From a virus (lineage: Duplodnaviria > Caudoviricetes), in the IMG/VR virus record IMGVR_UViG_3300012344_000013, positions 62,577 to 126,576 of that record: 64,000 nt of DNA; one strand, 5' to 3'. This document shows, one piece after another, positions 1 through 64,000 of this stretch. Under the pieces are notes generated by a model. That model ran no database searches. It was not told the DNA's origin and was given only the letters and a program-made list of their open reading frames with translations. Position numbers and translations under genes: made by a program. How positions within the stretch are numbered: position 1 is the stretch's first letter; the number at the start of each line of letters is the position of its first letter.

Positions 1-687
1 GTATGTATTGATTTAGATTATCTTAATAGATTATCTAATAAGTATACTGTAGGATTAGAAAATGCTACTAAGCAATTAAACGAAATATTAGAACCGTATT
101 CAAAACAGATATCTTATTATCAAAGTTTGGGTAAATTAGATAAACCAGTTAATTTTGAATCATCACAACAATTACAGATATTGATGTATGATATATTAAA
201 ATTAGAGCCCATAGAAGATAAAGGCCGTTCTACAGCAAAAGCAGAATTGAAAGCTTTTGATATACCATTTACAAATGCCCTATTAGATTATAGACATTGT
301 AGTGTACTTATGAAAACATTTATAAAACCAACTCCCGAGCGAATTAGTACTAGAGATGGTAAATTACATACTAACTTTAATCAGATGGGTGCAGAAGAAA
401 ATAATGTCCGTTCTGGTAGATTTTCAAGCACTAATCCAAATTTACAGAATATTCCAAGTAAATCTCAAGAAGTACGTCTGATGTTTGAAGCTAGCGAGGA
501 AATAGTTGATTGTAGTTTCAATAATAATTGTATAGAATTAAGTACATTTGACGATGTTGAGACTGATATGGGTTGGAAAAACATAAAAGAATTGAATATA
601 GGAGATATTATATTAAGTAACAATTGTCAACTAGTTATAGAAAATATAAGTATAGTTGATAATATAGCTAAGATATTTGTAAAATAA
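1..687 (+). CDS. polA: Family A DNA polymerase, N-terminal part (runs off window start), ending in a degenerate Hint/intein-like segment
   Basis: Frame is open from base 1. PolA motifs GKLHTNFNQ and SGRFSSTNPNLQNIP, then VETDMGWKNIKELNIGDII (Hint-like) and a stop. Confidence 0.9.
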   Translation, partial: VCIDLDYLNRLSNKYTVGLENATKQLNEILEPYSKQISYYQSLGKLDKPVNFESSQQLQILMYDILKLEPIEDKGRSTAKAELKAFDIPFTNALLDYRHCSVLMKTFIKPTPERISTRDGKLHTNFNQMGAEENNVRSGRFSSTNPNLQNIPSKSQEVRLMFEASEEIVDCSFNNNCIELSTFDDVETDMGWKNIKELNIGDIILSNNCQLVIENISIVDNIAKIFVK

Positions 688-706
688 TTATAGGTGGTGG
701 GTATTA

Positions 707-1834
707 TTGAAATCGATAAAAGTAAAAAAGCATTATATTATAGTTGGTGGAGATTTTAGTGCTCAAGAGCCTAGAATTTTAACAAGTATAACTAATGACC
801 CTACATTTCTTGAGGTATTTAGAACCGGTAAAGACCCTTATGCTACTATTAGTTCTCTTGTATTTAAGAAATCGTATTGGGAATGTATGGAACATCATGA
901 AGACGGTACTCCTAATCCTGATGGAGCATTATTACGGAAAAGGGCAAAAACTATTCTACTTGGAATTACCTATGGAATGGGACCAAAACTTATGGCTAGT
1001 AATTTACATGTAGATATAGATGAATGCGTTGAAATATTAAATGAGTTTTTTAAGACTTTTCCAAATATAAAATCATTCACGGAATATAATATAAATTCTG
1101 CTAAAGAATTAGGTTATGTAGAAGATTACATGGGGCGGCGGCGTCATTTACCTGATGCTCAATTAGATGAGATTAAAGTACAAGCTAATAAGGAAATTTA
1201 TACTGATTGTGATTTATTTTTAGATTGTACTACTTCTGATTGTAAGATAAATATAAAAGATAGTGAAGCTACTAATAAATGGACAAATATTTATTTAGAG
1301 CAATATGCTCATAAGGGTTTCAAAGCTAAGACACAATTCAAAGAATTAGCTAAAAAAAATGATATAGTAGTTAGAGATAACGGCGCATTTATATCAAAAA
1401 CTATGACACAATGTACTAACGCACGCATTCAAGGGTCCGCTGCGACGCTAACAAAAAAAGCTATGATATGTATTGATGGAAACGAAGAATTAAATAAGCT
1501 AGGTTTTAGATTACTTATTCCAATTCATGATGAGCTTTTAGGAGAATGTCCTATAGAAAATGCAGATAAAGTAGCTAAGTTACTCTGTGAGACTATGATT
1601 AGTGCTGGTAAGCCGGAACTTTCTGTTGATATGTCTGTAGATGCATATATAGTAAAACACTGGTATGCTGATGAAATATCTAATACTATTTACAATGACT
1701 ATCACAAACGTATAGATAAAGGTGAATTAAGAGAAGATGTTATAGAAGATATTCATAAAAATCATTGCGAATTTTCTAAAGATACTATAATATCTATGTG
1801 CGATGGAACATTTGACATTTTAGGAGATGTATAA
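707..1834 (+). CDS. polA: Family A DNA polymerase, C-terminal catalytic part
   Basis: Motif A GDFSAQEPR, motif B RKRAKTILLGITYG, NARIQGSAA, motif C IHDEL. Own RBS (AGGTGG) before TTG. Confidence 0.95.
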   Translation: MKSIKVKKHYIIVGGDFSAQEPRILTSITNDPTFLEVFRTGKDPYATISSLVFKKSYWECMEHHEDGTPNPDGALLRKRAKTILLGITYGMGPKLMASNLHVDIDECVEILNEFFKTFPNIKSFTEYNINSAKELGYVEDYMGRRRHLPDAQLDEIKVQANKEIYTDCDLFLDCTTSDCKINIKDSEATNKWTNIYLEQYAHKGFKAKTQFKELAKKNDIVVRDNGAFISKTMTQCTNARIQGSAATLTKKAMICIDGNEELNKLGFRLLIPIHDELLGECPIENADKVAKLLCETMISAGKPELSVDMSVDAYIVKHWYADEISNTIYNDYHKRIDKGELREDVIEDIHKNHCEFSKDTIISMCDGTFDILGDV

Positions 1835-2965
1835 ATGCAATTTAACATAAGAGAGCTTAAAGATATTACATCTAAGTTAAATATAGCTATAGAGAAATCT
1901 AAGATAAATCCTAAAGCAGGTTGGATTGAATTTATTTCTAATGAGGATAAGCTTGAGTTGATTGTATCAAATTATGATTATTATGTAGCTATAAAATTAA
2001 ATAGCAATAATAGCATTTCTGAAAGTATTCATGCTACTATATCTTCAGATACATTTATACCTTTAATTTCTAAGTTAGATTCTGATATTATTGATATTAA
2101 AGAGAGTGGCAATGCTTTAGTAGTATCTACTGAAAAAAGTTCATATACATTTCCTATGATAAAAGAAATGGGCAAAACTAAAGTATTAGATAAAATTCCA
2201 TTTAATTATAATATGGGTTATATCACCAATATTAAAGGCGAAGATTTAGCTAGTATAGCAAAATCTAATACAAAAGGATTATTAGATTCTATATTTGTTA
2301 AAGAAATACAGCAATATATTTATATTGATAACATAGGTGCAATAACATTTACTGAGAATATTTATATAAATAATTTTGAAAAACCTTATGATGTAGATTT
2401 TAAGTTTTTGCTTAATTGTACTCAATCTAAATTATTAGATATATTTAATGATATTGATTTTGTCAGCATTTATAGTAATTTAGATGATTATGATAGCAGT
2501 TATAAAATATCACTGGTTTCTAATAATATTACTATTATATTTAAGGTTGCTTCGAAAAAGATAACAGATAAATATCCTGCTATTAAATTAAGAGATATTG
2601 CAAAGAATGTATCAAATACGCACATTGTTTTAGATAAAAAAGTATTAGATAAAGCTTTATCTAGGCTTATGGTTTTTGATAAGAAATTTGATATAACTGA
2701 TTTAACTTATAGTAAAATAGTATTTGGGATTGATTCGTTGAAATTAGTTTCAATAAAAAGTAATAATTTTGAAGAAATAAAGTATATAAGTAGCTCCAAT
2801 ACATTTGATAGAGAATTTATAATAAGATTTGCTGATTTAGTGAAGCAATTAAAAGCAATTACTTCTAAAGAAATAGATATTAGCTACGGTAATCAACCGG
2901 CTTTAGCAATAAATGGAAATGTGTTACAACTCATACCTGAAGTTAAAATGATAGGAACTGTGTAA
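1835..2965 (+). CDS. dnaN: Sliding clamp (DnaN/beta-like)
   Basis: 376 aa, beta-clamp-like size and pattern (KYPAIK..., LDKALSRL); sits beside the polymerase, with clamp loader genes downstream. Confidence 0.7.
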   Translation: MQFNIRELKDITSKLNIAIEKSKINPKAGWIEFISNEDKLELIVSNYDYYVAIKLNSNNSISESIHATISSDTFIPLISKLDSDIIDIKESGNALVVSTEKSSYTFPMIKEMGKTKVLDKIPFNYNMGYITNIKGEDLASIAKSNTKGLLDSIFVKEIQQYIYIDNIGAITFTENIYINNFEKPYDVDFKFLLNCTQSKLLDIFNDIDFVSIYSNLDDYDSSYKISLVSNNITIIFKVASKKITDKYPAIKLRDIAKNVSNTHIVLDKKVLDKALSRLMVFDKKFDITDLTYSKIVFGIDSLKLVSIKSNNFEEIKYISSSNTFDREFIIRFADLVKQLKAITSKEIDISYGNQPALAINGNVLQLIPEVKMIGTV

Positions 2966-3438
2966 TGGCGGATAGTTTAGGTAAGAAATTTGAGCAAAAA
3001 GTAAAAGAAGATTGGTTAAAGTTAGATAATATATCTATAGACCGCATATATGATGTTACTATGGGATATAAGACAGTTGCTAATGTAAGTGATTTTATAG
3101 CATATAATTATCCTAATATTTTCTACCTAGAATGTAAAACAAAAAAAGGTAATACGTTTTCATTAGCAGAGTTCAGACAGTTTGATAAATTAAAGCAAAA
3201 AGTAGGTATAAAAGGAGTGCGAAGCGGTATAGTTATATGGTTTTATGAGCACGACAATTGTATACTATATATACCTACAAGTACTTTTATAAAATTAGAA
3301 GTTGACGGAAAGAAATCTTTTAATGTAAAATATATAGGAAGTAATGAATATCCGAGTATTGTTATTCCATCGATAAAGAGAAGAACTTTTTACGACTCTG
3401 ATTATTCGGTACTTTTTAATTTAGAAGAAGGTTGGTAA
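2965..3438 (+). CDS. recU: RecU-like Holliday junction resolvase
   Basis: GKKFEQ...SDFIAY...LECKT PD-(D/E)xK motif, Q..KL helix. Confidence 0.8.
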   Translation: MADSLGKKFEQKVKEDWLKLDNISIDRIYDVTMGYKTVANVSDFIAYNYPNIFYLECKTKKGNTFSLAEFRQFDKLKQKVGIKGVRSGIVIWFYEHDNCILYIPTSTFIKLEVDGKKSFNVKYIGSNEYPSIVIPSIKRRTFYDSDYSVLFNLEEGW

Positions 3439-3651
3439 GTTAATTTGATTAGAGTTGAGTATGATGGCGCAATTTATGACGTATTAAAGACACTATATGT
3501 TGAACATAACGGGAAGGCATTCGATGTTTTTGGCGTAAAATTCGTATTAGGTAATCCAGAAACAGGGCAGATAGTTTGTGCAAAAGTAGAGGATTGTAAA
3601 TATATAGTAGATAAGAAAAAGAAAAATCTTAATGAATAGAGGTAAATTGTT

Positions 3652-4149
3652 ATGAGAGATTTGAGTAAATCTTTAGAAGCTGCTAATATAACATATGATG
3701 AGTTAATTCCTTTAGCTAATAGTATTATTAAAAAGTGTACAGCAGATGCTGATAAGATTATTGAAGAGGCTAAACAGAATATTTATGTGATGACTAATGA
3801 ACACATAAGAAATTTAATGCTTAATTTATCATTTACATCTTATAGTTTTAGTGAACTTAAAGAAAAATCAGCATTAAAAGCAACTTGTGCAGAGATACTA
3901 AAAGATGAGAACTATTCTATAGAGTTAAATAAAGCAGATGGTACTGTAGCGCAAAAACAAAGTGCTGCTTTGCTTAATAATATAGATAATGTTTTAGTAG
4001 AAGCAGTATACGAAATGGTGGCTAATTCTATAAAAACAAAATTAGATGAAATTCATAGAGTAGTAGATACACTAAAGAATGTATTGATAAGCAGACAATC
4101 AGAAGCAAAGTTAGCTATTAGTGTAGATAATGGCGCACCTATAGAGTAA
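3652..4149 (+). CDS. Helical protein upstream of recA (possible recombination mediator)
   Basis: All-alpha ORF with RBS directly upstream of recA; function inferred from position only. Confidence 0.35.
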   Translation: MRDLSKSLEAANITYDELIPLANSIIKKCTADADKIIEEAKQNIYVMTNEHIRNLMLNLSFTSYSFSELKEKSALKATCAEILKDENYSIELNKADGTVAQKQSAALLNNIDNVLVEAVYEMVANSIKTKLDEIHRVVDTLKNVLISRQSEAKLAISVDNGAPIE

Positions 4150-4161
4150 AGGAGAGGTATA

Positions 4162-5394
4162 ATGGCATCAGTTTTAGAAATAGCAAAGAAACTAAATAAA
4201 GAATTTAATGACCCTACATTTGCAATAATGGGAGATGTAAAACCTAACTATAAAAGAATGCCCACAAATGCATTAGGATTAGATTATATTTTAGGCGGAG
4301 GTATTCCTCTCGGACGTATAATTGAATTTTCGGGGCTCCAACATTCTGGGAAAACTACTGCTGCATGTGCAGTAATGGCCGCATATCAAAGGCATTTTCC
4401 AGATAAAATGTGCATTTATGTAGATGTAGAGCATTCATTAGATAGAACATTTCAAGCTAAAATGACCGGATTAGATTTTAGTAAGGTGTTATATGTTTCG
4501 CCTAATTGTCAATCCGGTGAACAAGTGTGCGATATGATTATAGAATGGCAAAAAAGTGATGATATTGGTTGTATTGTATTGGATTCACTTCCAGCACTTA
4601 TGTCAGCAGCTGTTTTAGAGAATGACCTTACGAAAGATACAGGTATGAGAGGTTCCATGGCTAAGACTTTTCATAAGTTCTTTCCAATAATGGGAGATTT
4701 AGTAGCAAAAAAGGAAAATCTATTTATTGCTATAAATCAAGTACGCGATGATGGTAAGACTTTTACCGGTATTCAGAAGTGGAAGGAACCTTGCGGAAAT
4801 GCTGCAAACTTTTATTCTTCTATTATAATTAGATTTGGTACTCGTAAGTTTACTCTTGGAGATGATATGGATGCTTGTGGCGCCAAAAATGGAGAAGGTG
4901 CTGATGGTTTTAGACTTCTCTATAAGGTTCTTAAGAATAAATGTGGCAGTTGTAATCGTGGTGGTGGATTTATGACTTTCAGATATGCAACTGGGCTCGA
5001 TTGGATAAATGATTTACTTGAGATAGCAGTAGGATTTGGATTTATAAAGAGATTGAGTACAGTAACTTATGCATTGGTAAATCTTAAGCAAGAGTATAGA
5101 ATTAACGAAGAAACTGGCGAAATTCTAAAGGATGCAAAAACAGGAGAACCGGTACTTAATATTCTTCTAGATGAGGAAGGAAACGAGCTTAAAGGCAAAA
5201 AAGTAGATTTAATAGAATATATTAAGACTAATATTCCTTTTCAAACTCAGTATCTTAAAATGCTTAATGATGTTATCTCTGAAGATGATACAGTATCATA
5301 TGGTTCGTTACTTGATGCGAGAACTAATGAAGAGATAAATGCACAACAATTTGCTATAGATAATCAGTATGTAATAGATAAGAGTAATCAATAA
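4162..5394 (+). CDS. recA: RecA/UvsX recombinase
   Basis: LGGGIPLGRIIEFSGLQHSGKTT Walker A, DVEHSLD, IVLDS, INQVR, VLKNK. Confidence 0.95.
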   Translation: MASVLEIAKKLNKEFNDPTFAIMGDVKPNYKRMPTNALGLDYILGGGIPLGRIIEFSGLQHSGKTTAACAVMAAYQRHFPDKMCIYVDVEHSLDRTFQAKMTGLDFSKVLYVSPNCQSGEQVCDMIIEWQKSDDIGCIVLDSLPALMSAAVLENDLTKDTGMRGSMAKTFHKFFPIMGDLVAKKENLFIAINQVRDDGKTFTGIQKWKEPCGNAANFYSSIIIRFGTRKFTLGDDMDACGAKNGEGADGFRLLYKVLKNKCGSCNRGGGFMTFRYATGLDWINDLLEIAVGFGFIKRLSTVTYALVNLKQEYRINEETGEILKDAKTGEPVLNILLDEEGNELKGKKVDLIEYIKTNIPFQTQYLKMLNDVISEDDTVSYGSLLDARTNEEINAQQFAIDNQYVIDKSNQ

Positions 5395-5768
5395 TGGCTG
5401 TGGGAATTAAAAGTAGAAATAAAGAAGGAGAGAAATTACCTACACGGTATTTCTCTTCCCTTCAAGAATCTTCTGTAGCAAAAGCAGTAGGTGGGAGAAA
5501 AACAGCTAATAGTGGAGCTACTGACTTTGGCGGTAAATCTGATGTTAGTATACGTGCATTATTTAATATAGAGTGCAAAACTAAAACAACTGCTTCAGAA
5601 TCTATATCTATAAAAAAAGATTGGATAGAAAAAAATAAAAGGGAAGCAGTATTTGATGGACATCCGTATTCTGCAATAGCTTTTAATTTCGGACCCAATC
5701 AAGAAAATTATTATATTATAGATGAGTTTCTTTTCAAGGAATTAGTAAAACATTTACAAGAAAAATAA
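5394..5768 (+). CDS. Phage Holliday-junction resolvase-like PD-(D/E)xK nuclease
   Basis: QE..VAK...SGA...KSDV...IECKT motif. Confidence 0.75.
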   Translation: MAVGIKSRNKEGEKLPTRYFSSLQESSVAKAVGGRKTANSGATDFGGKSDVSIRALFNIECKTKTTASESISIKKDWIEKNKREAVFDGHPYSAIAFNFGPNQENYYIIDEFLFKELVKHLQEK

Positions 5769-5810
5769 GTCAACTTTTTAGTTGACTTATTTCTTTTTAT
5801 ATATTATAAT
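5765..5810 (+). promoter_or_regulatory. Terminator hairpin fused to sigma-A promoter
   Basis: ATAAGTCAAC-loop-GTTGACTTAT followed by T-run; TTGACT(5782)-17 nt-TATAAT(5805). Confidence 0.8.
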
Positions 5811-5886
5811 AAGAATGTAAATAAAAGAAATGCATTTAATTATATAGCTTCACCAAAATCTTCTATAAAAGAAATCTAAAAAGTAG

Positions 5887-5915
5887 TTGATTTTTAAGAT
5901 GAAATGATGTATAAT
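5887..5915 (+). promoter_or_regulatory. Sigma-A-type promoter
   Basis: TTGATT-17-TATAAT followed by TGTAAATAAAA leader and RBS. Confidence 0.8.
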
Positions 5916-5951
5916 ATAAATGTAAATAAAAATTGAAAGAGGTATTTTATC

Positions 5952-6284
5952 ATGGCTAAATCAAGAAAAGGTATTACTTATTGGGCGGTTGTTAAAGGGG
6001 ATTCATTCCTTGGCGAGAAAGAGACGGTGGCAGTTAATTATCTTGCGAATGATATGACTAATGTTAACGGCTGGAGTTTTGGCAGTTACAAAGCAGATGC
6101 TATTCCTTTTACAGGTGGTACTATTCTTAAAGCATTCAATGGCAAAGACCTTATGGAATGCAGGAAAAATGCTATGAAAATGGGCATGTACATTAGAAGC
6201 TACGATGATTTCAAGAAAGAAGCTATAGCAGAAATGCAGGGCAAGACTTACAATTACAGGACAGGCAAAGTAGAAGAAAATTAA
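5952..6284 (+). CDS. Hypothetical early protein
   Basis: Own promoter, RBS AGAGG and downstream terminator. Confidence 0.7.
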   Translation: MAKSRKGITYWAVVKGDSFLGEKETVAVNYLANDMTNVNGWSFGSYKADAIPFTGGTILKAFNGKDLMECRKNAMKMGMYIRSYDDFKKEAIAEMQGKTYNYRTGKVEEN

Positions 6285-6311
6285 CAGAATATTTACATAT
6301 ATTCTTATCAT

Positions 6312-6356
6312 GAAGTCAACTTTTTAGTTGACTTCTTTTTCGTTATGTTTTATAAT
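6312..6356 (+). promoter_or_regulatory. Terminator hairpin fused to sigma-A promoter
   Basis: GAAGTCAAC/GTTGACTTC plus T-run; TTGACT(6328)-17-TATAAT(6351). Confidence 0.8.
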
Positions 6357-6378
6357 AATATTAAAGGAGATGATATTG

Positions 6379-6741
6379 GTGATTAGAATCCCATTATTTG
6401 AAATGGCCCGAATAGGCTATATAGGTGATTTAGAAATTTACATTAGAACTGATGACCCTGGGAATATTCCTCACTTCCATATTTGGGATAAAGAAACTAC
6501 GGGTGATAGATTTCATGGTTGTATACGAATTGATAAAGCTGACTATTTCTTCCACGAGGGCAGGTACGGCACACTTAATAGCAGACAACGCAGAGAACTA
6601 GTTAAGTTTTTAGAAAGCCCTCATAAAAGATATAACATCACGAATTGGGAATATCTAGTGGGGGAATGGAATAATAATAACTCAGTAGTAAATCTTCCTG
6701 ATGATTATCCTATGCCTGATTATCTTACGTTAAGGGGTTAA
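6379..6741 (+). CDS. DUF4160-like protein (HicA-related toxin family)
   Basis: MARIG...IYI..D.GNIPHFH...W motif. Start moved downstream of RBS AAGGAG because the listed TTG at 6328 is the -35 box. Confidence 0.65.
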   Translation: MIRIPLFEMARIGYIGDLEIYIRTDDPGNIPHFHIWDKETTGDRFHGCIRIDKADYFFHEGRYGTLNSRQRRELVKFLESPHKRYNITNWEYLVGEWNNNNSVVNLPDDYPMPDYLTLRG

Positions 6742-6955
6742 AATGAAGAAAATAACTGATGGACCTTCTATAGGTTTACTAATTAGCGCTGTCCAAGTGG
6801 CTTTAATACTACTACGAATGTTTAATATTATTAAATGGCATATATTATTGGTAATGTTGCCTACAATTTTATGTGTAGCCGTATTTGTAATATGGTATAT
6901 AGTATTGTATATCTACTACATAATTCATCTAAATGGTTAATAAAGGAGAAATAGA

Positions 6956-7540
6956 ATGAAAGTAAGTAATGTAAATGTTTATGGATTAGAAGAAAGTATT
7001 AAAGCATCTAAATACCCAATGGCTATTGATGCTACTAAGTGTACTTCAGAAATTACTAATACAACAAAGAAATTATTTAGTTGTGATAAAGGAACTGGGC
7101 ATGACCAAGCATTAACAGGTATTATAGTACAGTTTGATTTAACCTGTTCAAATAAAATGTGGGTTGAAGCTGAGAGATATTCATTTTTAGATTTCGTTAG
7201 CTCGCAGTCAACTATGCACCGCATAACTAAGTTTGACCTCAATACTTGCTATAATGAATATGTAGATGATAGAATTATAAATATAATGAAAGATAAAGTA
7301 CAAGAGTATAATAGACTATCGGAGAATAAAAATATTAGTCAAGATGAACTAAAAAGAAAATACTTAGAAATTCTTTATAGTAATCCAGCTGGTTTTGAAC
7401 TTACTGCAAGAATGACTACAAATTATAGACAACTTAAAACAATTTATAGTCAAAGAAAAGACCATAGATTGCCTGAGTGGAGAAAATTTTGCGATTGGAT
7501 TTTAACACTTCCTTATTTTGAAGAACTTTGTCTTAGTTGA
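6956..7540 (+). CDS. Divergent ThyX-like (flavin-dependent thymidylate synthase fold) protein
   Basis: GHD..L.GI.VQFD, ERY...SSQSTMH, TTNYRQLK.IY.QR..HRLPEW; canonical RHR motif altered. Confidence 0.6.
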   Translation: MKVSNVNVYGLEESIKASKYPMAIDATKCTSEITNTTKKLFSCDKGTGHDQALTGIIVQFDLTCSNKMWVEAERYSFLDFVSSQSTMHRITKFDLNTCYNEYVDDRIINIMKDKVQEYNRLSENKNISQDELKRKYLEILYSNPAGFELTARMTTNYRQLKTIYSQRKDHRLPEWRKFCDWILTLPYFEELCLS

Positions 7541-7595
7541 ATAAACTACTGGTTATAGTTTATAATAAATATATAAAGATAAAGGGAGAGTTTAT

Positions 7596-8288
7596 ATGTC
7601 AGATATTGTTAATAAGAATTATGAGTATTATAAAAATTTATTAAAAGAAAATATCAAAAGAGAAGATGTTACAAGACTGATACATTGGCTTGATAATTCT
7701 GATGCTAGAGTAGCTCCTGCTAGTTCTAAATATCATCTAAATGTAGAGGGTGGGCTTATACAGCATTCATTAAATGTTTATAATAGAATGATGCAGTTAT
7801 ATTCGTTAGATTTTGGTTCTTATTATAAAGATGCAGAAGTATCTAATAATAACTCTAATACAGAAGTAGAGATAAACTGGCCTAATACAATAGAATCAAT
7901 AACAATTGTAGCACTGTTGCATGATATATCTAAAATAAATTTTTATGAACGTTATAGTCGTAATATAAAGAATTCTAATACTGGTGTTTGGGAAAGTGTA
8001 GAAGAATATAGAATTAAAGATACACAAGAAAGATTTATATATGGTACTCATTCTGAAACTTCTTGTTATATGGTTAATAAATTGATACCAACTACTTTTG
8101 AAGAAGATACTGCTATATTGTATCATATGGGTAACTTAGATAAAAATGACAATACTCGCGATTTATGTACAATGTTTAGAAGAAATAAATTAGCTTATTA
8201 TCTTAATACTGCAGATATGTATGCAACATGTGTAACTGATAATTTAGGAATTAGAGAAAATGGACCAGATAATACTGAATCAGCTTGA
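7596..8288 (+). CDS. HD-domain phosphohydrolase
   Basis: APASSKYH...GGLIQHSLNV, ALLHDISK, AILYHMG, ADM. Confidence 0.85.
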   Translation: MSDIVNKNYEYYKNLLKENIKREDVTRLIHWLDNSDARVAPASSKYHLNVEGGLIQHSLNVYNRMMQLYSLDFGSYYKDAEVSNNNSNTEVEINWPNTIESITIVALLHDISKINFYERYSRNIKNSNTGVWESVEEYRIKDTQERFIYGTHSETSCYMVNKLIPTTFEEDTAILYHMGNLDKNDNTRDLCTMFRRNKLAYYLNTADMYATCVTDNLGIRENGPDNTESA

Positions 8289-8604
8289 GCAATTAAAATT
8301 CTATAATTATATTATTGATAATAATCCTAATAAAAAAGATATGTCTTCTATAGATAATGATATCATTTTTAGTAAAGCTAATGTTGTTAATAAATCTAAT
8401 AAATATAGATTTATTTTAGAAGAATATATGGTTAAGCCATACGCAGGATTTACATTTAATGAGCAGTTTAATAATGGTATAAATCCTCCATCGGTTGTTT
8501 TAGAAGGAGAGATTATAAAAACAACTGAAAAAATGTATAGAATTAAGTGCAATGATTGGGAAGGTTGGGTTCCTATTAAAAGTTGTAGATTGGAGAAAAT
8601 ATAG

Positions 8605-9588
8605 ATGAGCAGTTTAGCTAATGATTTAAGACCTACTTGTTGGGCTGAAGTTGTTGGGCAACCAGTTACTGTAAGTGTATTAAGTAGACAAATAGCTGAG
8701 AAAAAGATAAAACAAGCATATTTGTTTTCTGGACCTGCTGGAACGGGAAAAACTTCAGTTGCTAGAATATTTGCACAAGATTTGGGGTGTGAGCCTATTG
8801 AATTAGATGCTGCTTCTAATAATGGTGTAGATAGTGTAAGAGCTATAATAAGCGATGCCAGTATGTCTTCTATATATTCTGATTATAAAGTTTATATACT
8901 AGATGAGTGCCATAGATTTTCAGGAGCGGCTTGGGATTCATTACTTAAACTTATTGAAGAACCGCCTGAAGGCGTTATATTTATATTCTGTACTACTGAT
9001 GCTGATAAGGTGCCTTTAACTATATTATCTAGATTACAGAGATTTGATTTTAAGCTAGTTAGTAGAGAAGATATAGCTAGTAGATTAGCATATATACTTA
9101 ATGAAATTACACACATGAAATATGAAGAATCTGCATTGGATAGAATAGCAACTTATTCTCAAGGACATTTAAGGACCGCGATACAGGCATTAGATAAGTG
9201 TTTAAGCTGTTTAGATGATTTAACACTTAGAGCAGTAGAAGAAACATTAGGATATGCTAGTATAGAAGCTACTGAACATTTTATTGATGGGTTGCAGAAA
9301 TCTAATAGCAATACTTGTTTAGAAATAATAGATACCTGTAATAAGTTAGGTAGTAATAATCTTATTGAATTATTTAATAGTATTATGAGTTATACTCTTG
9401 ATTTATTGATTTTTGATAAAACACATAATACTAAATATTGTAACTATAACTTAAGTGTAGATTATATATCTAATTATGATTTTAATAAAATTAAGCTTAT
9501 TTATTATAGATGTTTGTCATTGAGACAATTGATAAATCAGTTAAATGTTGGTGATATGCTTAAAACTATTGTATTGGAGATGTGTTAA
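8605..9588 (+). CDS. dnaX: Clamp loader AAA+ subunit (DnaX gamma/tau-like)
   Basis: RP...EVVGQ, AYLFSGPAGTGKT, ELDAASNNGVD, VYILDECH, LLKLIEEPP, TILSR. Confidence 0.93.
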   Translation: MSSLANDLRPTCWAEVVGQPVTVSVLSRQIAEKKIKQAYLFSGPAGTGKTSVARIFAQDLGCEPIELDAASNNGVDSVRAIISDASMSSIYSDYKVYILDECHRFSGAAWDSLLKLIEEPPEGVIFIFCTTDADKVPLTILSRLQRFDFKLVSREDIASRLAYILNEITHMKYEESALDRIATYSQGHLRTAIQALDKCLSCLDDLTLRAVEETLGYASIEATEHFIDGLQKSNSNTCLEIIDTCNKLGSNNLIELFNSIMSYTLDLLIFDKTHNTKYCNYNLSVDYISNYDFNKIKLIYYRCLSLRQLINQLNVGDMLKTIVLEMC

Positions 9589-9882
9589 TGGACGTAGTTG
9601 ACTTTTCTAAATATGTAGTTAATAATCTTAATAGAGCTACTCTTTCTAATGCGCTAAATATAACTAATACTGTGATAAGTTCTAAGTATAATTTGGAAGA
9701 ATTTGTAAACAATATTATAAAGTATTCTATTGAATTAGGTCAGCAGGATAAGTTAAACTATAATTTGGTATATAATATATTGTTTTATTCAAATAAATGT
9801 CTTGAGACCTTAAAAAATAAAGGTAGTTTAACAGATACTATGATACTGGATGATTATATAATAGAAATTTGGAGAACTATAA

Positions 9883-10743
9883 ATGGACATTAAATTATTA
9901 AAATCAGACATAGTATCCGATAATATTGCCAAGTTCATGATATTTAATAATAAAGAAAATACACTTTGTAAGCAATATATTGATACTATCATACGAGTTA
10001 CTAATAAAGTAAAGAAATACTTTATTAGTATTGAAGAATTTTACAAATATATTGATACTTGCGATAATACTGAACAGTATTATTTTATTATAGATACAGA
10101 TATAAATAAAGTAAAATTGGATTATATAGAACAGCTAATTAGTTCTAATTTAAGAATTATAATTATTTCAGAAGTAGATAGTAGTGTAAAAGATAAGTTA
10201 AATCGATATGTATTTGATTTTAATAAACTAGACAGAAATACTATATATGCTTATTTATTAAAGCAATGTAAATTATATAAAACTGAGATAGATGAAGATA
10301 AGCTATTTTATTTAATAGATTTATGCAATAATGATTTAAGTCTATGTTTAAGTGAGATAGATAAGATATTTATTATGAATCAAGAGAATTCAAATAGTTT
10401 GTTTGATTATATGCTTAAATATGGATTTTCAGATTATAGAAAATCTAACATGTTTGAATTTATAAATAAAGTATTATCTAAAAATATGAGTGCATTTGAT
10501 GATTATTTAAGATTAGATGAATCTCCTATTCAATTATTTTATAATATGTATAATATGGCTCGTAAAAGATTTATAAATTCTAATAATTTATACTATTGTA
10601 AAGTAATGGAACTTTCTTATAAGTTAATAAAAATGATTACAAATGGCTTAATAAGTGCAGATTATTCTATTAAATTTTTTTTATATGAGGTACTAATAAA
10701 TGAGGATTCTAGTATATGCAGACAATCACTTTTGTCAGTATAG
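9883..10743 (+). CDS. holA: Clamp loader delta (HolA-like) subunit
   Basis: LIDLCNNDL...SEIDKI pattern and position after dnaX. Confidence 0.65.
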   Translation: MDIKLLKSDIVSDNIAKFMIFNNKENTLCKQYIDTIIRVTNKVKKYFISIEEFYKYIDTCDNTEQYYFIIDTDINKVKLDYIEQLISSNLRIIIISEVDSSVKDKLNRYVFDFNKLDRNTIYAYLLKQCKLYKTEIDEDKLFYLIDLCNNDLSLCLSEIDKIFIMNQENSNSLFDYMLKYGFSDYRKSNMFEFINKVLSKNMSAFDDYLRLDESPIQLFYNMYNMARKRFINSNNLYYCKVMELSYKLIKMITNGLISADYSIKFFLYEVLINEDSSICRQSLLSV

Positions 10744-11728
10744 TTCTATAATTAGAAGTAGAGGAACTAAATATTCGACCAGATTAGAAAATCAGATAAA
10801 GTCTATAAATTGGCTTGAATCACTTTCAAAAGAAAAAAATTGTGATAAAATAGTTTCATTAGGAGATTTTTTTGATAGTCCGACTCTTAATGCTGAAGAA
10901 GTAACAGCTTTAAGGGATATAAAATGGAATAATGAGTTGGAACACATTTTTATAGTAGGAAACCATGAGACGAATACAAGAGATATTTCATATAATGTAT
11001 TAAATCTTTTAGGACTTGCTAGTTATTCTATTATAGACAAACCTACTTCAGTAAGTGATGGAACTTATACTTATTGTTTTTTGCCTTATATTTATAATTC
11101 TGAACGATTGAAGTCTCTGAAAGAGTATTTTCCTGATGGCGAGAAGAATATAATATTTTCTCATAATGATATTGCAGGTATACAATATGGTTTTTATAAG
11201 TCAGAAGAAGGATTTAGGCTGCTTGATATTTCATCAAGTTGTAAGCTATTCCTAAATGGCCATATCCATAACATGACAGGGCTAGACGCAGACAGAAAAG
11301 TATTTAATGTAGGCAATTTAACTGGACTTAATTTTAGTGAAAATGCGTTTATGTATGCGCACGGGGTGTGGATACTGGATACTTTTAACGAAACGCTAGA
11401 ATTTATAGATAATCCTTACGCTTTCAATTTTTACAAGTTAGATTTTACAGATAAAATCAATGTGGATTTTGATGTGTTAAAGGACAACGCCGTATTATCT
11501 ATAAAAGTTTCAGAGGACAATTTAGAAGAAGTAAAAGTACTTTTAGCTAAGTATTCTAATAAAATAGTAACAAGTAGAATCTTAGTTGACAGAAATAGGA
11601 ATTCTAATTATAATACAGATGTTAAATTAGAACAAGTAAATTACTTGGAGCAATTTAATGAATATATAAAACAGCAAATAGGTACTAGCAAAATGGTATT
11701 AGAAGAATTAACTGAGGTAACTAGATGA
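10700..11728 (+). CDS. sbcD: SbcD/Mre11-like nuclease
   Basis: ADNH, LGDFFD, GNHE, SH, NGHIH metallophosphoesterase motifs; adjacent to SbcC. Confidence 0.9.
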   Translation: MRILVYADNHFCQYSSIIRSRGTKYSTRLENQIKSINWLESLSKEKNCDKIVSLGDFFDSPTLNAEEVTALRDIKWNNELEHIFIVGNHETNTRDISYNVLNLLGLASYSIIDKPTSVSDGTYTYCFLPYIYNSERLKSLKEYFPDGEKNIIFSHNDIAGIQYGFYKSEEGFRLLDISSSCKLFLNGHIHNMTGLDADRKVFNVGNLTGLNFSENAFMYAHGVWILDTFNETLEFIDNPYAFNFYKLDFTDKINVDFDVLKDNAVLSIKVSEDNLEEVKVLLAKYSNKIVTSRILVDRNRNSNYNTDVKLEQVNYLEQFNEYIKQQIGTSKMVLEELTEVTR

Positions 11729-13593
11729 ATTTAATATTTAAGAATATGCGTATATCTAATTTTATGTCTTTTTCTGAAGCTGATGTAGATTTAGATAATA
11801 ACGGATTTGTTATTGTATCTGGCACTAATAATAATATAAATGATAATGCTAAAAGTAATGGTTCAGGTAAGTCTACTATATTTGAAGCTTTATGCTGGTG
11901 TTTAACAGGTACTACTATTAGAGGAATAAAAGACGTAGTTAATCTTTATGGTGATGATGGAGCTGTAGTAGAATTATTATTTAATGTAGATAATAGAGAA
12001 TATAGGTTAATTCGTTCAAAAGACCATAGTGAACTAAAGACTAATCTTAAGATTTATATAAATGGGGAAGATAAATCAGGTAAAAGTATTAGAGACACTT
12101 CTAAGTTATTATCTAGATATTTACCTGATTTAACAAGTTCTTTAATAGGTTCAGTAGTAGTATTAGGCCAAGGACTTCCTGGAAGATTTACTAACAATTC
12201 GCCTTCAGGTAGAAAAGAATTACTTGAAATCATGACTAAATCTAATTTTATGGTAGATGATTTGAAGGATAGATTGAATTATAGGTTAGAAGCACTTAAT
12301 ATACAAAAACGTCATCGGGAAGATGCTGATATTAAACTTAATACCACTATTGAATCTTATAAGAATCAGCTAGATAATTATAAACAGCAGTTAGATAGTT
12401 TAAGTGATGCTACTCAAATAAAACTTGATATAGAATTTATTAAAAACGAAATAGATAAAGAATCTACTTTAATTACTGTATGCAAGAATGGCATAAACAG
12501 CTATAAAGAAGATTTACAGAAGTGCGTAGATTCACTACAATTTTATAATGACTTATTATATAGAAATAAATCAGATATGGAAGAAATGTTAGCTAATTTC
12601 ACTAAAGAGTTTAGAGAAAATCTTACTAATTTAGAATCAGAACAAAGAGATATCTCTAATGAGCTTAAAAGAATAGCTAGTATAAAAGATATTTGCCCTA
12701 CTTGTGGACAGCATCTGGTAGGGGTTAAAAAACCTAATCCAAAGCCTTTACAAGATAAATACGAAGAACTTCAATATCAAATAGGTACTTGTAGAGATAA
12801 TATAGATGCACAAGAAAGAGTGCATAAAAAAGTATTAGAAGAAAAAAATAAAGAAGTACAAAATAAAATTGATGAGTTACTTTCTAAAAAGCAGCAGTAT
12901 GAGGCAATAATATCTGATAATACTAAAAAAAGAGAGTCATATTTAAGTGAATTCTATAGTAATCAATCTAAAATAAGTGTACTGCAGGAAAAATTAAATA
13001 CTCTTGAAGCTACTAAAGAGAATCTACAGAATCAGATTATAATGCTAAATAAGTCTATAGAAGAAACTCAATCTAAAATATTGTATAATATTAATGAGAG
13101 AGATAATTATTCTCAAAGAATAGATATAGATAAGAAAATGATGTCGTTAGTAACAAGAGATTTTAGAGGACACTTACTATTAGGGGTTATTGATTTTCTT
13201 AATTCAAAAGCAAAACAATATTGTAAAGATGTATTCAATACAGAATTATTAAGGTTTGAATTAAGTGGAAATAATATAGATATTTATTATGGTGATAAGG
13301 TATACGAAGTGCTTAGTGGAGGAGAAAAGCAAAAAGTAGATATAGTAGTACAATTTACTTTACGCAGTATGCTTTGTGATTTAATAAATTTTAGTTCTAA
13401 TATTATTGTATTAGATGAAATATTTGATAACTTAGATGATATAGGTTGCCAGAATATTATAAACTTAATCACGCGTAGACTAAATGATATCAGTAGTATT
13501 TATATAGTAACGCATCATTCGGATATATCTATTCCATATGATAAGATAATAGAAGTAGAAAAAGATGAAAAAGGACTGAGTAAGCTGAAGTGA
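11725..13593 (+). CDS. sbcC: SbcC/Rad50-like ATPase
   Basis: NGSGKST, coiled coil with CPTCGQ zinc hook, LSGGEKQ, LDEIFDNLD. Confidence 0.93.
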   Translation: MNLIFKNMRISNFMSFSEADVDLDNNGFVIVSGTNNNINDNAKSNGSGKSTIFEALCWCLTGTTIRGIKDVVNLYGDDGAVVELLFNVDNREYRLIRSKDHSELKTNLKIYINGEDKSGKSIRDTSKLLSRYLPDLTSSLIGSVVVLGQGLPGRFTNNSPSGRKELLEIMTKSNFMVDDLKDRLNYRLEALNIQKRHREDADIKLNTTIESYKNQLDNYKQQLDSLSDATQIKLDIEFIKNEIDKESTLITVCKNGINSYKEDLQKCVDSLQFYNDLLYRNKSDMEEMLANFTKEFRENLTNLESEQRDISNELKRIASIKDICPTCGQHLVGVKKPNPKPLQDKYEELQYQIGTCRDNIDAQERVHKKVLEEKNKEVQNKIDELLSKKQQYEAIISDNTKKRESYLSEFYSNQSKISVLQEKLNTLEATKENLQNQIIMLNKSIEETQSKILYNINERDNYSQRIDIDKKMMSLVTRDFRGHLLLGVIDFLNSKAKQYCKDVFNTELLRFELSGNNIDIYYGDKVYEVLSGGEKQKVDIVVQFTLRSMLCDLINFSSNIIVLDEIFDNLDDIGCQNIINLITRRLNDISSIYIVTHHSDISIPYDKIIEVEKDEKGLSKLK

Positions 13594-15313
13594 CTTATAA
13601 TAAACCTAAAGATGTTCGTTATGTGGATATGTGCATATATGTAGACGAGCATATTTATAATGAAGATAGAAATGACGATTTATTATTTCAATATATCTAC
13701 CATATAGCTAATATGATAGCACATAGACGTAAGTATTTTGATAGAGCAAGATATTACGACGAATATTCTTTATATGTAGCTACTAAAGTATATATGCGTT
13801 ATCTTAATAAAAAGCAATTTGAATTAGATGAACGGGGAAATCCTAAACTTGGTAAAATAAAAAGTATTTTGAATTATATAAAATCTATTAGTTATGCTAA
13901 GAAAGTTGAATTCGAGCAACAATTTTACGCTCAAACATTTAATAATACTAATGATTTTTCAGTATCACCTAATAATTTCAAATCATCAATAGCATCTTAC
14001 ACAGATAGTTTATGCTATTCAGATTATATATTGTACTTAGGAGACATTAGCAAGACAATACGTCATTACATATACAATCAAAAATATTTAGATAAAGAAA
14101 TTAAAAATGAGATTTATTTATCTTGTTTATTAAGTTTCATAAGTTTTATTACATTAAGTAATAAGGTTAAAGAAAGAATACGCGATGTAGGATTAGATAT
14201 TTATAGTAATCCAAAAGTTATTGATAAGCTATATGCTAAAGAACGAGATAATTTTGTAGTTTTGTATGGTTTAGATAATAATTACTATAATTTAATTCAT
14301 GTGTTAGTTATGAATATTAAGCATTTAGTGACTCAAGATTTGAATATGTTATCGAAATCATACATGGTATCTGATGGAGAAATGCAACACATGCTAATGC
14401 AATCAGTTGGTTTAAGAGGTATTTAATGAGAATAAATGAAGAAGTAGCAAAACTAAGAGATGCAGATACTTATTCTCTGATATTATTTGCTTTATATAAG
14501 TTAAAAGATATTGCAGAATATAGAGAATTAAGCGAATTAGTATATATTTTAGATAAGAATTCTTTGCTTAATTTTTTAGAGTATTTTGGTGGCTTAACTG
14601 TTAAGGTTCCCACTATAGAAGAATTAAGAAATATAGTTTATACTTTATTAGTATATGAATATGTTAATATAGATAAACTCTCTATTGATGAGGCTATAAT
14701 TAAATTAAATCAAACAGAAATAAAACCATTTGAGTTAAAGAAAAATTATATTAAGTTGAATAAATTATTGGAAGATTATAATATAAATATATGATAGATA
14801 TTCTAAATAATGTATTAAAAGAATTAAATGAATATTCTAATTATTCAAAAGAAGAACTTTTTACTAAATGCATTTCAGAAAGATTAAATAAATCAGTTGA
14901 GATGTATTATACGGAATTATCAAAAACATTTAATAAATTAGATAGTATAAATGAATTAAAGGTGATAAGGAGGTTGAATAATTAAAGTGATAGATTTAGT
15001 ACAAAGACTTTCAAGTCTAACAACTATTCCTGAGAAAAATTTTGCAAAATTAAATGAAAAAAGTGAGTTAATTATAGCAAACAGTGCTTACAATGCTTTA
15101 CATAGTGGTCAGACAGACATATCTGTGGATATAGGTTTAGGTACTATACATATAAAATTAGAAGATAATCAAATATTGTATAAATATACGCCATCTACTA
15201 GTTTAGAAAAATGCATGAGAAAAGCAGTTATCGATGATAAAGATTTTTTAACTGACATTGTAGAAAAATCTTTAACTAATAGAATACTTAATGCTTATAA
15301 GGATTTAGTATGA
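13590..15313 (+). CDS. Cluster of four hypothetical proteins (13590-14426, 14426-14794, 14791-14985, 14987-15313)
   Basis: Tightly coupled ORFs. 14426 has a Mor-like FGG.TV.VP motif. Confidence 0.5.
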
Positions 15314-15801
15314 GTGATAATAAGCAATTAGTAGATACTTCTAATTTAGATGCGAAGAATATTGAATTAGCTCAAAATATAATAGATGAAGAAGATATAT
15401 CTAAAGTAAAGGATATGATAAATCTTTTTAATCTTACTCAAACTAAAAAGAATGTTATACGAGCTATGAAGCTGAGTGGTTTATATGATAGCGTTTCAGA
15501 TAAGCTTATAGAACGATTACAGAAACGACCTGATGAGATTAGCTATAAAGAACTTGTAGATATATTTAATGCTACACAAAAAGCTATTGATAGCGCTAAT
15601 AAATCTCTCGGTTTAATAGATGACGTACCGGCTATTCAGTTAAATCAACAGAATATAAATATATCAGTTGATAATGAAGATGAGTTAAGTAGAGATTCTA
15701 AGATTAAAGTTATGGAAGCAGTTAAAGCTTTCTTAGATAGTCAAAAAGATAATAATGACATAGAAATAGTGGAGGAAGAGGATGAGACATCCAATAACTA
15801 A
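15310..15801 (+). CDS. Hypothetical protein (helical, possibly terminase small subunit-like)
   Basis: Helical body with QLNQQNINI tail; weak resemblance only. Confidence 0.3.
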   Translation: MSDNKQLVDTSNLDAKNIELAQNIIDEEDISKVKDMINLFNLTQTKKNVIRAMKLSGLYDSVSDKLIERLQKRPDEISYKELVDIFNATQKAIDSANKSLGLIDDVPAIQLNQQNINISVDNEDELSRDSKIKVMEAVKAFLDSQKDNNDIEIVEEEDETSNN

Positions 15802-16993
15802 CATAAAGTATTCGGACGGCAGATATCTTAAAGATATTATAATTAAAATTATATCTATAAAAGAGAATGACCTTAATATAACCTGGGATGATGTTGCTGA
15901 ATTGGTTAAGCGTGAGTGCGGGTTTGACAAGAGCGAGAGCTGGTATCGCAAAGGTGTGTGGCACAATATTCTTGACGAAGAATGCGATAAGGAAACGCCT
16001 GTCGAAGAGGAAGAACCTGAAGAAGAACTTTCTATTGAAGAAAAGATTCTTGAACTTAAAAAGCAGAAATATAAGCTTTCAGAAGAAAGAATCCAGACTA
16101 ATGCTTATATAAGAAGACTTAGTAGAGAAGATACTATTCTTGAGATAGCTAAAGAAGCTGCTAAGGAAATTGGTAAACAAAAGCAGTTAATGGATTCAAG
16201 ACCTATTCCTATATTTATTGAAAGTAAAGAACCTAAAGTAGGAATTCTTCAACTATCAGACTGGCATTATGGCATAGATATTGACAGTGCTTTTAATAGT
16301 TACGACCCTATTATAGCTCAAAAGCGCATTGCATATCTCTGCGATGAAGTTATTGATAATATTGCTAAAGAGAATTTAAGTGAATTGCATGTATTTGATT
16401 TAGGTGATTTAATTTGTGGTCGAATTCATCTCACATTAAGACTTCAATCACGTATAGATACTATAACACAAACTCTTGAAGTATCTGAGATTTTATGTGA
16501 ATTTCTAAATAGATTAAGTACCACTGGAATTAAAGTTTATTTTTATTCCTGTTTAGATAATCATAGCAGAGTAGAACCTAATAAATCAGATTCGCTTGAT
16601 TTAGAATCATTGGCAAGAATTATTTTTTGGTATATTAAGAATAGACTTGGGGATACTATTGAAGTTGTAGATAATAAATTTGGGCCAGATATTATTACAG
16701 CAAATATTTTAGGTCATAATGTTATAGCAGTACATGGACATGATGACGCTCCTATAAATAATCTTGATAGACTTACAATGTTAACTAAACAACATTGGGA
16801 TATTTTACTTACCGCTCATAATCATCATTTTTACGCTGATGAGCGTAATGAAACAATTATATTAGGAAATGGTACTCTTATGGGTACTGACCAATATGCT
16901 GAGAAAAAAAGACTTTCCTCAAAGCCTTCACAGAATCTTATTATAGCAACAAAAGATAATGTTATTAGTAACATTAAAAGGATATTGGTTTAA
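15782..16993 (+). CDS. Calcineurin-like metallophosphoesterase
   Basis: LSDWHYG, LGDLI, DNHSR, VHGH, TAHNHH, GTLMGTD. Confidence 0.85.
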   Translation: MRHPITNIKYSDGRYLKDIIIKIISIKENDLNITWDDVAELVKRECGFDKSESWYRKGVWHNILDEECDKETPVEEEEPEEELSIEEKILELKKQKYKLSEERIQTNAYIRRLSREDTILEIAKEAAKEIGKQKQLMDSRPIPIFIESKEPKVGILQLSDWHYGIDIDSAFNSYDPIIAQKRIAYLCDEVIDNIAKENLSELHVFDLGDLICGRIHLTLRLQSRIDTITQTLEVSEILCEFLNRLSTTGIKVYFYSCLDNHSRVEPNKSDSLDLESLARIIFWYIKNRLGDTIEVVDNKFGPDIITANILGHNVIAVHGHDDAPINNLDRLTMLTKQHWDILLTAHNHHFYADERNETIILGNGTLMGTDQYAEKKRLSSKPSQNLIIATKDNVISNIKRILV

Positions 16994-17047
16994 TACTAAT
17001 ATCCTTTATTTTTTTTAGTTGATTTATTATGTATTATGTAGTATAAT
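16977..17047 (+). promoter_or_regulatory. Intrinsic terminator followed by sigma-A promoter of the DNA-modification cassette
   Basis: AAGGATATTGGT/ACTAATATCCTT hairpin plus T-run; TTGATT(17019)-17-TATAAT(17042). Confidence 0.75.
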
Positions 17048-17079
17048 ACATATAAATAAAATATAAGGAGATATTATAG

Positions 17080-17598
17080 ATGAATATTATAATAGAAGGT
17101 CCTAATGGTACTGGAAAGACTACATTTATAAATAAACTTCTTGCTTGTAAAGAATTTGAAAATTATAATGTAGAGCATTTAACAGCAAGTTGTCCTAATG
17201 ACTATGAATTTCATAAAAGATTACTATTGAATGATAATACTATATTTGATAGATTTTTTATAGGTGAAATGGTGTATCCTAAGATATATAAAAGAGCTTT
17301 TAAGATTTCTACTCATGAGATACAGCAGCTTTGCAATGATTTTGCAGATAGTACTATCATTGTATTTATAGATGCAGATTATGGATTTATTTGTGACTCT
17401 TTGAAAAAAAGAGGAGAAGAGATAGATATGAATTTCATAGATACAGAAAAGCAACTATTTAATGAAGCAGTAGATTCTCTTAAAAACATTAAGATTTATA
17501 AAATAAAACATCATGCAACTGGTTGTTTATATGGTTCAGAGAAGTCTGATGATTATTATATAAATAAAATTAGAAATGATTATACGGAGATGAAATAA
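17080..17598 (+). CDS. dNMP/thymidylate kinase-like P-loop kinase
   Basis: IIEGPNGTGKTT, IFDRFFIGEMVY, KRGE lid. Confidence 0.85.
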   Translation: MNIIIEGPNGTGKTTFINKLLACKEFENYNVEHLTASCPNDYEFHKRLLLNDNTIFDRFFIGEMVYPKIYKRAFKISTHEIQQLCNDFADSTIIVFIDADYGFICDSLKKRGEEIDMNFIDTEKQLFNEAVDSLKNIKIYKIKHHATGCLYGSEKSDDYYINKIRNDYTEMK

Positions 17599-18743
17599 TG
17601 AAGTTATTGATGCTTAATCCTATGCAAGGTGTAGGTAAAGAAGAACTCGGACATATAGGTGATTATGAACAGATGGGACTAGCTAAAAAATGCGTTGAAT
17701 TAGGCCACACCGTTCATATAATTAAAATGAATAAAAATATAATTAGTAGTTTTAATGGTATTACTTATAAACATTTTGATAATCTCGATGATTTAGATTC
17801 TTATGATTATCTGTTTATACAGAATTTTGCACCTAATATTTTTGGTGGTGTAGTAATTCCTCGTTGGGTAGATAGTTATAAACTAATGGCTAGTTTTAAG
17901 AAACCTATTTGCTACATGTTTAGTGATTTGCGTTTGCATTTGAAACAAATGTGGAGAATGTTTGCTAATAAAGATTTATCTAATTTTCCTGGGCTTTGTG
18001 AAAAAGATGTAAAAATAACTTCTGATATTATATATGTTTGTCAAGGTTATGATGATGCTTTGAATTATAAGTATTCTCATAAAAAGGGTTTATATACAGA
18101 AGGTCTGAATGTTACTAAAGTACTAAAATATCCTTATTATTTTGCACCTATTAGTTTAATGGATTCTAAATATTTTGATATAAATAGAGAATATAATCCC
18201 AATAGAGAATATGATTTGTATTATGGAGCTAGTTCTTTAAGAGATGGGAAAAGAAATGAGGAATTTTTAGATTATTTCTTTAATAGAGATATTAGAACTG
18301 CTATGTATGGTTCTGTAAAGTTAGAACAGTTCAAGATGGATTTTACTGGATATAAGGTTCCTGAAATAAATTCAAAGCTTAAACAAACTGGTGTAGTTGA
18401 TGAGAATAAGCGTGGATTTGCTACAATTCTTATGGGTGATAAGGATTATAGAAATAATATGATTACTCTTAGAGTATACGAATCGTTATTAGCTGATATG
18501 GTTTGTTTTGTAGATTATAAATTCGATAGTAATAAAGTTATATTCAAAGATTCTGAATTTTTGAAAGATTATCTATATGTTAAATCTGGGAAAGAATTAG
18601 AAACTAAAATTAAAGAACTTAAAAATGATTCTAAATTATTGCATAAAGTAATTGAAGAGCAGAGAAAAGTGATGTATAATGCTTTTAGTCAAGATAAGTT
18701 CAAAGAACAAACTAGAATTTTACTTGAACAAATATGCAAATAA
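17598..18743 (+). CDS. bgt: DNA beta-glucosyltransferase (T4 BGT homolog)
   Basis: Colinear with T4 BGT motifs as recalled: N.FGG, F.D.RL, QG, D..YG...R.G.R, GDK.Y..N.ITLRV.E...D, F. Confidence 0.85.
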   Translation: MKLLMLNPMQGVGKEELGHIGDYEQMGLAKKCVELGHTVHIIKMNKNIISSFNGITYKHFDNLDDLDSYDYLFIQNFAPNIFGGVVIPRWVDSYKLMASFKKPICYMFSDLRLHLKQMWRMFANKDLSNFPGLCEKDVKITSDIIYVCQGYDDALNYKYSHKKGLYTEGLNVTKVLKYPYYFAPISLMDSKYFDINREYNPNREYDLYYGASSLRDGKRNEEFLDYFFNRDIRTAMYGSVKLEQFKMDFTGYKVPEINSKLKQTGVVDENKRGFATILMGDKDYRNNMITLRVYESLLADMVCFVDYKFDSNKVIFKDSEFLKDYLYVKSGKELETKIKELKNDSKLLHKVIEEQRKVMYNAFSQDKFKEQTRILLEQICK

Positions 18744-18756
18744 AGAAGGTAAGTAG

Positions 18757-19683
18757 ATGTACAAAAATTTTCAAGAAGCTTATTATAGCGTGTTAAAAGA
18801 TGTTTACGTTAACGGCGATTCTGTAACAGTACGCGGTTTAGAAATGCACGAAAAGATTCCATATTATTTTGAAATAGCTAATCCAAGAGATAGACTATTA
18901 AATATTGATTGCAGGAAGAATACTAGAAAGTATACATTTGGAGAACTAATGTGGTATTTATCTGGTAGAGATGACGTAGCTTTTATAAGTAAGTATTCTA
19001 AAGTATGGGGTAGACTTTCTGATGATGGAATCCACAGTAATTCGGCATATGGAAAGTATATATTTAAGCCTATGCCTAATATAGGATTTGGTTCGGAATA
19101 TACTGGTTCTAATGACCCTAATTATAATTCTAATCTTTCATTCAAAACACAATGGGATTACGTTAAAGAGATATTGCAAAAGGACCCTTATTCTAGACAA
19201 GCAGTTATTCATATAAAACCTGTTCAAATGTATGATACCAAAGATATAACTTGTACTTATTTTCTTCAATTTTTTATTAGAAATAATAAATTGGATTTAG
19301 TAGTTGGTATGCGTTCAAACGATATTATATATGGCACTACTTATGACATATTTATGTTTACATTTATGCAAGAATTGATGGCTGCGGAACTAGGAATAGA
19401 TGTGGGTACATATAAGCATTTTGCAAGTAATATGCATGTTTATATGAAAGATAAAGAAATAGTAGAGAAGATACTAAGAGAAGACGCAGCTAGTAGAAGT
19501 ACATTCGCATTTGATAAGATTCCATCTAATTTTAGAGAGTATGATTTGCCGATTTTATTAGAATTAGAAAAAGCATATTGGGAGCATAAAGATGATTCAA
19601 ATGCAGTTGATATTTATACTAAAATGGGTTATTATACGTTAAGTAATGTAGGTAGACAGTTATTTAGTTTACTTATAGATTAA
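18757..19683 (+). CDS. Thymidylate synthase-family dCMP hydroxymethylase
   Basis: SRQAV, catalytic C (ITCT), MRSNDIIYGTTYD with Asp at the TS Asn177-equivalent position (cytosine specificity), S.H.Y. Confidence 0.8.
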   Translation: MYKNFQEAYYSVLKDVYVNGDSVTVRGLEMHEKIPYYFEIANPRDRLLNIDCRKNTRKYTFGELMWYLSGRDDVAFISKYSKVWGRLSDDGIHSNSAYGKYIFKPMPNIGFGSEYTGSNDPNYNSNLSFKTQWDYVKEILQKDPYSRQAVIHIKPVQMYDTKDITCTYFLQFFIRNNKLDLVVGMRSNDIIYGTTYDIFMFTFMQELMAAELGIDVGTYKHFASNMHVYMKDKEIVEKILREDAASRSTFAFDKIPSNFREYDLPILLELEKAYWEHKDDSNAVDIYTKMGYYTLSNVGRQLFSLLID

Positions 19684-19694
19684 GGAGGATTTGT

Positions 19695-20186
19695 ATGAGG
19701 ATTTGTAGAATAAGAGATGTAAAACTTCCTAATAGAGGAACAGATAAATCAGCTGGGATTGATTTCTTTGTTCCAGAGAATACGGGAGATTTTGTAAATG
19801 CGTTTGTAGATAAGAATAAAGATATTACTATAGATGATAATGGTATTTTTATTGAGCCTGGTCAGCGTGTAAATATTCCCAGTGGCATCAAAGCAAATGT
19901 ACCTGAAGGGTATGCACTAATAGCTTATAATAAATCGGGTGTTAGCTTGAAATATGGCCTTGATATCGGCGCAAGTGTAGTAGATGAGGATTATCAAGGA
20001 GAGATACATCTTTCATTAGTAAATACTTCTAATAAGCAAGTTAAACTCGAATATGGGCAGAAGATAATTCAGTTTATTTTAATACCTGTATTCTACGATA
20101 ATATTGAAGAAGTTTCTGAAAAAAATTGTTTTGATTTTGAAACTCAACGTGGTTCAGGAGCGTTTGGTTCTACAGGAGTTAAATAA
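19695..20186 (+). CDS. dut: Trimeric dUTPase
   Basis: SAGIDF, NKSG, VVDEDYQGEI, KIIQ, RGSGAFGSTG. Confidence 0.95.
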   Translation: MRICRIRDVKLPNRGTDKSAGIDFFVPENTGDFVNAFVDKNKDITIDDNGIFIEPGQRVNIPSGIKANVPEGYALIAYNKSGVSLKYGLDIGASVVDEDYQGEIHLSLVNTSNKQVKLEYGQKIIQFILIPVFYDNIEEVSEKNCFDFETQRGSGAFGSTGVK

Positions 20187-20746
20187 ACTACAATAGATTC
20201 TAATGTTAGAAATGATTCTTTTATGGAGAATGGTATTTTATATACCTTATAAAAATAAATTGATTTAAGGGAGATAATTAAATGAAATATTATAGTGAAA
20301 AATTGGGTAAACTTTTTGATACTGAAGGAGAGCTGAGAGAAAAAGAACAGGCTCATGAGGATAAAGCTACTAAATATAATGAAGAGCTTAGTAAATTGAG
20401 AAGTGAGTATACTTGTGCGCTTAACGCACAGAATGAAATACATGCCGCTTATCTTGAAGCTCGTAAGAAAACTCAGAAAGCTGCTAATGCATATAATAAG
20501 AAATTAGCAGAAAATCCTTATATTAAAAATGATTTTTTCTATGATTGGTTTAGAGGTTTTCATGAAGATAACTAATCAAGAGCTATGGGCTAAGTTAGAA
20601 TACTGCTTAGCCCATTATGATAAAGTATTCATAAATGGCGAGGAAATAAAAGATTTAGATGCTTATATGTCAGGTAAAACAATAATTGATATTAAATGGG
20701 AAGACATTATTGTTAAAACTAATCATATGCGAATAGTTGGTGAGTA

Positions 20747-21451
20747 ATGAAGGAATATTTTGTAGTAACAGATGTACATGGATTTTATTCCATTTTAATC
20801 AAAGCACTTAGAGATGCAGGATTTGAGGAAGGCAATCCTAATCATATTCTTATTTCTTGTGGAGATTTACTTGATAGAGGCCCTGAGCCTTTGCAGTGTC
20901 TTAAGTTCGTAAATAAATTATTTACCGAGAATAGAGCTATCCTTATAAGAGGTAATCATGAGGACCTTATGGATGACATGATTGAAAGAGGGTTTCAATT
21001 AGCTCACGATAAGCATAATGGTACTATAGAAACTGCAAGAATTCTTACAAATCATTCTGAAAGAGATATCGATTGGATATGGGAATCTATAAGTGATATG
21101 GTTGTTCAAAGCGATTACAATCTTTATAGAGCTTCATTAGTAAACAATTACGAATTAAATGATTATATATTTGTACACGGTTGGGTTCCTAGTGAAACAT
21201 CTGACTGGAAGCATGCTTGCTGGCTTAATGGAATGGAAGAGTGGCATAGAGGTAATATCATAGAAAATAAAACTATTGTATGCGGACATTGGTATACTTC
21301 TTTTGGACATTACTATTATGGTGATGCTAAAAGTGAATGGGGACCTGAGGCTAATTTTAATCCATTTGTAGGAAAAGGTATTATAGCACTGGATGCGTGT
21401 ACAGCATATAGTAAGCAAATAAACGTATTCAAGTTTGAGGTAAAAGAATGA
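20747..21451 (+). CDS. Ser/Thr phosphatase-like metallophosphoesterase
   Basis: TDVHG, GDLLDRG, RGNHE, FVHG, CGHW, ALDAC. Confidence 0.9.
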   Translation: MKEYFVVTDVHGFYSILIKALRDAGFEEGNPNHILISCGDLLDRGPEPLQCLKFVNKLFTENRAILIRGNHEDLMDDMIERGFQLAHDKHNGTIETARILTNHSERDIDWIWESISDMVVQSDYNLYRASLVNNYELNDYIFVHGWVPSETSDWKHACWLNGMEEWHRGNIIENKTIVCGHWYTSFGHYYYGDAKSEWGPEANFNPFVGKGIIALDACTAYSKQINVFKFEVKE

Positions 21452-22052
21452 GCAGAAAACATGTACAACAGTATTATGAACAAATACTTAAAACAAGAGC
21501 TGAATTCTTAAAAGATAGTAAAGAATTAGAAGAAGCTTGTAAAAACAATATGATAGATTCTTCTGTATTAGAGAATCATAAAAAGGCATTTTTACCTATT
21601 GAAGAGGCGTATAACAGATGGACTTATATGATGTATTTGTTGAATATGCCTAATAAAAAAGAAAAGAAAAAGTCTTATGAGAAAAGAAATAAAGAAAAGA
21701 TAGATAATATTTCAAATAAATATAAAGATGATGGCTTAATAGATAAAGATAAATCTAAGTAAGTTAAAACAGAGCTAAATTATTTGTATAGGAGAATAAA
21801 GCAAATGGATGATTTAATATCAAAATTTGGAATTCAAGTAGATAACAATAACGAAAAGAGAATCGTTGTAGGAATAACTGAAAAAGAATATAATCGTATA
21901 TATAATATATTATCTAAAGACAGAGAATTTGAAGAAGTAGATACCTCTAATATAGATAATACAATATATGAATCAGATAAATATATGGTAACACTTCAGT
22001 TTAATGAAGAGGAAGAAGACCCATATGTACTAATCATGGAGGAGAAATAAAG

Positions 22053-22739
22053 TTGAAAGAAATAATATTAGATGAGAATATTCTTACAAGGTCAGAAGAA
22101 GTAGATTTAGTAAAAGAAGCTAAGTTAGTAAAAGAAATAGTATCTGAACTTAAACATGTAATAAAGCATACTGATGGAATGGTAAGTTTATCAGCTCCTC
22201 AAATAGGATATTATAAAAGAATATTTGTAGTAAAGTATGGGGATAATTTCAGAACTTATATAAATCCTATGTTAACAGAAGCAACAGGATTTTGTATGTC
22301 AAGAGAAACATGTCATAGTAATCCTAATAAAAAATATATAATTCCTAGATGTACAAAGATTAAAGTAGCTTATATGATTCCTGAAGATTCAGAAAATTAT
22401 ACTGAAGAAGAGTTAGCAGGAATGTCAGCAATAGTAATACAACATCAGATAAATCATCTAGATAGTGTACCTCTTGATTGTTTAGGATTAGAGATAGATG
22501 AAGATTTTGAGAATGCTTCTGATGAAGAGCAAGATGAGATTATAAATATGTTTATAAAATCTCTTCAGAAAAGACAAGATAATCTTATAGAAGAGATAAA
22601 TAAAGATAAAGAGCTTAAGAAAGCAATGACAGCAATAGATAATGTAATAAACACTGTGAAAGGAGAGAAAGGTACTACTGGAAAAGTAATACCTATTAAA
22701 AATGGCAAACGAAGTAAAGATTCAAATAAAGAGAAATAA
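22053..22739 (+). CDS. def: Peptide deformylase-like protein with altered active site
   Basis: SLSAPQIG, INP, ETCHS, QHQINHLDS (HExxH changed to HQxxH). Confidence 0.8.
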   Translation: MKEIILDENILTRSEEVDLVKEAKLVKEIVSELKHVIKHTDGMVSLSAPQIGYYKRIFVVKYGDNFRTYINPMLTEATGFCMSRETCHSNPNKKYIIPRCTKIKVAYMIPEDSENYTEEELAGMSAIVIQHQINHLDSVPLDCLGLEIDEDFENASDEEQDEIINMFIKSLQKRQDNLIEEINKDKELKKAMTAIDNVINTVKGEKGTTGKVIPIKNGKRSKDSNKEK

Positions 22740-23157
22740 TGAAGCTACTACACAACCACCTAATACTCTTGACTATGGCGAGCCCGCTATATTTCAATCT
22801 ACAGAAAGTACTTCTTTATATTCAGGAGATAGGGATAAAGATGCTATTAAAATAGCAGACTCAAAGATATTAGCAGATAGTGAGAAAGCAGTAGAATATC
22901 TTAAAACTGGTGAAGCAGTAGATGGTATAGGCGAAGGTGTTCTTAAAGATTGGAAGATAGCTAAAAATGGTAGCGTAAGTACTTTATCTCAAGAAAATGA
23001 CACTGATAAAATAGAATTAACTCCTGCTTTTCTAAATATAGAAAATGGCACTATAACTTCTAATATAAATGATGTGAAAACTACAAATAAGATAGGGAAA
23101 GCTTCTTTTACTTATAACTCTGCTAAAGAAGCTGTAATAATCTCCTTTGAAGATTGA
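22702..23157 (+). CDS. Tail-fibre N-terminal-like protein
   Basis: IQIKR....P..L.YGE.A motif typical of fibre N-termini. Confidence 0.5.
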   Translation: MANEVKIQIKRNNEATTQPPNTLDYGEPAIFQSTESTSLYSGDRDKDAIKIADSKILADSEKAVEYLKTGEAVDGIGEGVLKDWKIAKNGSVSTLSQENDTDKIELTPAFLNIENGTITSNINDVKTTNKIGKASFTYNSAKEAVIISFED

Positions 23158-23169
23158 GGTACTTGATAT

Positions 23170-26079
23170 ATGGCAATTGAAGTAAGAGCATACCCTGGTA
23201 ATGTAGTAGAAACTGGTACAGGTAATAGTGGCGCAAGAGCTGTATTAAATGTAACAAATATTACTACTAGTGGAAACGGAAAACAATACTCCTACGAATG
23301 TTATTTAGAAGTTACAAAAGGCGATTGGTATGGAACTAATTTTAACATAAATTGGGCTCCATGGCAATCTTCTAATCCCCATCAAGTTAGTATAGGCAAT
23401 AGATTATATGTAGGTAAATTTACTACTGGTATTATTGCTTGGGGTAACACTATTACTTTATCTTGTTCCGCAGTATATAATAAGCATGGAAAAGTTACCA
23501 CAGTATCAATATCAGAACAAGTTGACCAACCTTGGCAGTATGCTGTAGACTATGCAGGGACAAACGGTTTTGCTGGATGGGTAAAGGGTCCTTCTATATA
23601 TACTAAAGTACTTCATTTTTGTGTAGCTGGAATACGTGTAGGTGTTACTGATGCTAATATTTATAGAGCAGATGTTGGCGGTAATTATGGATTTAATTTT
23701 ACAACAAATTTATATGACACTCTAAAAAAAGAAGGTACTTTTCAATATACTATATATGCAATAACTTCTACTGGCTCTAATCCACCCATAGCAACTGGGG
23801 ATGTAACTGTTAAACAAATTACCAATCCTGTAAAAGTAACTTCTATATCGGCAGGTAATGATTCTTTAGGTTGGGGAAATACTTATAGAGTTTTATCTAA
23901 TTCTTCAGGTAAAGTTACAGGAGATTCTTTATCAGACTTAAAGTATAGGGTACAGATAGATAATGGCGGATATTCAGAAGAATTTAAGCAATATGTTGTA
24001 TTTGACGATTCTACTTATACTTTACACGAATTGAGTTCGGTTGGGGATAATTATTTATTTGAAACAGATAGTAGTATGGCTACTGATTCTATTCTTAATT
24101 ATTTACAAAAAGGTTTATTAGCATTTCCTGTAACTGTAGAAACGTCCATTAGCGCTGCTTCAAAAGATATCGTAAATACATATAACTATGATACTCCTAC
24201 TATAGTAGATTTTAATAAACTTTATGAAGAAGAAGTGCGTAGAAATATAAGAAGATTAGATGATGGAACTACTAGTGTAACATTTGCTATTAAATATCCT
24301 AAATCATATACTTTAAGTACTGTTGTTCCTGATAAAGTAACTATAAACGATATAGATTATGCAGGAGCATTTACAGTTAAGAATTTAGGCGATAATTTAT
24401 TATCTTTTAATACTATAATTCCTGCCAGTATGTTAGGTGAAGAAGATAGAGGCACTTTCTCTGCAGAATTTTCTGATAATATATCTTCAGTACAGCTATC
24501 TTTTAATTTACCTGCTATGTATGATAATGATATAGTAATAGGTAGAAAGAAGGTAGGAATTCCTGCAGTAGGTGTAGATTATACTAGTACAAGTAAAACA
24601 GATATTGATATAAATAGTTTTGATGATGTAACTACTGATTCTATTTCACTATTTGATGGGTATAGCGTATACAAGAATGCAATACCTAGAAATACAGCGA
24701 GTCCTTTTGATAAGAGCTATTATAAAATAGGTACAGATAGTGCAGTTATTGAAAGTGCATTAGAAAGTCAAAGACATACTATTAAGATAAATGGTACTGA
24801 GATAGAGAGAGTAGAGTTTAATAATGCTCGTACTAATAAAGATGCAGAAGCAGCTCCGTATAATAATTATCCTATATCATTACCAAATTACCAAGAGAGC
24901 GTAGACATAGAATTTAACTCGGATACGGCTAAAACAAAGCAGGTTTCGGGAAATTTTAATCATTGGGATGATGTTGAGATATATGGAGTATGTGTATTAG
25001 CAGACGGCGAGGGTAATCAAGTAGAACCTGTGCCGACTGACCCAGGTGTGCTACTAAATTCATCCAAGATAACTGAATATTATTACGGTAGTCAGGGCGG
25101 CGGAGAGACATCAGTAGATTGGGTGATAGATTCATATTTACCAAATAGAACGCATCAGATATCTGATTGGAGCATCCCTGAAGGTGAAAGCATAGCCGTA
25201 ACAACAAACGATTACTATAACAGTGAGCACAGTACATTAACAGTAAGTCAAGTAATAACAAGCACAGATACAAGCAAAGTACCTGTTGGGGCATTTATAG
25301 TGCCCCTAAACTTCAGTTTGAATTGGGTAACTAAGGTGGAAATAAGTTATGCAATACCTATTACTTCCTACATAGTAATAACAAACAATTATATGACAGG
25401 TCCTTATATTCCTATAATTATACCTAATAGCATAACTAAAGAGGAATTGGATAGATTTTTTGAATATGTAGCTACATATTCATATCTTCCATATGATTAT
25501 GCGACTACATCTTTTGAAAGTTCAGAATATAAAATAGTTGCAGAAAATGTATTAGAGCAATACGTTGCACATCTAAAAACAGTACAGCAGAATAATACGT
25601 TTAATTGGGATATTATCTGCTATCCAATAGATGAGGAAAACACTTACTTGCATTACCTATATAGTCCTACTGAAGGGTTAGGGAAAGCGGCACTGCCTTC
25701 TATGGAGATTTTAGGAACCATGACTCACACGATACCAGTCGTTAATACATATAATATAGTATCTAATGATTATTATAATAATGGTTTACCCAATATAAAA
25801 TTCTCACAAGTATTGGATAGCGATTTAGAGGAGATATACAGGGGAGATTTAATAGCTACTAGTACATCTGGAATTACAGAAGTTCATTATGAGTTTAACG
25901 AACCTGCTGAAGAAAGCGATTTCATTTACTGTCAATGTAAGGAATTTATAGAGGGAGATGAAGCTGGATTTTCAGCCCCTGCAAATGTATTAGCAAAAGA
26001 ATTTATAGAAGATGCAGAAGATAATAATGTATATATAGGTAAAAATAAGACTCAATTTAATGAGTTGATTGAAGTATAA
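23170..26079 (+). CDS. Large beta-rich virion/tail protein
   Basis: 969 aa, T/S/N/Y-rich, beta-sandwich-like composition; follows the fibre-like ORF. Confidence 0.5.
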   Translation: MAIEVRAYPGNVVETGTGNSGARAVLNVTNITTSGNGKQYSYECYLEVTKGDWYGTNFNINWAPWQSSNPHQVSIGNRLYVGKFTTGIIAWGNTITLSCSAVYNKHGKVTTVSISEQVDQPWQYAVDYAGTNGFAGWVKGPSIYTKVLHFCVAGIRVGVTDANIYRADVGGNYGFNFTTNLYDTLKKEGTFQYTIYAITSTGSNPPIATGDVTVKQITNPVKVTSISAGNDSLGWGNTYRVLSNSSGKVTGDSLSDLKYRVQIDNGGYSEEFKQYVVFDDSTYTLHELSSVGDNYLFETDSSMATDSILNYLQKGLLAFPVTVETSISAASKDIVNTYNYDTPTIVDFNKLYEEEVRRNIRRLDDGTTSVTFAIKYPKSYTLSTVVPDKVTINDIDYAGAFTVKNLGDNLLSFNTIIPASMLGEEDRGTFSAEFSDNISSVQLSFNLPAMYDNDIVIGRKKVGIPAVGVDYTSTSKTDIDINSFDDVTTDSISLFDGYSVYKNAIPRNTASPFDKSYYKIGTDSAVIESALESQRHTIKINGTEIERVEFNNARTNKDAEAAPYNNYPISLPNYQESVDIEFNSDTAKTKQVSGNFNHWDDVEIYGVCVLADGEGNQVEPVPTDPGVLLNSSKITEYYYGSQGGGETSVDWVIDSYLPNRTHQISDWSIPEGESIAVTTNDYYNSEHSTLTVSQVITSTDTSKVPVGAFIVPLNFSLNWVTKVEISYAIPITSYIVITNNYMTGPYIPIIIPNSITKEELDRFFEYVATYSYLPYDYATTSFESSEYKIVAENVLEQYVAHLKTVQQNNTFNWDIICYPIDEENTYLHYLYSPTEGLGKAALPSMEILGTMTHTIPVVNTYNIVSNDYYNNGLPNIKFSQVLDSDLEEIYRGDLIATSTSGITEVHYEFNEPAEESDFIYCQCKEFIEGDEAGFSAPANVLAKEFIEDAEDNNVYIGKNKTQFNELIEV

Positions 26080-26336
26080 GGAGATATAAAAATGAATAAA
26101 CCAGAACCTATTGTTTATGTTCAAAGTAAGGAGCTTATATTTGGAGCAGTTAATAAAGTACTTTCTGAATATAATTTACCTGCATATTTAGCAGAGGTAA
26201 TTATAGACGAAGTAAGTAGACAAATTAAACAGCTTTCACAAGAAGAACTTAATAGAGCTTTCAAAGACTTTGAAGAAGCAAATAAGCAAGAAGAAAAACA
26301 AGAAGATAGCAAAGAAGAAGAGGATACTGCTGAAGC

Positions 26337-26957
26337 ATGATGAATAATATAGTACTTAAAGGTTTGCTTAGAAATGTAGAATTTTCTCATAAAATTGGAG
26401 ATATAGAATTCTACAGAGCAAATCTAGTTGTTAAACGTAATGATGGACATGAAGATGTTATTAGTGTTAAATGTAAGAAATACATTGTAGCAGATGGTGA
26501 GCAAGATAAGCAAGTAGAACTTAAAGGCAATATCCGTTCTTATACTCATAAAGATGGCGATAAGAATAAAGTAGATATCTATGTATTTACTTATTTTGAT
26601 AAGCCTGATGAAGTAGAACTTGATATGGAAGATGCTCATTTTAATATTAACAATTACTTTACAGTAGATGGTAGAATTTGTAAGAAGAGTGAGATGCGAA
26701 TTGTAGATAAATCAAAAGAAACGATACACTTTATTCTTGCTAATACTATTGTAAATAAAGATAAAGTTCTTAATAACTATCTTCCTTGTATAGCTTGGGG
26801 AACTATGGCTAAGAAAATAAATGAAATGCCAGTAGGTAAAGAAATAGCTATTAAAGGTGAAATTCATTCCAGAGAATATAAAAAGATTCTCGATAATGGA
26901 GAAATTGAGATAAGAGTAGCTCATGAGTTGCTTGTAAAAGAAATATATGAACTTTGA
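26337..26957 (+). CDS. ssb: Single-stranded DNA-binding protein with two OB folds (Clostridia type)
   Basis: FSH...E.FY...VKR..G.ED, GNIRSY, GRICK, YLPCIAWG, GEIHSREY. Confidence 0.85.
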   Translation: MMNNIVLKGLLRNVEFSHKIGDIEFYRANLVVKRNDGHEDVISVKCKKYIVADGEQDKQVELKGNIRSYTHKDGDKNKVDIYVFTYFDKPDEVELDMEDAHFNINNYFTVDGRICKKSEMRIVDKSKETIHFILANTIVNKDKVLNNYLPCIAWGTMAKKINEMPVGKEIAIKGEIHSREYKKILDNGEIEIRVAHELLVKEIYEL

Positions 26958-27280
26958 GTTTGATATAGAGAGAATAGCAAATAATTCTGTTGAGATAGAA
27001 GATATAGGAAATATTTGTTTAGTTGGAGTTAATGAGAAAAGCTTAGAATATTATTTAATAATAAAATCAGATTTAGGAATTGTCCAAACAATAGAGTATG
27101 GTCCATTGCAGCCTGATTTCGAGCAGTTACCTCCTAACGTAAGTTATACTTATAATAGATTTGAATGGAATCAAAATAGAGTATTAGGTATAATAAAATC
27201 TTTTCTTAATAATTCAAGATATGCATTGAAACAAGTAGAAATAGTTTCTATAGATGAAGTAAAACAATTGATAAGGAGTA

Positions 27281-27356
27281 TGGTAGACTTCATCTGAGGT
27301 CTACCATATTTTTACCTTAAAAGTTAGTTGACAACTATGATATAATGAGATATAAT
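27281..27356 (+). promoter_or_regulatory. Terminator followed by consensus sigma-A promoter
   Basis: TGGTAGACTT/AGGTCTACCA plus T-run; TTGACA(27328)-17-TATAAT(27351). Confidence 0.8.
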
Positions 27357-27614
27357 ATATTCAAATCAAACAAGGAGGAAAACAATATGTCACAGTGGAT
27401 TGATATTAAAAGTCCTGATGGAGGAAGAATTTGGGGAAGGGTTGAGATTAAAGATAACGGCGATAAGTGGGCTTATCAGATGAAACCTTATAAGATAGTC
27501 GCTATGTATAATCATATGACCAACCAGACAACAGACTTCTTACATCATCCCCTTAGCCAGGGTGATACTGCTGCTTCATGGATTAAGCCCTGTTAAGAAA
27601 GGGATATTTATCTT

Positions 27615-28238
27615 ATGCGGAGAAAACATAATAAAATTATCGAAGATATACTCTTTTCTGAAAGTTATAGGGATATGACTACCAATGAGATGGTAGGTAT
27701 AGCTGAAGATGAATTTAGAACTTTTGATAATGATGAGCTTAAAATAGCTTTTCTAGAAAAAGCCTTTGAAAAATTAGAGCCTTCTGAACGTAGTTGCTCT
27801 TCTTACCAATGTGCTAAAGTGTTAGTAGAGAGTGGCTCTTTTGAAGGCGGAGGTTTTGATGAAATCGTAGAAGAGTTTAGAGAGTTTGAAGTAGGCGATG
27901 TAGCGCAGCTTAAAAGAGGAGTTTTTAAGAAAATTCCTGGTACAGCTTTACTTAAAACTAATCATATGTTTGTAATTGTAGATAATGAAAATGTATGCGA
28001 AATATCTTTTAAGAATTCTAAAGCTATTGAAAAGTTTCCTTTTAATATTCCTATAAACAACTGGAAAGCTGCTAATTTACATAGACCTAGTCATGTAAAA
28101 ACAGATACTTATGGAAAAGTAAGCGATTTTGATATTTTTAGAAAAATAGGCTATCTAACTGATTTTGATTTGAAGAGAGTTTTAGATTCTTACATAGATT
28201 CTCCGCAGAATACAATATTGGAGGAATTATCAAATTGA
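27615..28238 (+). CDS. Protein with acidic N-terminal region and C-terminal PemK/MazF-like domain
   Basis: FEVGDV...HMFVIV...ISFK...IPINNWKAANLHRPSHVKTD...IGYLT..D. Confidence 0.65.
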   Translation: MRRKHNKIIEDILFSESYRDMTTNEMVGIAEDEFRTFDNDELKIAFLEKAFEKLEPSERSCSSYQCAKVLVESGSFEGGGFDEIVEEFREFEVGDVAQLKRGVFKKIPGTALLKTNHMFVIVDNENVCEISFKNSKAIEKFPFNIPINNWKAANLHRPSHVKTDTYGKVSDFDIFRKIGYLTDFDLKRVLDSYIDSPQNTILEELSN

Positions 28239-30412
28239 AAGTAATTAAGCGTAATGGAGATAGAGTAGAGTTTGATTTGAATAAAATCAAACTTTCCATT
28301 CAAAAAGCCAGTAAGCGTGTTAAAGCTAAAAAAGACAGGATATCCAGAGAAGAGCTTAATTCTATTTGTAATGAAGTAAGTAACAAACTTTCTAACAATA
28401 CACGTGCGATAAAAGCAGATGTTATACAAGATTGCATAGAAAATACTCTTATTGAACACAATGCACATGAAGTAGTAAAGGAATATATTTGTTATAGATA
28501 TCTCCACAAACTAGCACGAGATTCATACTCTGAGTTAATGGCTGAAATATCAAATAAATTAAATGGTAAAGATATCCAAAACCAAAATGCTAATGTAGAT
28601 GAAGCTTCTTTTGGAGGGCGTATAGGCGGAGCAGCTAGTCTGATGGACAAGCGATTTGCTCTTGAATTCTGTATGTCTGATATGGCAAGAGAAAATCACC
28701 TTAATAATGAAATCTACATTCACGATTTAGATTCCTATGCAGTAGGTAACCATAATTGTTTAAGTATACCATTTGATAAGCTTTTAGCTAAAGGATTTAA
28801 TACTAGGCAAACCGATGTTAGACCTGCTGGTGGAGTAAATACAGCCTTTCAGCTAGTAGCTGTAATATTCCAGTTACAATCTTTGCAGCAATTTGGAGGC
28901 GTAAGCGCGACTCACTTAGATTGGACTATGGTTCCTTATGTACGGAAGAGTTTTTGGAAACATTATAAGGATGGTAGCAAGTACTTAACTCCGCATAAAA
29001 AACTCCCTATAATCGATAATCCTATTGAGGTATCTATTGAAGATAAAGTATATACCAAAAATAAAAAAGCATATAAATACGCGGTAGAGTTACTGCGGAA
29101 AGAAGTATATCAATCTGTAGAAGCTATGTACCATAATCTAAATACTTTGCAAAGTAGAAGTGGTAATCAACTACCGTTTACATCTATAAACTACGGAACG
29201 TGTACTTTAGTAGAAGGAAGAATGGTTACAAAAGCATTATTAGAAGTATCTATAGAAGGATTAGGCTCTTTAAGGCGTACTTCCATATTCCCGTGTGGAA
29301 TATTTCAATATATGAAAGGTGTAAATGATAAACCGGATACTCCTAATTATGATTTGTATAAATTAGCTTTGAAATCCACTGCTCAACGGCTTTATCCTAA
29401 CTACGCTAATGTCGATTGGAGTGGGAATGCTGGATACGATAGAAGTGACCCTAAAACTTATTTTAGCACAATGGGTTGCAGGACAGCAAATGGCTATGAT
29501 ATAAATGGATTTGGCCAACTTAAAGATGGACGGGGAAACATATGTCCTGTTACAATTATTCTTCCTACATTAGCTATGGAAGCTAATAGAGATACAGATG
29601 CGTTTTTGAAATTACTAGATGAAAAGTTATTTGAAGCTAAAGATATACTTATTGAACGATTTGATAGAATATGTTCGCAAAGTCCTGACGCAGCGAAGTT
29701 TATGTATGAAAATGGCTTAATGGAAGGATATATTCCAGAAGAGGGTATTCGTTCAGCTTTGAAGCATGGCACATTAGCTATAGGTCAAATAGGTTTAGCA
29801 GAAACCTTACAGTTGTTAGTAGGGTGCGACCATACTGAAGAAAAGGGTATGGAATTAGCTAAACAAATTGAGCAGCTATACAAGACTAGGTGTAATGAGT
29901 TTAAGGAAAAGTACAAATTAAATTTCGGTGTGTACATGACTCCCGCAGAGAATCTTTGCTATACTTCTATGAAGAAATTCAAAGAAAAGTACGGGGTTAT
30001 TCCAAATGTATCAGATAAAGATTTCTTTACAAACTCAATGCATGTACCTGTTTGGAAATCTATGACTCCTTTTGAGAAAATAGATATTGAATCGCAATTA
30101 ACTGGATATTCGTCAGCAGGCTGTATAACTTATGTGGAGTTAGATTCAGCTTGTAAAGATAATTTAGAAGCTCTTGAAGCTATTGTTAATTATGCGATGG
30201 AAAAAGACATCCCTTATTTTGCAGTTAATGTTCCTAATGATATGTGTAATAAATGTGGTTATACAGATGTTATAGATAAGGAATGCCCCGTGTGTGGTGG
30301 TACCGATATTAGAAGATTGAGAAGAGTTACAGGCTATTTAACTGGAGATTATAAAACTGCATTTAACTATGGCAAACAACAGGAAGTAGAAATGCGCGTA
30401 AAGCATCAATAG
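28235..30412 (+). CDS. nrdD: Anaerobic ribonucleoside-triphosphate reductase with ATP cone
   Basis: VIKRNG ATP cone, IYIHDLD, HNC, MGCRT, TPAE, C-terminal CxxC..CxxC, RRVTGYL glycyl motif. Confidence 0.97.
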   Translation: MKVIKRNGDRVEFDLNKIKLSIQKASKRVKAKKDRISREELNSICNEVSNKLSNNTRAIKADVIQDCIENTLIEHNAHEVVKEYICYRYLHKLARDSYSELMAEISNKLNGKDIQNQNANVDEASFGGRIGGAASLMDKRFALEFCMSDMARENHLNNEIYIHDLDSYAVGNHNCLSIPFDKLLAKGFNTRQTDVRPAGGVNTAFQLVAVIFQLQSLQQFGGVSATHLDWTMVPYVRKSFWKHYKDGSKYLTPHKKLPIIDNPIEVSIEDKVYTKNKKAYKYAVELLRKEVYQSVEAMYHNLNTLQSRSGNQLPFTSINYGTCTLVEGRMVTKALLEVSIEGLGSLRRTSIFPCGIFQYMKGVNDKPDTPNYDLYKLALKSTAQRLYPNYANVDWSGNAGYDRSDPKTYFSTMGCRTANGYDINGFGQLKDGRGNICPVTIILPTLAMEANRDTDAFLKLLDEKLFEAKDILIERFDRICSQSPDAAKFMYENGLMEGYIPEEGIRSALKHGTLAIGQIGLAETLQLLVGCDHTEEKGMELAKQIEQLYKTRCNEFKEKYKLNFGVYMTPAENLCYTSMKKFKEKYGVIPNVSDKDFFTNSMHVPVWKSMTPFEKIDIESQLTGYSSAGCITYVELDSACKDNLEALEAIVNYAMEKDIPYFAVNVPNDMCNKCGYTDVIDKECPVCGGTDIRRLRRVTGYLTGDYKTAFNYGKQQEVEMRVKHQ

Positions 30413-30423
30413 TTATTTATTAT

Positions 30424-30505
30424 ACTAGCGAGCTCAGAATCATTTTAATTGTTTACTTATATAAAACATCATCTAAGTAATTTTAAGTGATTCTAGCTCG
30501 CCAGT
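30424..30505. repeat. Long imperfect hairpin with TATATAAAACATCATCT core (dispersed repeat, copy 1)
   Basis: GCGAGCT..AGAATCATTTTAA / TTTTAAGTGATTCT AGCTCGC arms; core recurs at 55892. Confidence 0.65.
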
Positions 30506-30544
30506 TTATTGTAATATATTTAGATATAGCATAAGGAGCGCTTA

Positions 30545-31714
30545 ATGAGTAGTAAAGTTTTTGATTTGATAGAAGAAGAGAAGAAAAGACAAAGAGAGAA
30601 TATAGAGTTAATAGCTTCAGAGAATTTTGTAAGTGAAGATATTCTGAGAGCAGTGGGTTCTTGTTTAACTAATAAATATGCTGAAGGATTTCCTGGAAAA
30701 AGATACTATGGAGGTTGCGAAGTAGTAGATAAGATAGAGAATTACTGTATTGAACAGTGGCAAAAGGTATTTAATACAGACTATCACGTTAACGTTCAAC
30801 CCCATAGTGGTTCTCAAGCTAATTTCGCAGCATATTCAGCAGCGCTGTCTCCAGGAGATACTATACTATCGATGTCTCTTAGCAATGGTGGGCATCTAAC
30901 TCATGGCTCTAAAGTTAATTTTAGTGGAAAACTCTACAATATAATAGAATATAATGTAGATGAAAATGGTTTTATAGATTATAATGATATTTATAATAAG
31001 ATTAAAGAATATAAGCCCAATCTAGTATTAGCAGGAGCATCTGCTTATCCTAGAATAATTGATTTTAAGCATATAAAAGAAATTATTAACGAATTTAGTA
31101 ATGAAGATTATAAACCTTACTTTATGGTTGATATGGCTCATATTGCTGGATTAGTAGCAGCTGGAGAGCACCCTTCTCCTTTCAGGCTAGCGGATATTGT
31201 AACTACAACTACTCATAAGACTCTTAGGGGACCCAGAGGTGGCTTAATATTTTGTAAACCTGAGCTAGCTAAGAAAGTAGATAGTGCGGTATTTCCTAAT
31301 AGTCAAGGTGGACCTTTACTTCATGTAATAGCTGGAAAAGCTATATGTGCTGAAGAAGCTCAAACAGATACTTATAAGAAATATATTAAAAATGTTAAAA
31401 TAAATTGTAAAGCTATGGCAGATACTTTTATTAAAATGGGCTATGATGTTATAACGAATGGTACAGATAATCATTTGTTTTTAATTGATTTTTCTAAAAC
31501 CCATCCCAATATAACTGGGAAACAAGTTCAAGATGAGCTAGATAAGCATCATATAACTCTTAATAAAAATTGTGTACCTAATGAACAGCGTTCTCCTATG
31601 CAAACAAGTGGAGTTAGAATAGGTACTGCTGCTATGACTACTAAAGGATATACTGTAGATGACTTTATAGAAATAGCTCATAAGATAGATAAAATTATTT
31701 CAAGTCTTGGTTGA
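30545..31714 (+). CDS. glyA: Serine hydroxymethyltransferase
   Basis: IELIASENF, NKYAEGFPGKRYYGG, NVQPHSGSQAN, TTTTHKTLRGPRGG. Confidence 0.98.
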   Translation: MSSKVFDLIEEEKKRQRENIELIASENFVSEDILRAVGSCLTNKYAEGFPGKRYYGGCEVVDKIENYCIEQWQKVFNTDYHVNVQPHSGSQANFAAYSAALSPGDTILSMSLSNGGHLTHGSKVNFSGKLYNIIEYNVDENGFIDYNDIYNKIKEYKPNLVLAGASAYPRIIDFKHIKEIINEFSNEDYKPYFMVDMAHIAGLVAAGEHPSPFRLADIVTTTTHKTLRGPRGGLIFCKPELAKKVDSAVFPNSQGGPLLHVIAGKAICAEEAQTDTYKKYIKNVKINCKAMADTFIKMGYDVITNGTDNHLFLIDFSKTHPNITGKQVQDELDKHHITLNKNCVPNEQRSPMQTSGVRIGTAAMTTKGYTVDDFIEIAHKIDKIISSLG

Positions 31715-42207: not shown

Positions 42208-42305
42208 ATTATATAATAGAATAAATAGTCCTTTTAGTCATTGTGGGCTATACCTCCTTTCAAATCTTTATTTACAATTACCCCTTTTTCAATCTATTAT
42301 ATAAT
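42208..42305 (+). ncRNA. Stem-closed antisense cassette 2 (putative)
   Basis: 13-bp perfect IR ATTATATAATAGA/TCTATTATATAAT enclosing CAT..TACCTCCTTTCAAATCTTTATTTACA. Confidence 0.5.
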
Positions 42306-42320
42306 TTCTATATACTTCGG

Positions 42321-42351
42321 GAGCATATTCTTTGTAATATGCTCTATTTTT
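42321..42351 (+). terminator. Intrinsic terminator ending the tRNA operon
   Basis: GAGCATATT/AATATGCTC followed by T-run. Confidence 0.75.
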
Positions 42352-43065
42352 ATACTCATTTTTAGTTAACTATATTTAAGTTCTGATATATAATAAGACT
42401 GTAAATAAAAGAAGTGAGGTTGTTAAAAATGACTAGAGAAGAATATTTGAAATCGGTTTTTGAAGCATTTAACAAGGGCAAAATAAGCACAGAAGCTTAT
42501 GACCCAGCTTTGATGAATATTGAAGCTTTTGTAAATGAAGATTAAGAGAGGTATTTAATTATGAATTATAAAATCGAAGAAGTTAAAGACGAATATCAGA
42601 GCATCAGACTTTACGGTTATACCAATACATGGTCAGCGTTTGAAAAGCTTATAACTGATAAAGGCGAAACTTATTACATTTTTGAAAATGACGTTTGGGG
42701 TGATGAAACTCGCTATGTAGTGATGTTTCAGGATAAAGAGCATGCTTATCTTGAGCCTGTTTGCGACACTTACGATGATGTAGTAACTGCTTTGGAAGAT
42801 GAGGGGATTATTTAATATGATTATTTATTTAGTTTTATATAATGGTAAAGTTAGTCAAGAGGGATATACCTCCCTTAATGATGCTATCGATTTTATAAAA
42901 TCAAGAGGAACTACTGTACGTAAAAGTACTTCTACTGGATACGGTACTTATACAGATGCTTATGGAAATATTTATCAAATAACTGATGTGTTAGTACATA
43001 ATGTTTTAGTTGACTTTAAGGAAACTTCTATATAAAATATTACTATACTTATAAGGAGGTTTGGC

Positions 43066-43197
43066 ATGGAAGAAATCTGGGAAATGCTTAATAATTTAGA
43101 AGAATCTGAAACTATAGAAGAAGGAATATCTACAGATGAGATTAAGGCAGCTTATGATAAATATGAGGAAACTATGGAGGCATTGAAAGATAAGTGA
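43066..43197 (+). CDS. 43-aa Doc-type antitoxin-like peptide (not in ORF track)
   Basis: RBS AAGGAGG; MEEIWEMLNNLEES...AYDKYEETMEALKDK; stop overlaps GTG of a Doc remnant. Confidence 0.55.
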   Translation: MEEIWEMLNNLEESETIEEGISTDEIKAAYDKYEETMEALKDK

Positions 43198-43374
43198 TAG
43201 TTTCTTATAAAGATTTGCTTAAAATAAATGAACATGTATGTACACGCAGTAAACAAAATTCTGATATGCGACCTAAATATAGATAGGACGGAGTTAGCAA
43301 AAATAGCTATTGAGGTAGTTAAAGGCAATATTAAAGATGTTGCTGTATTAAAGGAACTCATATATGAAGAGTAA
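43194..43374 (+). pseudogene. Doc/Fic toxin remnant with internal deletion and frameshift
   Basis: N-terminus MIVSYKDLLKINEHVC; C-terminus ELAKIAIEVVKGNIKDVAVLKELI in another frame; HPF.DGN.R motif absent. Confidence 0.45.
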
Positions 43375-46300
43375 AGTGATAAATGATAATACATGGGATA
43401 GATTTTTAGAAGAGTATACTCTTGCTGAAGGTATTCATATAAATAGTAGAGGTGCTTCTCTTTATACATCAGAAAACTCAAAACTAAACAACAAAAAAGA
43501 ACTAAAAGCAATTTGTACTAAATATAATAAATTATTAAAAGAGGTGAAACAAATGAACACTTATACTTGGATAGCAAAAGTTACTTGGTATTTTGATTCT
43601 GAAAAAAGAACAGATTATTCTCTGTGTTATGGTAATACAATAGAAGAAATAGGTGAACAAATAGACAAATACTATGGTAAAGACGTTGTTGAAGCAACTA
43701 TAACATATATAAAAGAAGGGTATTTCAATTTTGAAAACGAAGAACTTGCTAAACTTATTTTACAGGAGAAAGAGTAATGATTTGGAATGTATTTTATTTT
43801 GACGTTAACAAGAAAAAAATCATAGTAAGAAATTTGTTCGAGATGTCCATAACTTTTAATGGGGATTTTGAAAAGTTTAAGTATACACAACAAGGTAATA
43901 TCACAAGAGAGGACTTTGAGCGCCAGTTAAAGTTAATTCTTATATATACCTTTTGGTGTCGTAGAGATTACGAGATAGCAATGAGTGATTTATGTTGGAC
44001 TTATCCTGACGCTACCGATGGAGATAAACTTAGAGAATATGACCACTATGAAAAGACAGCGACTAAGGTTGATGTTTATTCGCAAGTAATGGCGAATTGG
44101 GATAGATTCGTAGATTATGTATGGAAAGAGGTAAAAGGGAATGAATAAGTTTGAAATGCTTAAAACTTTTGATGTAGACGACCTCGCTGATTTCCTTAAC
44201 TCGATAGAAAGCACAGAGGACGCACCTTGGAATAAGTGGTTTAACGCAGAATATTGTAATCCAGAGAAGTGTCCCTCAATTATCTGCAAGTGCATTGACA
44301 AAACTTGTGAGTGTGCCTATTGCGAACTGTATAAGAAAAAGAATGGCGAGGGTAAATGTCGTTTCTTCCCCGATAAGGATATTTTAGGTAGCGGCAATGA
44401 TGTAGTTAAGATTTGGTTGGAGAGCGATGTAGTTGACAATATTATGAAAATGTGATATAATACAATCATAATAAAGAAACGAGGTAATTGGAAATGAAAC
44501 CTTATGATTCAAAAGGATTTATAAAATTGGTTGCGACTTATCAGGCAATGGAAAAACAAAGACCGAAAAAGCCTATATTACATCACTTCTATGAGAATGG
44601 TGAAGATTACTCATATTATAGATGTCCAAATAATTGTTCGACTTATTGTCAAGTAGAACCGAGTCAGAAATATTGTCCACATTGCGGTCAGAAATTGTCT
44701 TGGGAGGAAGAATGAAAGCATATATAATTATAGAAAATTATAGTGACGCTTATGATGACACTTACCAAACAATTGTAAAAGCCATTTACAAAGATAAAGA
44801 CTTAGCCGCTCAAAGGTGTAGAGAATTAAACAATGAAATTAGAACAAAGCAAAAGCAAGCGAAAAAATGTGAAAACTGTCTTTATAGTAATTGGATAGAT
44901 GAAAGCGCAGAAGAGATATTAGCCGAAATGGATAAGAAGTGCTTTCAGGGTCATCATTATATGATAGATGACACTCCAAAATGTGATGATTTTGAAAGTC
45001 GAATTTGGGACTATCAAGAATATGAAGTAATAGAAAGAGAAATAGAAGAATGAAAGCATATGCAATTTATTCAATATCAAGTTGTTATGAAGATACGGAA
45101 ACTCAATTTGTTGAAGCCCATACCAATAGAGATATTGCTAAGAAGAGAAAAGAAGAACTTAAACTTGAAAAGAAACAAAGAATTGCCCAAAGCGTTTATT
45201 GCAGAGAATGTCCTTATGTAGAGAATTGGGGCAAGGATTTTATCAACGGCGGCAGTAAAGAGATTATTGACGCAATGAATCGCCGTTGTCCTAATTCTAT
45301 TGGACATCATTATGTAGACGCTAATGGCTATTTGCATTGCGTTGATTATCAAGGCTTTGAGGATATAGATAGTTTCTATATTGATGAGATTGAGGTGATT
45401 GAAGATGGCAACGGGAGTATGTAAAATTTGCGGGCATAGTTTTAGCAGTTCGGATGTAAATGAAACAGTTTGCCCGAGGTGTAGGTATGAAAAGAATTGG
45501 GATAGGCTTCTTACGGTTGATACTCCGTCCGTATCATCATTTGAGCAACCAACAGAACTAACGATTAACACGCAAAAGATAGTATTAGAGAACGGCGGCA
45601 TTCAGTTGGTTGTAGATAATGATACGATTAAGGCTGTAAATAGTATCGAAGTAAATGGAATTAAATTTGAAAGGGTAAAAGAATGAAAGTGAGAGATATT
45701 TTGCCCCTAATCAAGGGTTATTGCATTTAGCTATTTAGTAGAGAAAATATAATAATTAAATAAGGTAGGTAAATAATATTATGGGAATTGTAAGTTTTTG
45801 TTTGGCAATTGTGGGACTGTTTTTCAATCCTCTTTGTCTTTTTGCGATTCTTGCGCTCGGTTTTGGTATGGGAGAGTTGTGGGACCAGTATGAGAAAGGT
45901 ACGGGCGACAAAGTAACAAAAGGTTTAGGTATAGCTGGAATTACTTTTAGCGCAATAGAGATTATTTGGTTCATAATATGTTTGGGAAGGTAATAAGGTA
46001 AATTAAAATGAAAATCTGTCCTAACTGCGGAGCGTCTAATCCTGACAATAGAATTAGATGCGAGTATTGTAAATCTTATATCGGTGAAGAAGAAATAGGC
46101 GTTGACACAACGATTGACGATATAAAAAATGCTATTAGCGATAAAGAGGAAAGAGCAAAAGAGATAGCGAATAAATTAGATGAAGTCTTTAAGGCTATCG
46201 CCATGGCTGATGAAGATTCTGTACTTTTAAACGAATTGTGAAAATACAGGGATAAACTTCAATCAGAATATTTATCACTAACTGGTCATTTATATTTTTA

Positions 46301-48690
46301 CGGATGTCCTGATACTGAGCCTTCTACGAAGCAAAAAGTGATTACAATTATTCTTGTTTGGGTATTTTTGATTGGTATAACTGTATTAGCAATATTATCT
46401 AATACTGTTACGAGAGGCAGTTTCAGATGATAAAGAATCCTAAAATCGGTGATATAGCCTATGCCATAGATAAATGGCGTGACTTAAAAGCAATTTATGC
46501 TATCAGTATTGATGATATTATAGATGACAAAATAATTGACTATAACTATGAAGTAGAATATAATGTTAAAGATTGTTATGATAATCTTGAAGAAGCCATA
46601 GAAAAACTTTTGAAATATCAATTGGAGATTATTATCGTATAAAAGTAGTTGACAAACAACTACTTTTGTTATATAATATAATAGAAATCAGGGTAAAAGT
46701 TAGTTTATGATATAATATTTGTGAAAATATTGGAGGATAAAATGAAAGCAAAATATTTAGGCAAAAGCAGACATAAATATGACGACGCCGTTGATTTATT
46801 TTATGAATATCGTGGTAAAGAGTATATGATAACTGACGAACACAACGGTTATTCTGAAACGATGGGAGAAAAACATCGTCAAGCACAAGAAGAAATTGAT
46901 AAAGAATTAGATGGGAAAGAAACTATATCTAATTCAGAGCCTTTTGATTTCAGTATATTATATAATTATTGGGAGGATTAAATATGGAGAATAATACACA
47001 AAAACTTATAGAACTTATAAAAGAAAATCCCGATTTACCTATTATACCTATGGTCTACTATGAAGTTGTCGGAGAGGATTATGGTAATTGGGTAGGTAGA
47101 TTCAGTACTTGTTATGTTGATGAATATACTTTTTTTCAGGATAAGTATTATGACAATAGAGAAGACTTCAAAGAAGATTACTATTATTATTACGATGAGT
47201 TTATAAACAATAAATTTGGCTATAAACCCGCATTAGAATTGCCGAATAAGCCCGAAGGTATAACACAAGAGCAATTAGACGCAAATAAAATAGCAGAAAA
47301 GAACGTGGACAAATATCTTGAAGAAATTGCAGAAGGATTTTTTAAGAAAGCAATTATTGTTTATATCGATTCGTTACAATGAAAGATTTTTATAAATATT
47401 GCAAGGAGATAAAGAAATGATTTGCACAAACTGTCTACATTATATGGTATGTCCTCATAGCAGTGATGGGATTATTAGTGGTTGTCCATTTTTCAAGGCC
47501 AGAAGACAAATTGAAGATGAAGCAGTAAAAGAATTTGTAGATTATCTTAAATCAACACAAGTAAGTAAAATGGATTATATGGGTAGTGATTATATTGCCA
47601 TTGAAGATATTGAATTAGCGATGAAAGAGTTTGAAGAGATGTTATAATGATATACGACGCAAATATAGCAACAGATAGTGCAGAAATCAAAGGATACGGA
47701 CTTCAATTGAAAAAGTTTGAAAAAGTTATTTATCAAAAAACAAAACAAGAGATTATAGACCTCGCTGATGTGATTCTTATTACTTTCGGTAAGCCAAGTT
47801 TATTAGTGCAATTAAATGAAATGCAAGCCGAAGCTTCTGTTTGCGATAATAAGGGTTTTGAAAATAAATATGAAATACGTCCTTATTTTATAAATTTAAT
47901 TTTAGATAAATATAATATGAAAGTAGTAGGATGGTAAAATGACTAATTTTGAACGTATAAAAGCAATGTCTGTCGAAGATATTGCAACAATCATATACGA
48001 CGGAATTTCAAGTGACCCCTGTGATTATTGCGAGTTTAATACAGGAAATTGTAATGGTGTACCTTGTCATGAATTGTCCAATACCGAGATAATAATGAAA
48101 TGGCTTGAATTTGGGGGAGAAGAATGAAAAACGGTATTTTTACTATCAGATTTGAAGATGGCTTCGAATGGGTGTATAAAAATAAAAATCCTTGGCATTC
48201 TGAGGCTGATGTTTTAGAATATGTCCTACTATATAACAATAAGGTAGGAGTTGCTTCTTTATCTATTAATAAAAAACTTAACAAAGCTATTCTCATTATA
48301 AATGAAGATACTGGTCTAGAAATTCCTAAAAAAGAATTTGTATATAATTATAAAGAAAACTCCTTTGATTTACTTAAACTTCTAAAGTCTACATATACTA
48401 AATATAAAGAATATATAAGTGAAACTACTAAATGGAGATATTTGTTTGAACACGAATTGTCAGGTGATGGCACTTCTGAGAGTGAAAGGTATACCTGTGT
48501 ATTAGGCCAAAAAGGAATGACTTATCCGTATTGGAATAGAACTTGTCATGAAGACCTTCCTGAATATAGAGGAGATATACTAGAATCTATATACACCGAT
48601 ATTATTACGGGAGATGTTAGTAAACTATCTGAGGAACAAAAAATTGAGTTTGCAAATGGAGGGGAAAATTACACAAATGCACCTATCTGA
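43364..48690 (+). CDS. Array of about 20 small hypothetical early-type genes, several Cys/Zn-ribbon containing
   Basis: Tightly packed ORFs with RBSs and internal consensus promoters at 44433-44461 and 46649-46677. Confidence 0.6.
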
Positions 48691-49063
48691 AATGGCAATG
48701 GAGCGTTCTGATGCCATTGGTAAATGTATGGAATTAGGAAATGAATTTATTGAGCATTTTATTAAAGTGGCAGATGGGGGTCCTTATGGGAGAGATTTTG
48801 AACATCACTGCAAAGAAATGCAAACTTGGTGAAATCTCGTTAAAAATATACAGCTGAAATATAATAAAAAACTTATTTCTAACTCTCAACTAATGGATTG
48901 GTTCTTTAGCAAGGGTTCCAGTATAGAATATGTTATTCCTGTTGAATATCAAGATGCTTATGAGGAATTTTGTATAAATTTATTGAAAGATAAAAATAAA
49001 TCTATTGTAGATGCGATAAAAGAATTAGAAATAGAATGTAAGGAAAAATATAAAAATAAATGA
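48677..49063 (+). pseudogene. DUF29/HEPN-like helical protein interrupted by in-frame TGA at 48830
   Basis: MHLSE|MAMERS...FIEHFIK...HHCKEMQTW*NLVKNIQLK...LMDWFF; frame stays open 76 more codons. Confidence 0.6.
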
Positions 49064-49378
49064 ACTTAATTAAATTACTGATTACTTGCTTAATAATATG
49101 TTTAGCAAGTAGAATTTATATGAATTATTTAGAATATTATACTCAAGATTTAGAGATAAACGAAATACCTATTAGAACATGCTTAGTGTATAAGATAATA
49201 ACTTCATTATTTGAGTATTCTTTTATAGGTATTGCATTATTTACTTTAATTTTAGTATGGAAATATATTTAACCTAACTTAACAAGAAATCCGTCTACTT
49301 TAGTTAACGGATGAATTGTTTATACCTATGAGAAAAACTATAATAAAAATATTGTATATAATAACACAATAAAGAATA

Positions 49379-49804
49379 ATGGAGCGTATTATGTACAAAT
49401 TAGACAAATCTACAAACGCGGTTTTTTCTCTACATTATCATTTCATAACAGTAGTAAAATATAGAAGAAAAGTATTTGTAAACGACGATATCATCGAATG
49501 CTTAAAAAATGTTGTTGAACAAGTAGCTTCTGAGAATGATGTTACAATTATAGAACAAGAATGTGGTTATGTTCATGTACACATATTGTTCAAATGTAAA
49601 CCCACGTTGAATTTCAAAACATTTATTCAAGCTCTCAAGGGACGTAGTGCTAGAGTCTTACGAGCCCAATATCCTGATTTACTGAAAGATAAGTTGTGGG
49701 GAGAGCATCTTTGGAGTCCTTCATATTTCTTAGCTACAACAGGTAATGTAACTATTGACACACTAAAAGCTTACATTGAAAATCAGCGAGTTGAACAAGA
49801 ATGA
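49379..49804 (+). CDS. tnpA: IS200/IS605 Y1 transposase
   Basis: LHYHFITVVKYRR, HVH (HUH), LKGRSAR, LWSPSYF, YIENQ. Confidence 0.95.
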   Translation: MERIMYKLDKSTNAVFSLHYHFITVVKYRRKVFVNDDIIECLKNVVEQVASENDVTIIEQECGYVHVHILFKCKPTLNFKTFIQALKGRSARVLRAQYPDLLKDKLWGEHLWSPSYFLATTGNVTIDTLKAYIENQRVEQE

Positions 49805-50889
49805 ATAAAGCATATAAGTTTCGTATTTACCCGAATAGCGAGCAAAGATTGTTGTTTGAAAAGACCTTCGGCTGTGTCAGATTCATTTACAACAAAATGC
49901 TTGCTGATAAGATTGAGTTTTACAAAGAAACCAAACAAAAACTTAATAACACTCCTGCGCAATATAAGAAAGAGTTTGGATGGCTTAAAGAAGTTGACTC
50001 TCTTGCATCAGCAAATGCGCAGATGAATTTACAAAGTGCTTATAATAACTTCTTTAGAGTTCCAAAAGTAGGATTTCCAAAATTCAAAAGTAAGAAAAAC
50101 AATAAGAATACCTACACCACTAATAATCAAAAAGGTACAATATCTTTGCTAGGCACTAAACTTAAACTTCCTAAAGTAGGATATGTCACAATAAAGCAAC
50201 ATAGACAGATACCCAATGATTATAAGATTAAATCTGCAACTATTAGCAAAACAGCATCAGGAAAATATTATGTGTCTATTCTTACTGAATATTCGTATGA
50301 TGTTCCTCAAAGAATACTTAACAAGGATAAGGCTTTAGGATTGGATTATGCTAGTCATAGTTTCTATGTCGATAGCCAAGGCAGAGAAGCAGATTATCCT
50401 AAGTTCTATCGAAATACTCAAGAAAAACTCTCCAAAGAACAACGTAAATTAGCAAATATGAAATATGGTAGTAAGAACTATCAAAAACAGAAGATTAAAA
50501 TTGCTATGATACACGAACATATTGCTAATCAACGTAAAGATTGGTTACATAAGTTGAGCCATATATTAGCTACAGAATATGATTATATTTGTATTGAAGG
50601 CTTAAATATGAGGAATATAAGTCAATCATTACGTCTTGGTAAATCAACTTTAGACAACGGGTTCGGAATGTTTAGAACATTTCTCTAATACAAGCTAGAA
50701 GAACAAGGTAAAAAGCTTATTAAGATTGACAAATGGTTTCCTTCAAGCAAAATGTGTCGATTTTGTGGAACAATAAACTCAACTCTAACTTTAGCCGACC
50801 GTGTCTGGACTTGTGATTGTGGTAAAACTCTGAATAGGGATGAGAATGCCGCTATAAATATTCTAAATGTTGGACTAAGTATGGTCTAA
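49801..50889 (+). pseudogene. tnpB: TnpB with premature TAA at 50686
   Basis: AYKFRIYP, GLDYA, IEGL; after the stop the frame continues YKLEEQGK..PSSKMCRFCG..WTCDCG..RDENAAINI. Confidence 0.9.
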
Positions 50890-51002
50890 TTCCAAATACA
50901 CTGAACGGCAGGAATTGCCGGGATAGCTCGTTGATACTTGGCGCTTTAGCGCCATTGAGCGAGAAGCTAGTACCTTTAGGTAACTAGTAGTTCACTAAGT
51001 AT

Positions 51003-51052
51003 AAGAAGTCAATTAGAATTTAGTTGACTTCTTTTTTATTTTATAGTACAAT
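51003..51052 (+). promoter_or_regulatory. Terminator hairpin fused to sigma-A promoter
   Basis: AAGAAGTCAATTA/TAGTTGACTTCTT plus T-run; TTGACT(51024)-17-TACAAT. Confidence 0.75.
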
Positions 51053-51329
51053 ATACTTGTAAATAAAAATGATAGGAGAATAGTAAAATGAAGATTTATC
51101 GAGAAATGTTTTTGAAAGAGTTCAAGTTTTGGGGCGAAGCAGAGAATTTTACTAGATATATCACAGATGATGAGTTCGATTTAATAGAAGATGTACTTAA
51201 TGAGCCTGATAGTGGAGACAAATATTTTGATAAAACATGGGTAAATGATTTGTTTACATTTGATAGAGATTTTATTGCAAATATTTTAGGGTATAATGAT
51301 GAGGAAGAAATGATAGAGGATAGGGATAA

Positions 51330-51746
51330 GTGAAATTATACTTAAAAGAAGATAGTCAATTATATAAAGGTATATTTTGGATAACTGATTTAGATAATAT
51401 CTATAATAATCAATTGTATTTTCAAGTACCTTGCGATAAAGATGGAAACATACTAGCTGATATAGATATAGGTATGTCTTCTAAATCTACATTGAATTTT
51501 AATCATGCAAAAGTTTGGAATCGATTAGAGAAAAAATATACTAATAATTTACCTTATAACTACTATCCCAGAGGTAGAGTAGAAATAAATAATAGTAAGG
51601 CTGTTATTTATCTATCTCCTTGGATAAATAATCAAGAAGTTATTGATTTTGTAAAAGATAAGTATAATTTGACAGTATATAATGGAATTAAAAATGTTAG
51701 AACTATTTCTGACGGTTCTGAACATTATAAATGTTGTTTAGATTAA
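51330..51746 (+). CDS. Third YPRGRV-family protein
   Basis: LKE|D..YKGIFW...HAKVW...YNYYPRGRVEI...HY. Confidence 0.7.
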   Translation: MKLYLKEDSQLYKGIFWITDLDNIYNNQLYFQVPCDKDGNILADIDIGMSSKSTLNFNHAKVWNRLEKKYTNNLPYNYYPRGRVEINNSKAVIYLSPWINNQEVIDFVKDKYNLTVYNGIKNVRTISDGSEHYKCCLD

Positions 51747-52181
51747 AGGAATGAGGATGGGCCATAAGATGAAAATAGAAGGTATAGAAATAAAGGGTGG
51801 CTATAATTTAGATAGCCACCAAATTGATGGAAGTTTATATTTACATTTAGATAAAAATATAAACAATACAAAAGTAATTAAGAATGAAAACAAAAAAGAA
51901 AAGGTAAATAGAGATAAATTATGGCGTGGGATTTTACCCAAGGATTCCAAAAACATATTGAAAGACTTATTTATATATGAAGATTATTTAGATAAAGGTG
52001 ATACCATAACTATAGCTGTTCACAGCTTAGATAATTTTTATAGCCCTTCTAATGAAGCTATTAAAATACTGTTGAATTACGGTTTGATAGAATTAGTAGA
52101 TAGTAGTTATAAAGCGGAGCCTTTAGAATGGAGAGGTTATAAGCTTACACAAGAAGGCACACGACTTTTACAAGAAAATTT

Positions 52182-52226
52182 AGAGTCAACAACTTAGTTG
52201 ACTCTTTTCTTATATTAAGTTATAAT
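52182..52226 (+). promoter_or_regulatory. Terminator hairpin fused to sigma-A promoter
   Basis: AGAGTCAAC/GTTGACTCT; TTGACT(52198)-17-TATAAT(52221). Confidence 0.8.
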
Positions 52227-52627
52227 ATACTAAAATAAAGAACAAAGAGGTATATACTATGATTACAGTAACTACTAAAGCAGAAGCTTGGGATATTGCA
52301 ATAGCATTATTTGGAGGGAAGAATAATTACAGTTTAGCAGATTTTTGTTTAGACCAAAAATCCTCAGGAAGAGCTGGTTATAATATCTATAGAAGTAAGG
52401 ACTCGTACTATAATTATATCTGTGATTTAGGTGATAGACTTGAAGTAAACATGGATAGTGGTATTACTAAAAATATTTGGATAGGTAAATAAGAAGAGCC
52501 TGTTAAAGAAATTATTCACAAATGCGATTATTCATCTGATATTTTCTTAGATAAAGTTGCTGATAAGGTAGCTGAAAAACTTCTTAAAAGTTTACAAAAA
52601 TAAACCTTAAAGAAAGGACAATGGAGT

Positions 52628-52780
52628 ATGGAAAACGATAAAATAACAGAAAAAGATTTACAAGAAGAATTGGATAATATCAGTTATCTCGAAGGTCTGG
52701 GCTTGACTCCTGAAACTATAAATGCAATAGAAGACCCTATTACTTATATTCTTAATGATTGGAGCGAATTGGGACTTTGA
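52628..52780 (+). CDS. 50-aa DinJ/RelB-like antitoxin peptide lacking RHH domain (not in ORF track)
   Basis: MENDKITEKDLQEE...LTPETINAIED...DWSELGL; P.ET..A..E motif; overlaps the YafQ start. Confidence 0.6.
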   Translation: MENDKITEKDLQEELDNISYLEGLGLTPETINAIEDPITYILNDWSELGL

Positions 52781-53091
52781 AGTGAATAGAATATAAAAAT
52801 AATTTTAAGAAAGATTTAATAAAAGTTGAGCAATATCCCTCTTTCAACAAAGATATACTTAAAGAATATATAAAATTGCTTGTTAATAATGAGCAACTAC
52901 CTAAAAGTGCTCATAATCATCCTTTGAGTAAATCTTCTCCTAAGAAATATAAAGGTCTGTGGGATTTCCACATTGCGCCTGATATTTGTGTCTTATATGA
53001 AAATAACAATGATAGTATTGTTTTAACTAGAATAGGTAAGCACAATAATCTAGGTTTAACTGAAGATTTGACAAAAATAAACTTTTTATAA
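52777..53091 (+). pseudogene. YafQ-like toxin with TGA at codon 3
   Basis: TTG AAG TGA ATA GAA TAT: MK*IEYKNNFKKDL...LP...HNHPL...WDFHIAPD..LY...LTRIGKH. Confidence 0.75.
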
Positions 53092-53092
53092 G

Positions 53093-53560
53093 TTGGGAAA
53101 AATAACCCTTAAGGAAATATATAAAGTGAGTAAGATACAGACATTGATGACTAATAAAGAATATAAATTCTTTAATGTAGCAAAAGCAGTGGCTAAAACA
53201 AGTACATATAAAGGACCTCATATAGGCTGTTGCGTAGTATATAAAGGTGATGTGATTTCTGTTGCAGCTAATTGCAATAAAACTCACCCTATACAATATA
53301 ATTATAATAAATTCAGAGGTTTTAACCCTCAAGAAACTTGTAATAAAATGCATGCTGAAGTGCACGCTATAAGCAGAATAAATAGTAGGCATATCGATAG
53401 GAGATATGTAAATATTTATACATATAGAGAAACTAGAAGTGGAGAACCTGCAATAAGTAAACCTTGTGAGGCTTGTTCCAGGCTTATAAAAGATTTGGGT
53501 ATACCTTTTGTATATTATATAGATTCTAATGGGGATTTTGTTAAAGAAGATTATAGGTAG
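53093..53560 (+). CDS. Cytidine/deoxycytidylate deaminase-fold protein
   Basis: HIGCCVV...N.THP, HAEVHAI, SKPCEAC. Confidence 0.85.
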   Translation: MGKITLKEIYKVSKIQTLMTNKEYKFFNVAKAVAKTSTYKGPHIGCCVVYKGDVISVAANCNKTHPIQYNYNKFRGFNPQETCNKMHAEVHAISRINSRHIDRRYVNIYTYRETRSGEPAISKPCEACSRLIKDLGIPFVYYIDSNGDFVKEDYR

Positions 53561-53571
53561 GGAGAATAAAT

Positions 53572-54360
53572 ATGTATAAGCATCATTTATATGAAGGCAT
53601 AAGTATTGATAAAAATAACAATATTATATTCAACTGGAATAAAGATAATAAAAGTAGCGACGTTATCTATTTAGATATCCATACAAGTGGGGAATTTAAC
53701 GATGACGGTATAAAATATATTTACGGATACAAGTATACTCCAAACGCAACGCAGACTCAAAAGAAATTAGTAAGAGACTTTATAAAAGCAGGTAATACGT
53801 CTCGTGATATAGAACATTTTATAGAAAATGCAATATTAGAGATAGAGCACGTTAAGCCACTAAATAACTTTGGTGCCTTAGTAAGAATTAAACCTTTTAA
53901 ATACCCCTCTATATTAAGTCAAATCGAAAATGCTTTAACTTCTTATGCAGAAGTTCCTTATTATAGATTTGAACTAATAAAACAAACTTACAATAAAGTA
54001 ACTTTTAATAGAGAGAAAGCATATCAACTTTTAATAAATAAAGGCTTAGATGAAATAGCTGCTGAAGATAAAATAAACTTTGTAGAAAATAAATTTGAAC
54101 AATTCAAAGCAAGCGGTGAACTTTTTCAAATGAAGAGATTCCTCCCAATCTCTATTCGAGGTGCATTTAGCGATTTCTTAATATTTGAAAATGAACATCA
54201 AAGAAAACTTTATGAAAGTTTACAGAACGTAGATGTTCTCATTTATGACGATTTTTTAACAAGTGAAAGCACGATAAAAGAAATAATTAGGTATTTGAAA
54301 TCGTTCAATCCTAATAATACCCTAACAGTTTTTGTTCTAATAAATCAACAGAGGGATTAA
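53572..54360 (+). CDS. Phosphoribosyltransferase-fold protein (paralog 1)
   Basis: VLIYDDFLTSESTIKE PRPP-binding loop with G to E change. Confidence 0.7.
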   Translation: MYKHHLYEGISIDKNNNIIFNWNKDNKSSDVIYLDIHTSGEFNDDGIKYIYGYKYTPNATQTQKKLVRDFIKAGNTSRDIEHFIENAILEIEHVKPLNNFGALVRIKPFKYPSILSQIENALTSYAEVPYYRFELIKQTYNKVTFNREKAYQLLINKGLDEIAAEDKINFVENKFEQFKASGELFQMKRFLPISIRGAFSDFLIFENEHQRKLYESLQNVDVLIYDDFLTSESTIKEIIRYLKSFNPNNTLTVFVLINQQRD

Positions 54361-54362
54361 CT

Positions 54363-55151
54363 ATGTATATTTTAGAAGGTATAAAAAGAACAAATGATGG
54401 ATATTCGTTTGATTTTAGTAGAGATGAATTTAATGATATTATAAATACAGTAGGATTAAAAATAAACATTTCTTCTTTTTCAGATAATGTTTATTATTTT
54501 GGATATGAATTTACTAAAAATACTAATTCTACTGAACGAGCTAATTTTATAAAATGGCTAAAAAAGTTAAAGGTTTCTGATGTTAATAATGATGTAGCAT
54601 CTTTTATAGATAGGCCACTGATTCAATTAAACAAAGAAATAAATCTAAATAATATAAATGCTTTTATATATCCCATGTCAAGTCAAAACGATTTATTGAA
54701 AATAATAAAACGAGAAGCAGGAAGATGCTTACCCCACTCAGTGAATAAATATTCAATTAATTTGATGAAGAATTTACCAAGAGAAATACAATTCGATTGG
54801 GATTTATTTGAACAGGAGCATGGAGATAGTGAGATATCAACATATAGAAATATGAAAAAGTATATTCAAAATGAGTTACTGCCCTCCATTCAAAAATCAG
54901 AGTATTTCTCTATTGGAAGAGATGTGAAACCTAAATACAGACAATTTTTTATGAATTATTTAAGATTTGAAGATAAGAAGCAAGAAGAGTTACTAAAGCA
55001 AATTCAAAAAGGTACCATTTTAGTAATAGATGATATAAACACTAGCGGCAGTACCTTAAATGAAATTCTGAGAATAGTACGTAGCATAAACCCCGATTGT
55101 ACTATATACATTTTTACGCTAATAGGCAAATCTTCGATGGATTTTAGTTGA
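54363..55151 (+). CDS. Phosphoribosyltransferase-fold protein (paralog 2)
   Basis: IYPMSS, ILVIDDINTSGSTLNE, IFTL. Confidence 0.8.
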   Translation: MYILEGIKRTNDGYSFDFSRDEFNDIINTVGLKINISSFSDNVYYFGYEFTKNTNSTERANFIKWLKKLKVSDVNNDVASFIDRPLIQLNKEINLNNINAFIYPMSSQNDLLKIIKREAGRCLPHSVNKYSINLMKNLPREIQFDWDLFEQEHGDSEISTYRNMKKYIQNELLPSIQKSEYFSIGRDVKPKYRQFFMNYLRFEDKKQEELLKQIQKGTILVIDDINTSGSTLNEILRIVRSINPDCTIYIFTLIGKSSMDFS

Positions 55152-55794
55152 TTTATTCCTATAACTGTAGTATAATATACTTGTAAATAGAAGAAACGAG
55201 GTTGTTAGAAATGAAAACAGCGAGAAAAATCTTTAAGGTAGTAGCAATTATATTAGGTGTTTTATTTGTACTTGGTGCAATTTTAATGGCAGGATACGCT
55301 GATGGCGGTAATGCAGGTTGGGAAGAATTTGAATTATTCGGAATTCTTATAGAAGCTATATTAGCTAGCGCAACAATGCTCTGTTATTTTATATACAATA
55401 TGCTTAAATAATTATACAAGAGAGGTGAATATTTATACAATGAGAGTAGAAATTTTTAAGGAAGAAGAGTTCGAGAGTATACAAGGATGCAAACCTATAG
55501 AGCAAGAAACAGCTTGTATGAAAGTTAGAAATGAAGATAAGTGGCTTATTAGTACTACTGATAACACAATGATATCTAAACTTAAACGTAAATTTATAGA
55601 AAGTAAAGGACTTTGGAAAGCTTATAAAGAAATAACTATTAATAAGCAAACTAAAAAAGAAGAAATAACTACTTACTTCTTTGAAGTACCAAAAAATGCA
55701 GTTACATTTAGAACAGGAATTAAACGCGAAACGCATTTCACTGATGAACAACGTAAAGCAATTGGTGAACGATTTAGGAAAAAGTGATTTTATT

Positions 55795-55832
55795 AAAAAC
55801 TCTGTGTAGAAATTATACAGAGTTTTATTTTT
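55795..55832 (+). terminator. Intrinsic terminator
   Basis: AAAACTCTGT/ACAGAGTTTT followed by T-run. Confidence 0.65.
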
Positions 55833-55862
55833 GAAACAAGCAAACAAGAAGCAATAAAAGAA

Positions 55863-55931
55863 CGAGTTCTAAGCCATTTTAACACGCAGCCTATATAGAA
55901 CATCATCTGAATGCATAAAATGGATTCTAGA
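55863..55931. repeat. Hairpin repeat with TATATAGAACATCATCT core (copy 2)
   Basis: CCATTTTA/TAAAATGG arms; core matches 30458-30474 at 16 of 17 positions. Confidence 0.65.
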
Positions 55932-56399
55932 CCAGTATTTGCACGAGTCTACAATAAAAGAAAGGTAAAGATTGCTAAGGATAACACAAAGAAGATAAAT
56001 TTTACTTCAAAAGTTGATTTTTAATGAAAATTGCGATAAAATATTATAAATTAGAAAAGAGGAATTACTAAAATGTGGGTAAACTTTATAACTGGAAATT
56101 CAGAAAATTTCAATGAAAATCTAAAATCTATAAAATCAATAGTAGCATTAGATAGGTATGTTGAAAAATTACCTAAAAAGAATTCTAAAAATATTTATTG
56201 CTATAAATTAAAACAAAATGGAGAAATAGATTTTAAGGGACTAAAAATTATTATAGAAAATCATACACCTGAAGTTATCTTACTCGGAGATAGCTTCTAC
56301 GATAAAAATATAGATTTTTCTAAATTACGCAAATATTTTATAGAAATTCTTATTAAATTGGATAATTATTATCCTAAAATTTTAATTTATAGGCATTGA

Positions 56400-56760
56400 A
56401 TTCCTTACGCGCACCCGTACGTACGCGTTATATAATAATATTTATATAAATATTTATATAATAATATTATAAATATATAATTATATAAATTATAATATAG
56501 ATATATAAATAATAATTAGTGTATTCTTAATATATTAAGAATACACCATATTAAAAATATATAATAAAATAATTATTATAAATATATATAATAAATTTAT
56601 ATAAAAGGCAGCAGCAGGAGAGAATTTAGCAATATACCGTAACACTTTAGTAAGAAAAAAAATAAATATAACTAAATCTATATGGTGTTAACAAACTATT
56701 TCTAAAATTTTATAGAATATATTTAACATAAACTATATTAATTGATTTTATAGATTTAAT
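56400..56760. other. Extremely AT-rich non-coding region with palindromes; putative replication origin
   Basis: ACGCG..GTACGTAC GCGT block, near-pure AT runs, palindrome GTGTATTCTTAATATATTAAGAATACAC. Confidence 0.45.
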
Positions 56761-56779
56761 TGATAGCTAAATTCAATGA

Positions 56780-57382
56780 TTGTATAATAATTATATTAAA
56801 ATAAAAAGGAATGATATTATGTATAATTACAATTTAGAAATACCAGTATCAATGGAAAGTAAAGCAACAGTATCAGGAAAAGAAATGCCACTAGAATCTG
56901 ATGATGTTATAGAAGATGCTTTTAGAAAACTGGCAAATGAAGTTAAGGGTAATTTAGATAAAAATGCTAATTTTATAACAGATGCTTTTGAATTAGATGT
57001 TTTTGAAGTATCTTATTCAGGAGATTTTGACGAAGATGAGGGAACTCTTTATCTTGATGTAGTAATAGATAAACCTATTGCAGAAGAAGAATTAGAGAAT
57101 TTCTTAGATAAATACTGTAAAGCAAATATAACTCATGTAGAAGCTTTAGACGAAGAAGTTATAACAGATGAGGATGATTCTATAGATGCTACTGTTGTTT
57201 ATAGAGTATCATTAAAAACATTTCCTAATTTAATTATAGTTAATGCAGAAGATGAACTTGTAGAAGAAGACCTTAGTGATTTTGATAAACGTTGGGATGC
57301 TGAGTTTGGTAAATATGCAGATAAGCCTATGCCAACAGAGGAAGCTCTTGCGGTTCTTAGGAGAATGATAGAATTCAAATGA
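56780..57382 (+). CDS. Acidic protein with C-terminal antitoxin-like peptide
   Basis: Ends LVEE|DLSDFDKRWDAEFGKYADKPMPTEEALAVLRRM; overlaps the YafQ gene (ATGA). Confidence 0.55.
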   Translation: MYNNYIKIKRNDIMYNYNLEIPVSMESKATVSGKEMPLESDDVIEDAFRKLANEVKGNLDKNANFITDAFELDVFEVSYSGDFDEDEGTLYLDVVIDKPIAEEELENFLDKYCKANITHVEALDEEVITDEDDSIDATVVYRVSLKTFPNLIIVNAEDELVEEDLSDFDKRWDAEFGKYADKPMPTEEALAVLRRMIEFK

Positions 57383-57744
57383 AGAATTTAGAATACAAAA
57401 AGAAAGCCTTACGAAAAATAAAGGTATTGAGAAGAAAACATTGTAATATAATTCTTAAAAAGTTAGAATCTGCATTGGAATTTATACAACAAGATACTTT
57501 AGATAAGCGTAAAAGTAATCACCCTTTACATGGAAATCATAGAGAACATAAAGAGTTACACATAAACGGAGATACACTACTTATTTACGAAATAGATTAT
57601 AGTACTAATACTACATATGTTTGTGATATTATAAACCATAAAGAGCTTAACGAATCTAATCTTATAGAAATAATAACTCCTAAAAGTCATCCTAATGGCG
57701 GGATAATAATTTCAAAAGAAGATTGGGAAGATTGGGATTGGTAG
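57379..57744 (+). CDS. YafQ/RelE-family toxin domain plus W/D-rich tail
   Basis: SNHPLHG...ELHINGDTLLIY...NHKEL, then NES..PNGGIIISKEDWEDWDW. Confidence 0.8.
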   Translation: MKNLEYKKKALRKIKVLRRKHCNIILKKLESALEFIQQDTLDKRKSNHPLHGNHREHKELHINGDTLLIYEIDYSTNTTYVCDIINHKELNESNLIEIITPKSHPNGGIIISKEDWEDWDW

Positions 57745-57749
57745 ATTAT

Positions 57750-58244
57750 ATGGAAAAGAAAAAATTATATATAAATAAAAATGCTGGAAATATAGAGGCT
57801 AATATTCAAGCTTTTAATAAGTCAACTTTTACAGGAGGTCTTATGGAAGCAGGTTCTGAAAAGCGCTATTTCTATTATTGGAGCCCTATATATCTCCATT
57901 CAACAGGAGAACTTTGGTCAGAAGATGAACAAGCTAGAACAAAGGCGGTTTCAAGAGAAAAAGCAATTTGCAATATCAAACATAAATTTTTTAGGCAATA
58001 TGGAAGAGCGTTTAATCTAAAAGATGAGTACTTACACGAAGAGCCTATAACGGATTATACGGAATTAGAGAATTCAGAAGAAGACCATGTAGAAGACCCC
58101 AAATATAATTTTGATGATATTGATAGGGAAGACGATTATATGGTAGAATCGAGTAATAAATTAGCTGCAAATGTGGAGGTAACAATAGATAAAGAAGGCC
58201 GTATTTTTATACCGAAAGATTTATGGGATGAGTGGGATTATTAG
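57750..58244 (+). CDS. Acidic multi-segment protein ending in AbrB-like W/D tail
   Basis: TIDKEGRIFIPKDLWDEWDY immediately upstream of the PemK gene. Confidence 0.6.
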   Translation: MEKKKLYINKNAGNIEANIQAFNKSTFTGGLMEAGSEKRYFYYWSPIYLHSTGELWSEDEQARTKAVSREKAICNIKHKFFRQYGRAFNLKDEYLHEEPITDYTELENSEEDHVEDPKYNFDDIDREDDYMVESSNKLAANVEVTIDKEGRIFIPKDLWDEWDY

Positions 58245-58679
58245 ATGAGCAAGTATGATATTTACTGGGCATATGTTTATTTTCAAGATACATATAATGG
58301 AAAAAGACGCCCTGTTATTCAATTAGATAATAACACTTTTGTACCGCTAATAGCACCTATAACTTCCCATGCAGCAAGGGACAGACTAGATTATTCAATT
58401 AAAGATTGGAGAGAGGCAGGCTTAACAAAACCTTCTATAATTCGTTTGTCTAAGAGAATAAAATTAAATAGGACTTTATTAGATTCTTATATTGGAAATT
58501 TATCCATAGAAGATTCAGAAGCACTAGATAAGTTGATAGAATCTATAATAAGCAATGAGAGGCTGGTAGAATCAAGTACAAACTATCACAATTGGAGAAT
58601 TAAACCTACTTTCTCAAATAAATATGATGGTAAAGGACATCTAATAGTACCAAAGGGGATTTATAGTGACTGGGATTAA
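58245..58679 (+). CDS. PemK/MazF-like toxin domain plus W/D tail
   Basis: YDIYWAYVYFQD...KRRPV...PITS...DWREAGLTKPSIIR...IGNLS..D, then DGKGHLIVPKGIYSDWD. Confidence 0.85.
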   Translation: MSKYDIYWAYVYFQDTYNGKRRPVIQLDNNTFVPLIAPITSHAARDRLDYSIKDWREAGLTKPSIIRLSKRIKLNRTLLDSYIGNLSIEDSEALDKLIESIISNERLVESSTNYHNWRIKPTFSNKYDGKGHLIVPKGIYSDWD

Positions 58680-60168
58680 AGAAAAAGAAATAAGTATGCC
58701 TTTAAGTGAGTTTGTAGATAATTCTTTAATTTATATTGTAGATGATGTGACAAAAGTAACCGCAAAAGATGTGGTAGAGGATTTTAGATTAGACCTTTGG
58801 GATGAGGGTATAGAAGAAGAGTATGTTCCAACGGGCGTTAAAGAGCGAATTACAGTTTCTAAATCCGATGTTAAAAAAACTATAAGAAATCTAAATACGC
58901 AAGCTTATATGATTCCCAGATACTATAAAACTGTTGATTTTATGAAAGAAAGAAGCTTAGATGAAAAGGAAATTCATGAGGCTGTTAAGAAGCTTTCTGT
59001 AGAAGATTATACATATAGTATATATTCTAAACATCCTGCTCATTTAGGAGATATTTTAGATGTATTTGTAGTTAAGAATAAAAATTTTGGTAATTCCAAA
59101 TTGGACAACTTAATCATATACATAAAAGTAGATGCATTTGAAAAACAAAAAGTTACTATAATATCATTTCACGAAGCAGAAAGAGATGGAAGTGATTTGA
59201 AGCCTTATAAAGAATCTATGGAAACTATTAAAACATTAAGTGATTTTATTGATAACTCAATAGTTGTGTTTACCAATGATATAGATTCTGTAGATGTAAA
59301 AGATATTGTAAATGGGTTTAAGAATGACTCTTGGGATGAAGATATTAAAGAAGATATCGAAACTCCTTCTGTGAAAAATTATAAAATTACTTTATCCAAA
59401 TCAGACGTAGAAAAAGCATTAAGTGATTTACAATATAAAGGTATTGTGTATGTAGATAGAGATAAGAATTCTTCTTTTAAGAATGAAAGAGGTCTTACAA
59501 GAAAAGAAATAATAGAAGCTATTAAAAAGTTAAGCACAGAAGATTATTCTTACAGTTTAGAATCTTCACATTTTTTATATCCTGGTCACATACTAAATGT
59601 ATTTGTAACTAAAAATGATTTAGGTAATGAGAAACTATCTAATTTGATTTTATATATAAAAATTGATACATATGAAAATGAATATGTAACAATAATATCT
59701 TTTCATGAAGCGGAGCGTGACGAAAGTAGTATGAATCCTTATAAAGAATCTATTTTTGAAACATTAAATGAAGATTTAGATGAACAAATAAAAGTTATTT
59801 TCAAGTGTAGTTTATACCAAGGTAATTCCTTAAAACCTGCTAATCTTGAGAATATAGATTTAGATATGGCTTTAAGAAGCGTGATAGCTAAAGACCTTAG
59901 AAACTTTATAGATAAATTCAATGCAGCAAATAATCTTAATTTAGACAATGAAGCTGAATGGACAAGATATGGAATTGATATAGATGATACTAATTTGGAC
60001 AACACTAAGTTAGCAAAAGTAAATCTTTTTGATAATGAAAACAATATAGAGAAAGCAGAAGAGCTATTAAAGAAATCGGGAGATTTTTCTAATAGTATGA
60101 TTTTACTTGATGATGAGGATGGGTATCATACGTTTACTATTACATATAAGATAGTAGATACTGAATAA
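58666..60168 (+). CDS. Polyprotein with two tandem [acidic peptide + MqsR-like toxin domain] units and a C-terminal domain
   Basis: KLS.EDY...L.VF...IYIK....IISFHEAE...PYKES occurs twice. Confidence 0.75.
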   Translation: MTGIKEKEISMPLSEFVDNSLIYIVDDVTKVTAKDVVEDFRLDLWDEGIEEEYVPTGVKERITVSKSDVKKTIRNLNTQAYMIPRYYKTVDFMKERSLDEKEIHEAVKKLSVEDYTYSIYSKHPAHLGDILDVFVVKNKNFGNSKLDNLIIYIKVDAFEKQKVTIISFHEAERDGSDLKPYKESMETIKTLSDFIDNSIVVFTNDIDSVDVKDIVNGFKNDSWDEDIKEDIETPSVKNYKITLSKSDVEKALSDLQYKGIVYVDRDKNSSFKNERGLTRKEIIEAIKKLSTEDYSYSLESSHFLYPGHILNVFVTKNDLGNEKLSNLILYIKIDTYENEYVTIISFHEAERDESSMNPYKESIFETLNEDLDEQIKVIFKCSLYQGNSLKPANLENIDLDMALRSVIAKDLRNFIDKFNAANNLNLDNEAEWTRYGIDIDDTNLDNTKLAKVNLFDNENNIEKAEELLKKSGDFSNSMILLDDEDGYHTFTITYKIVDTE

Positions 60169-60264
60169 GTTGTTGACAAAAATTTAATCTGGGCTTATAA
60201 TTAACATAAATAAAGGCTAAATTAAACGTATTAAAAAAAAAATACATTAAAGGAGTTTTTAACC

Positions 60265-61476
60265 ATGAAGATAAACATACAAGAATCTCTTAAAGAAAGA
60301 GATGCTGTAACTGGAAATAGATATAATCTGTACAGCAATTACTGTTCGCACACTTATACAGTAGAACAAAAGAAAAATATAGCAGAAGCTATTTACAAAG
60401 GAGCTACTGATAGAGAGCTACTTGAAATGGTAGATGATGCTGAAGTAGAATATAGAGAAGTTCAAGAATATGCTAGAGATAATTCCAATAGAAGATTTAG
60501 AGATGAAGATGGAAATATTTTTTCTATCTGGGATTTACTAAACGATTTTATTGATTGGGAATTAGATGATAAAGTAGAAGAAGAGCCTGATAAATCAGTA
60601 AAAGAATTATTTATTGATTATATTAGAAATTCCACAGATAAGAATGGAACTTTAGAAGAGATTAGAGAGAACTTAGAAGAAGCTTCTTATGGAGGAGCTT
60701 ATGACATAGATGACGACCAATATTTTACTAAAGAAGATTTAATGGAGTTTGCAGAAGAAGTAATGTATGTTTTACATACTAATGCAAAAGGACCTTTAGC
60801 TACTCCTGATTATACTGATTTGTATGTAGATGGAAATCAGATATTTATTACAGTAATAGATGAAGACGGAAATGAGTTTACTGATAAAATATCGGTTGAT
60901 TTTAGAAGAGTAAAGAGACTTTCAGATTTAATTTCTAAATATACCTTACCTCTTGCTGAGAGGATTATGGCCCAGGCAGATGATTTTTATAGGGATATAA
61001 ATGAGGGCTGTGGTAAAAAGAAGAAAAAGCTGATAAAAGAAGATGTAGATAGAGATTACGATTTCTATCTTAATCTAATAGATATCGATGTAAGGGACAT
61101 GCTTAAAGAATATCACGAAGCAGGAAATAGAACTCCTTCAGATATTTTGGTAGAGCAAGGTTACACTGATACTGATTCAGAAATCATGTATAGAGAAGTA
61201 AAAGATGGTGACCATACTTATAGACTAGTAATTGATTTTGAGCCAGTATGGGAAGATAATACAATTCATTATTACGTATTAAAAGATGGAAGGATTCCTT
61301 CTGGATATACTTATACTAAAACGGCTTTTGATGAAGAAGAATTGGAAGAAGATTTAGATGAAGTAATCCCCTATTACTATAAACCTGACGGAACGCTAGT
61401 AGCTGGATATAATCCAAAAACAGGGGCCTCTGTTGTACCTCACGATTGGTGCGAAGATTGGGATGAATGGGAATAG
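60265..61476 (+). CDS. Acidic polyprotein with multiple L-x-E sites and W/D tail
   Basis: IQE|S, LEE|A, INE|G, IKE|D, LDE|V; ends YNPKTGASVVPHDWCEDWDEWE. Confidence 0.6.
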   Translation: MKINIQESLKERDAVTGNRYNLYSNYCSHTYTVEQKKNIAEAIYKGATDRELLEMVDDAEVEYREVQEYARDNSNRRFRDEDGNIFSIWDLLNDFIDWELDDKVEEEPDKSVKELFIDYIRNSTDKNGTLEEIRENLEEASYGGAYDIDDDQYFTKEDLMEFAEEVMYVLHTNAKGPLATPDYTDLYVDGNQIFITVIDEDGNEFTDKISVDFRRVKRLSDLISKYTLPLAERIMAQADDFYRDINEGCGKKKKKLIKEDVDRDYDFYLNLIDIDVRDMLKEYHEAGNRTPSDILVEQGYTDTDSEIMYREVKDGDHTYRLVIDFEPVWEDNTIHYYVLKDGRIPSGYTYTKTAFDEEELEEDLDEVIPYYYKPDGTLVAGYNPKTGASVVPHDWCEDWDEWE

Positions 61477-61479
61477 TGC

Positions 61480-61623
61480 ATGGCTAAGAAGTATGATTTA
61501 TATGCGCATTTTGTAGAATATGATGATGTATCAGATGGAAAATACAGGCCAAAGTAGCAGGGTATGACCCTAAAAGCGGTGCAACACTTATTCTAAAAGA
61601 ATTGTATGATGAGTGGGATTAAC
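61480..61623 (+). pseudogene. PemK-plus-tail gene with internal deletion
   Basis: MAKKYDLYAHFVEYDDVSDGKYRP joined out of frame to VAGYDPKSGATLILKELYDEWD. Confidence 0.7.
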
Positions 61624-61647
61624 AACAAATATTAAAGGAGAATTAGA

Positions 61648-62424
61648 ATGGATAAAACAGATAAGCTTTGGGAACTTATGCGAGATGTAGATTCCTTAGA
61701 AGATATTTATGAAACAGAAGAGGGTTATATTGCTTTTGTTTTTGATTCTGAAGGGAATACAGATGAGAGAGTAGAGCAGATAATGAAGGGTTTAGATAAA
61801 GAAGGGTATATGAATTCTTTTGAAGAAACCAACGGCTCTAATGTAATTATATTCGATATTGATTTTGAAGATGAGTTAGAAGAAGCAGTAGTTAAATTTG
61901 AACCTAAATATATTCCAAGAGATTGGAAAGATGTTTATAATTTATTTGAAATCTTAGCTAATGAAGAAGATATTAGATATTTATGCAATAAACATAAAGG
62001 TGAAAAAGCTTGGGATACTGCTTGCGAGAAGTGGTTTGAAGATGATGAATTAGAGGAAGAGCTGCTAAATTTTAATGGGGGCACTTCCATTGAGTTTTTT
62101 GAATATAATGGTAAGTGCCCTATTGAGGAGTTTATAGATGACGTTTCTGACAAAAAGCTAAGAGCTAAAATATTTACAGATATGTGTAGACTTAGTGAGC
62201 TAGGCAGTAGAGCGAGAGAGCCCTTATCTTCTTACCAAGGTGACGGTATATTTGAGATGAGGACCAAACAAGGAAGCAATGTAACAAGGGCTTTTTACTT
62301 CTTTGCTATCGGTGATAAGATAGTGATGACTAATGGTTACGTAAAAAAATCTCAAAAGCGCGACGAAGCTCAATTCAAAAAAGCTAAAAAATATCGTGAT
62401 ATTTACAATTTAGATATGAGGTGA
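61648..62424 (+). CDS. Acidic polyprotein ending in RelE/HigB (Gp49-like) toxin domain
   Basis: IEFFE..GKCPIEEF...LRAKI...REPLS....GIFEMR....R.FYFF...IVMTNGYVKKSQK...AK. Confidence 0.85.
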   Translation: MDKTDKLWELMRDVDSLEDIYETEEGYIAFVFDSEGNTDERVEQIMKGLDKEGYMNSFEETNGSNVIIFDIDFEDELEEAVVKFEPKYIPRDWKDVYNLFEILANEEDIRYLCNKHKGEKAWDTACEKWFEDDELEEELLNFNGGTSIEFFEYNGKCPIEEFIDDVSDKKLRAKIFTDMCRLSELGSRAREPLSSYQGDGIFEMRTKQGSNVTRAFYFFAIGDKIVMTNGYVKKSQKRDEAQFKKAKKYRDIYNLDMR

Positions 62425-63401
62425 TTCGGATGACTTTTGAAAATTTATTAAATAAATATCTCCAAGACCCTGAGTTCAAAGAAGAGTGGGAAAAGTTACA
62501 AGATGACAAGGAAAGGGATAGCGTAGAATCAGAGGAAGCTTCTGAAGATTCTGTTGAATTAGAAGAAGACTTTGAAAATCCTGAGGGAAAAGAAATTCCT
62601 TCTGCACCCACTGAGGATAATGCTGGTATAGCTAATCTTATAAATGCTTTAATAAAAGATGAGTGGGATGCTATTGATGGCTATCAATCGGCTATTATGA
62701 ATATAAAAAGCTTTTCAAACGATACAGATTCTATTAAAGTATTAGAAGAAATAGCTAATGATGAGTATGCACATGTAGGCAATTTACAAAAAATACTTAA
62801 TCGATTTGCTCCCCAGGCTTCTACAATTGCAGATGGCGAAGAAGAAGCAGAAGAAACTATTGCAATGAATGAATCTCTATCTAAAAAGAAGCCTTTATTA
62901 GAGTGGGTGGAGATACCCATTGCTAGAGGTGGCGCGTATTCTTCATCTAGATTTTTGAATAAGATGTATAGAAGTAGCCGAGAAAACACAATTGCTCTAT
63001 CCGAGGGTGTTTCTTTTGAACCAGAAGCAAATAAAAAAGGTGGTATAATTACCTTTTCTACAGTAGTCAATGCTTTAGAGTTAGATAAAAATAAGCTTAT
63101 AAACTTTATTAAACAAAAAGTGGTCACAATAAATAACAAGCTTAAAGCTAATAAAAAAGTAGATGATATTGCACAAAATTACGATTTAGCTGGCTGGACA
63201 GTAGGACATTATCTAAACGGCAGATATACAGCAGCTAACGGCGCTGTGTTTGATGAAAAATCTTTAAGTGTCGAGATAATAGGTATAGATTCGAATACGC
63301 TTCTGCAAATAGCAGAAGATTTATGCGCTGCGTTTACACAAGAGAGCGTTCTAGTTAAAGATTATAATACAAACAAGATATTCTTTGCAGATGTTCTTTG
63401 A
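62421..63401 (+). CDS. Polyprotein: HigA-like N-terminal helix (no HTH), ferritin-like domain, C-terminal domain
   Basis: MTFENLLNKYLQDPEFKEEWEKL; DEWDAI..Y...IANDEYAHVG.L. Confidence 0.65.
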   Translation: MIRMTFENLLNKYLQDPEFKEEWEKLQDDKERDSVESEEASEDSVELEEDFENPEGKEIPSAPTEDNAGIANLINALIKDEWDAIDGYQSAIMNIKSFSNDTDSIKVLEEIANDEYAHVGNLQKILNRFAPQASTIADGEEEAEETIAMNESLSKKKPLLEWVEIPIARGGAYSSSRFLNKMYRSSRENTIALSEGVSFEPEANKKGGIITFSTVVNALELDKNKLINFIKQKVVTINNKLKANKKVDDIAQNYDLAGWTVGHYLNGRYTAANGAVFDEKSLSVEIIGIDSNTLLQIAEDLCAAFTQESVLVKDYNTNKIFFADVL

Positions 63402-63429
63402 TTGTATATACGTATAAAGGTGATAAATA

Positions 63430-64000
63430 ATGAAGATATTAAATGAATCTAATATTAACAGAATTATGTCTCATATGAAAGACAAAGACATAGCAATGCT
63501 AACTGCTTTTAGAACTGACCCTGAATTAGGATTAAGTAAAAAGCAAAATAGAGAAAGAAATAAAAATCTTGAAAATAAGCTTAGTAGCATGGGTTATAGA
63601 GGATTTACTAAAATTATAGGATATTATAATGAAACTCCTGAAGATAAAGATTCAGTTGCAGAAGCAGAAGAATCTTACATTATCTTAAACACAGGAAGTT
63701 CTTATGATGATTTTACTGCTGATATGATTTCGCTTAGTAAAGATTTTAATCAGCAATCTATAGTTGTATGGAATCATGAAAATCAAAAAGCTTATTTATT
63801 AGATAATCAGGGTAATATATTACAGACTTTCAATGATTTTAGTATTGATACTATATCAAAAGGTTGGTCCGATATTAAAGGTCATAATCTTACTTTCATT
63901 GAAGAATCTACAAATATACGTTTTGGTTTTACTGATAGATTTAATGATGGTGGTAATTGGATGACCGCAATGGGTTATGAAGCTGCTAAAAATAAATATA
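63430..64000 (+). CDS. Phage protein, partial (DUF3293-like), runs off window end
   Basis: MKILNE|SNINR...LTAFR...NRERNK.L...GY...EESY...FNQQSI. Confidence 0.55.
   Translation, partial: MKILNESNINRIMSHMKDKDIAMLTAFRTDPELGLSKKQNRERNKNLENKLSSMGYRGFTKIIGYYNETPEDKDSVAEAEESYIILNTGSSYDDFTADMISLSKDFNQQSIVVWNHENQKAYLLDNQGNILQTFNDFSIDTISKGWSDIKGHNLTFIEESTNIRFGFTDRFNDGGNWMTAMGYEAAKNKY

Follow-up and report, generated by a model that had tools for sequence, protein, structure and literature searches.

What is an early-type gene start doing, inverted and closed off by a perfect inverted repeat, at the end of a phage tRNA operon? This question is raised by a 98-base cassette in a stretch of 64,000 nt, here called the window. 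The window makes up the right half of a phage genome of 126.6 kb that has direct terminal repeats and a G+C content of 30%. All ORFs of at least 150 aa in the window are on the plus strand, except two minus-strand ORFs that are each nested in a longer plus-strand ORF. An NrdD-type reductase is present, which points to an anaerobic host. The nearest cultured phages, whose exonuclease is 27-31% identical, have Streptococcus, Bacillus, Listeria and Lysinibacillus hosts, and some of them are SPO1-like. When GenBank phages were searched with the region and with a 969-aa protein by megablast, blastn and tblastn, no match was found.

Anatomy of the cassette and its sister

A sequence-only reading of this DNA had described a perfect 13-bp inverted repeat that encloses the antisense of a leader, a Shine-Dalgarno (SD) sequence and ATG ACT AAA, just before the operon terminator. 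We confirmed the repeat and its content in the sequence: the two arms, 98 bases from end to end, bracket a 72-nt loop (Table 1), and 14 nt separate the cassette from the terminator. On the minus strand the loop runs from TGTAAATAAA (42276-42267) through GATTTGAAAGGAGGTAT to ATG ACT AAA. Within it, ACCTCCTTTC (42252-42261) is the complement of the full-length SD GAAAGGAGGT, and the first invariant block doubles as the 5' half and loop of an inner hairpin in which 42225-42231 pairs with 42245-42251. The cassette is an inverted early-gene 5' end, with leader start, full-length SD, ATG and six codons, clamped by a 13-bp stem. The 10-bp core of the arms, ATTATATAAT, is self-palindromic and duplicates the -10 region of the promoter next to the cassette. 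No -35/-10 pair stands at the canonical 5-nt distance from the inverted leader copy, and the stem, which is A/T-rich, spans a 72-nt loop and has no T-run, does not have the form of an intrinsic terminator.

Table 1. Positions of the cassette parts, the surrounding operon signals and the sister cassette in the window
Feature	Position	Strand	Remarks
Early-type tRNA operon promoter	40575-40615	+	would transcribe both cassettes
Sister cassette	40774-40907	+	13-bp arms AGAGATTTTAGAT; between tRNA-Arg and tRNA-Thr
Frame-shifted paralogue of the 152-aa gene (41340-41798)	41801-42206	+	directly upstream of the cassette
Left arm	42208-42220		ATTATATAATAGA; perfect in all lineages
Mini-ORF, 10 codons, MTKRTIYSII	42209-42241	-	stop inside the left arm; frame not conserved
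Interior	42221-42292	+	as plus-strand RNA, antisense of an early-type translation initiation region
Invariant block 1	42223-42241	+	complement of ATG ACT AAA (A)GG ACT ATT T
Anti-Shine-Dalgarno CCTCC	42253-42257	+	CCTCC followed by T's, invariant in four lineages
Anti-leader TTTATTTACA	42267-42276	+	complement of the early-leader start TGTAAATAAA; invariant in four lineages
Right arm	42293-42305		TCTATTATATAAT; equals the downstream promoter's -10 region sequence in relatives
tRNA operon intrinsic terminator	42320-42345	+	hairpin and T-run; starts 14 nt past the cassette
Early promoter of the next gene	42366-42409	+	TTAACT-17-TATAAT and TGTAAATAAA leader

The enclosed sequence had also been likened to the leaders at 5921, 32544 and 37135, and TGTAAATAAA...TTGAAAGAGGTAT is indeed common to all of them. 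TGTAAATAAA occurs nine times in the window (1.3 expected), eight times on the plus strand and only in the cassette on the minus strand. Six of the eight plus-strand copies, as well as the near copy TGTAAATAG at 55182, start 5 nt past the TATAAT of a promoter. The promoters that carry this leader, at least eight in number, form a sigma-A-type family, TTAGTTGACTT-N17-TATAAT, all on the plus strand. By its placement, TGTAAATAAA is the putative initial transcribed sequence of an early promoter family and not a loose 'consensus'. Compact terminator/early-promoter modules were found at 5780-5830, 32160-32210, 37095-37145, 51020-51070 and 55145-55190; several of these have a -35 box formed by the terminator hairpin's 3' arm (AAGTCAAC-TTTT-AGTTGACTT), followed by TATAAT-N5-TGTAAATAAA.

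The tRNA operon promoter (~40575) lies downstream of a sigma-factor gene (39306-39881). The operon opens with tRNA-Leu, tRNA-Arg, the sister cassette, tRNA-Thr, a tRNA with a four-base anticodon and a structured RNA, and it closes with tRNA-Gln, the 152-aa gene, the frame-shifted paralogue of that gene, the 42208-42305 cassette and the terminator. No terminator-like site was detected between ~40575 and 42320, and the one at 42320-42345 is the sole such site after the promoter. The family of the tandem paralogues has 35 homologues in many uncultured phages, and searches of Pfam and PHROG with this family gave no hit.

The earlier suggestion that the same architecture recurs with unrelated arms was borne out by the sister cassette. 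Its insert consists of the leader and 22 codons of a foreign 41-aa gene, in inverted orientation. A profile-free search with the 31-aa frame of the sister led to a 41-aa protein, P0054, which is encoded by a real gene just 3' of an HNH endonuclease gene in contigs L029-L031. We found that L029:740-845 and window positions 40892-40788 share 82% identity across 107 nt, a stretch that starts at the -10 region and extends up to and including codon 22. The insert spans -40 to +66 of the 41-aa gene, and the homology ends at both arms. No other similarity was found between L029, a phage contig, and this genome; contigs of the L029 type belong to the same run and analysis accession series as the window-phage contigs. 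Together, these comparisons indicate that both cassettes are inverted 5' gene fragments with clamped ends, which differ in arms, inserts and ages. In L029:309-1248, and also in L030 and L031, the HNH gene ends exactly where the sister-cassette homology begins; in L029 the HNH gene is followed by the 41-aa gene and then by a 113-aa gene. The 41-aa family consists of three clusters in 5.8 billion proteins.

Perfect 13-bp inverted repeats as such are nothing unusual: seven with loops of 20-300 nt are present in the genome, against 2.35 expected and a maximum of six in 20 shuffles, and most of them fall in coding sequence. It is the association of inverted SD+ATG with 13-bp repeats, not the repeat alone, that stands out. 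In 7.5 kb of intergenic DNA there are two antisense SD+ATG motifs, both within 13-bp repeats and both in the tRNA operon, and the probability that both would fall inside repeats (loops = 180 nt) under random placement is about 6e-4. A search for further intergenic inverted SD+ATG cassettes in the genome and in all loci of relatives returned just the two known ones and their orthologues.

Conservation in related phages and the origin of the cassette

Relatives were reached via homologues of the neighbouring 84-aa protein, which led to syntenic contigs from several studies. The cassette is at the same place, just 5' of the same terminator and promoter, in the window group, L015/L017 (a 126.3-kb genome), L020/L021 and L026/L027. 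Near-identical strains with the cassette are L010-L014, and two further variants were found in the metagenome contigs X2 and X3. Distant relatives in a PhoH context (L019, L022-L025) have neither the cassette nor the TGTAAATAAA leader. The sister cassette is absent from L015, L020 and the X2 relative. The last of these, from a manure metagenome, joins tRNA-Leu to the tRNA-Thr end (window 40692-40988) and is thus without tRNA-Arg, sister cassette and tRNA-Thr, an indel polymorphism in the tRNA array.

The sequence-only reading had staked its proposal on conservation of the architecture among relatives, and the architecture is conserved, with a compensatory change in the stem. The arm pair is perfect in every lineage: the window has T:A at 42214/42299, and C:G is found elsewhere, the 42214 T>C and 42299 A>G changes occurring together in L015, L020, L026 and the X2 contig. 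Two of the 26 arm columns are variable, compared with about one third of the interior columns by hand count (30 of 72 in an automatic alignment). Identity to the window is 61-75% in the pseudogene tail, 62-69% in the interior, 92% in each arm, 96-98% in the spacer and terminator (42306-42353) and 82-86% in the promoter. Three interior blocks, namely the anti-start, the anti-SD and the anti-leader, are invariant apart from one 1-nt indel; the spacers between them, and the stretch where a -10 box would sit, vary heavily between lineages. Furthermore, the pseudogene that adjoins the cassette is mostly deleted in L015 and L020, and the cassette is retained. The second paralogue copy is frame-shifted near 41900 in the window, and apparently broken in L026 also; some 85 nt of it are left in L015 and L020. 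The stretch from tRNA-Gln to the promoter may have been exchanged recently, which would inflate the apparent conservation.

These patterns bear on whether the cassette does anything at all. The strongest rival reading, possible though on the unlikely side, is that it is a non-functional recombination scar, in which a promoter-proximal fragment was inverted or inserted via the palindromic -10 core and has persisted, its arms held identical by template-switch or gene-conversion correction. Template-switch correction can keep quasi-palindromes perfect, and the single compensatory change could be such a correction of a quasi-palindrome and not selection. The copying of the adjacent promoter's -10 region by the arms points to a recombinational origin, as far as the sequences tell: the L015 left arm is complementary over 13 bp to the right arm and over 14 bp to the -10 region of the promoter, and all three copies are identical there. 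The self-palindromic arm core, the drift of the interior at pseudogene rate, the lack of a target in the phage's own genome and the broken mini-ORF would also suit a scar. However, the arms have changed far less than the interior (P ~0.003 at the interior's rate), and their sole change is compensated. In the C/G-arm lineages the arms are not palindromic any more yet still form perfect inverted repeats, while the promoter's own -10 copy varies independently of them. The sister arms are unrelated to any promoter, and the three invariant blocks fall on functional motifs. A scar also leaves unexplained the inversion, the second boundary within the coding part and the occurrence of two arm pairs of exactly 13 bp.

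The scar reading draws on the PeSLs of T4-type phages, composite terminator/early-promoter motifs (PMC2839356, PMC4122927) whose crossover points lie between the -10 box and the ATG (PMC2839356). This crossover zone is where both cassette fragments begin, near the -10 box, a coincidence that favours the scar. The phage has repeated stem-loop and sigma-70-type promoter modules of its own, with several hairpins overlapping the -35 box; these compact modules are PeSL-like and therefore likely recombination hot spots. The neighbouring 42320-42409 fits a PeSL-type module, but the cassette does not: PeSLs are functional, lie in direct orientation and flank whole ORFs, whereas the cassette is inverted, has no working promoter, holds a gene start only and is closed by its own repeat. 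If it were a scar, it would record how promoter-proximal fragments were inverted and captured at PeSL-like repeats, in a lineage of Firmicutes phages whose proteins are only about 30% identical to those of any cultured phage.

A short segment between perfect inverted repeats might also be an inverton or a miniature transposable element (MITE), a reading to which we give hardly any credence. The cassette has one orientation in every contig retrieved from several studies, and no strand-changing joint was seen in the metagenome contigs; no serine (PF00239) or tyrosine (PF00589) recombinase was found in the genome, and the interior has no promoter. As for a MITE, there is no target-site duplication (the flanks are CATAAT and TTCTAT), the cassette is single-copy and the arms of the two cassettes are unrelated. 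A retron-like idea for the cassette was rejected.

The minus strand carries an intact full-length SD, ATG and leader start, so that residual expression from it, either of a divergent leader with the mini-ORF or from -10-like arms acting as weak promoters of an RNA antisense to the operon end, had to be weighed. We regard this as very unlikely. Two promoter-like matches, ATGACT-17-TATTAT and TTAACA-17-TACAGT, each score 9/12, and a four-pair extension of the stem is kept by G-U wobble on the minus strand only. But such promoter-like matches are at background (61, against 56 in shuffles), and the stretch in which the missing -35/-10 pair would have to lie is the most variable part of the cassette. 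The mini-ORF has a 1-nt deletion after codon 3 in relatives, and ORF lengths are 10 aa in the window, 31 aa in L026 and 99 aa in L020; its frame is shifted between lineages, and it is therefore not coding. The long ORFs of relatives are antisense to tRNA-Gln, and the genome has no convincing minus-strand gene. The '99-aa minus-strand gene' of L020, considered as an intact ancestor, was rejected as a spurious call running antisense through tRNA-Gln, and coding on the plus strand (an ORF of 40-42 aa) was rejected since the frame is not kept.

Predicted fold and candidate targets

The plus-strand RNA of the element has a predicted fold (z = -3.45) that combines the 13-bp stem and the terminator with an inner hairpin of 6-7 bp, whose loop holds the anti-start codon. 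The 13-bp stem is present in the MFE, centroid and consensus folds, and the CCUCC anti-SD and the anti-leader are unpaired in the predicted folds. The minus strand is predicted to fold about equally well, and the wobble pairs are ambiguous as to strand, with U-G pairs favouring plus in the inner hairpin and minus in the stem extension.

We tentatively favour the explanation that the cassette gives a stem-closed antisense/anti-SD RNA at the operon's 3' end. Judging from its strand and operon context, it would be transcribed with the early tRNA operon, and the product would be a 3'-terminal RNA of ~140 nt that consists of the stem-closed loop and the terminator hairpin. The unpaired CCUCCUUU and UUUAUUUACA would pair with mRNAs bearing a TGTAAATAAA...AAGGAGGT leader, which may come from this phage, as its sigma-A early messages, from related phages that co-infect with it, or from both. 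Such pairing would keep ribosomes from loading, and the terminal stem would stabilise the RNA, as it does in engineered paired-termini antisense RNAs. Since related phages have kept the cassette, it may represent a natural antisense RNA of the clamped type. In favour of this explanation we counted the position on the transcribed strand, the kept stem, the invariant motif blocks, retention beside a deleted pseudogene and the sister cassette; against it we counted the pseudogene-rate interior, the lack of a genomic target and pairing at the level of shuffles.

The last two points come from the target searches. No exact or near-exact partner beyond the shared 10-mer was found in the 126.6-kb genome by blastn-short and fuzzy search, and no exact target in the scanned viral, metagenome or genome collections. 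Complementarity of the cassette to the phage's own leaders is limited to ~10 + 12 nt, interrupted. When duplex energies were computed between the cassette loop and all 148 start regions, the best was -32.7 kcal/mol; shuffled loops matched this, with a mean best of -30.7 and a lowest value of -38.4 kcal/mol, in a ranking that is crude and permits long internal loops. The longest invariant block (anti ATG ACT AAA GGA CTA TTT) has no partner in the genome. This 19-nt anti-start block calls for a foreign target or else for a structural function, that of the inner hairpin. A paralogous or plus-oriented source of the interior was not found in the genome or in any fetched locus. Scans of IMG/VR with two proteins and three DNA patterns gave no match, nor did scans of metagenome and genome collections for the terminator, an SD+ATGACTAAAGGACTATTT pattern and the sister's coding start. 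Among the public runs that carry this DNA, none from RNA was listed.

For the sister, the predicted duplex between its plus-strand RNA and the start of the 41-aa gene has an energy of -99 kcal/mol, compared with -23 kcal/mol for shuffles. The sister insert matches a gene on a foreign contig and not one of the phage's own; if the cassettes are antisense RNAs, their targets may be foreign. These results divide the earlier proposal of a programmable shut-off of early genes: the architecture and its conservation speak for it, but shut-off of the phage's own early genes is not supported, the pairing being matched by shuffles. Moreover, the tRNA operon is itself under an early-type promoter, so the timing is not obviously one of 'shut-off'. 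A wider version of the antisense explanation, which we find improbable, is that the phage keeps a small, changeable set of stem-clamped antisense RNAs in a highly expressed early tRNA operon, taken from gene starts (one of another phage from the same study series, one of the early-leader family that its own kin share) and silencing those genes in co-infected cells or timing its own early genes. On that view the set would amount to an RNA weapon between phages that is inherited and can be programmed by sequence.

The conservation pattern may also be read through structure. In a cis-acting 3'-end RNA structure, just the stem and inner hairpin would matter for processing, stability or termination, for example as an RNase III or RNase Y site or as 3'-end protection, and the antisense content would be accidental. 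Conservation is highest in the stem, the inner hairpin and the adjoining terminator, and the loop spacers vary freely; in the sister, the stem brings the 3' end of tRNA-Arg beside the 5' end of tRNA-Thr, as processing stems do. We nevertheless consider this account improbable. It does not account for why the unpaired TTTATTTACA and CCTCCTTT blocks never vary, nor for the inverted translation starts in both cassettes. A 13-bp A/U-rich stem (-10.8 to -12.7 kcal/mol) over a 72-nt loop is a weak element, and relatives without the sister cassette have compact tRNA spacers. Another cis idea, a 'read-through insulator' that pairs with the downstream leader, was dropped: its conservation is confined to the 10-mer and does not include the region of the start codon, since the first gene is another one in L015, L020 and L026. 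The 38-43-aa gene (MTREEYLK...; 42414-42545) between the promoter and the 84-aa gene is found in the window's lineage only, and in L015, L020 and L026 the same promoter drives an 80-85-aa gene directly.

Known antisense systems and neighbouring RNAs

The closest design counterpart of the cassette is synthetic. In engineered paired-termini antisense RNAs (PTasRNA; Nakashima et al. 2006, PMC1635301), an insert antisense to a ribosome-binding site and start codon has its termini paired by flanking inverted repeats, with a terminator after it. In the cassette, flanking repeats are likewise predicted to pair the RNA ends. The inserts agree less evenly with a target: the sister is 82% identical to the start of the 41-aa gene, and the main cassette offers ~10 + 12 nt, at the level of shuffles. 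Unlike PTasRNAs, the cassette has A/U-rich arms of 13 bp, lies inside a tRNA operon with no promoter of its own, and has a putative silencing role. If that role is true, the cassette would be a natural precedent for this widely used synthetic design.

Among natural RNAs, the closest in function are the c4 and CI immunity RNAs, together with sRNAs derived from tRNA spacers or 3'UTRs. The P1/P7 c4 and P4 CI RNAs are cut from a longer operon transcript, with RNase P involved, and mask ribosome-binding sites or leaders through short complementary boxes that differ between related phages. Their targets are in the same operon, whereas the cassette has no such target; their fold is different, and the insert of the cassette is a whole inverted gene start and not short boxes. 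Rfam includes a C4 family, and when 40500-42500 was searched against Rfam at the gathering threshold and at E<=1, only tRNAs were found, so that the cassette is in no curated RNA family. The 3'ETS-leuZ RNA of E. coli is reportedly an sRNA sponge from a tRNA-operon spacer. Like it and the 3'UTR-derived sRNAs, the cassette would yield a pairing RNA freed from a tRNA operon or 3' end that ends in the operon terminator; those RNAs pair with sRNAs or specific host mRNAs, in contrast to the cassette, which mirrors a translation start. RsaE/RoxS-type sRNAs of Firmicutes have C-rich seeds, and RegB of T4 inactivates SD sites of early mRNAs. The unpaired CCUCC aimed at an SD resembles the former and a switching-off of early messages at the SD resembles the latter, but neither has a sequence or structural relation to the cassette, and RegB is a protein nuclease.

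To our knowledge, trans-acting phage antisense RNAs are limited to a few immunity RNAs with short seed boxes. If the antisense explanation is true, the cassette would represent a new and easily re-targetable form of phage gene silencing, with a whole inverted ribosome-loading region clamped within a tRNA operon, all the more so if genes of rival phages are among its targets, for which the sister cassette speaks. An inverted repeat combined with an inverted SD-ATG in tRNA arrays would then provide a search image for mining other phages.

Other features of the operon were noted along the way. The region 40991-41062 was called by ARAGORN as a tRNA with a four-base anticodon (gtca); it has an Rfam tRNA score of 46 bits, is identical in L010-L013, and could be frameshift-suppressor-like or have an unusual anticodon loop. 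Next to it, the structured RNA at 41064-41257, directly 5' of tRNA-Gln, is G+C-richer and without an Rfam match; it is ~90% conserved in the L015 and L020 lineages, where its counterparts are at L015:2900-3060 and upstream of 3117 in L020. In L020, an extra 11-bp inverted repeat, AATTAACATAA (3270-3280 / 3422-3432), brackets the cassette and terminator together and extends the palindromic layout around the terminator.

Follow-up and report, generated by a model that had tools for sequence, protein, structure and literature searches.

How does a phage come to carry several type II toxin genes beside partners that lack the DNA-binding body of an antitoxin, and what are such partners kept for? 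We analyzed a 64,000-nucleotide stretch of viral DNA (the window) that covers the second half of a phage genome of 126.6 kb, the replication genes of which are T4-like. In the early accessory arm we found genes for two YafQ toxins and an intact PemK/MazF toxin, a second PemK/MazF gene reduced by deletion, a tandem pair of MqsR-like domains and a Gp49/HigB domain (Table 1). An earlier note had read the arm as a library of short antitoxin peptides taken from several toxin families, whose toxins are repeatedly inactivated. Profile matches above cutoff for YafQ, PemK/MazF and Gp49/HigB bear out the diversity of families, and start and stop codons of adjacent toxin and partner genes indeed overlap or abut (at 52777, 57379, 58245 and 62421). 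In agreement with the note, none of the toxin partners contains an RHH, HTH or complete AbrB domain by Pfam and NCBIfam searches; most partners, however, are not short peptides but terminal extensions of phage proteins of 164-403 amino acids. SAM-lyase anti-restriction genes adjoin the toxin region, and an IS200/IS605 element is located nearby. No MuF, portal-associated or protease/peptidase domain was found in the region. Its gene content differs strongly among relatives, in which modules are fused or split in different ways.

Table 1. Features of the early accessory arm, with positions counted from the first nucleotide of the window
Positions	Strand	Feature	Details
43066..43374	+	Two small ORFs, called Phd/Doc in the earlier note	Outside the feature; no matches
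52628..52780	+	50-aa ORF in antitoxin position of YafQ-1	Conserved with YafQ-1 in the window, L014, L028 and L029
52777..53091	+	YafQ-1	TTG start overlaps upstream stop; TGA at codon 3 (52783-52785); 101-codon frame from ATA 52786
56760..56788	+	Promoter-like site, sigma-70 type	11/12 consensus match only; upstream of carrier X
56819..57382	+	Carrier X, 187 aa, acidic	Last 40 aa (57260-57382), putative YafQ-2 partner segment
57379..57744	+	YafQ-2, 121 aa	4-nt start/stop overlap with X; C-terminal tail 1 (~57694-57744)
57750..58244	+	164-aa carrier ending in tail 2	Stop abuts PemK ATG, same frame
58156..58578	+	Tail 2 - stop - PemK domain cassette, 423 nt	14-nt direct repeats 58142-58155 / 58565-58578
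58245..58679	+	PemK/MazF toxin, 144 aa	Domain 1-105, linker, tail 3
58666..60168	+	500-aa protein, two tandem (acidic leader + MqsR-like domain) units and 150-aa C-terminal part	Pfam, internal repeat
60173..60201	+	Promoter-like site, sigma-70	12/12 consensus match only; upstream of 60265
60265..61476	+	403-aa carrier with orphan tail 4	Followed by intact PemK in orthologues of L014, L015 and L020
61480..61622	+	PemK remnant (61480-61557, 25 codons) with an out-of-frame junction to tail 5, a relic (61551-61622)	Frame reading
61648..62424	+	N-domain and middle region fused to Gp49/HigB domain (62149-62391, residues 168-248)	Pfam
62060..62568	+	Gp49 - stop - HigA-like start - acidic linker cassette, 509 nt	13-nt direct repeats 62047-62059 / 62556-62568
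62421..63401	+	HigA-like N-terminal segment (62430-62507), acidic linker, ferritin-like domain, SAM-lyase-like end	BLASTP, Pfam

Toxin domains and their partners

YafQ-1 carries the nonsense codon reported by the earlier note, with the upstream 50-aa ORF intact. Translated from codon 4 onwards, the gene aligns with the entire RelE_StbE profile (E 1.4e-13) and scores 51.1 bits against TIGR02385 (cutoff 27.9); the truncated ORF of 52786 reaches 51.3 bits with PF15738 (cutoff 30). In the window, the gene is left without an intact started frame, the next canonical start being located 30 codons in. A TAA is found at the same codon in L014, and L028 and L029 contain an intact gene of 104 codons. The dN/dS ratio between the window and L014, both with the stop, is 0.12 overall and 0.10 over the first 30 codons (range for YafQ-1, 0.08-0.18). 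The gene had been called broken: stop codon and missing canonical start are present as described, but the rest of the frame is constrained, and judging from this constraint the stop may not represent a knock-out. The 50-aa ORF shows a dN/dS of 0.02-0.07, and of 0.03-0.07 in the phages with the YafQ stop. We found no RHH and no RelB/DinJ match (Pfam, NCBIfam, E<=10) in this ORF or in the last part of carrier X, and neither the ORF nor the C-terminus of X aligned to a phage DinJ in BLASTP. The proposed DinJ homology of these two segments thus finds no support, and their position is the one indication of putative antitoxin status. YafQ-2 itself contains an intact toxin domain, as claimed (PF15738, E 2.2e-11, 44.3 bits, cutoff 30, residues 4-91).

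The PemK toxin at 58245 is likewise intact. It matches PF02452 over residues 4-101 (34.4 bits, cutoff 23.1), and its AlphaFold domain model (pLDDT >93) retrieves MazF-mt3, S. aureus MazF and B. subtilis MazF in Foldseek (TM 0.73-0.79 by target, probability 1.0). Lys-20, Arg-22, Pro-23 and Thr-40 are near-invariant among 496 homologues, with Arg-22 and Thr-40 at least 90% conserved among 100 of them; these two residues may correspond to the catalytic Arg/Thr pair of MazF. The domain has a dN/dS of 0.06 in comparison with L002.

The tandem MqsR-like domains were not mentioned in the earlier note. They form an internal repeat (58938-59243 and 59475-59771), of which only unit 2 matches PF15723 above cutoff (28.6 bits versus 26.2, E 1.9e-6). 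L002 and L015 contain a single unit; in L016, both the MqsR gene, now a pseudogene, and a 400-aa gene are broken. An MqsA-like gene or other visible partner was not found for these domains, in which, by eye, several of the residues that we presume to be catalytic in E. coli MqsR differ.

The Gp49/HigB domain scores 59.6 bits against PF05973 (cutoff 23.9, E 3.1e-16), and the protein encoded downstream starts with a segment resembling the N-terminus of the HTH antitoxins located downstream of the nearest Gp49 toxins (BLASTP E 2e-7, 21 aa). Those toxins with matching cognate antitoxins are 44-50% identical. Pfam found no HTH domain following the segment; the note had correctly described a HigB/Gp49-like protein accompanied by the N-terminal helix of HigA only. 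The two small ORFs at 43066 and 43228 had been assigned to a Doc-type peptide and a Doc remnant with a deletion. They had no Pfam, NCBIfam or PDB match even at E<=10, and the HxFx(D/E)GNxR Fic motif is absent from all three frames. We thus removed them from the feature.

Acidic Trp-rich tails and in-frame units

Five acidic Trp-rich C-terminal tails are borne by unrelated proteins of the arm and are absent elsewhere in the 126-kb genome; one of them, tail 5, is a relic that lacks a start codon. As the note had recognized at 58245 and 61480, such tails end the ORFs upstream of PemK. We surveyed PemK genes in the window and in L002, L014, L015, L016, L005, L019, L020, L022 and L021, and found a tail ending the ORF immediately upstream in 12 of 14 cases, from several phage lineages. 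The scripted survey detected 11 PemK genes, 10 with an upstream tail; the remaining three, which it missed and which we inspected visually, are one each in L005 and L021 and the third of L022. The ORF upstream of a thirteenth PemK, in L021, contains a tail-like motif, but within the sequence and not at its very end, and the first PemK of L022 has no upstream tail. The background amounts to 21 of 187 ORFs, mostly those same PemK-linked tails. In two stand-alone ORFs of 48-49 amino acids, the tail is the sole conserved feature, and L022 contains a chain of PemK-tail, PemK-tail and PemK. The close spacing between the stop of the upstream ORF and the start of PemK, seen also for the two stand-alone ORFs, makes the tail-bearing ORF read as an antitoxin gene, and on these sequence grounds the tail is probably the antidote motif of this phage PemK clade. 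Tails evolve at a dN/dS of 0.08-0.12, and about half of them remain conserved with no PemK following. AlphaFold predicts a hairpin and a short helix. Tail 2 has sub-threshold matches to TIGR01439 (AbrB, 16.7 bits versus 28.3) and MraZ (18.7 versus 23), restricted to profile positions 2-23; the other four tails match neither, and a SpoVT/AbrB swapped-hairpin domain was not found. In MazE, the first AbrB hairpin belongs to the DNA-binding half and is not the known toxin-binding end.

Three toxin-partner units are discrete in-frame indels within phage ORFs when compared with L002, L014, L015 and L016, a small and partly non-independent sample. All six junctions are in frame, and two of the three units are bounded by 13-14-nt direct repeats. 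The YafQ-2 unit is missing in all four relatives, where X reads directly into a tail; tail 1 of YafQ-2 thus corresponds to the former end of X. L014, where YafQ-2 is deleted, has a PemK (PemK145) that ends in a segment like the 40-aa partner segment of X. The same phage has a single repeat copy and no PemK cassette at the second site, and L015 and L016 have the body of the 164-aa carrier fused to the end of PemK. The third cassette divides one phage ORF into two: in L014 and L015, the repeat occurs once and the ORF is undivided (296 aa), their version of the 61648 protein being without Gp49, and in L002 and L020 the domain LPD11 replaces Gp49, with the HigA-like start kept. Because the empty sites may reflect deletion and not the ancestral state, they do not fix the direction of change.

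The relatives also speak to the claim that toxins are repeatedly inactivated. Loss that leaves the partner behind is recurrent: YafQ-2 is lost in L014, Gp49 is absent from L002 and L020, MqsR is disrupted in L016, and in the window the second PemK is deleted down to a remnant with an out-of-frame junction, as the note had stated, its nearest intact relative being P0009 of L020. The Doc case is unsupported, however, and YafQ-1 retains a constrained frame. Tail 4, next to the deleted PemK, has a dN/dS of 0.08 versus L020, and the HigA-like start orphaned in L002 has a ratio of ~1.0 (2 synonymous, 12 non-synonymous changes). Nearly every compared element shows a dN/dS of 0.06-0.24 at dS 0.2-0.9, and purifying selection on the toxins (PemK 0.06, YafQ-1 0.08-0.18) is as strong as on neighbouring genes.

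Origin and role of the units

We consider it reasonably probable that the arm consists of promoter-less minimal toxin-antitoxin pairs, gained and lost by recombination within phage ORFs and leaving orphan partner segments. A unit would comprise a toxin domain from one of three or four mRNA-interferase families and a short partner segment that lacks a DNA-binding domain. Because the unit is inserted in frame within a phage ORF, the partner segment would be made as a terminus of the carrier, its C-terminal end for YafQ-2 and PemK or its N-terminal start in the Gp49/HigA order, and the toxin would take over the opposite end. Toxin genes would be co-transcribed with their carriers from host-type early promoters and translationally coupled to them, which would make an autoregulating antitoxin unnecessary. 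Recombination at short direct repeats would add and remove units, loss of a toxin would orphan its partner segment, and nested events would place tails on other toxins, generating chains in which one protein bears the partner of the next toxin. We infer that the segments bind and neutralize the toxins and that the pairs benefit the phage; host mRNA shut-off and inter-phage competition are candidate roles, with cross-protection against related host toxins a possible side benefit. A doubtful extension is that the arm is an interlocked chain, in which early proteins each carry the neutralizing segment for the next toxin (X for YafQ-2; the YafQ-2 tail and the tail of the 164-aa carrier for PemK; and the L022 series), such that several RNases in one relay might be released in order and surplus tails would blunt host MazF-type defences. 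Under this extension, phages would in general domesticate toxin-antitoxin modules, without their regulators, by inserting cassettes in frame at short repeats.

An anti-defence role of the segments is possible. They could even be retained chiefly to shield the phage from host toxin-antitoxin defences of several families, the toxin genes being captured baggage under loss, a reading that we regard as doubtful. Some orphan segments that outlast their toxins are constrained, such as tail 4 and the 50-aa peptide, the genes appear early, behind host-type promoter-like sites and beside the anti-restriction genes, and precedents exist in AimX and YosL acting on MazF (PMC10769878) and in orphan DarG-like antitoxins of T4-like phages (PMC11825919). 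Yet orphan antidotes are expected from the order of loss alone, since an antidote can be dispensed with only after its toxin, and the window retains an intact PemK that orphan tails could serve. The HigA-like start of L002 also fails to show the constraint of the other orphans, and the selection on the toxins matches that on housekeeping neighbours, a poor fit to disposable baggage of an antidote library. Tails on five unrelated proteins, conserved even with no PemK after them, might suggest a portable docking or assembly element, either half of an AbrB-type swapped hairpin through which tails would pair with one another or a capsid-targeting signal for injection, with the toxin domains as delivered effectors, a role that has been proposed for polyvalent proteins. 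The weak AbrB/MraZ similarity, the predicted hairpin, the varied fusion and splitting of modules and the polyvalent-protein domain LPD11 at the Gp49 site (PMC5512222) are consistent with this, but the adjacency to PemK and the stand-alone ORFs are the signature of antitoxin genes, the region is free of MuF, portal-associated and protease domains, and nothing in the present data links these proteins to virions; we judge this reading unlikely. It is very improbable that the region is merely decaying, horizontally acquired DNA marked by scars of illegitimate recombination: the deleted PemK, the broken genes of L016, the nearby insertion element and the variable gene content would fit, but not the low dN/dS of nearly all compared elements or the in-frame junctions.

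Relation to known systems

The minimal pairs that we favour share their toxin families, adjacency and start/stop overlaps with canonical mazEF/pemIK, dinJ-yafQ, higBA and mqsRA. They differ from canonical type II systems in lacking both a dedicated promoter and an antitoxin domain that binds DNA, and in that partner and toxin are built in frame into unrelated phage ORFs. T4 Dmd is a phage antitoxin mimic that acts in counter-defence. The same function is ascribed to the DarG-like orphans of T4-like phages (PMC11825919); in both cases, as here, a lytic phage carries an antitoxin or mimic without its toxin, but these are single whole-domain proteins directed against one system, whereas most segments described here still adjoin a phage toxin. 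In Vibrio cholerae, a 20-residue N-terminal peptide of HigA2 suffices to neutralize HigB2 (PMC5416850), and our Gp49 unit has the same toxin-first order and a putative N-terminal antitoxin segment. HigA2, in contrast, retains its HTH domain and autoregulates, whereas the segment at 62421 continues into an acidic linker and a ferritin-like/SAM-lyase-like protein. Polyvalent proteins are similarly shuffled multi-domain early conflict proteins, and their class includes BECR/RelE-fold RNase domains (Iyer et al. 2017, PMC5512222); MazF, PemK and HigB are not mentioned in the main text of that paper, the proteins here are small (120-500 aa), with no MuF or peptidase domain seen, and paired antidote segments are foreign to that class. 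AimX of phi3T and YosL of SPbeta, from Bacillus phages, share only the toxin-binding region of MazE, and they bind and inactivate MazF (PMC10769878). They resemble our partner segments in having no DNA-binding role, but they are stand-alone proteins that mimic a helix from RHH-type MazE, and no phage toxin adjoins them, whereas the tail described here is an acidic Trp-rich strand-helix found on varied carriers, directly upstream of phage PemK genes and together with units of other toxin families.

Toxin genes and their relatives

Five toxin genes from four families are confirmed by Pfam and NCBIfam in the window (see table). The PemK domain yields a confident AlphaFold model that matched solved MazF structures. 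In agreement with the earlier note, which had described antitoxins reduced to short peptides, no partner gene contains an RHH, an HTH or a complete AbrB domain. Its proposed Phd/Doc pair at 43066/43228 found no support in Pfam, NCBIfam or the PDB at E≤10. The PemK deletion that it reported is borne out, as the second PemK (PemK-2, at 61480) runs for 25 codons to a stop and continues in a different frame. A 2646-aa PemK match (P0007) was discarded as a repetitive surface protein.

Features of the window
Feature	Location	Basis or remark
IS200/IS605 element	49379-50889	TnpA (Y1 transposase, 141 aa) overlapping TnpB
YafQ-1	frame 52786-53091	Pfam/NCBIfam
Two 262-aa paralogues	53572-55151	weak phosphoribosyltransferase C-terminal motif; immediately 3' of dCMP deaminase
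Carrier X, 187-aa acidic ORF	56819-57382	
YafQ-2	57379-57744	Pfam/NCBIfam
164-aa protein	57750-58244	start: conserved Asn/Gly-rich motif
PemK	58245-58679	Pfam/NCBIfam
MqsR-like domains, two in tandem	within 58666-60168	Pfam/NCBIfam
Gp49/HigB domain	end of 61648-62424	Pfam/NCBIfam
SAM-lyase-family gene	62421-63401	E 0.0011; SAM-lyase-like part fused behind a ferritin-like/DUF2383 domain
SAM-lyase-family gene	63430-64000	E 5.5e-10
Promoter-like site, perfect consensus	60173-60201	just ahead of gene block; sigma-70-type consensus match only
Promoter-like sites just ahead of gene blocks, 11/12 consensus matches	52198 and 56760	sigma-70-type consensus match only

The complete IMG/VR record comprises 126,576 bp, of which the window is bases 62577-126576, and 99 bp are repeated at both ends, as expected of a circular assembly. 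The + strand carries nearly all long ORFs. On its left side the window has genes for PolA, a UvsX-like recombinase, a clamp loader, SbcCD-like nucleases, a beta-glucosyltransferase and NrdD, and the toxin arm leads from small early-type genes through SAM-lyase genes to dockerin and fibre genes. The neighbouring SAM-lyase-family genes are likely anti-restriction paralogues. Palindromes are strongly avoided across the whole genome (GATC, 2 observed against ~302 expected; TTTAAA, 7 against 152; ATTAAT, 9 against 121; CTAG is low too), consistent with escape from restriction enzymes. A search for RNase-motif avoidance on the coding strand gave no strand-specific candidate, only palindrome avoidance and a stop-codon-related bias. 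The TnpB gene of the IS200/IS605 element is broken, with one ORF of 295 aa and, in a different frame, a 45-aa zinc-finger piece; the element is absent from the equivalent position in the sister phage L014.

We found no near relatives among GenBank phages by megablast and no close ones in IMG/VR using single proteins. The 164-aa protein had no tblastn matches in phages, nor YafQ-2 in plasmids; a word-indexed search returned zero relatives of YafQ-2, and the ESM Atlas held no usable matches to the 164-aa protein or carrier X. Metagenome contigs provided four related phages (L002, L014, L015 and L016) with a common backbone: dCMP deaminase, two PRTase-like genes, a 108-aa gene, a variable block and SAM lyase. 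The comparison set also included a fragment, L020, and two YafQ-1 loci, L028 and L029; contigs L006-L013, with the same PemK, add no variation because they are 99.9-100% identical to the window. Both 262-aa paralogues occur in L014, one in L028 and none in the corresponding interval of L029.

Toxin losses are frequent among these relatives: PemK-2 is lost in the window, YafQ-2 in L014, Gp49 in L002 and L020, PemK ahead of the 164-aa body in the window, L002 and L014, and MqsR in L016 by one stop and one frameshift. The L016 decay is not toxin-specific, since the gene for the 400-aa protein (60265-61476 in the window) is also broken there. Where present, the toxins are constrained, with dN/dS values of 0.06 for PemK against L002, 0.15 for PemK152 and 0.08-0.18 for YafQ-1 among four phages, next to 0.05-0.24 for neighbouring genes.

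YafQ-1 does carry the nonsense codon reported at position 3: the sequence is TTG AAG TGA ATA in the window and TTG AAA TAA ATA in L014, against an intact TTG AAG AGG ATA in L028. A two-codon mini-frame (TTG, Lys, stop), closed by TGA or TAA, hence precedes ATA at 52777-52790 in the window and at 3168-3181 in L014. Between the two phages, the rest of the frame has 23 synonymous and 16 non-synonymous differences (dN/dS 0.12), and its first 30 codons, upstream of any canonical start, have 7 and 6 (dN/dS 0.10); the 101 codons downstream of the stop are under purifying selection. Either the stops are recent, independent mutations of one codon, or YafQ-1 may still be in use, for example through weak initiation at the ATA beside the stop. 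The mini-frame may represent non-canonical initiation or dosage control. A gene with a stop at codon 3 yet under selection poses a small puzzle about translation start or dosage control.

In-frame units and partner segments

Within the variable block, the relatives are distinguished by discrete in-frame insertions and deletions. Carrier X continues without interruption into an acidic, Trp-rich C-terminal tail in L014, L015 and L016, and in shortened form in L002. In the window, the X body and this tail are separated by a unit that comprises a 40-aa segment, a stop and YafQ-2. A similar 30-aa segment forms the end of a PemK protein in L014, and the next ORF, of 56 aa, lacks YafQ; the toxin is missing there and the segment retained. 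The PemK unit of the window (tail 2, stop and PemK domain; 423 nt) is flanked by copies of a 14-nt repeat, and L014 has one repeat copy and no unit at this site, its 168-aa protein joining the 164-aa body to the sequence that ends PemK in the window. The Gp49 unit (Gp49, stop, HigA-like start and acidic linker; 509 nt) is flanked by 13-nt repeat copies and splits an ORF that is intact in L014 and L015 (296 aa). LPD11 occupies the Gp49 position in L002 and L020, where the downstream gene still carries the HigA-like start. All six unit junctions are in frame.

Other rearrangements are seen in the same block. A tandem duplication of the MqsR-like unit, acidic leader included, gives a 500-aa protein in both the window and L014, whereas L002 (1643-2611) and L015 (5743-6708) have a single unit in proteins of 321-322 aa; the duplication is old, as the copies are only ~69% identical at the DNA level. 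The L002 orthologue of the 403-aa protein (2700-6896) contains a ~1000-aa leucine-rich-repeat insert, totals 1398 aa and has another C-terminus, without the tail.

By its sequence, the Gp49 partner segment at the start of 62421 is antitoxin-derived. The closest three GenBank Gp49 toxins (44-50% identical) each have an HTH antitoxin downstream, whose first 20-25 residues resemble this segment (BLASTP E 2e-7 for one of them). The earlier note had recognized a HigA N-terminal segment only, and the HTH is indeed absent. In V. cholerae HigBA2, antitoxin residues 3-22 suffice as a peptide to neutralise the toxin (PMC5416850). Neither YafQ partner showed DinJ or RelB similarity, and the DinJ-like identity proposed for one of them could not be upheld; what speaks for these putative antitoxins is their position, the start/stop overlap and their co-conservation. 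The 50-aa ORF (52628-52780) is paired with YafQ-1 in four phages, with dN/dS 0.02-0.07.

The tail and PemK

All five tails in the genome lie within the window. Each comprises Gly and a short hydrophobic strand, followed in most cases by Pro-Lys, and then Trp/Tyr amid acidic residues, ending at the stop codon; a single one has sub-threshold matches, which fall on the first AbrB and MraZ hairpin. The tail ends the ORF immediately upstream of 12 of 14 PemK genes in nine loci, and a 13th upstream ORF (L021) has a tail-like motif ~12 residues before its end. Our scripted survey detected 11 PemK genes, 10 with an upstream tail; L005, L021 and the third L022 PemK escaped the script pattern and were read by eye. 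As background, 21 of 187 ORFs of at least 40 aa have a tail-like end, mostly these same tails.

The carriers are varied: X, the 164-aa protein, the 400-aa protein, another PemK, and stand-alone ORFs of 48 or 49 aa in two distant phages (L019 and L005). In a distant phage contig, L022 (1266-3768), three PemK genes lie in tandem, with a tail at the end of the first (410 aa) and of the second (174 aa), in each case preceding the next PemK. Tails are under purifying selection (dN/dS 0.08-0.12), those without a following PemK included. PemK itself is the N-terminal module of longer proteins (up to 912 aa) in many clade members; it is fused to the 164-aa body in L015 (5019-5729), L016 (803-1513) and P0004.

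When the in-frame TAG between tail 2 and PemK was read through, AlphaFold folded the tail as a hairpin and short helix (pLDDT ~75). With PemK and its own tail, tail pLDDT was 49-64 and docking was not confident, and a predicted complex of two PemK domains and the C-terminal 45 aa of the 164-aa protein, run without controls, scored 0.31 against a mark of 0.32 and was weighed neither for nor against binding. The tail could instead be a docking or packaging element, which we consider improbable; the decisive evidence on the tail is its position next to PemK. We read the tail as the probable partner motif in this clade of PemK toxins. Nested insertion would then account for tails on other toxins, and toxin deletion for orphan tails, an example being the PemK that is fused ahead of the 164-aa body in L015 and L016 but missing in the window.

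Two possible readings: minimal modules or an antidote library

The simplest account would be one of minimal toxin-antitoxin pairs, which would do without a regulator since they are expressed through the early programme of the phage. Units would be gained and lost through short-repeat recombination, and orphan partner segments would arise since the toxin is necessarily lost before the antidote. The earlier note had proposed an anti-defence antidote library. This is possible: known phage proteins copy only the MazF-binding part of MazE (PMC10769878), and orphan antitoxins are known in T4-like phages (PMC11825919). As a main function, however, a library is weakened by the conservation of the toxins, by the orphan HigA-like start, which drifts neutrally (dN/dS ~1), and by the lack of an identified host target.

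If the segments neutralise toxins, the locus offers three natural definitions of a minimal antidote, for three toxin families, and a short PemK partner motif, new to the literature and shared by several lineages of uncultured phages. Toxin-antitoxin modules would then be viable in lytic phage genomes without autoregulation, in the form of in-frame inserts by which host genes are split or extended. The locus would also be a testable case for two questions: do phage-borne toxins serve host shut-off, and do orphan antidotes counter toxin-antitoxin-based defence? Our literature search found no description of several such families embedded in frame in carrier ORFs, of the tail as a PemK partner motif, of toxin-to-toxin chains, or of repeated toxin loss across sister phages as seen here. 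The ingredients are already known separately, namely phage toxin-antitoxin genes, antitoxin mimics, minimal neutralising peptides and shuffled polyvalent proteins.

What the first reader, a model, noticed from the sequence alone, without database searches (positions are those of the whole stretch)
57660..61623. Five copies of a portable C-terminal 'D/N-x-x-G...P-K...W-D' peptide appended to unrelated proteins
Seen: HPNGGIIISKEDWEDWDW (on YafQ), IDKEGRIFIPKDLWDEWDY, YDGKGHLIVPKGIYSDWD (on PemK), YNPKTGASVVPHDWCEDWDEWE and YDPKSGATLILKELYDEWD. In the four intact genes the tail follows an L/M-x-E site; two sit directly upstream of a pemK start. Known: the IDxxGRIxIPK hairpin resembles AbrB/MazE, and acidic Trp tails bind MazF. 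Inference: a diversified family of releasable anti-PemK/MazF peptides with different specificities, shuffled onto carrier proteins.
Basis: partly seen in the sequence, partly recalled or inferred. Interest (0 to 1): 0.8.

Follow-up and report, generated by a model that had tools for sequence, protein, structure and literature searches.

The report
Portable anti-PemK antitoxin tail in phage
Five neighbouring genes at the end of a large phage genome end in the same short peptide, which matches the tail of the bacterial antitoxins that sit next to the same PemK toxin family; it is therefore most likely a movable toxin-blocking piece that the phage has moved onto unrelated proteins, including toxins.

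Summary
Five homologous C-terminal tails, each a beta-hairpin-like D/N-x-x-G-h-h-h-P-K followed by an acidic Trp/Tyr end, lie in window 57688-61619. They are the only such tails in the 126.6-kb phage genome.

They end YafQ, a 164-aa protein, PemK, a 403-aa protein and a broken PemK. In this phage and its relatives, all 10 PemK cores follow a tail-bearing ORF, separated by at most 5 nt or overlapping it.

The closest cellular PemK relatives (35 loci in Bacillota and other groups) are preceded by Panacea (PanA) or RelB antitoxins. Their C-termini carry the same motif, for example EGRHDENGHLILPEDTYPDWDEE. A phage-tail HMM ranks these C-termini as the top 11 of 1,726 ORFs.

The tail is therefore best read as the exchangeable "linear neutralising element" of antitoxins for one PemK/MazF subfamily. 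The phage has no Panacea domain and has moved the tail onto other carriers by recombination. Related phages show the junctions.

The comparative evidence supports "anti-PemK" and "shuffled". It does not support "releasable at L/M-x-E" or "AbrB-like". Binding was not tested because the complex predictor was closed.

This is a new variant of a known kind. The scan had noted this stretch before, on the same genome only.

The parts
56760..56788 (+). Sigma-70-like promoter (11 of 12 matches) heading the first operon of the toxin cluster
56819..57382 (+). 187-aa acidic protein. In related phages the same body ends in a tail. Here it ends in a different C-terminal module (57263-57379). It overlaps the YafQ start by 4 nt.
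57379..57744 (+). YafQ/RelE-type toxin (121 aa) carrying tail copy 1 at 57688-57741
   Evidence: Pfam PF15738 2e-11; tail HMM 7e-14. In L012 the same tail ends the acidic 182-aa protein upstream of a PemK.
57750..58244 (+). 164-aa carrier protein with tail copy 2 at 58185-58241. Its stop codon abuts the PemK start codon. In L007 its body is fused behind a PemK core.
58245..58679 (+). PemK/MazF-type toxin (144 aa; core residues 1-112) with its own tail, copy 3, at 58623-58676
   Evidence: Pfam PF02452 3e-8; family-conserved R22 and T40 kept; AF2 core pLDDT above 90, tail 37-57
58666..60168 (+). 500-aa protein with two MqsR-like units. It overlaps the PemK end and has no PemK-like part.
60173..60201 (+). 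Perfect sigma-70-like promoter (12 of 12 matches) heading the second operon
60265..61476 (+). 403-aa carrier protein with tail copy 4 at 61408-61473. This tail variant sits on PemK152 in related phages.
61480..61622 (+). Broken PemK gene: 25 N-terminal codons (61480-61557), a frame break and internal deletion, then 31 C-terminal codons with tail copy 5 at 61563-61619
61648..62424 (+). 258-aa protein with an acidic N-terminal part plus a Gp49/HigB-like toxin domain; the next gene of the cluster
   Evidence: Pfam PF05973 3e-16; no PemK-like part

Best explanation
The tail is the toxin-binding end-piece of the antitoxins of one PemK/MazF subfamily, the one with the conserved D-W-R/K-E-A-G-L motif. 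In bacteria and archaea this end-piece finishes Panacea-domain (PanA) or RelB-type antitoxins, which are encoded directly upstream of the toxin.

In this virulent-type phage and its relatives the end-piece has been separated from those scaffolds. Recombination inside a very fluid, early-transcribed array of toxin genes at the right genome end has joined it to unrelated carriers and to the toxins YafQ and PemK.

Each PemK gene lacks a normal ribosome-binding site. It starts at or within a few bases of the stop codon of a tail-bearing ORF, so tail and toxin would be made together.

Inferred, not shown: the hairpin plus acidic Trp/Tyr end occupies the RNA-binding groove of the PemK dimer, as the C-terminal regions of MazE, Kis and PemI do. 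Tails left on YafQ, on PemK and on the 403-aa protein are partly products of deletions between tail-coding repeats. They may still act in trans.
For: 1. Tail-PemK linkage. Tail and PemK HMMs run over the phage genome and 7 related loci show that every PemK core (10 of 10, at least 5 non-orthologous pairs) follows a tail ORF with a gap of 0-5 nt or an overlap. This includes minimal 49- and 51-aa tail proteins (L004, L008). The 487-aa protein downstream of the 51-aa protein has a PemK-like N-terminus (hhalign 97.5%).

2. Cellular counterparts. In 35 loci of the closest PemK relatives there is an upstream antitoxin; 9 of 10 tested are SocA_Panacea and one is RelB. It ends in G-Y-R-D-E-x-G-x-L-V-L-P-K-E-Y-D plus acidic residues. 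The phage-tail HMM ranks these C-termini as the top 11 of 1,726 ORFs, best E 3.8e-4 and 2.3e-3.

3. Specificity controls (n=2). A PanA paired with an MqsR-like toxin has no tail. A PanA paired with a different PemK-like subfamily has an acidic-aromatic end without the hairpin.

4. No Panacea domain in the phage genome.

5. Portability.
- p403's tail matches PemK152's tail in L007 and L012.
- L012 p168 is the p164 body joined to PemK's tail at MVESS.
- The L001 155-aa protein keeps only ISKEDWDW after loss of YafQ.

6. Selection. Orthologous tails differ by as many or more synonymous than non-synonymous codons.

7. Concept. Exchangeable "linear" neutralising elements on PanA are documented (PMC10440598), and PanA-PemK pairs are known (PMC8832971).
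Against: - No binding or neutralisation was tested.
- AF2 of full-length PemK leaves its own tail at low confidence, pLDDT 37-57.
- The reciprocal HMM, built only from the cellular tails, scores the phage tails weakly (best E 0.13), although they rank first.
- About half of the phage tails are not followed by a PemK core. They sit on PemK itself or precede the p164, MqsR-like or Gp49-like genes, so their present role is unclear.
- One copy lies in a pseudogene.
Confidence: 0.7

Rival explanations
1. Vestige reading. The tails in the phage are mostly non-functional leftovers. Deletions between repeated tail-coding stretches remove toxins and automatically leave an in-frame hybrid tail. On this reading the tails on YafQ, PemK and p403 have no present role.
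For: - Junctions lie inside tail or linker homology: p403 against p400 plus PemK152, and L012 p168 at MVESS.
- One tail sits in a pseudogene.
- The L001 155-aa protein keeps only 8 tail residues.
Against: - Orthologous tails show as many or more synonymous than non-synonymous codon changes, and keep the G, the h-h-h-P-K stretch and W-D.
- Every intact PemK still has an intact tail upstream.
- Tails persist in at least four phage lineages.
Confidence: 0.12
2. Capsid-cargo reading. The tail is a capsid-targeting or processing signal. The T4-type prohead protease would cut at the L/I/M-x-E site upstream of the tail, releasing either the peptide or a packaged, injected toxin.
For: - The genome encodes an S77 T4-type prohead protease, 1e-13.
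- [LIM]-x-E lies within 30 residues upstream of the tail in 15 of 17 phage tail proteins, against 7.2 expected from whole-protein composition.
Against: - The same tail ends chromosomal PanA and RelB antitoxins in bacteria and archaea, which have no capsid.
- The 17 proteins represent only about 9 independent lineages, and the linkers are locally acidic, which inflates the count.
- Two proteins lack the triplet (L012 182-aa and 56-aa).
- MVESS/LVESS is a recombination junction.
- The known T4 targeting sequence is N-terminal (established knowledge).
Confidence: 0.06
3. AbrB reading. The tail is half of an AbrB/MazE/MraZ-type swapped-hairpin domain. It would act by tail-tail pairing (oligomerisation or DNA binding) rather than by binding the toxin core.
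For: - The p164 copy has sub-threshold matches to MraZ (E 0.012 for the whole protein, 0.00085 for the tail alone) and to AbrB TIGR01439 (E 0.03).
- The carrier tail and the tail of the PemK downstream of it belong to the same sequence class.
Against: - Only 1 of 8 tails tested matches, over 14 of 44 profile positions and below the cut-off.
- No Pfam MazE_antitoxin hit.
- A PDB profile search gives nothing significant.
- Many PemK partners have no tail of their own (P0003, P0047, all cellular ones), so tail-tail pairing cannot be general.
Confidence: 0.05

Closest known systems
PanA (Panacea/SocA, PF13274) antitoxins with 'linear' neutralising elements (Kurata 2022, PMC8832971; Ernits 2023, PMC10440598)
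   Same: - An exchangeable terminal element, not the scaffold domain, is proposed to neutralise the toxin.
- PanA-PemK pairs exist.
- The cellular relatives of the phage PemK are paired with PanA proteins that end in the same motif.
   Different: - The phage proteins have no Panacea domain.
- The elements named in the main text I searched are Phd-C, ZBD and PAD1. I did not find this hairpin-acidic element for PemK described there; the supplements were not read.
- Here the element also sits on toxins.
MazE/PemI/Kis antitoxins of MazF/PemK/Kid
   Same: - The antitoxin gene lies upstream of the toxin gene.
- An acidic, Trp-containing C-terminal region binds the toxin dimer (established knowledge).
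- The toxin profile matches solved MazF structures at E about 1e-7.
   Different: - There is no AbrB or RHH DNA-binding domain on the phage carriers.
- The tail gives no significant match to the MazE_antitoxin, MraZ or AbrB models.
Phage inhibitors of host toxins: phi3T AimX/YosL against MazF (PMC10769878) and T4 Dmd against RnlA/LsoA
   Same: Phage-encoded small proteins that bind and inactivate a toxin RNase.
   Different: - Those act on host toxins and are not derived from the cognate antitoxin's tail.
- Here the phage also carries the toxins, and a host target is only a hypothesis.
Fused toxin-antitoxin proteins such as CapRel (cited in PMC10440598)
   Same: One polypeptide carries both a toxin domain and an antitoxin element, as PemK-plus-tail and YafQ-plus-tail do here.
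   Different: - No evidence that the tail acts in cis.
- YafQ is a different toxin fold from the tail's partner.

Membership tests
PemK/MazF toxin (PF02452) | Match to the family model over its whole length | tested here: met
   PF02452 3e-8, positions 3-108 of 109; PHROG MazF-like 6e-16; profile matches solved MazF at 1e-7; AF2 core pLDDT above 90
PemK/MazF toxin (PF02452) | Conserved Arg and Thr positions of the family. These are the catalytic Arg and Thr of MazF by established knowledge; I did not map them onto a solved structure. | tested here: met
   R22 is invariant and T40 is conserved in at least 90% of 115 homologues; both are present in the window protein
Type II toxin-antitoxin module | Antitoxin ORF directly upstream of the toxin and translationally coupled to it | tested here: met
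   Gap of 0 nt (58244/58245) and 3 nt (61476/61480), with no canonical SD; 10 of 10 PemK cores in phage loci
Type II toxin-antitoxin module | Antitoxin binds and neutralises the toxin | not testable with these tools
   The complex predictor was closed. The single-chain read-through model gives tail pLDDT 75-78, but no coordinates were available.
PanA (Panacea-domain antitoxin) | Presence of the SocA_Panacea domain | tested here: not met
   No PF13274 match anywhere in the phage genome. The cellular partners have it, 9 of 10 tested.
C-terminal element of PanA/RelB antitoxins paired with DW(R/K)EAGL-type PemK | C-terminal position, the D-x-x-G-h-h-h-P-K/A-E-h-D motif with an acidic end, and a PemK gene immediately downstream | tested here: met
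   Alignment of 32 distinct cellular tails. The phage-tail HMM ranks them as the top 11 of 1,726 ORFs, best E 3.8e-4. The reciprocal HMM is weak (E 0.13) but ranks the phage tails first.
AbrB/MazE/MraZ swapped-hairpin domain | Match to the roughly 45-residue looped-hinge-helix domain model | tested here: not met
   Only the p164 copy matches: MraZ 16 bits (cut-off 23) and TIGR01439 14 bits (cut-off 28.3), covering 14 of 44 positions. The other seven tails tested do not match.
T4-type capsid-targeted, protease-processed internal protein | Targeting peptide bounded by an L/I-x-E site that is conserved among orthologues, with the protein present in virions | tested here: inconclusive
   S77 protease is present. 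The triplet occurs in 15 of 17 proteins against 7.2 expected, but the lineages are not independent and the linkers are acidic. Virion content is not testable.

The most novel reading that the evidence does not exclude
The most novel reading that the evidence does not exclude is a decoy-antitoxin set. On this reading a virulent phage has taken the toxin-binding tail from host PanA antitoxins. It expresses a diversified set of these tails early, from strong host-type promoters, on stable carrier proteins and even on its own RNase toxins. The tails would act as decoy antitoxins that disarm host PanA-PemK abortive-infection systems of several specificities.
Probability: 0.25. Interest if true: 0.8.

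Novelty: new variant of a known kind. Interest (0 to 1): 0.6.

Why it matters
- It points to a short, conserved, transferable peptide as the likely PemK-neutralising element of a widespread group of Panacea- and RelB-type antitoxins. A truncation or peptide assay could test this directly.
- It shows a natural case in which that element has been moved between scaffolds many times, in the early region of a large lytic-type phage. This includes toxin-plus-antitoxin-element chimeras.
- If the tails also act on host PemK toxins, this would be a compact, diversifying phage counter-defence derived from the defence system's own antitoxin.

Tried and rejected
- **AF2 of full-length PemK:** the core is confident, the protein's own tail is not. 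This is uninformative about cis docking.
- **AF2 of the natural read-through (TAG=Q), p164 tail plus PemK core:** tail pLDDT 75-78. No coordinates are available and there is no linker, so it is not used as evidence.
- **First mixed alignment for that model (A7):** it misplaced the divergent tails onto the PemK region and was discarded.
- **megablast and tblastn against GenBank phages:** no close relative.
- **IMG/VR scan with PemK:** nothing.
- **Tail profile against PDB sequences:** nothing significant.
- **Pfam, NCBIfam and PHROGs on the tails:** no family.
- **Multi-stretch hits of the tail profile** (P0026, P0028, P0031 and others): judged unrelated, because they are long proteins matching only part of the profile several times and have no acidic Trp end.
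- **Genome scan with the 30-sequence PemK alignment (A9):** It was repeated with 7 sequences.
- **Cryptic PemK parts in the 500-aa and 258-aa proteins downstream of tails:** none found.
Full report
**Setting**

The window is the right half of a single 126,576-bp virus record with direct terminal repeats. The phage has a large, lytic-type gene set:
- UvsX-like recombinase, clamp loader, SbcCD, NrdD and a glucosyltransferase
- a T4-type S77 prohead protease
- about 30% G+C, with nearly all genes on one strand

No close relative is in GenBank phages. The finding lies in the last 8 kb. That stretch is packed with toxin-type domains: YafQ, PemK, two MqsR-like units in one 500-aa protein, a Gp49/HigB-like domain and SAM-lyase-like proteins. 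Two near-perfect host-type promoters, at 56760 and 60173, head two operons.

**Observation**

All five peptides are present as described. The fifth belongs to a broken pemK. It keeps 25 N-terminal codons (MAKKYDLYAHFVEYDDVSDGKYRPK, then a stop). About 300 nt are missing and the frame shifts. The last 31 codons then follow, and they align with the C-terminus of the intact PemK.

A six-frame scan of the whole genome, and an HMM built from the tails, find this tail only at these five places.

**Relatives show the tail is portable**

Metagenomic contigs of related phages (L001/L002, L007, L012) carry the same cluster in rearranged form.
- In L012 the acidic protein that precedes YafQ in the window itself ends in the "YafQ" tail and is followed by a PemK.
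- In L001 YafQ is absent, and the acidic protein ends in the last eight tail residues.
- In L007 the body of the 164-aa protein is fused behind a PemK core (78% identity).
- In L012 that same body is joined, at the shared MVESS/LVESS stretch, to the tail that PemK carries in the window.
- The orthologue of the 403-aa protein (400 aa, 89% identity in L007) ends in ...TLIPKDLYDEWD and is followed by an intact 152-aa PemK ending in ...VPxDWCDDWDEWESEDE.
- In the window the 403-aa protein carries that PemK-type variant, and the broken PemK carries the other one.

These patterns fit deletions and exchanges between tail-coding repeats. Orthologous tails differ by as many or more synonymous than non-synonymous codons, so the peptide itself is under constraint.

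**Link to PemK**

A profile of eight tails, searched against 1.84 billion proteins, recovered further true tails outside this lineage:
- a 49-aa protein
- a 51-aa protein
- a 132-aa protein with two tails
- more PemK-plus-tail proteins

Each small tail protein overlaps the start of a PemK-type gene. The 487-aa protein downstream of the 51-aa one has a PemK-like N-terminus (hhalign 97.5%).

With tail and PemK HMMs run over all phage loci, every one of the 10 PemK cores is directly preceded by a tail ORF. In the window these PemK starts have no canonical ribosome-binding site, which sets them apart from the first gene of operon 2 (p403) and from the Gp49-like gene. This suggests translational coupling.

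**Cellular counterpart**

The closest cellular relatives of the phage PemK share the D-W-R/K-E-A-G-L motif. They were found in 35 genomes: Veillonella, Megasphaera, Clostridia, Lachnospiraceae, Oscillospiraceae, Mucispirillum and Methanomassiliicoccus.

In nearly all of them the upstream, overlapping gene encodes a 180-200-aa protein. Nine of ten tested are SocA_Panacea, and one is a 106-aa RelB-domain protein. Their C-termini align to G-Y-R-D-E-x-G-x-L-V-L-P-K/A-E-Y/W-D plus acidic residues, sometimes with Trp. The Methanomassiliicoccus examples, EGRH-D-K/E-D/N-GHLILP-V/E-DTYPDWDE, are strikingly close to the phage YDGKGHLIVPKGIYSDWD.

The phage-tail HMM ranks these antitoxin C-termini as the top 11 of 1,726 ORFs in those loci, with best E-values of 3.8e-4 and 2.3e-3. 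The reverse HMM is weak (E 0.13) but ranks the phage tails first.

Two PanA proteins with other partners serve as controls. One is paired with an MqsR-like toxin and has no tail. The other is paired with a different PemK-like subfamily and has an acidic, aromatic end without the hairpin. The phage genome has no Panacea domain.

**Interpretation**

Ernits et al. 2023 (PMC10440598) describe "linear neutralisation". In it, exchangeable elements attached to Panacea (Phd-C, ZBD, PAD1) do the neutralising. Kurata et al. 2022 (PMC8832971) report PanA paired with PemK-type toxins.

The tail fits this scheme as a PemK-specific element. The main text I searched in those papers does not mention such an element. 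In the phage the tail has been uncoupled from its usual scaffolds.

How it blocks PemK is inferred by analogy with the acidic, Trp-bearing C-terminal regions of MazE, Kis and PemI. It was not tested, because the complex predictor was closed. The two single-chain AF2 runs are not decisive.

**What remains unclear**

About half of the phage tails are not followed by a PemK.
- Some sit on PemK itself.
- Some precede the p164, MqsR-like or Gp49-like genes, and those proteins have no PemK-like part.

These tails may be vestiges of deletions, may act in trans on other phage or host PemK toxins, or may act in cis.

**Protease-release idea**

The idea cannot be excluded. An S77 protease is present, and [LIM]-x-E occurs upstream of 15 of 17 tails against 7.2 expected. 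It is weakened by the non-independence of those proteins, by the acidic linkers, by the MVESS junction, and above all by the presence of the same tail on cellular antitoxins.

**AbrB/MazE likeness**

It holds for one copy only, and below threshold.

**Verdict**

The reading as anti-PemK and shuffled is supported by comparative evidence. The readings as releasable and AbrB-like are not supported.

This is a new variant of a known kind: a modular type II antitoxin element. Its possible counter-defence role is interesting but unproven.

Noticed in passing
window 57263-57379; L012:10001-10438: A second portable C-terminal module (EEDLSDFDKRWDAEFGKYADKPMPTEEALAVLRRMIEFK) ends the acidic protein just before YafQ. 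In a related phage it ends a PemK (P0047). It may be the YafQ-neutralising counterpart of the tail.
   Followed up: partly
window 27615-28238: A 207-aa protein just upstream of NrdD has a partial PemK-like C-terminal half (own-profile E 2e-7; Pfam E 0.012). No tail-bearing ORF lies upstream of it.
   Followed up: no
window 58666-60168: A 500-aa protein holds two tandem MqsR-like units. Related phages carry a 321/322-aa version instead; only the L007 copy gave a weak, single MqsR-like match.
   Followed up: partly
window 56760-56788 and 60173-60201: Two near-perfect sigma-70-type promoters (11 of 12 and 12 of 12 matches) head the toxin cluster. This suggests early transcription by the host polymerase.
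   Followed up: no
L003:1155-2702: In another phage lineage, a 516-aa protein with an S77 prohead-protease domain lies about 450 nt downstream of the tail-less PemK P0003.
   Followed up: no
L001, L007 and L012, downstream of the cluster: Related phages encode dockerin-domain proteins, and L001 also a 1,398-aa LRR protein, next to the cluster. This hints at a cellulosome-bearing Clostridia host.
   Followed up: no
L015/L016:2840-3004: A 54-aa protein overlaps the start of another PemK relative. It ends in an acidic Trp stretch (SDDEWRQETHWDELYERLATK) without the hairpin, so it is a different minimal antitoxin type.
   Followed up: no
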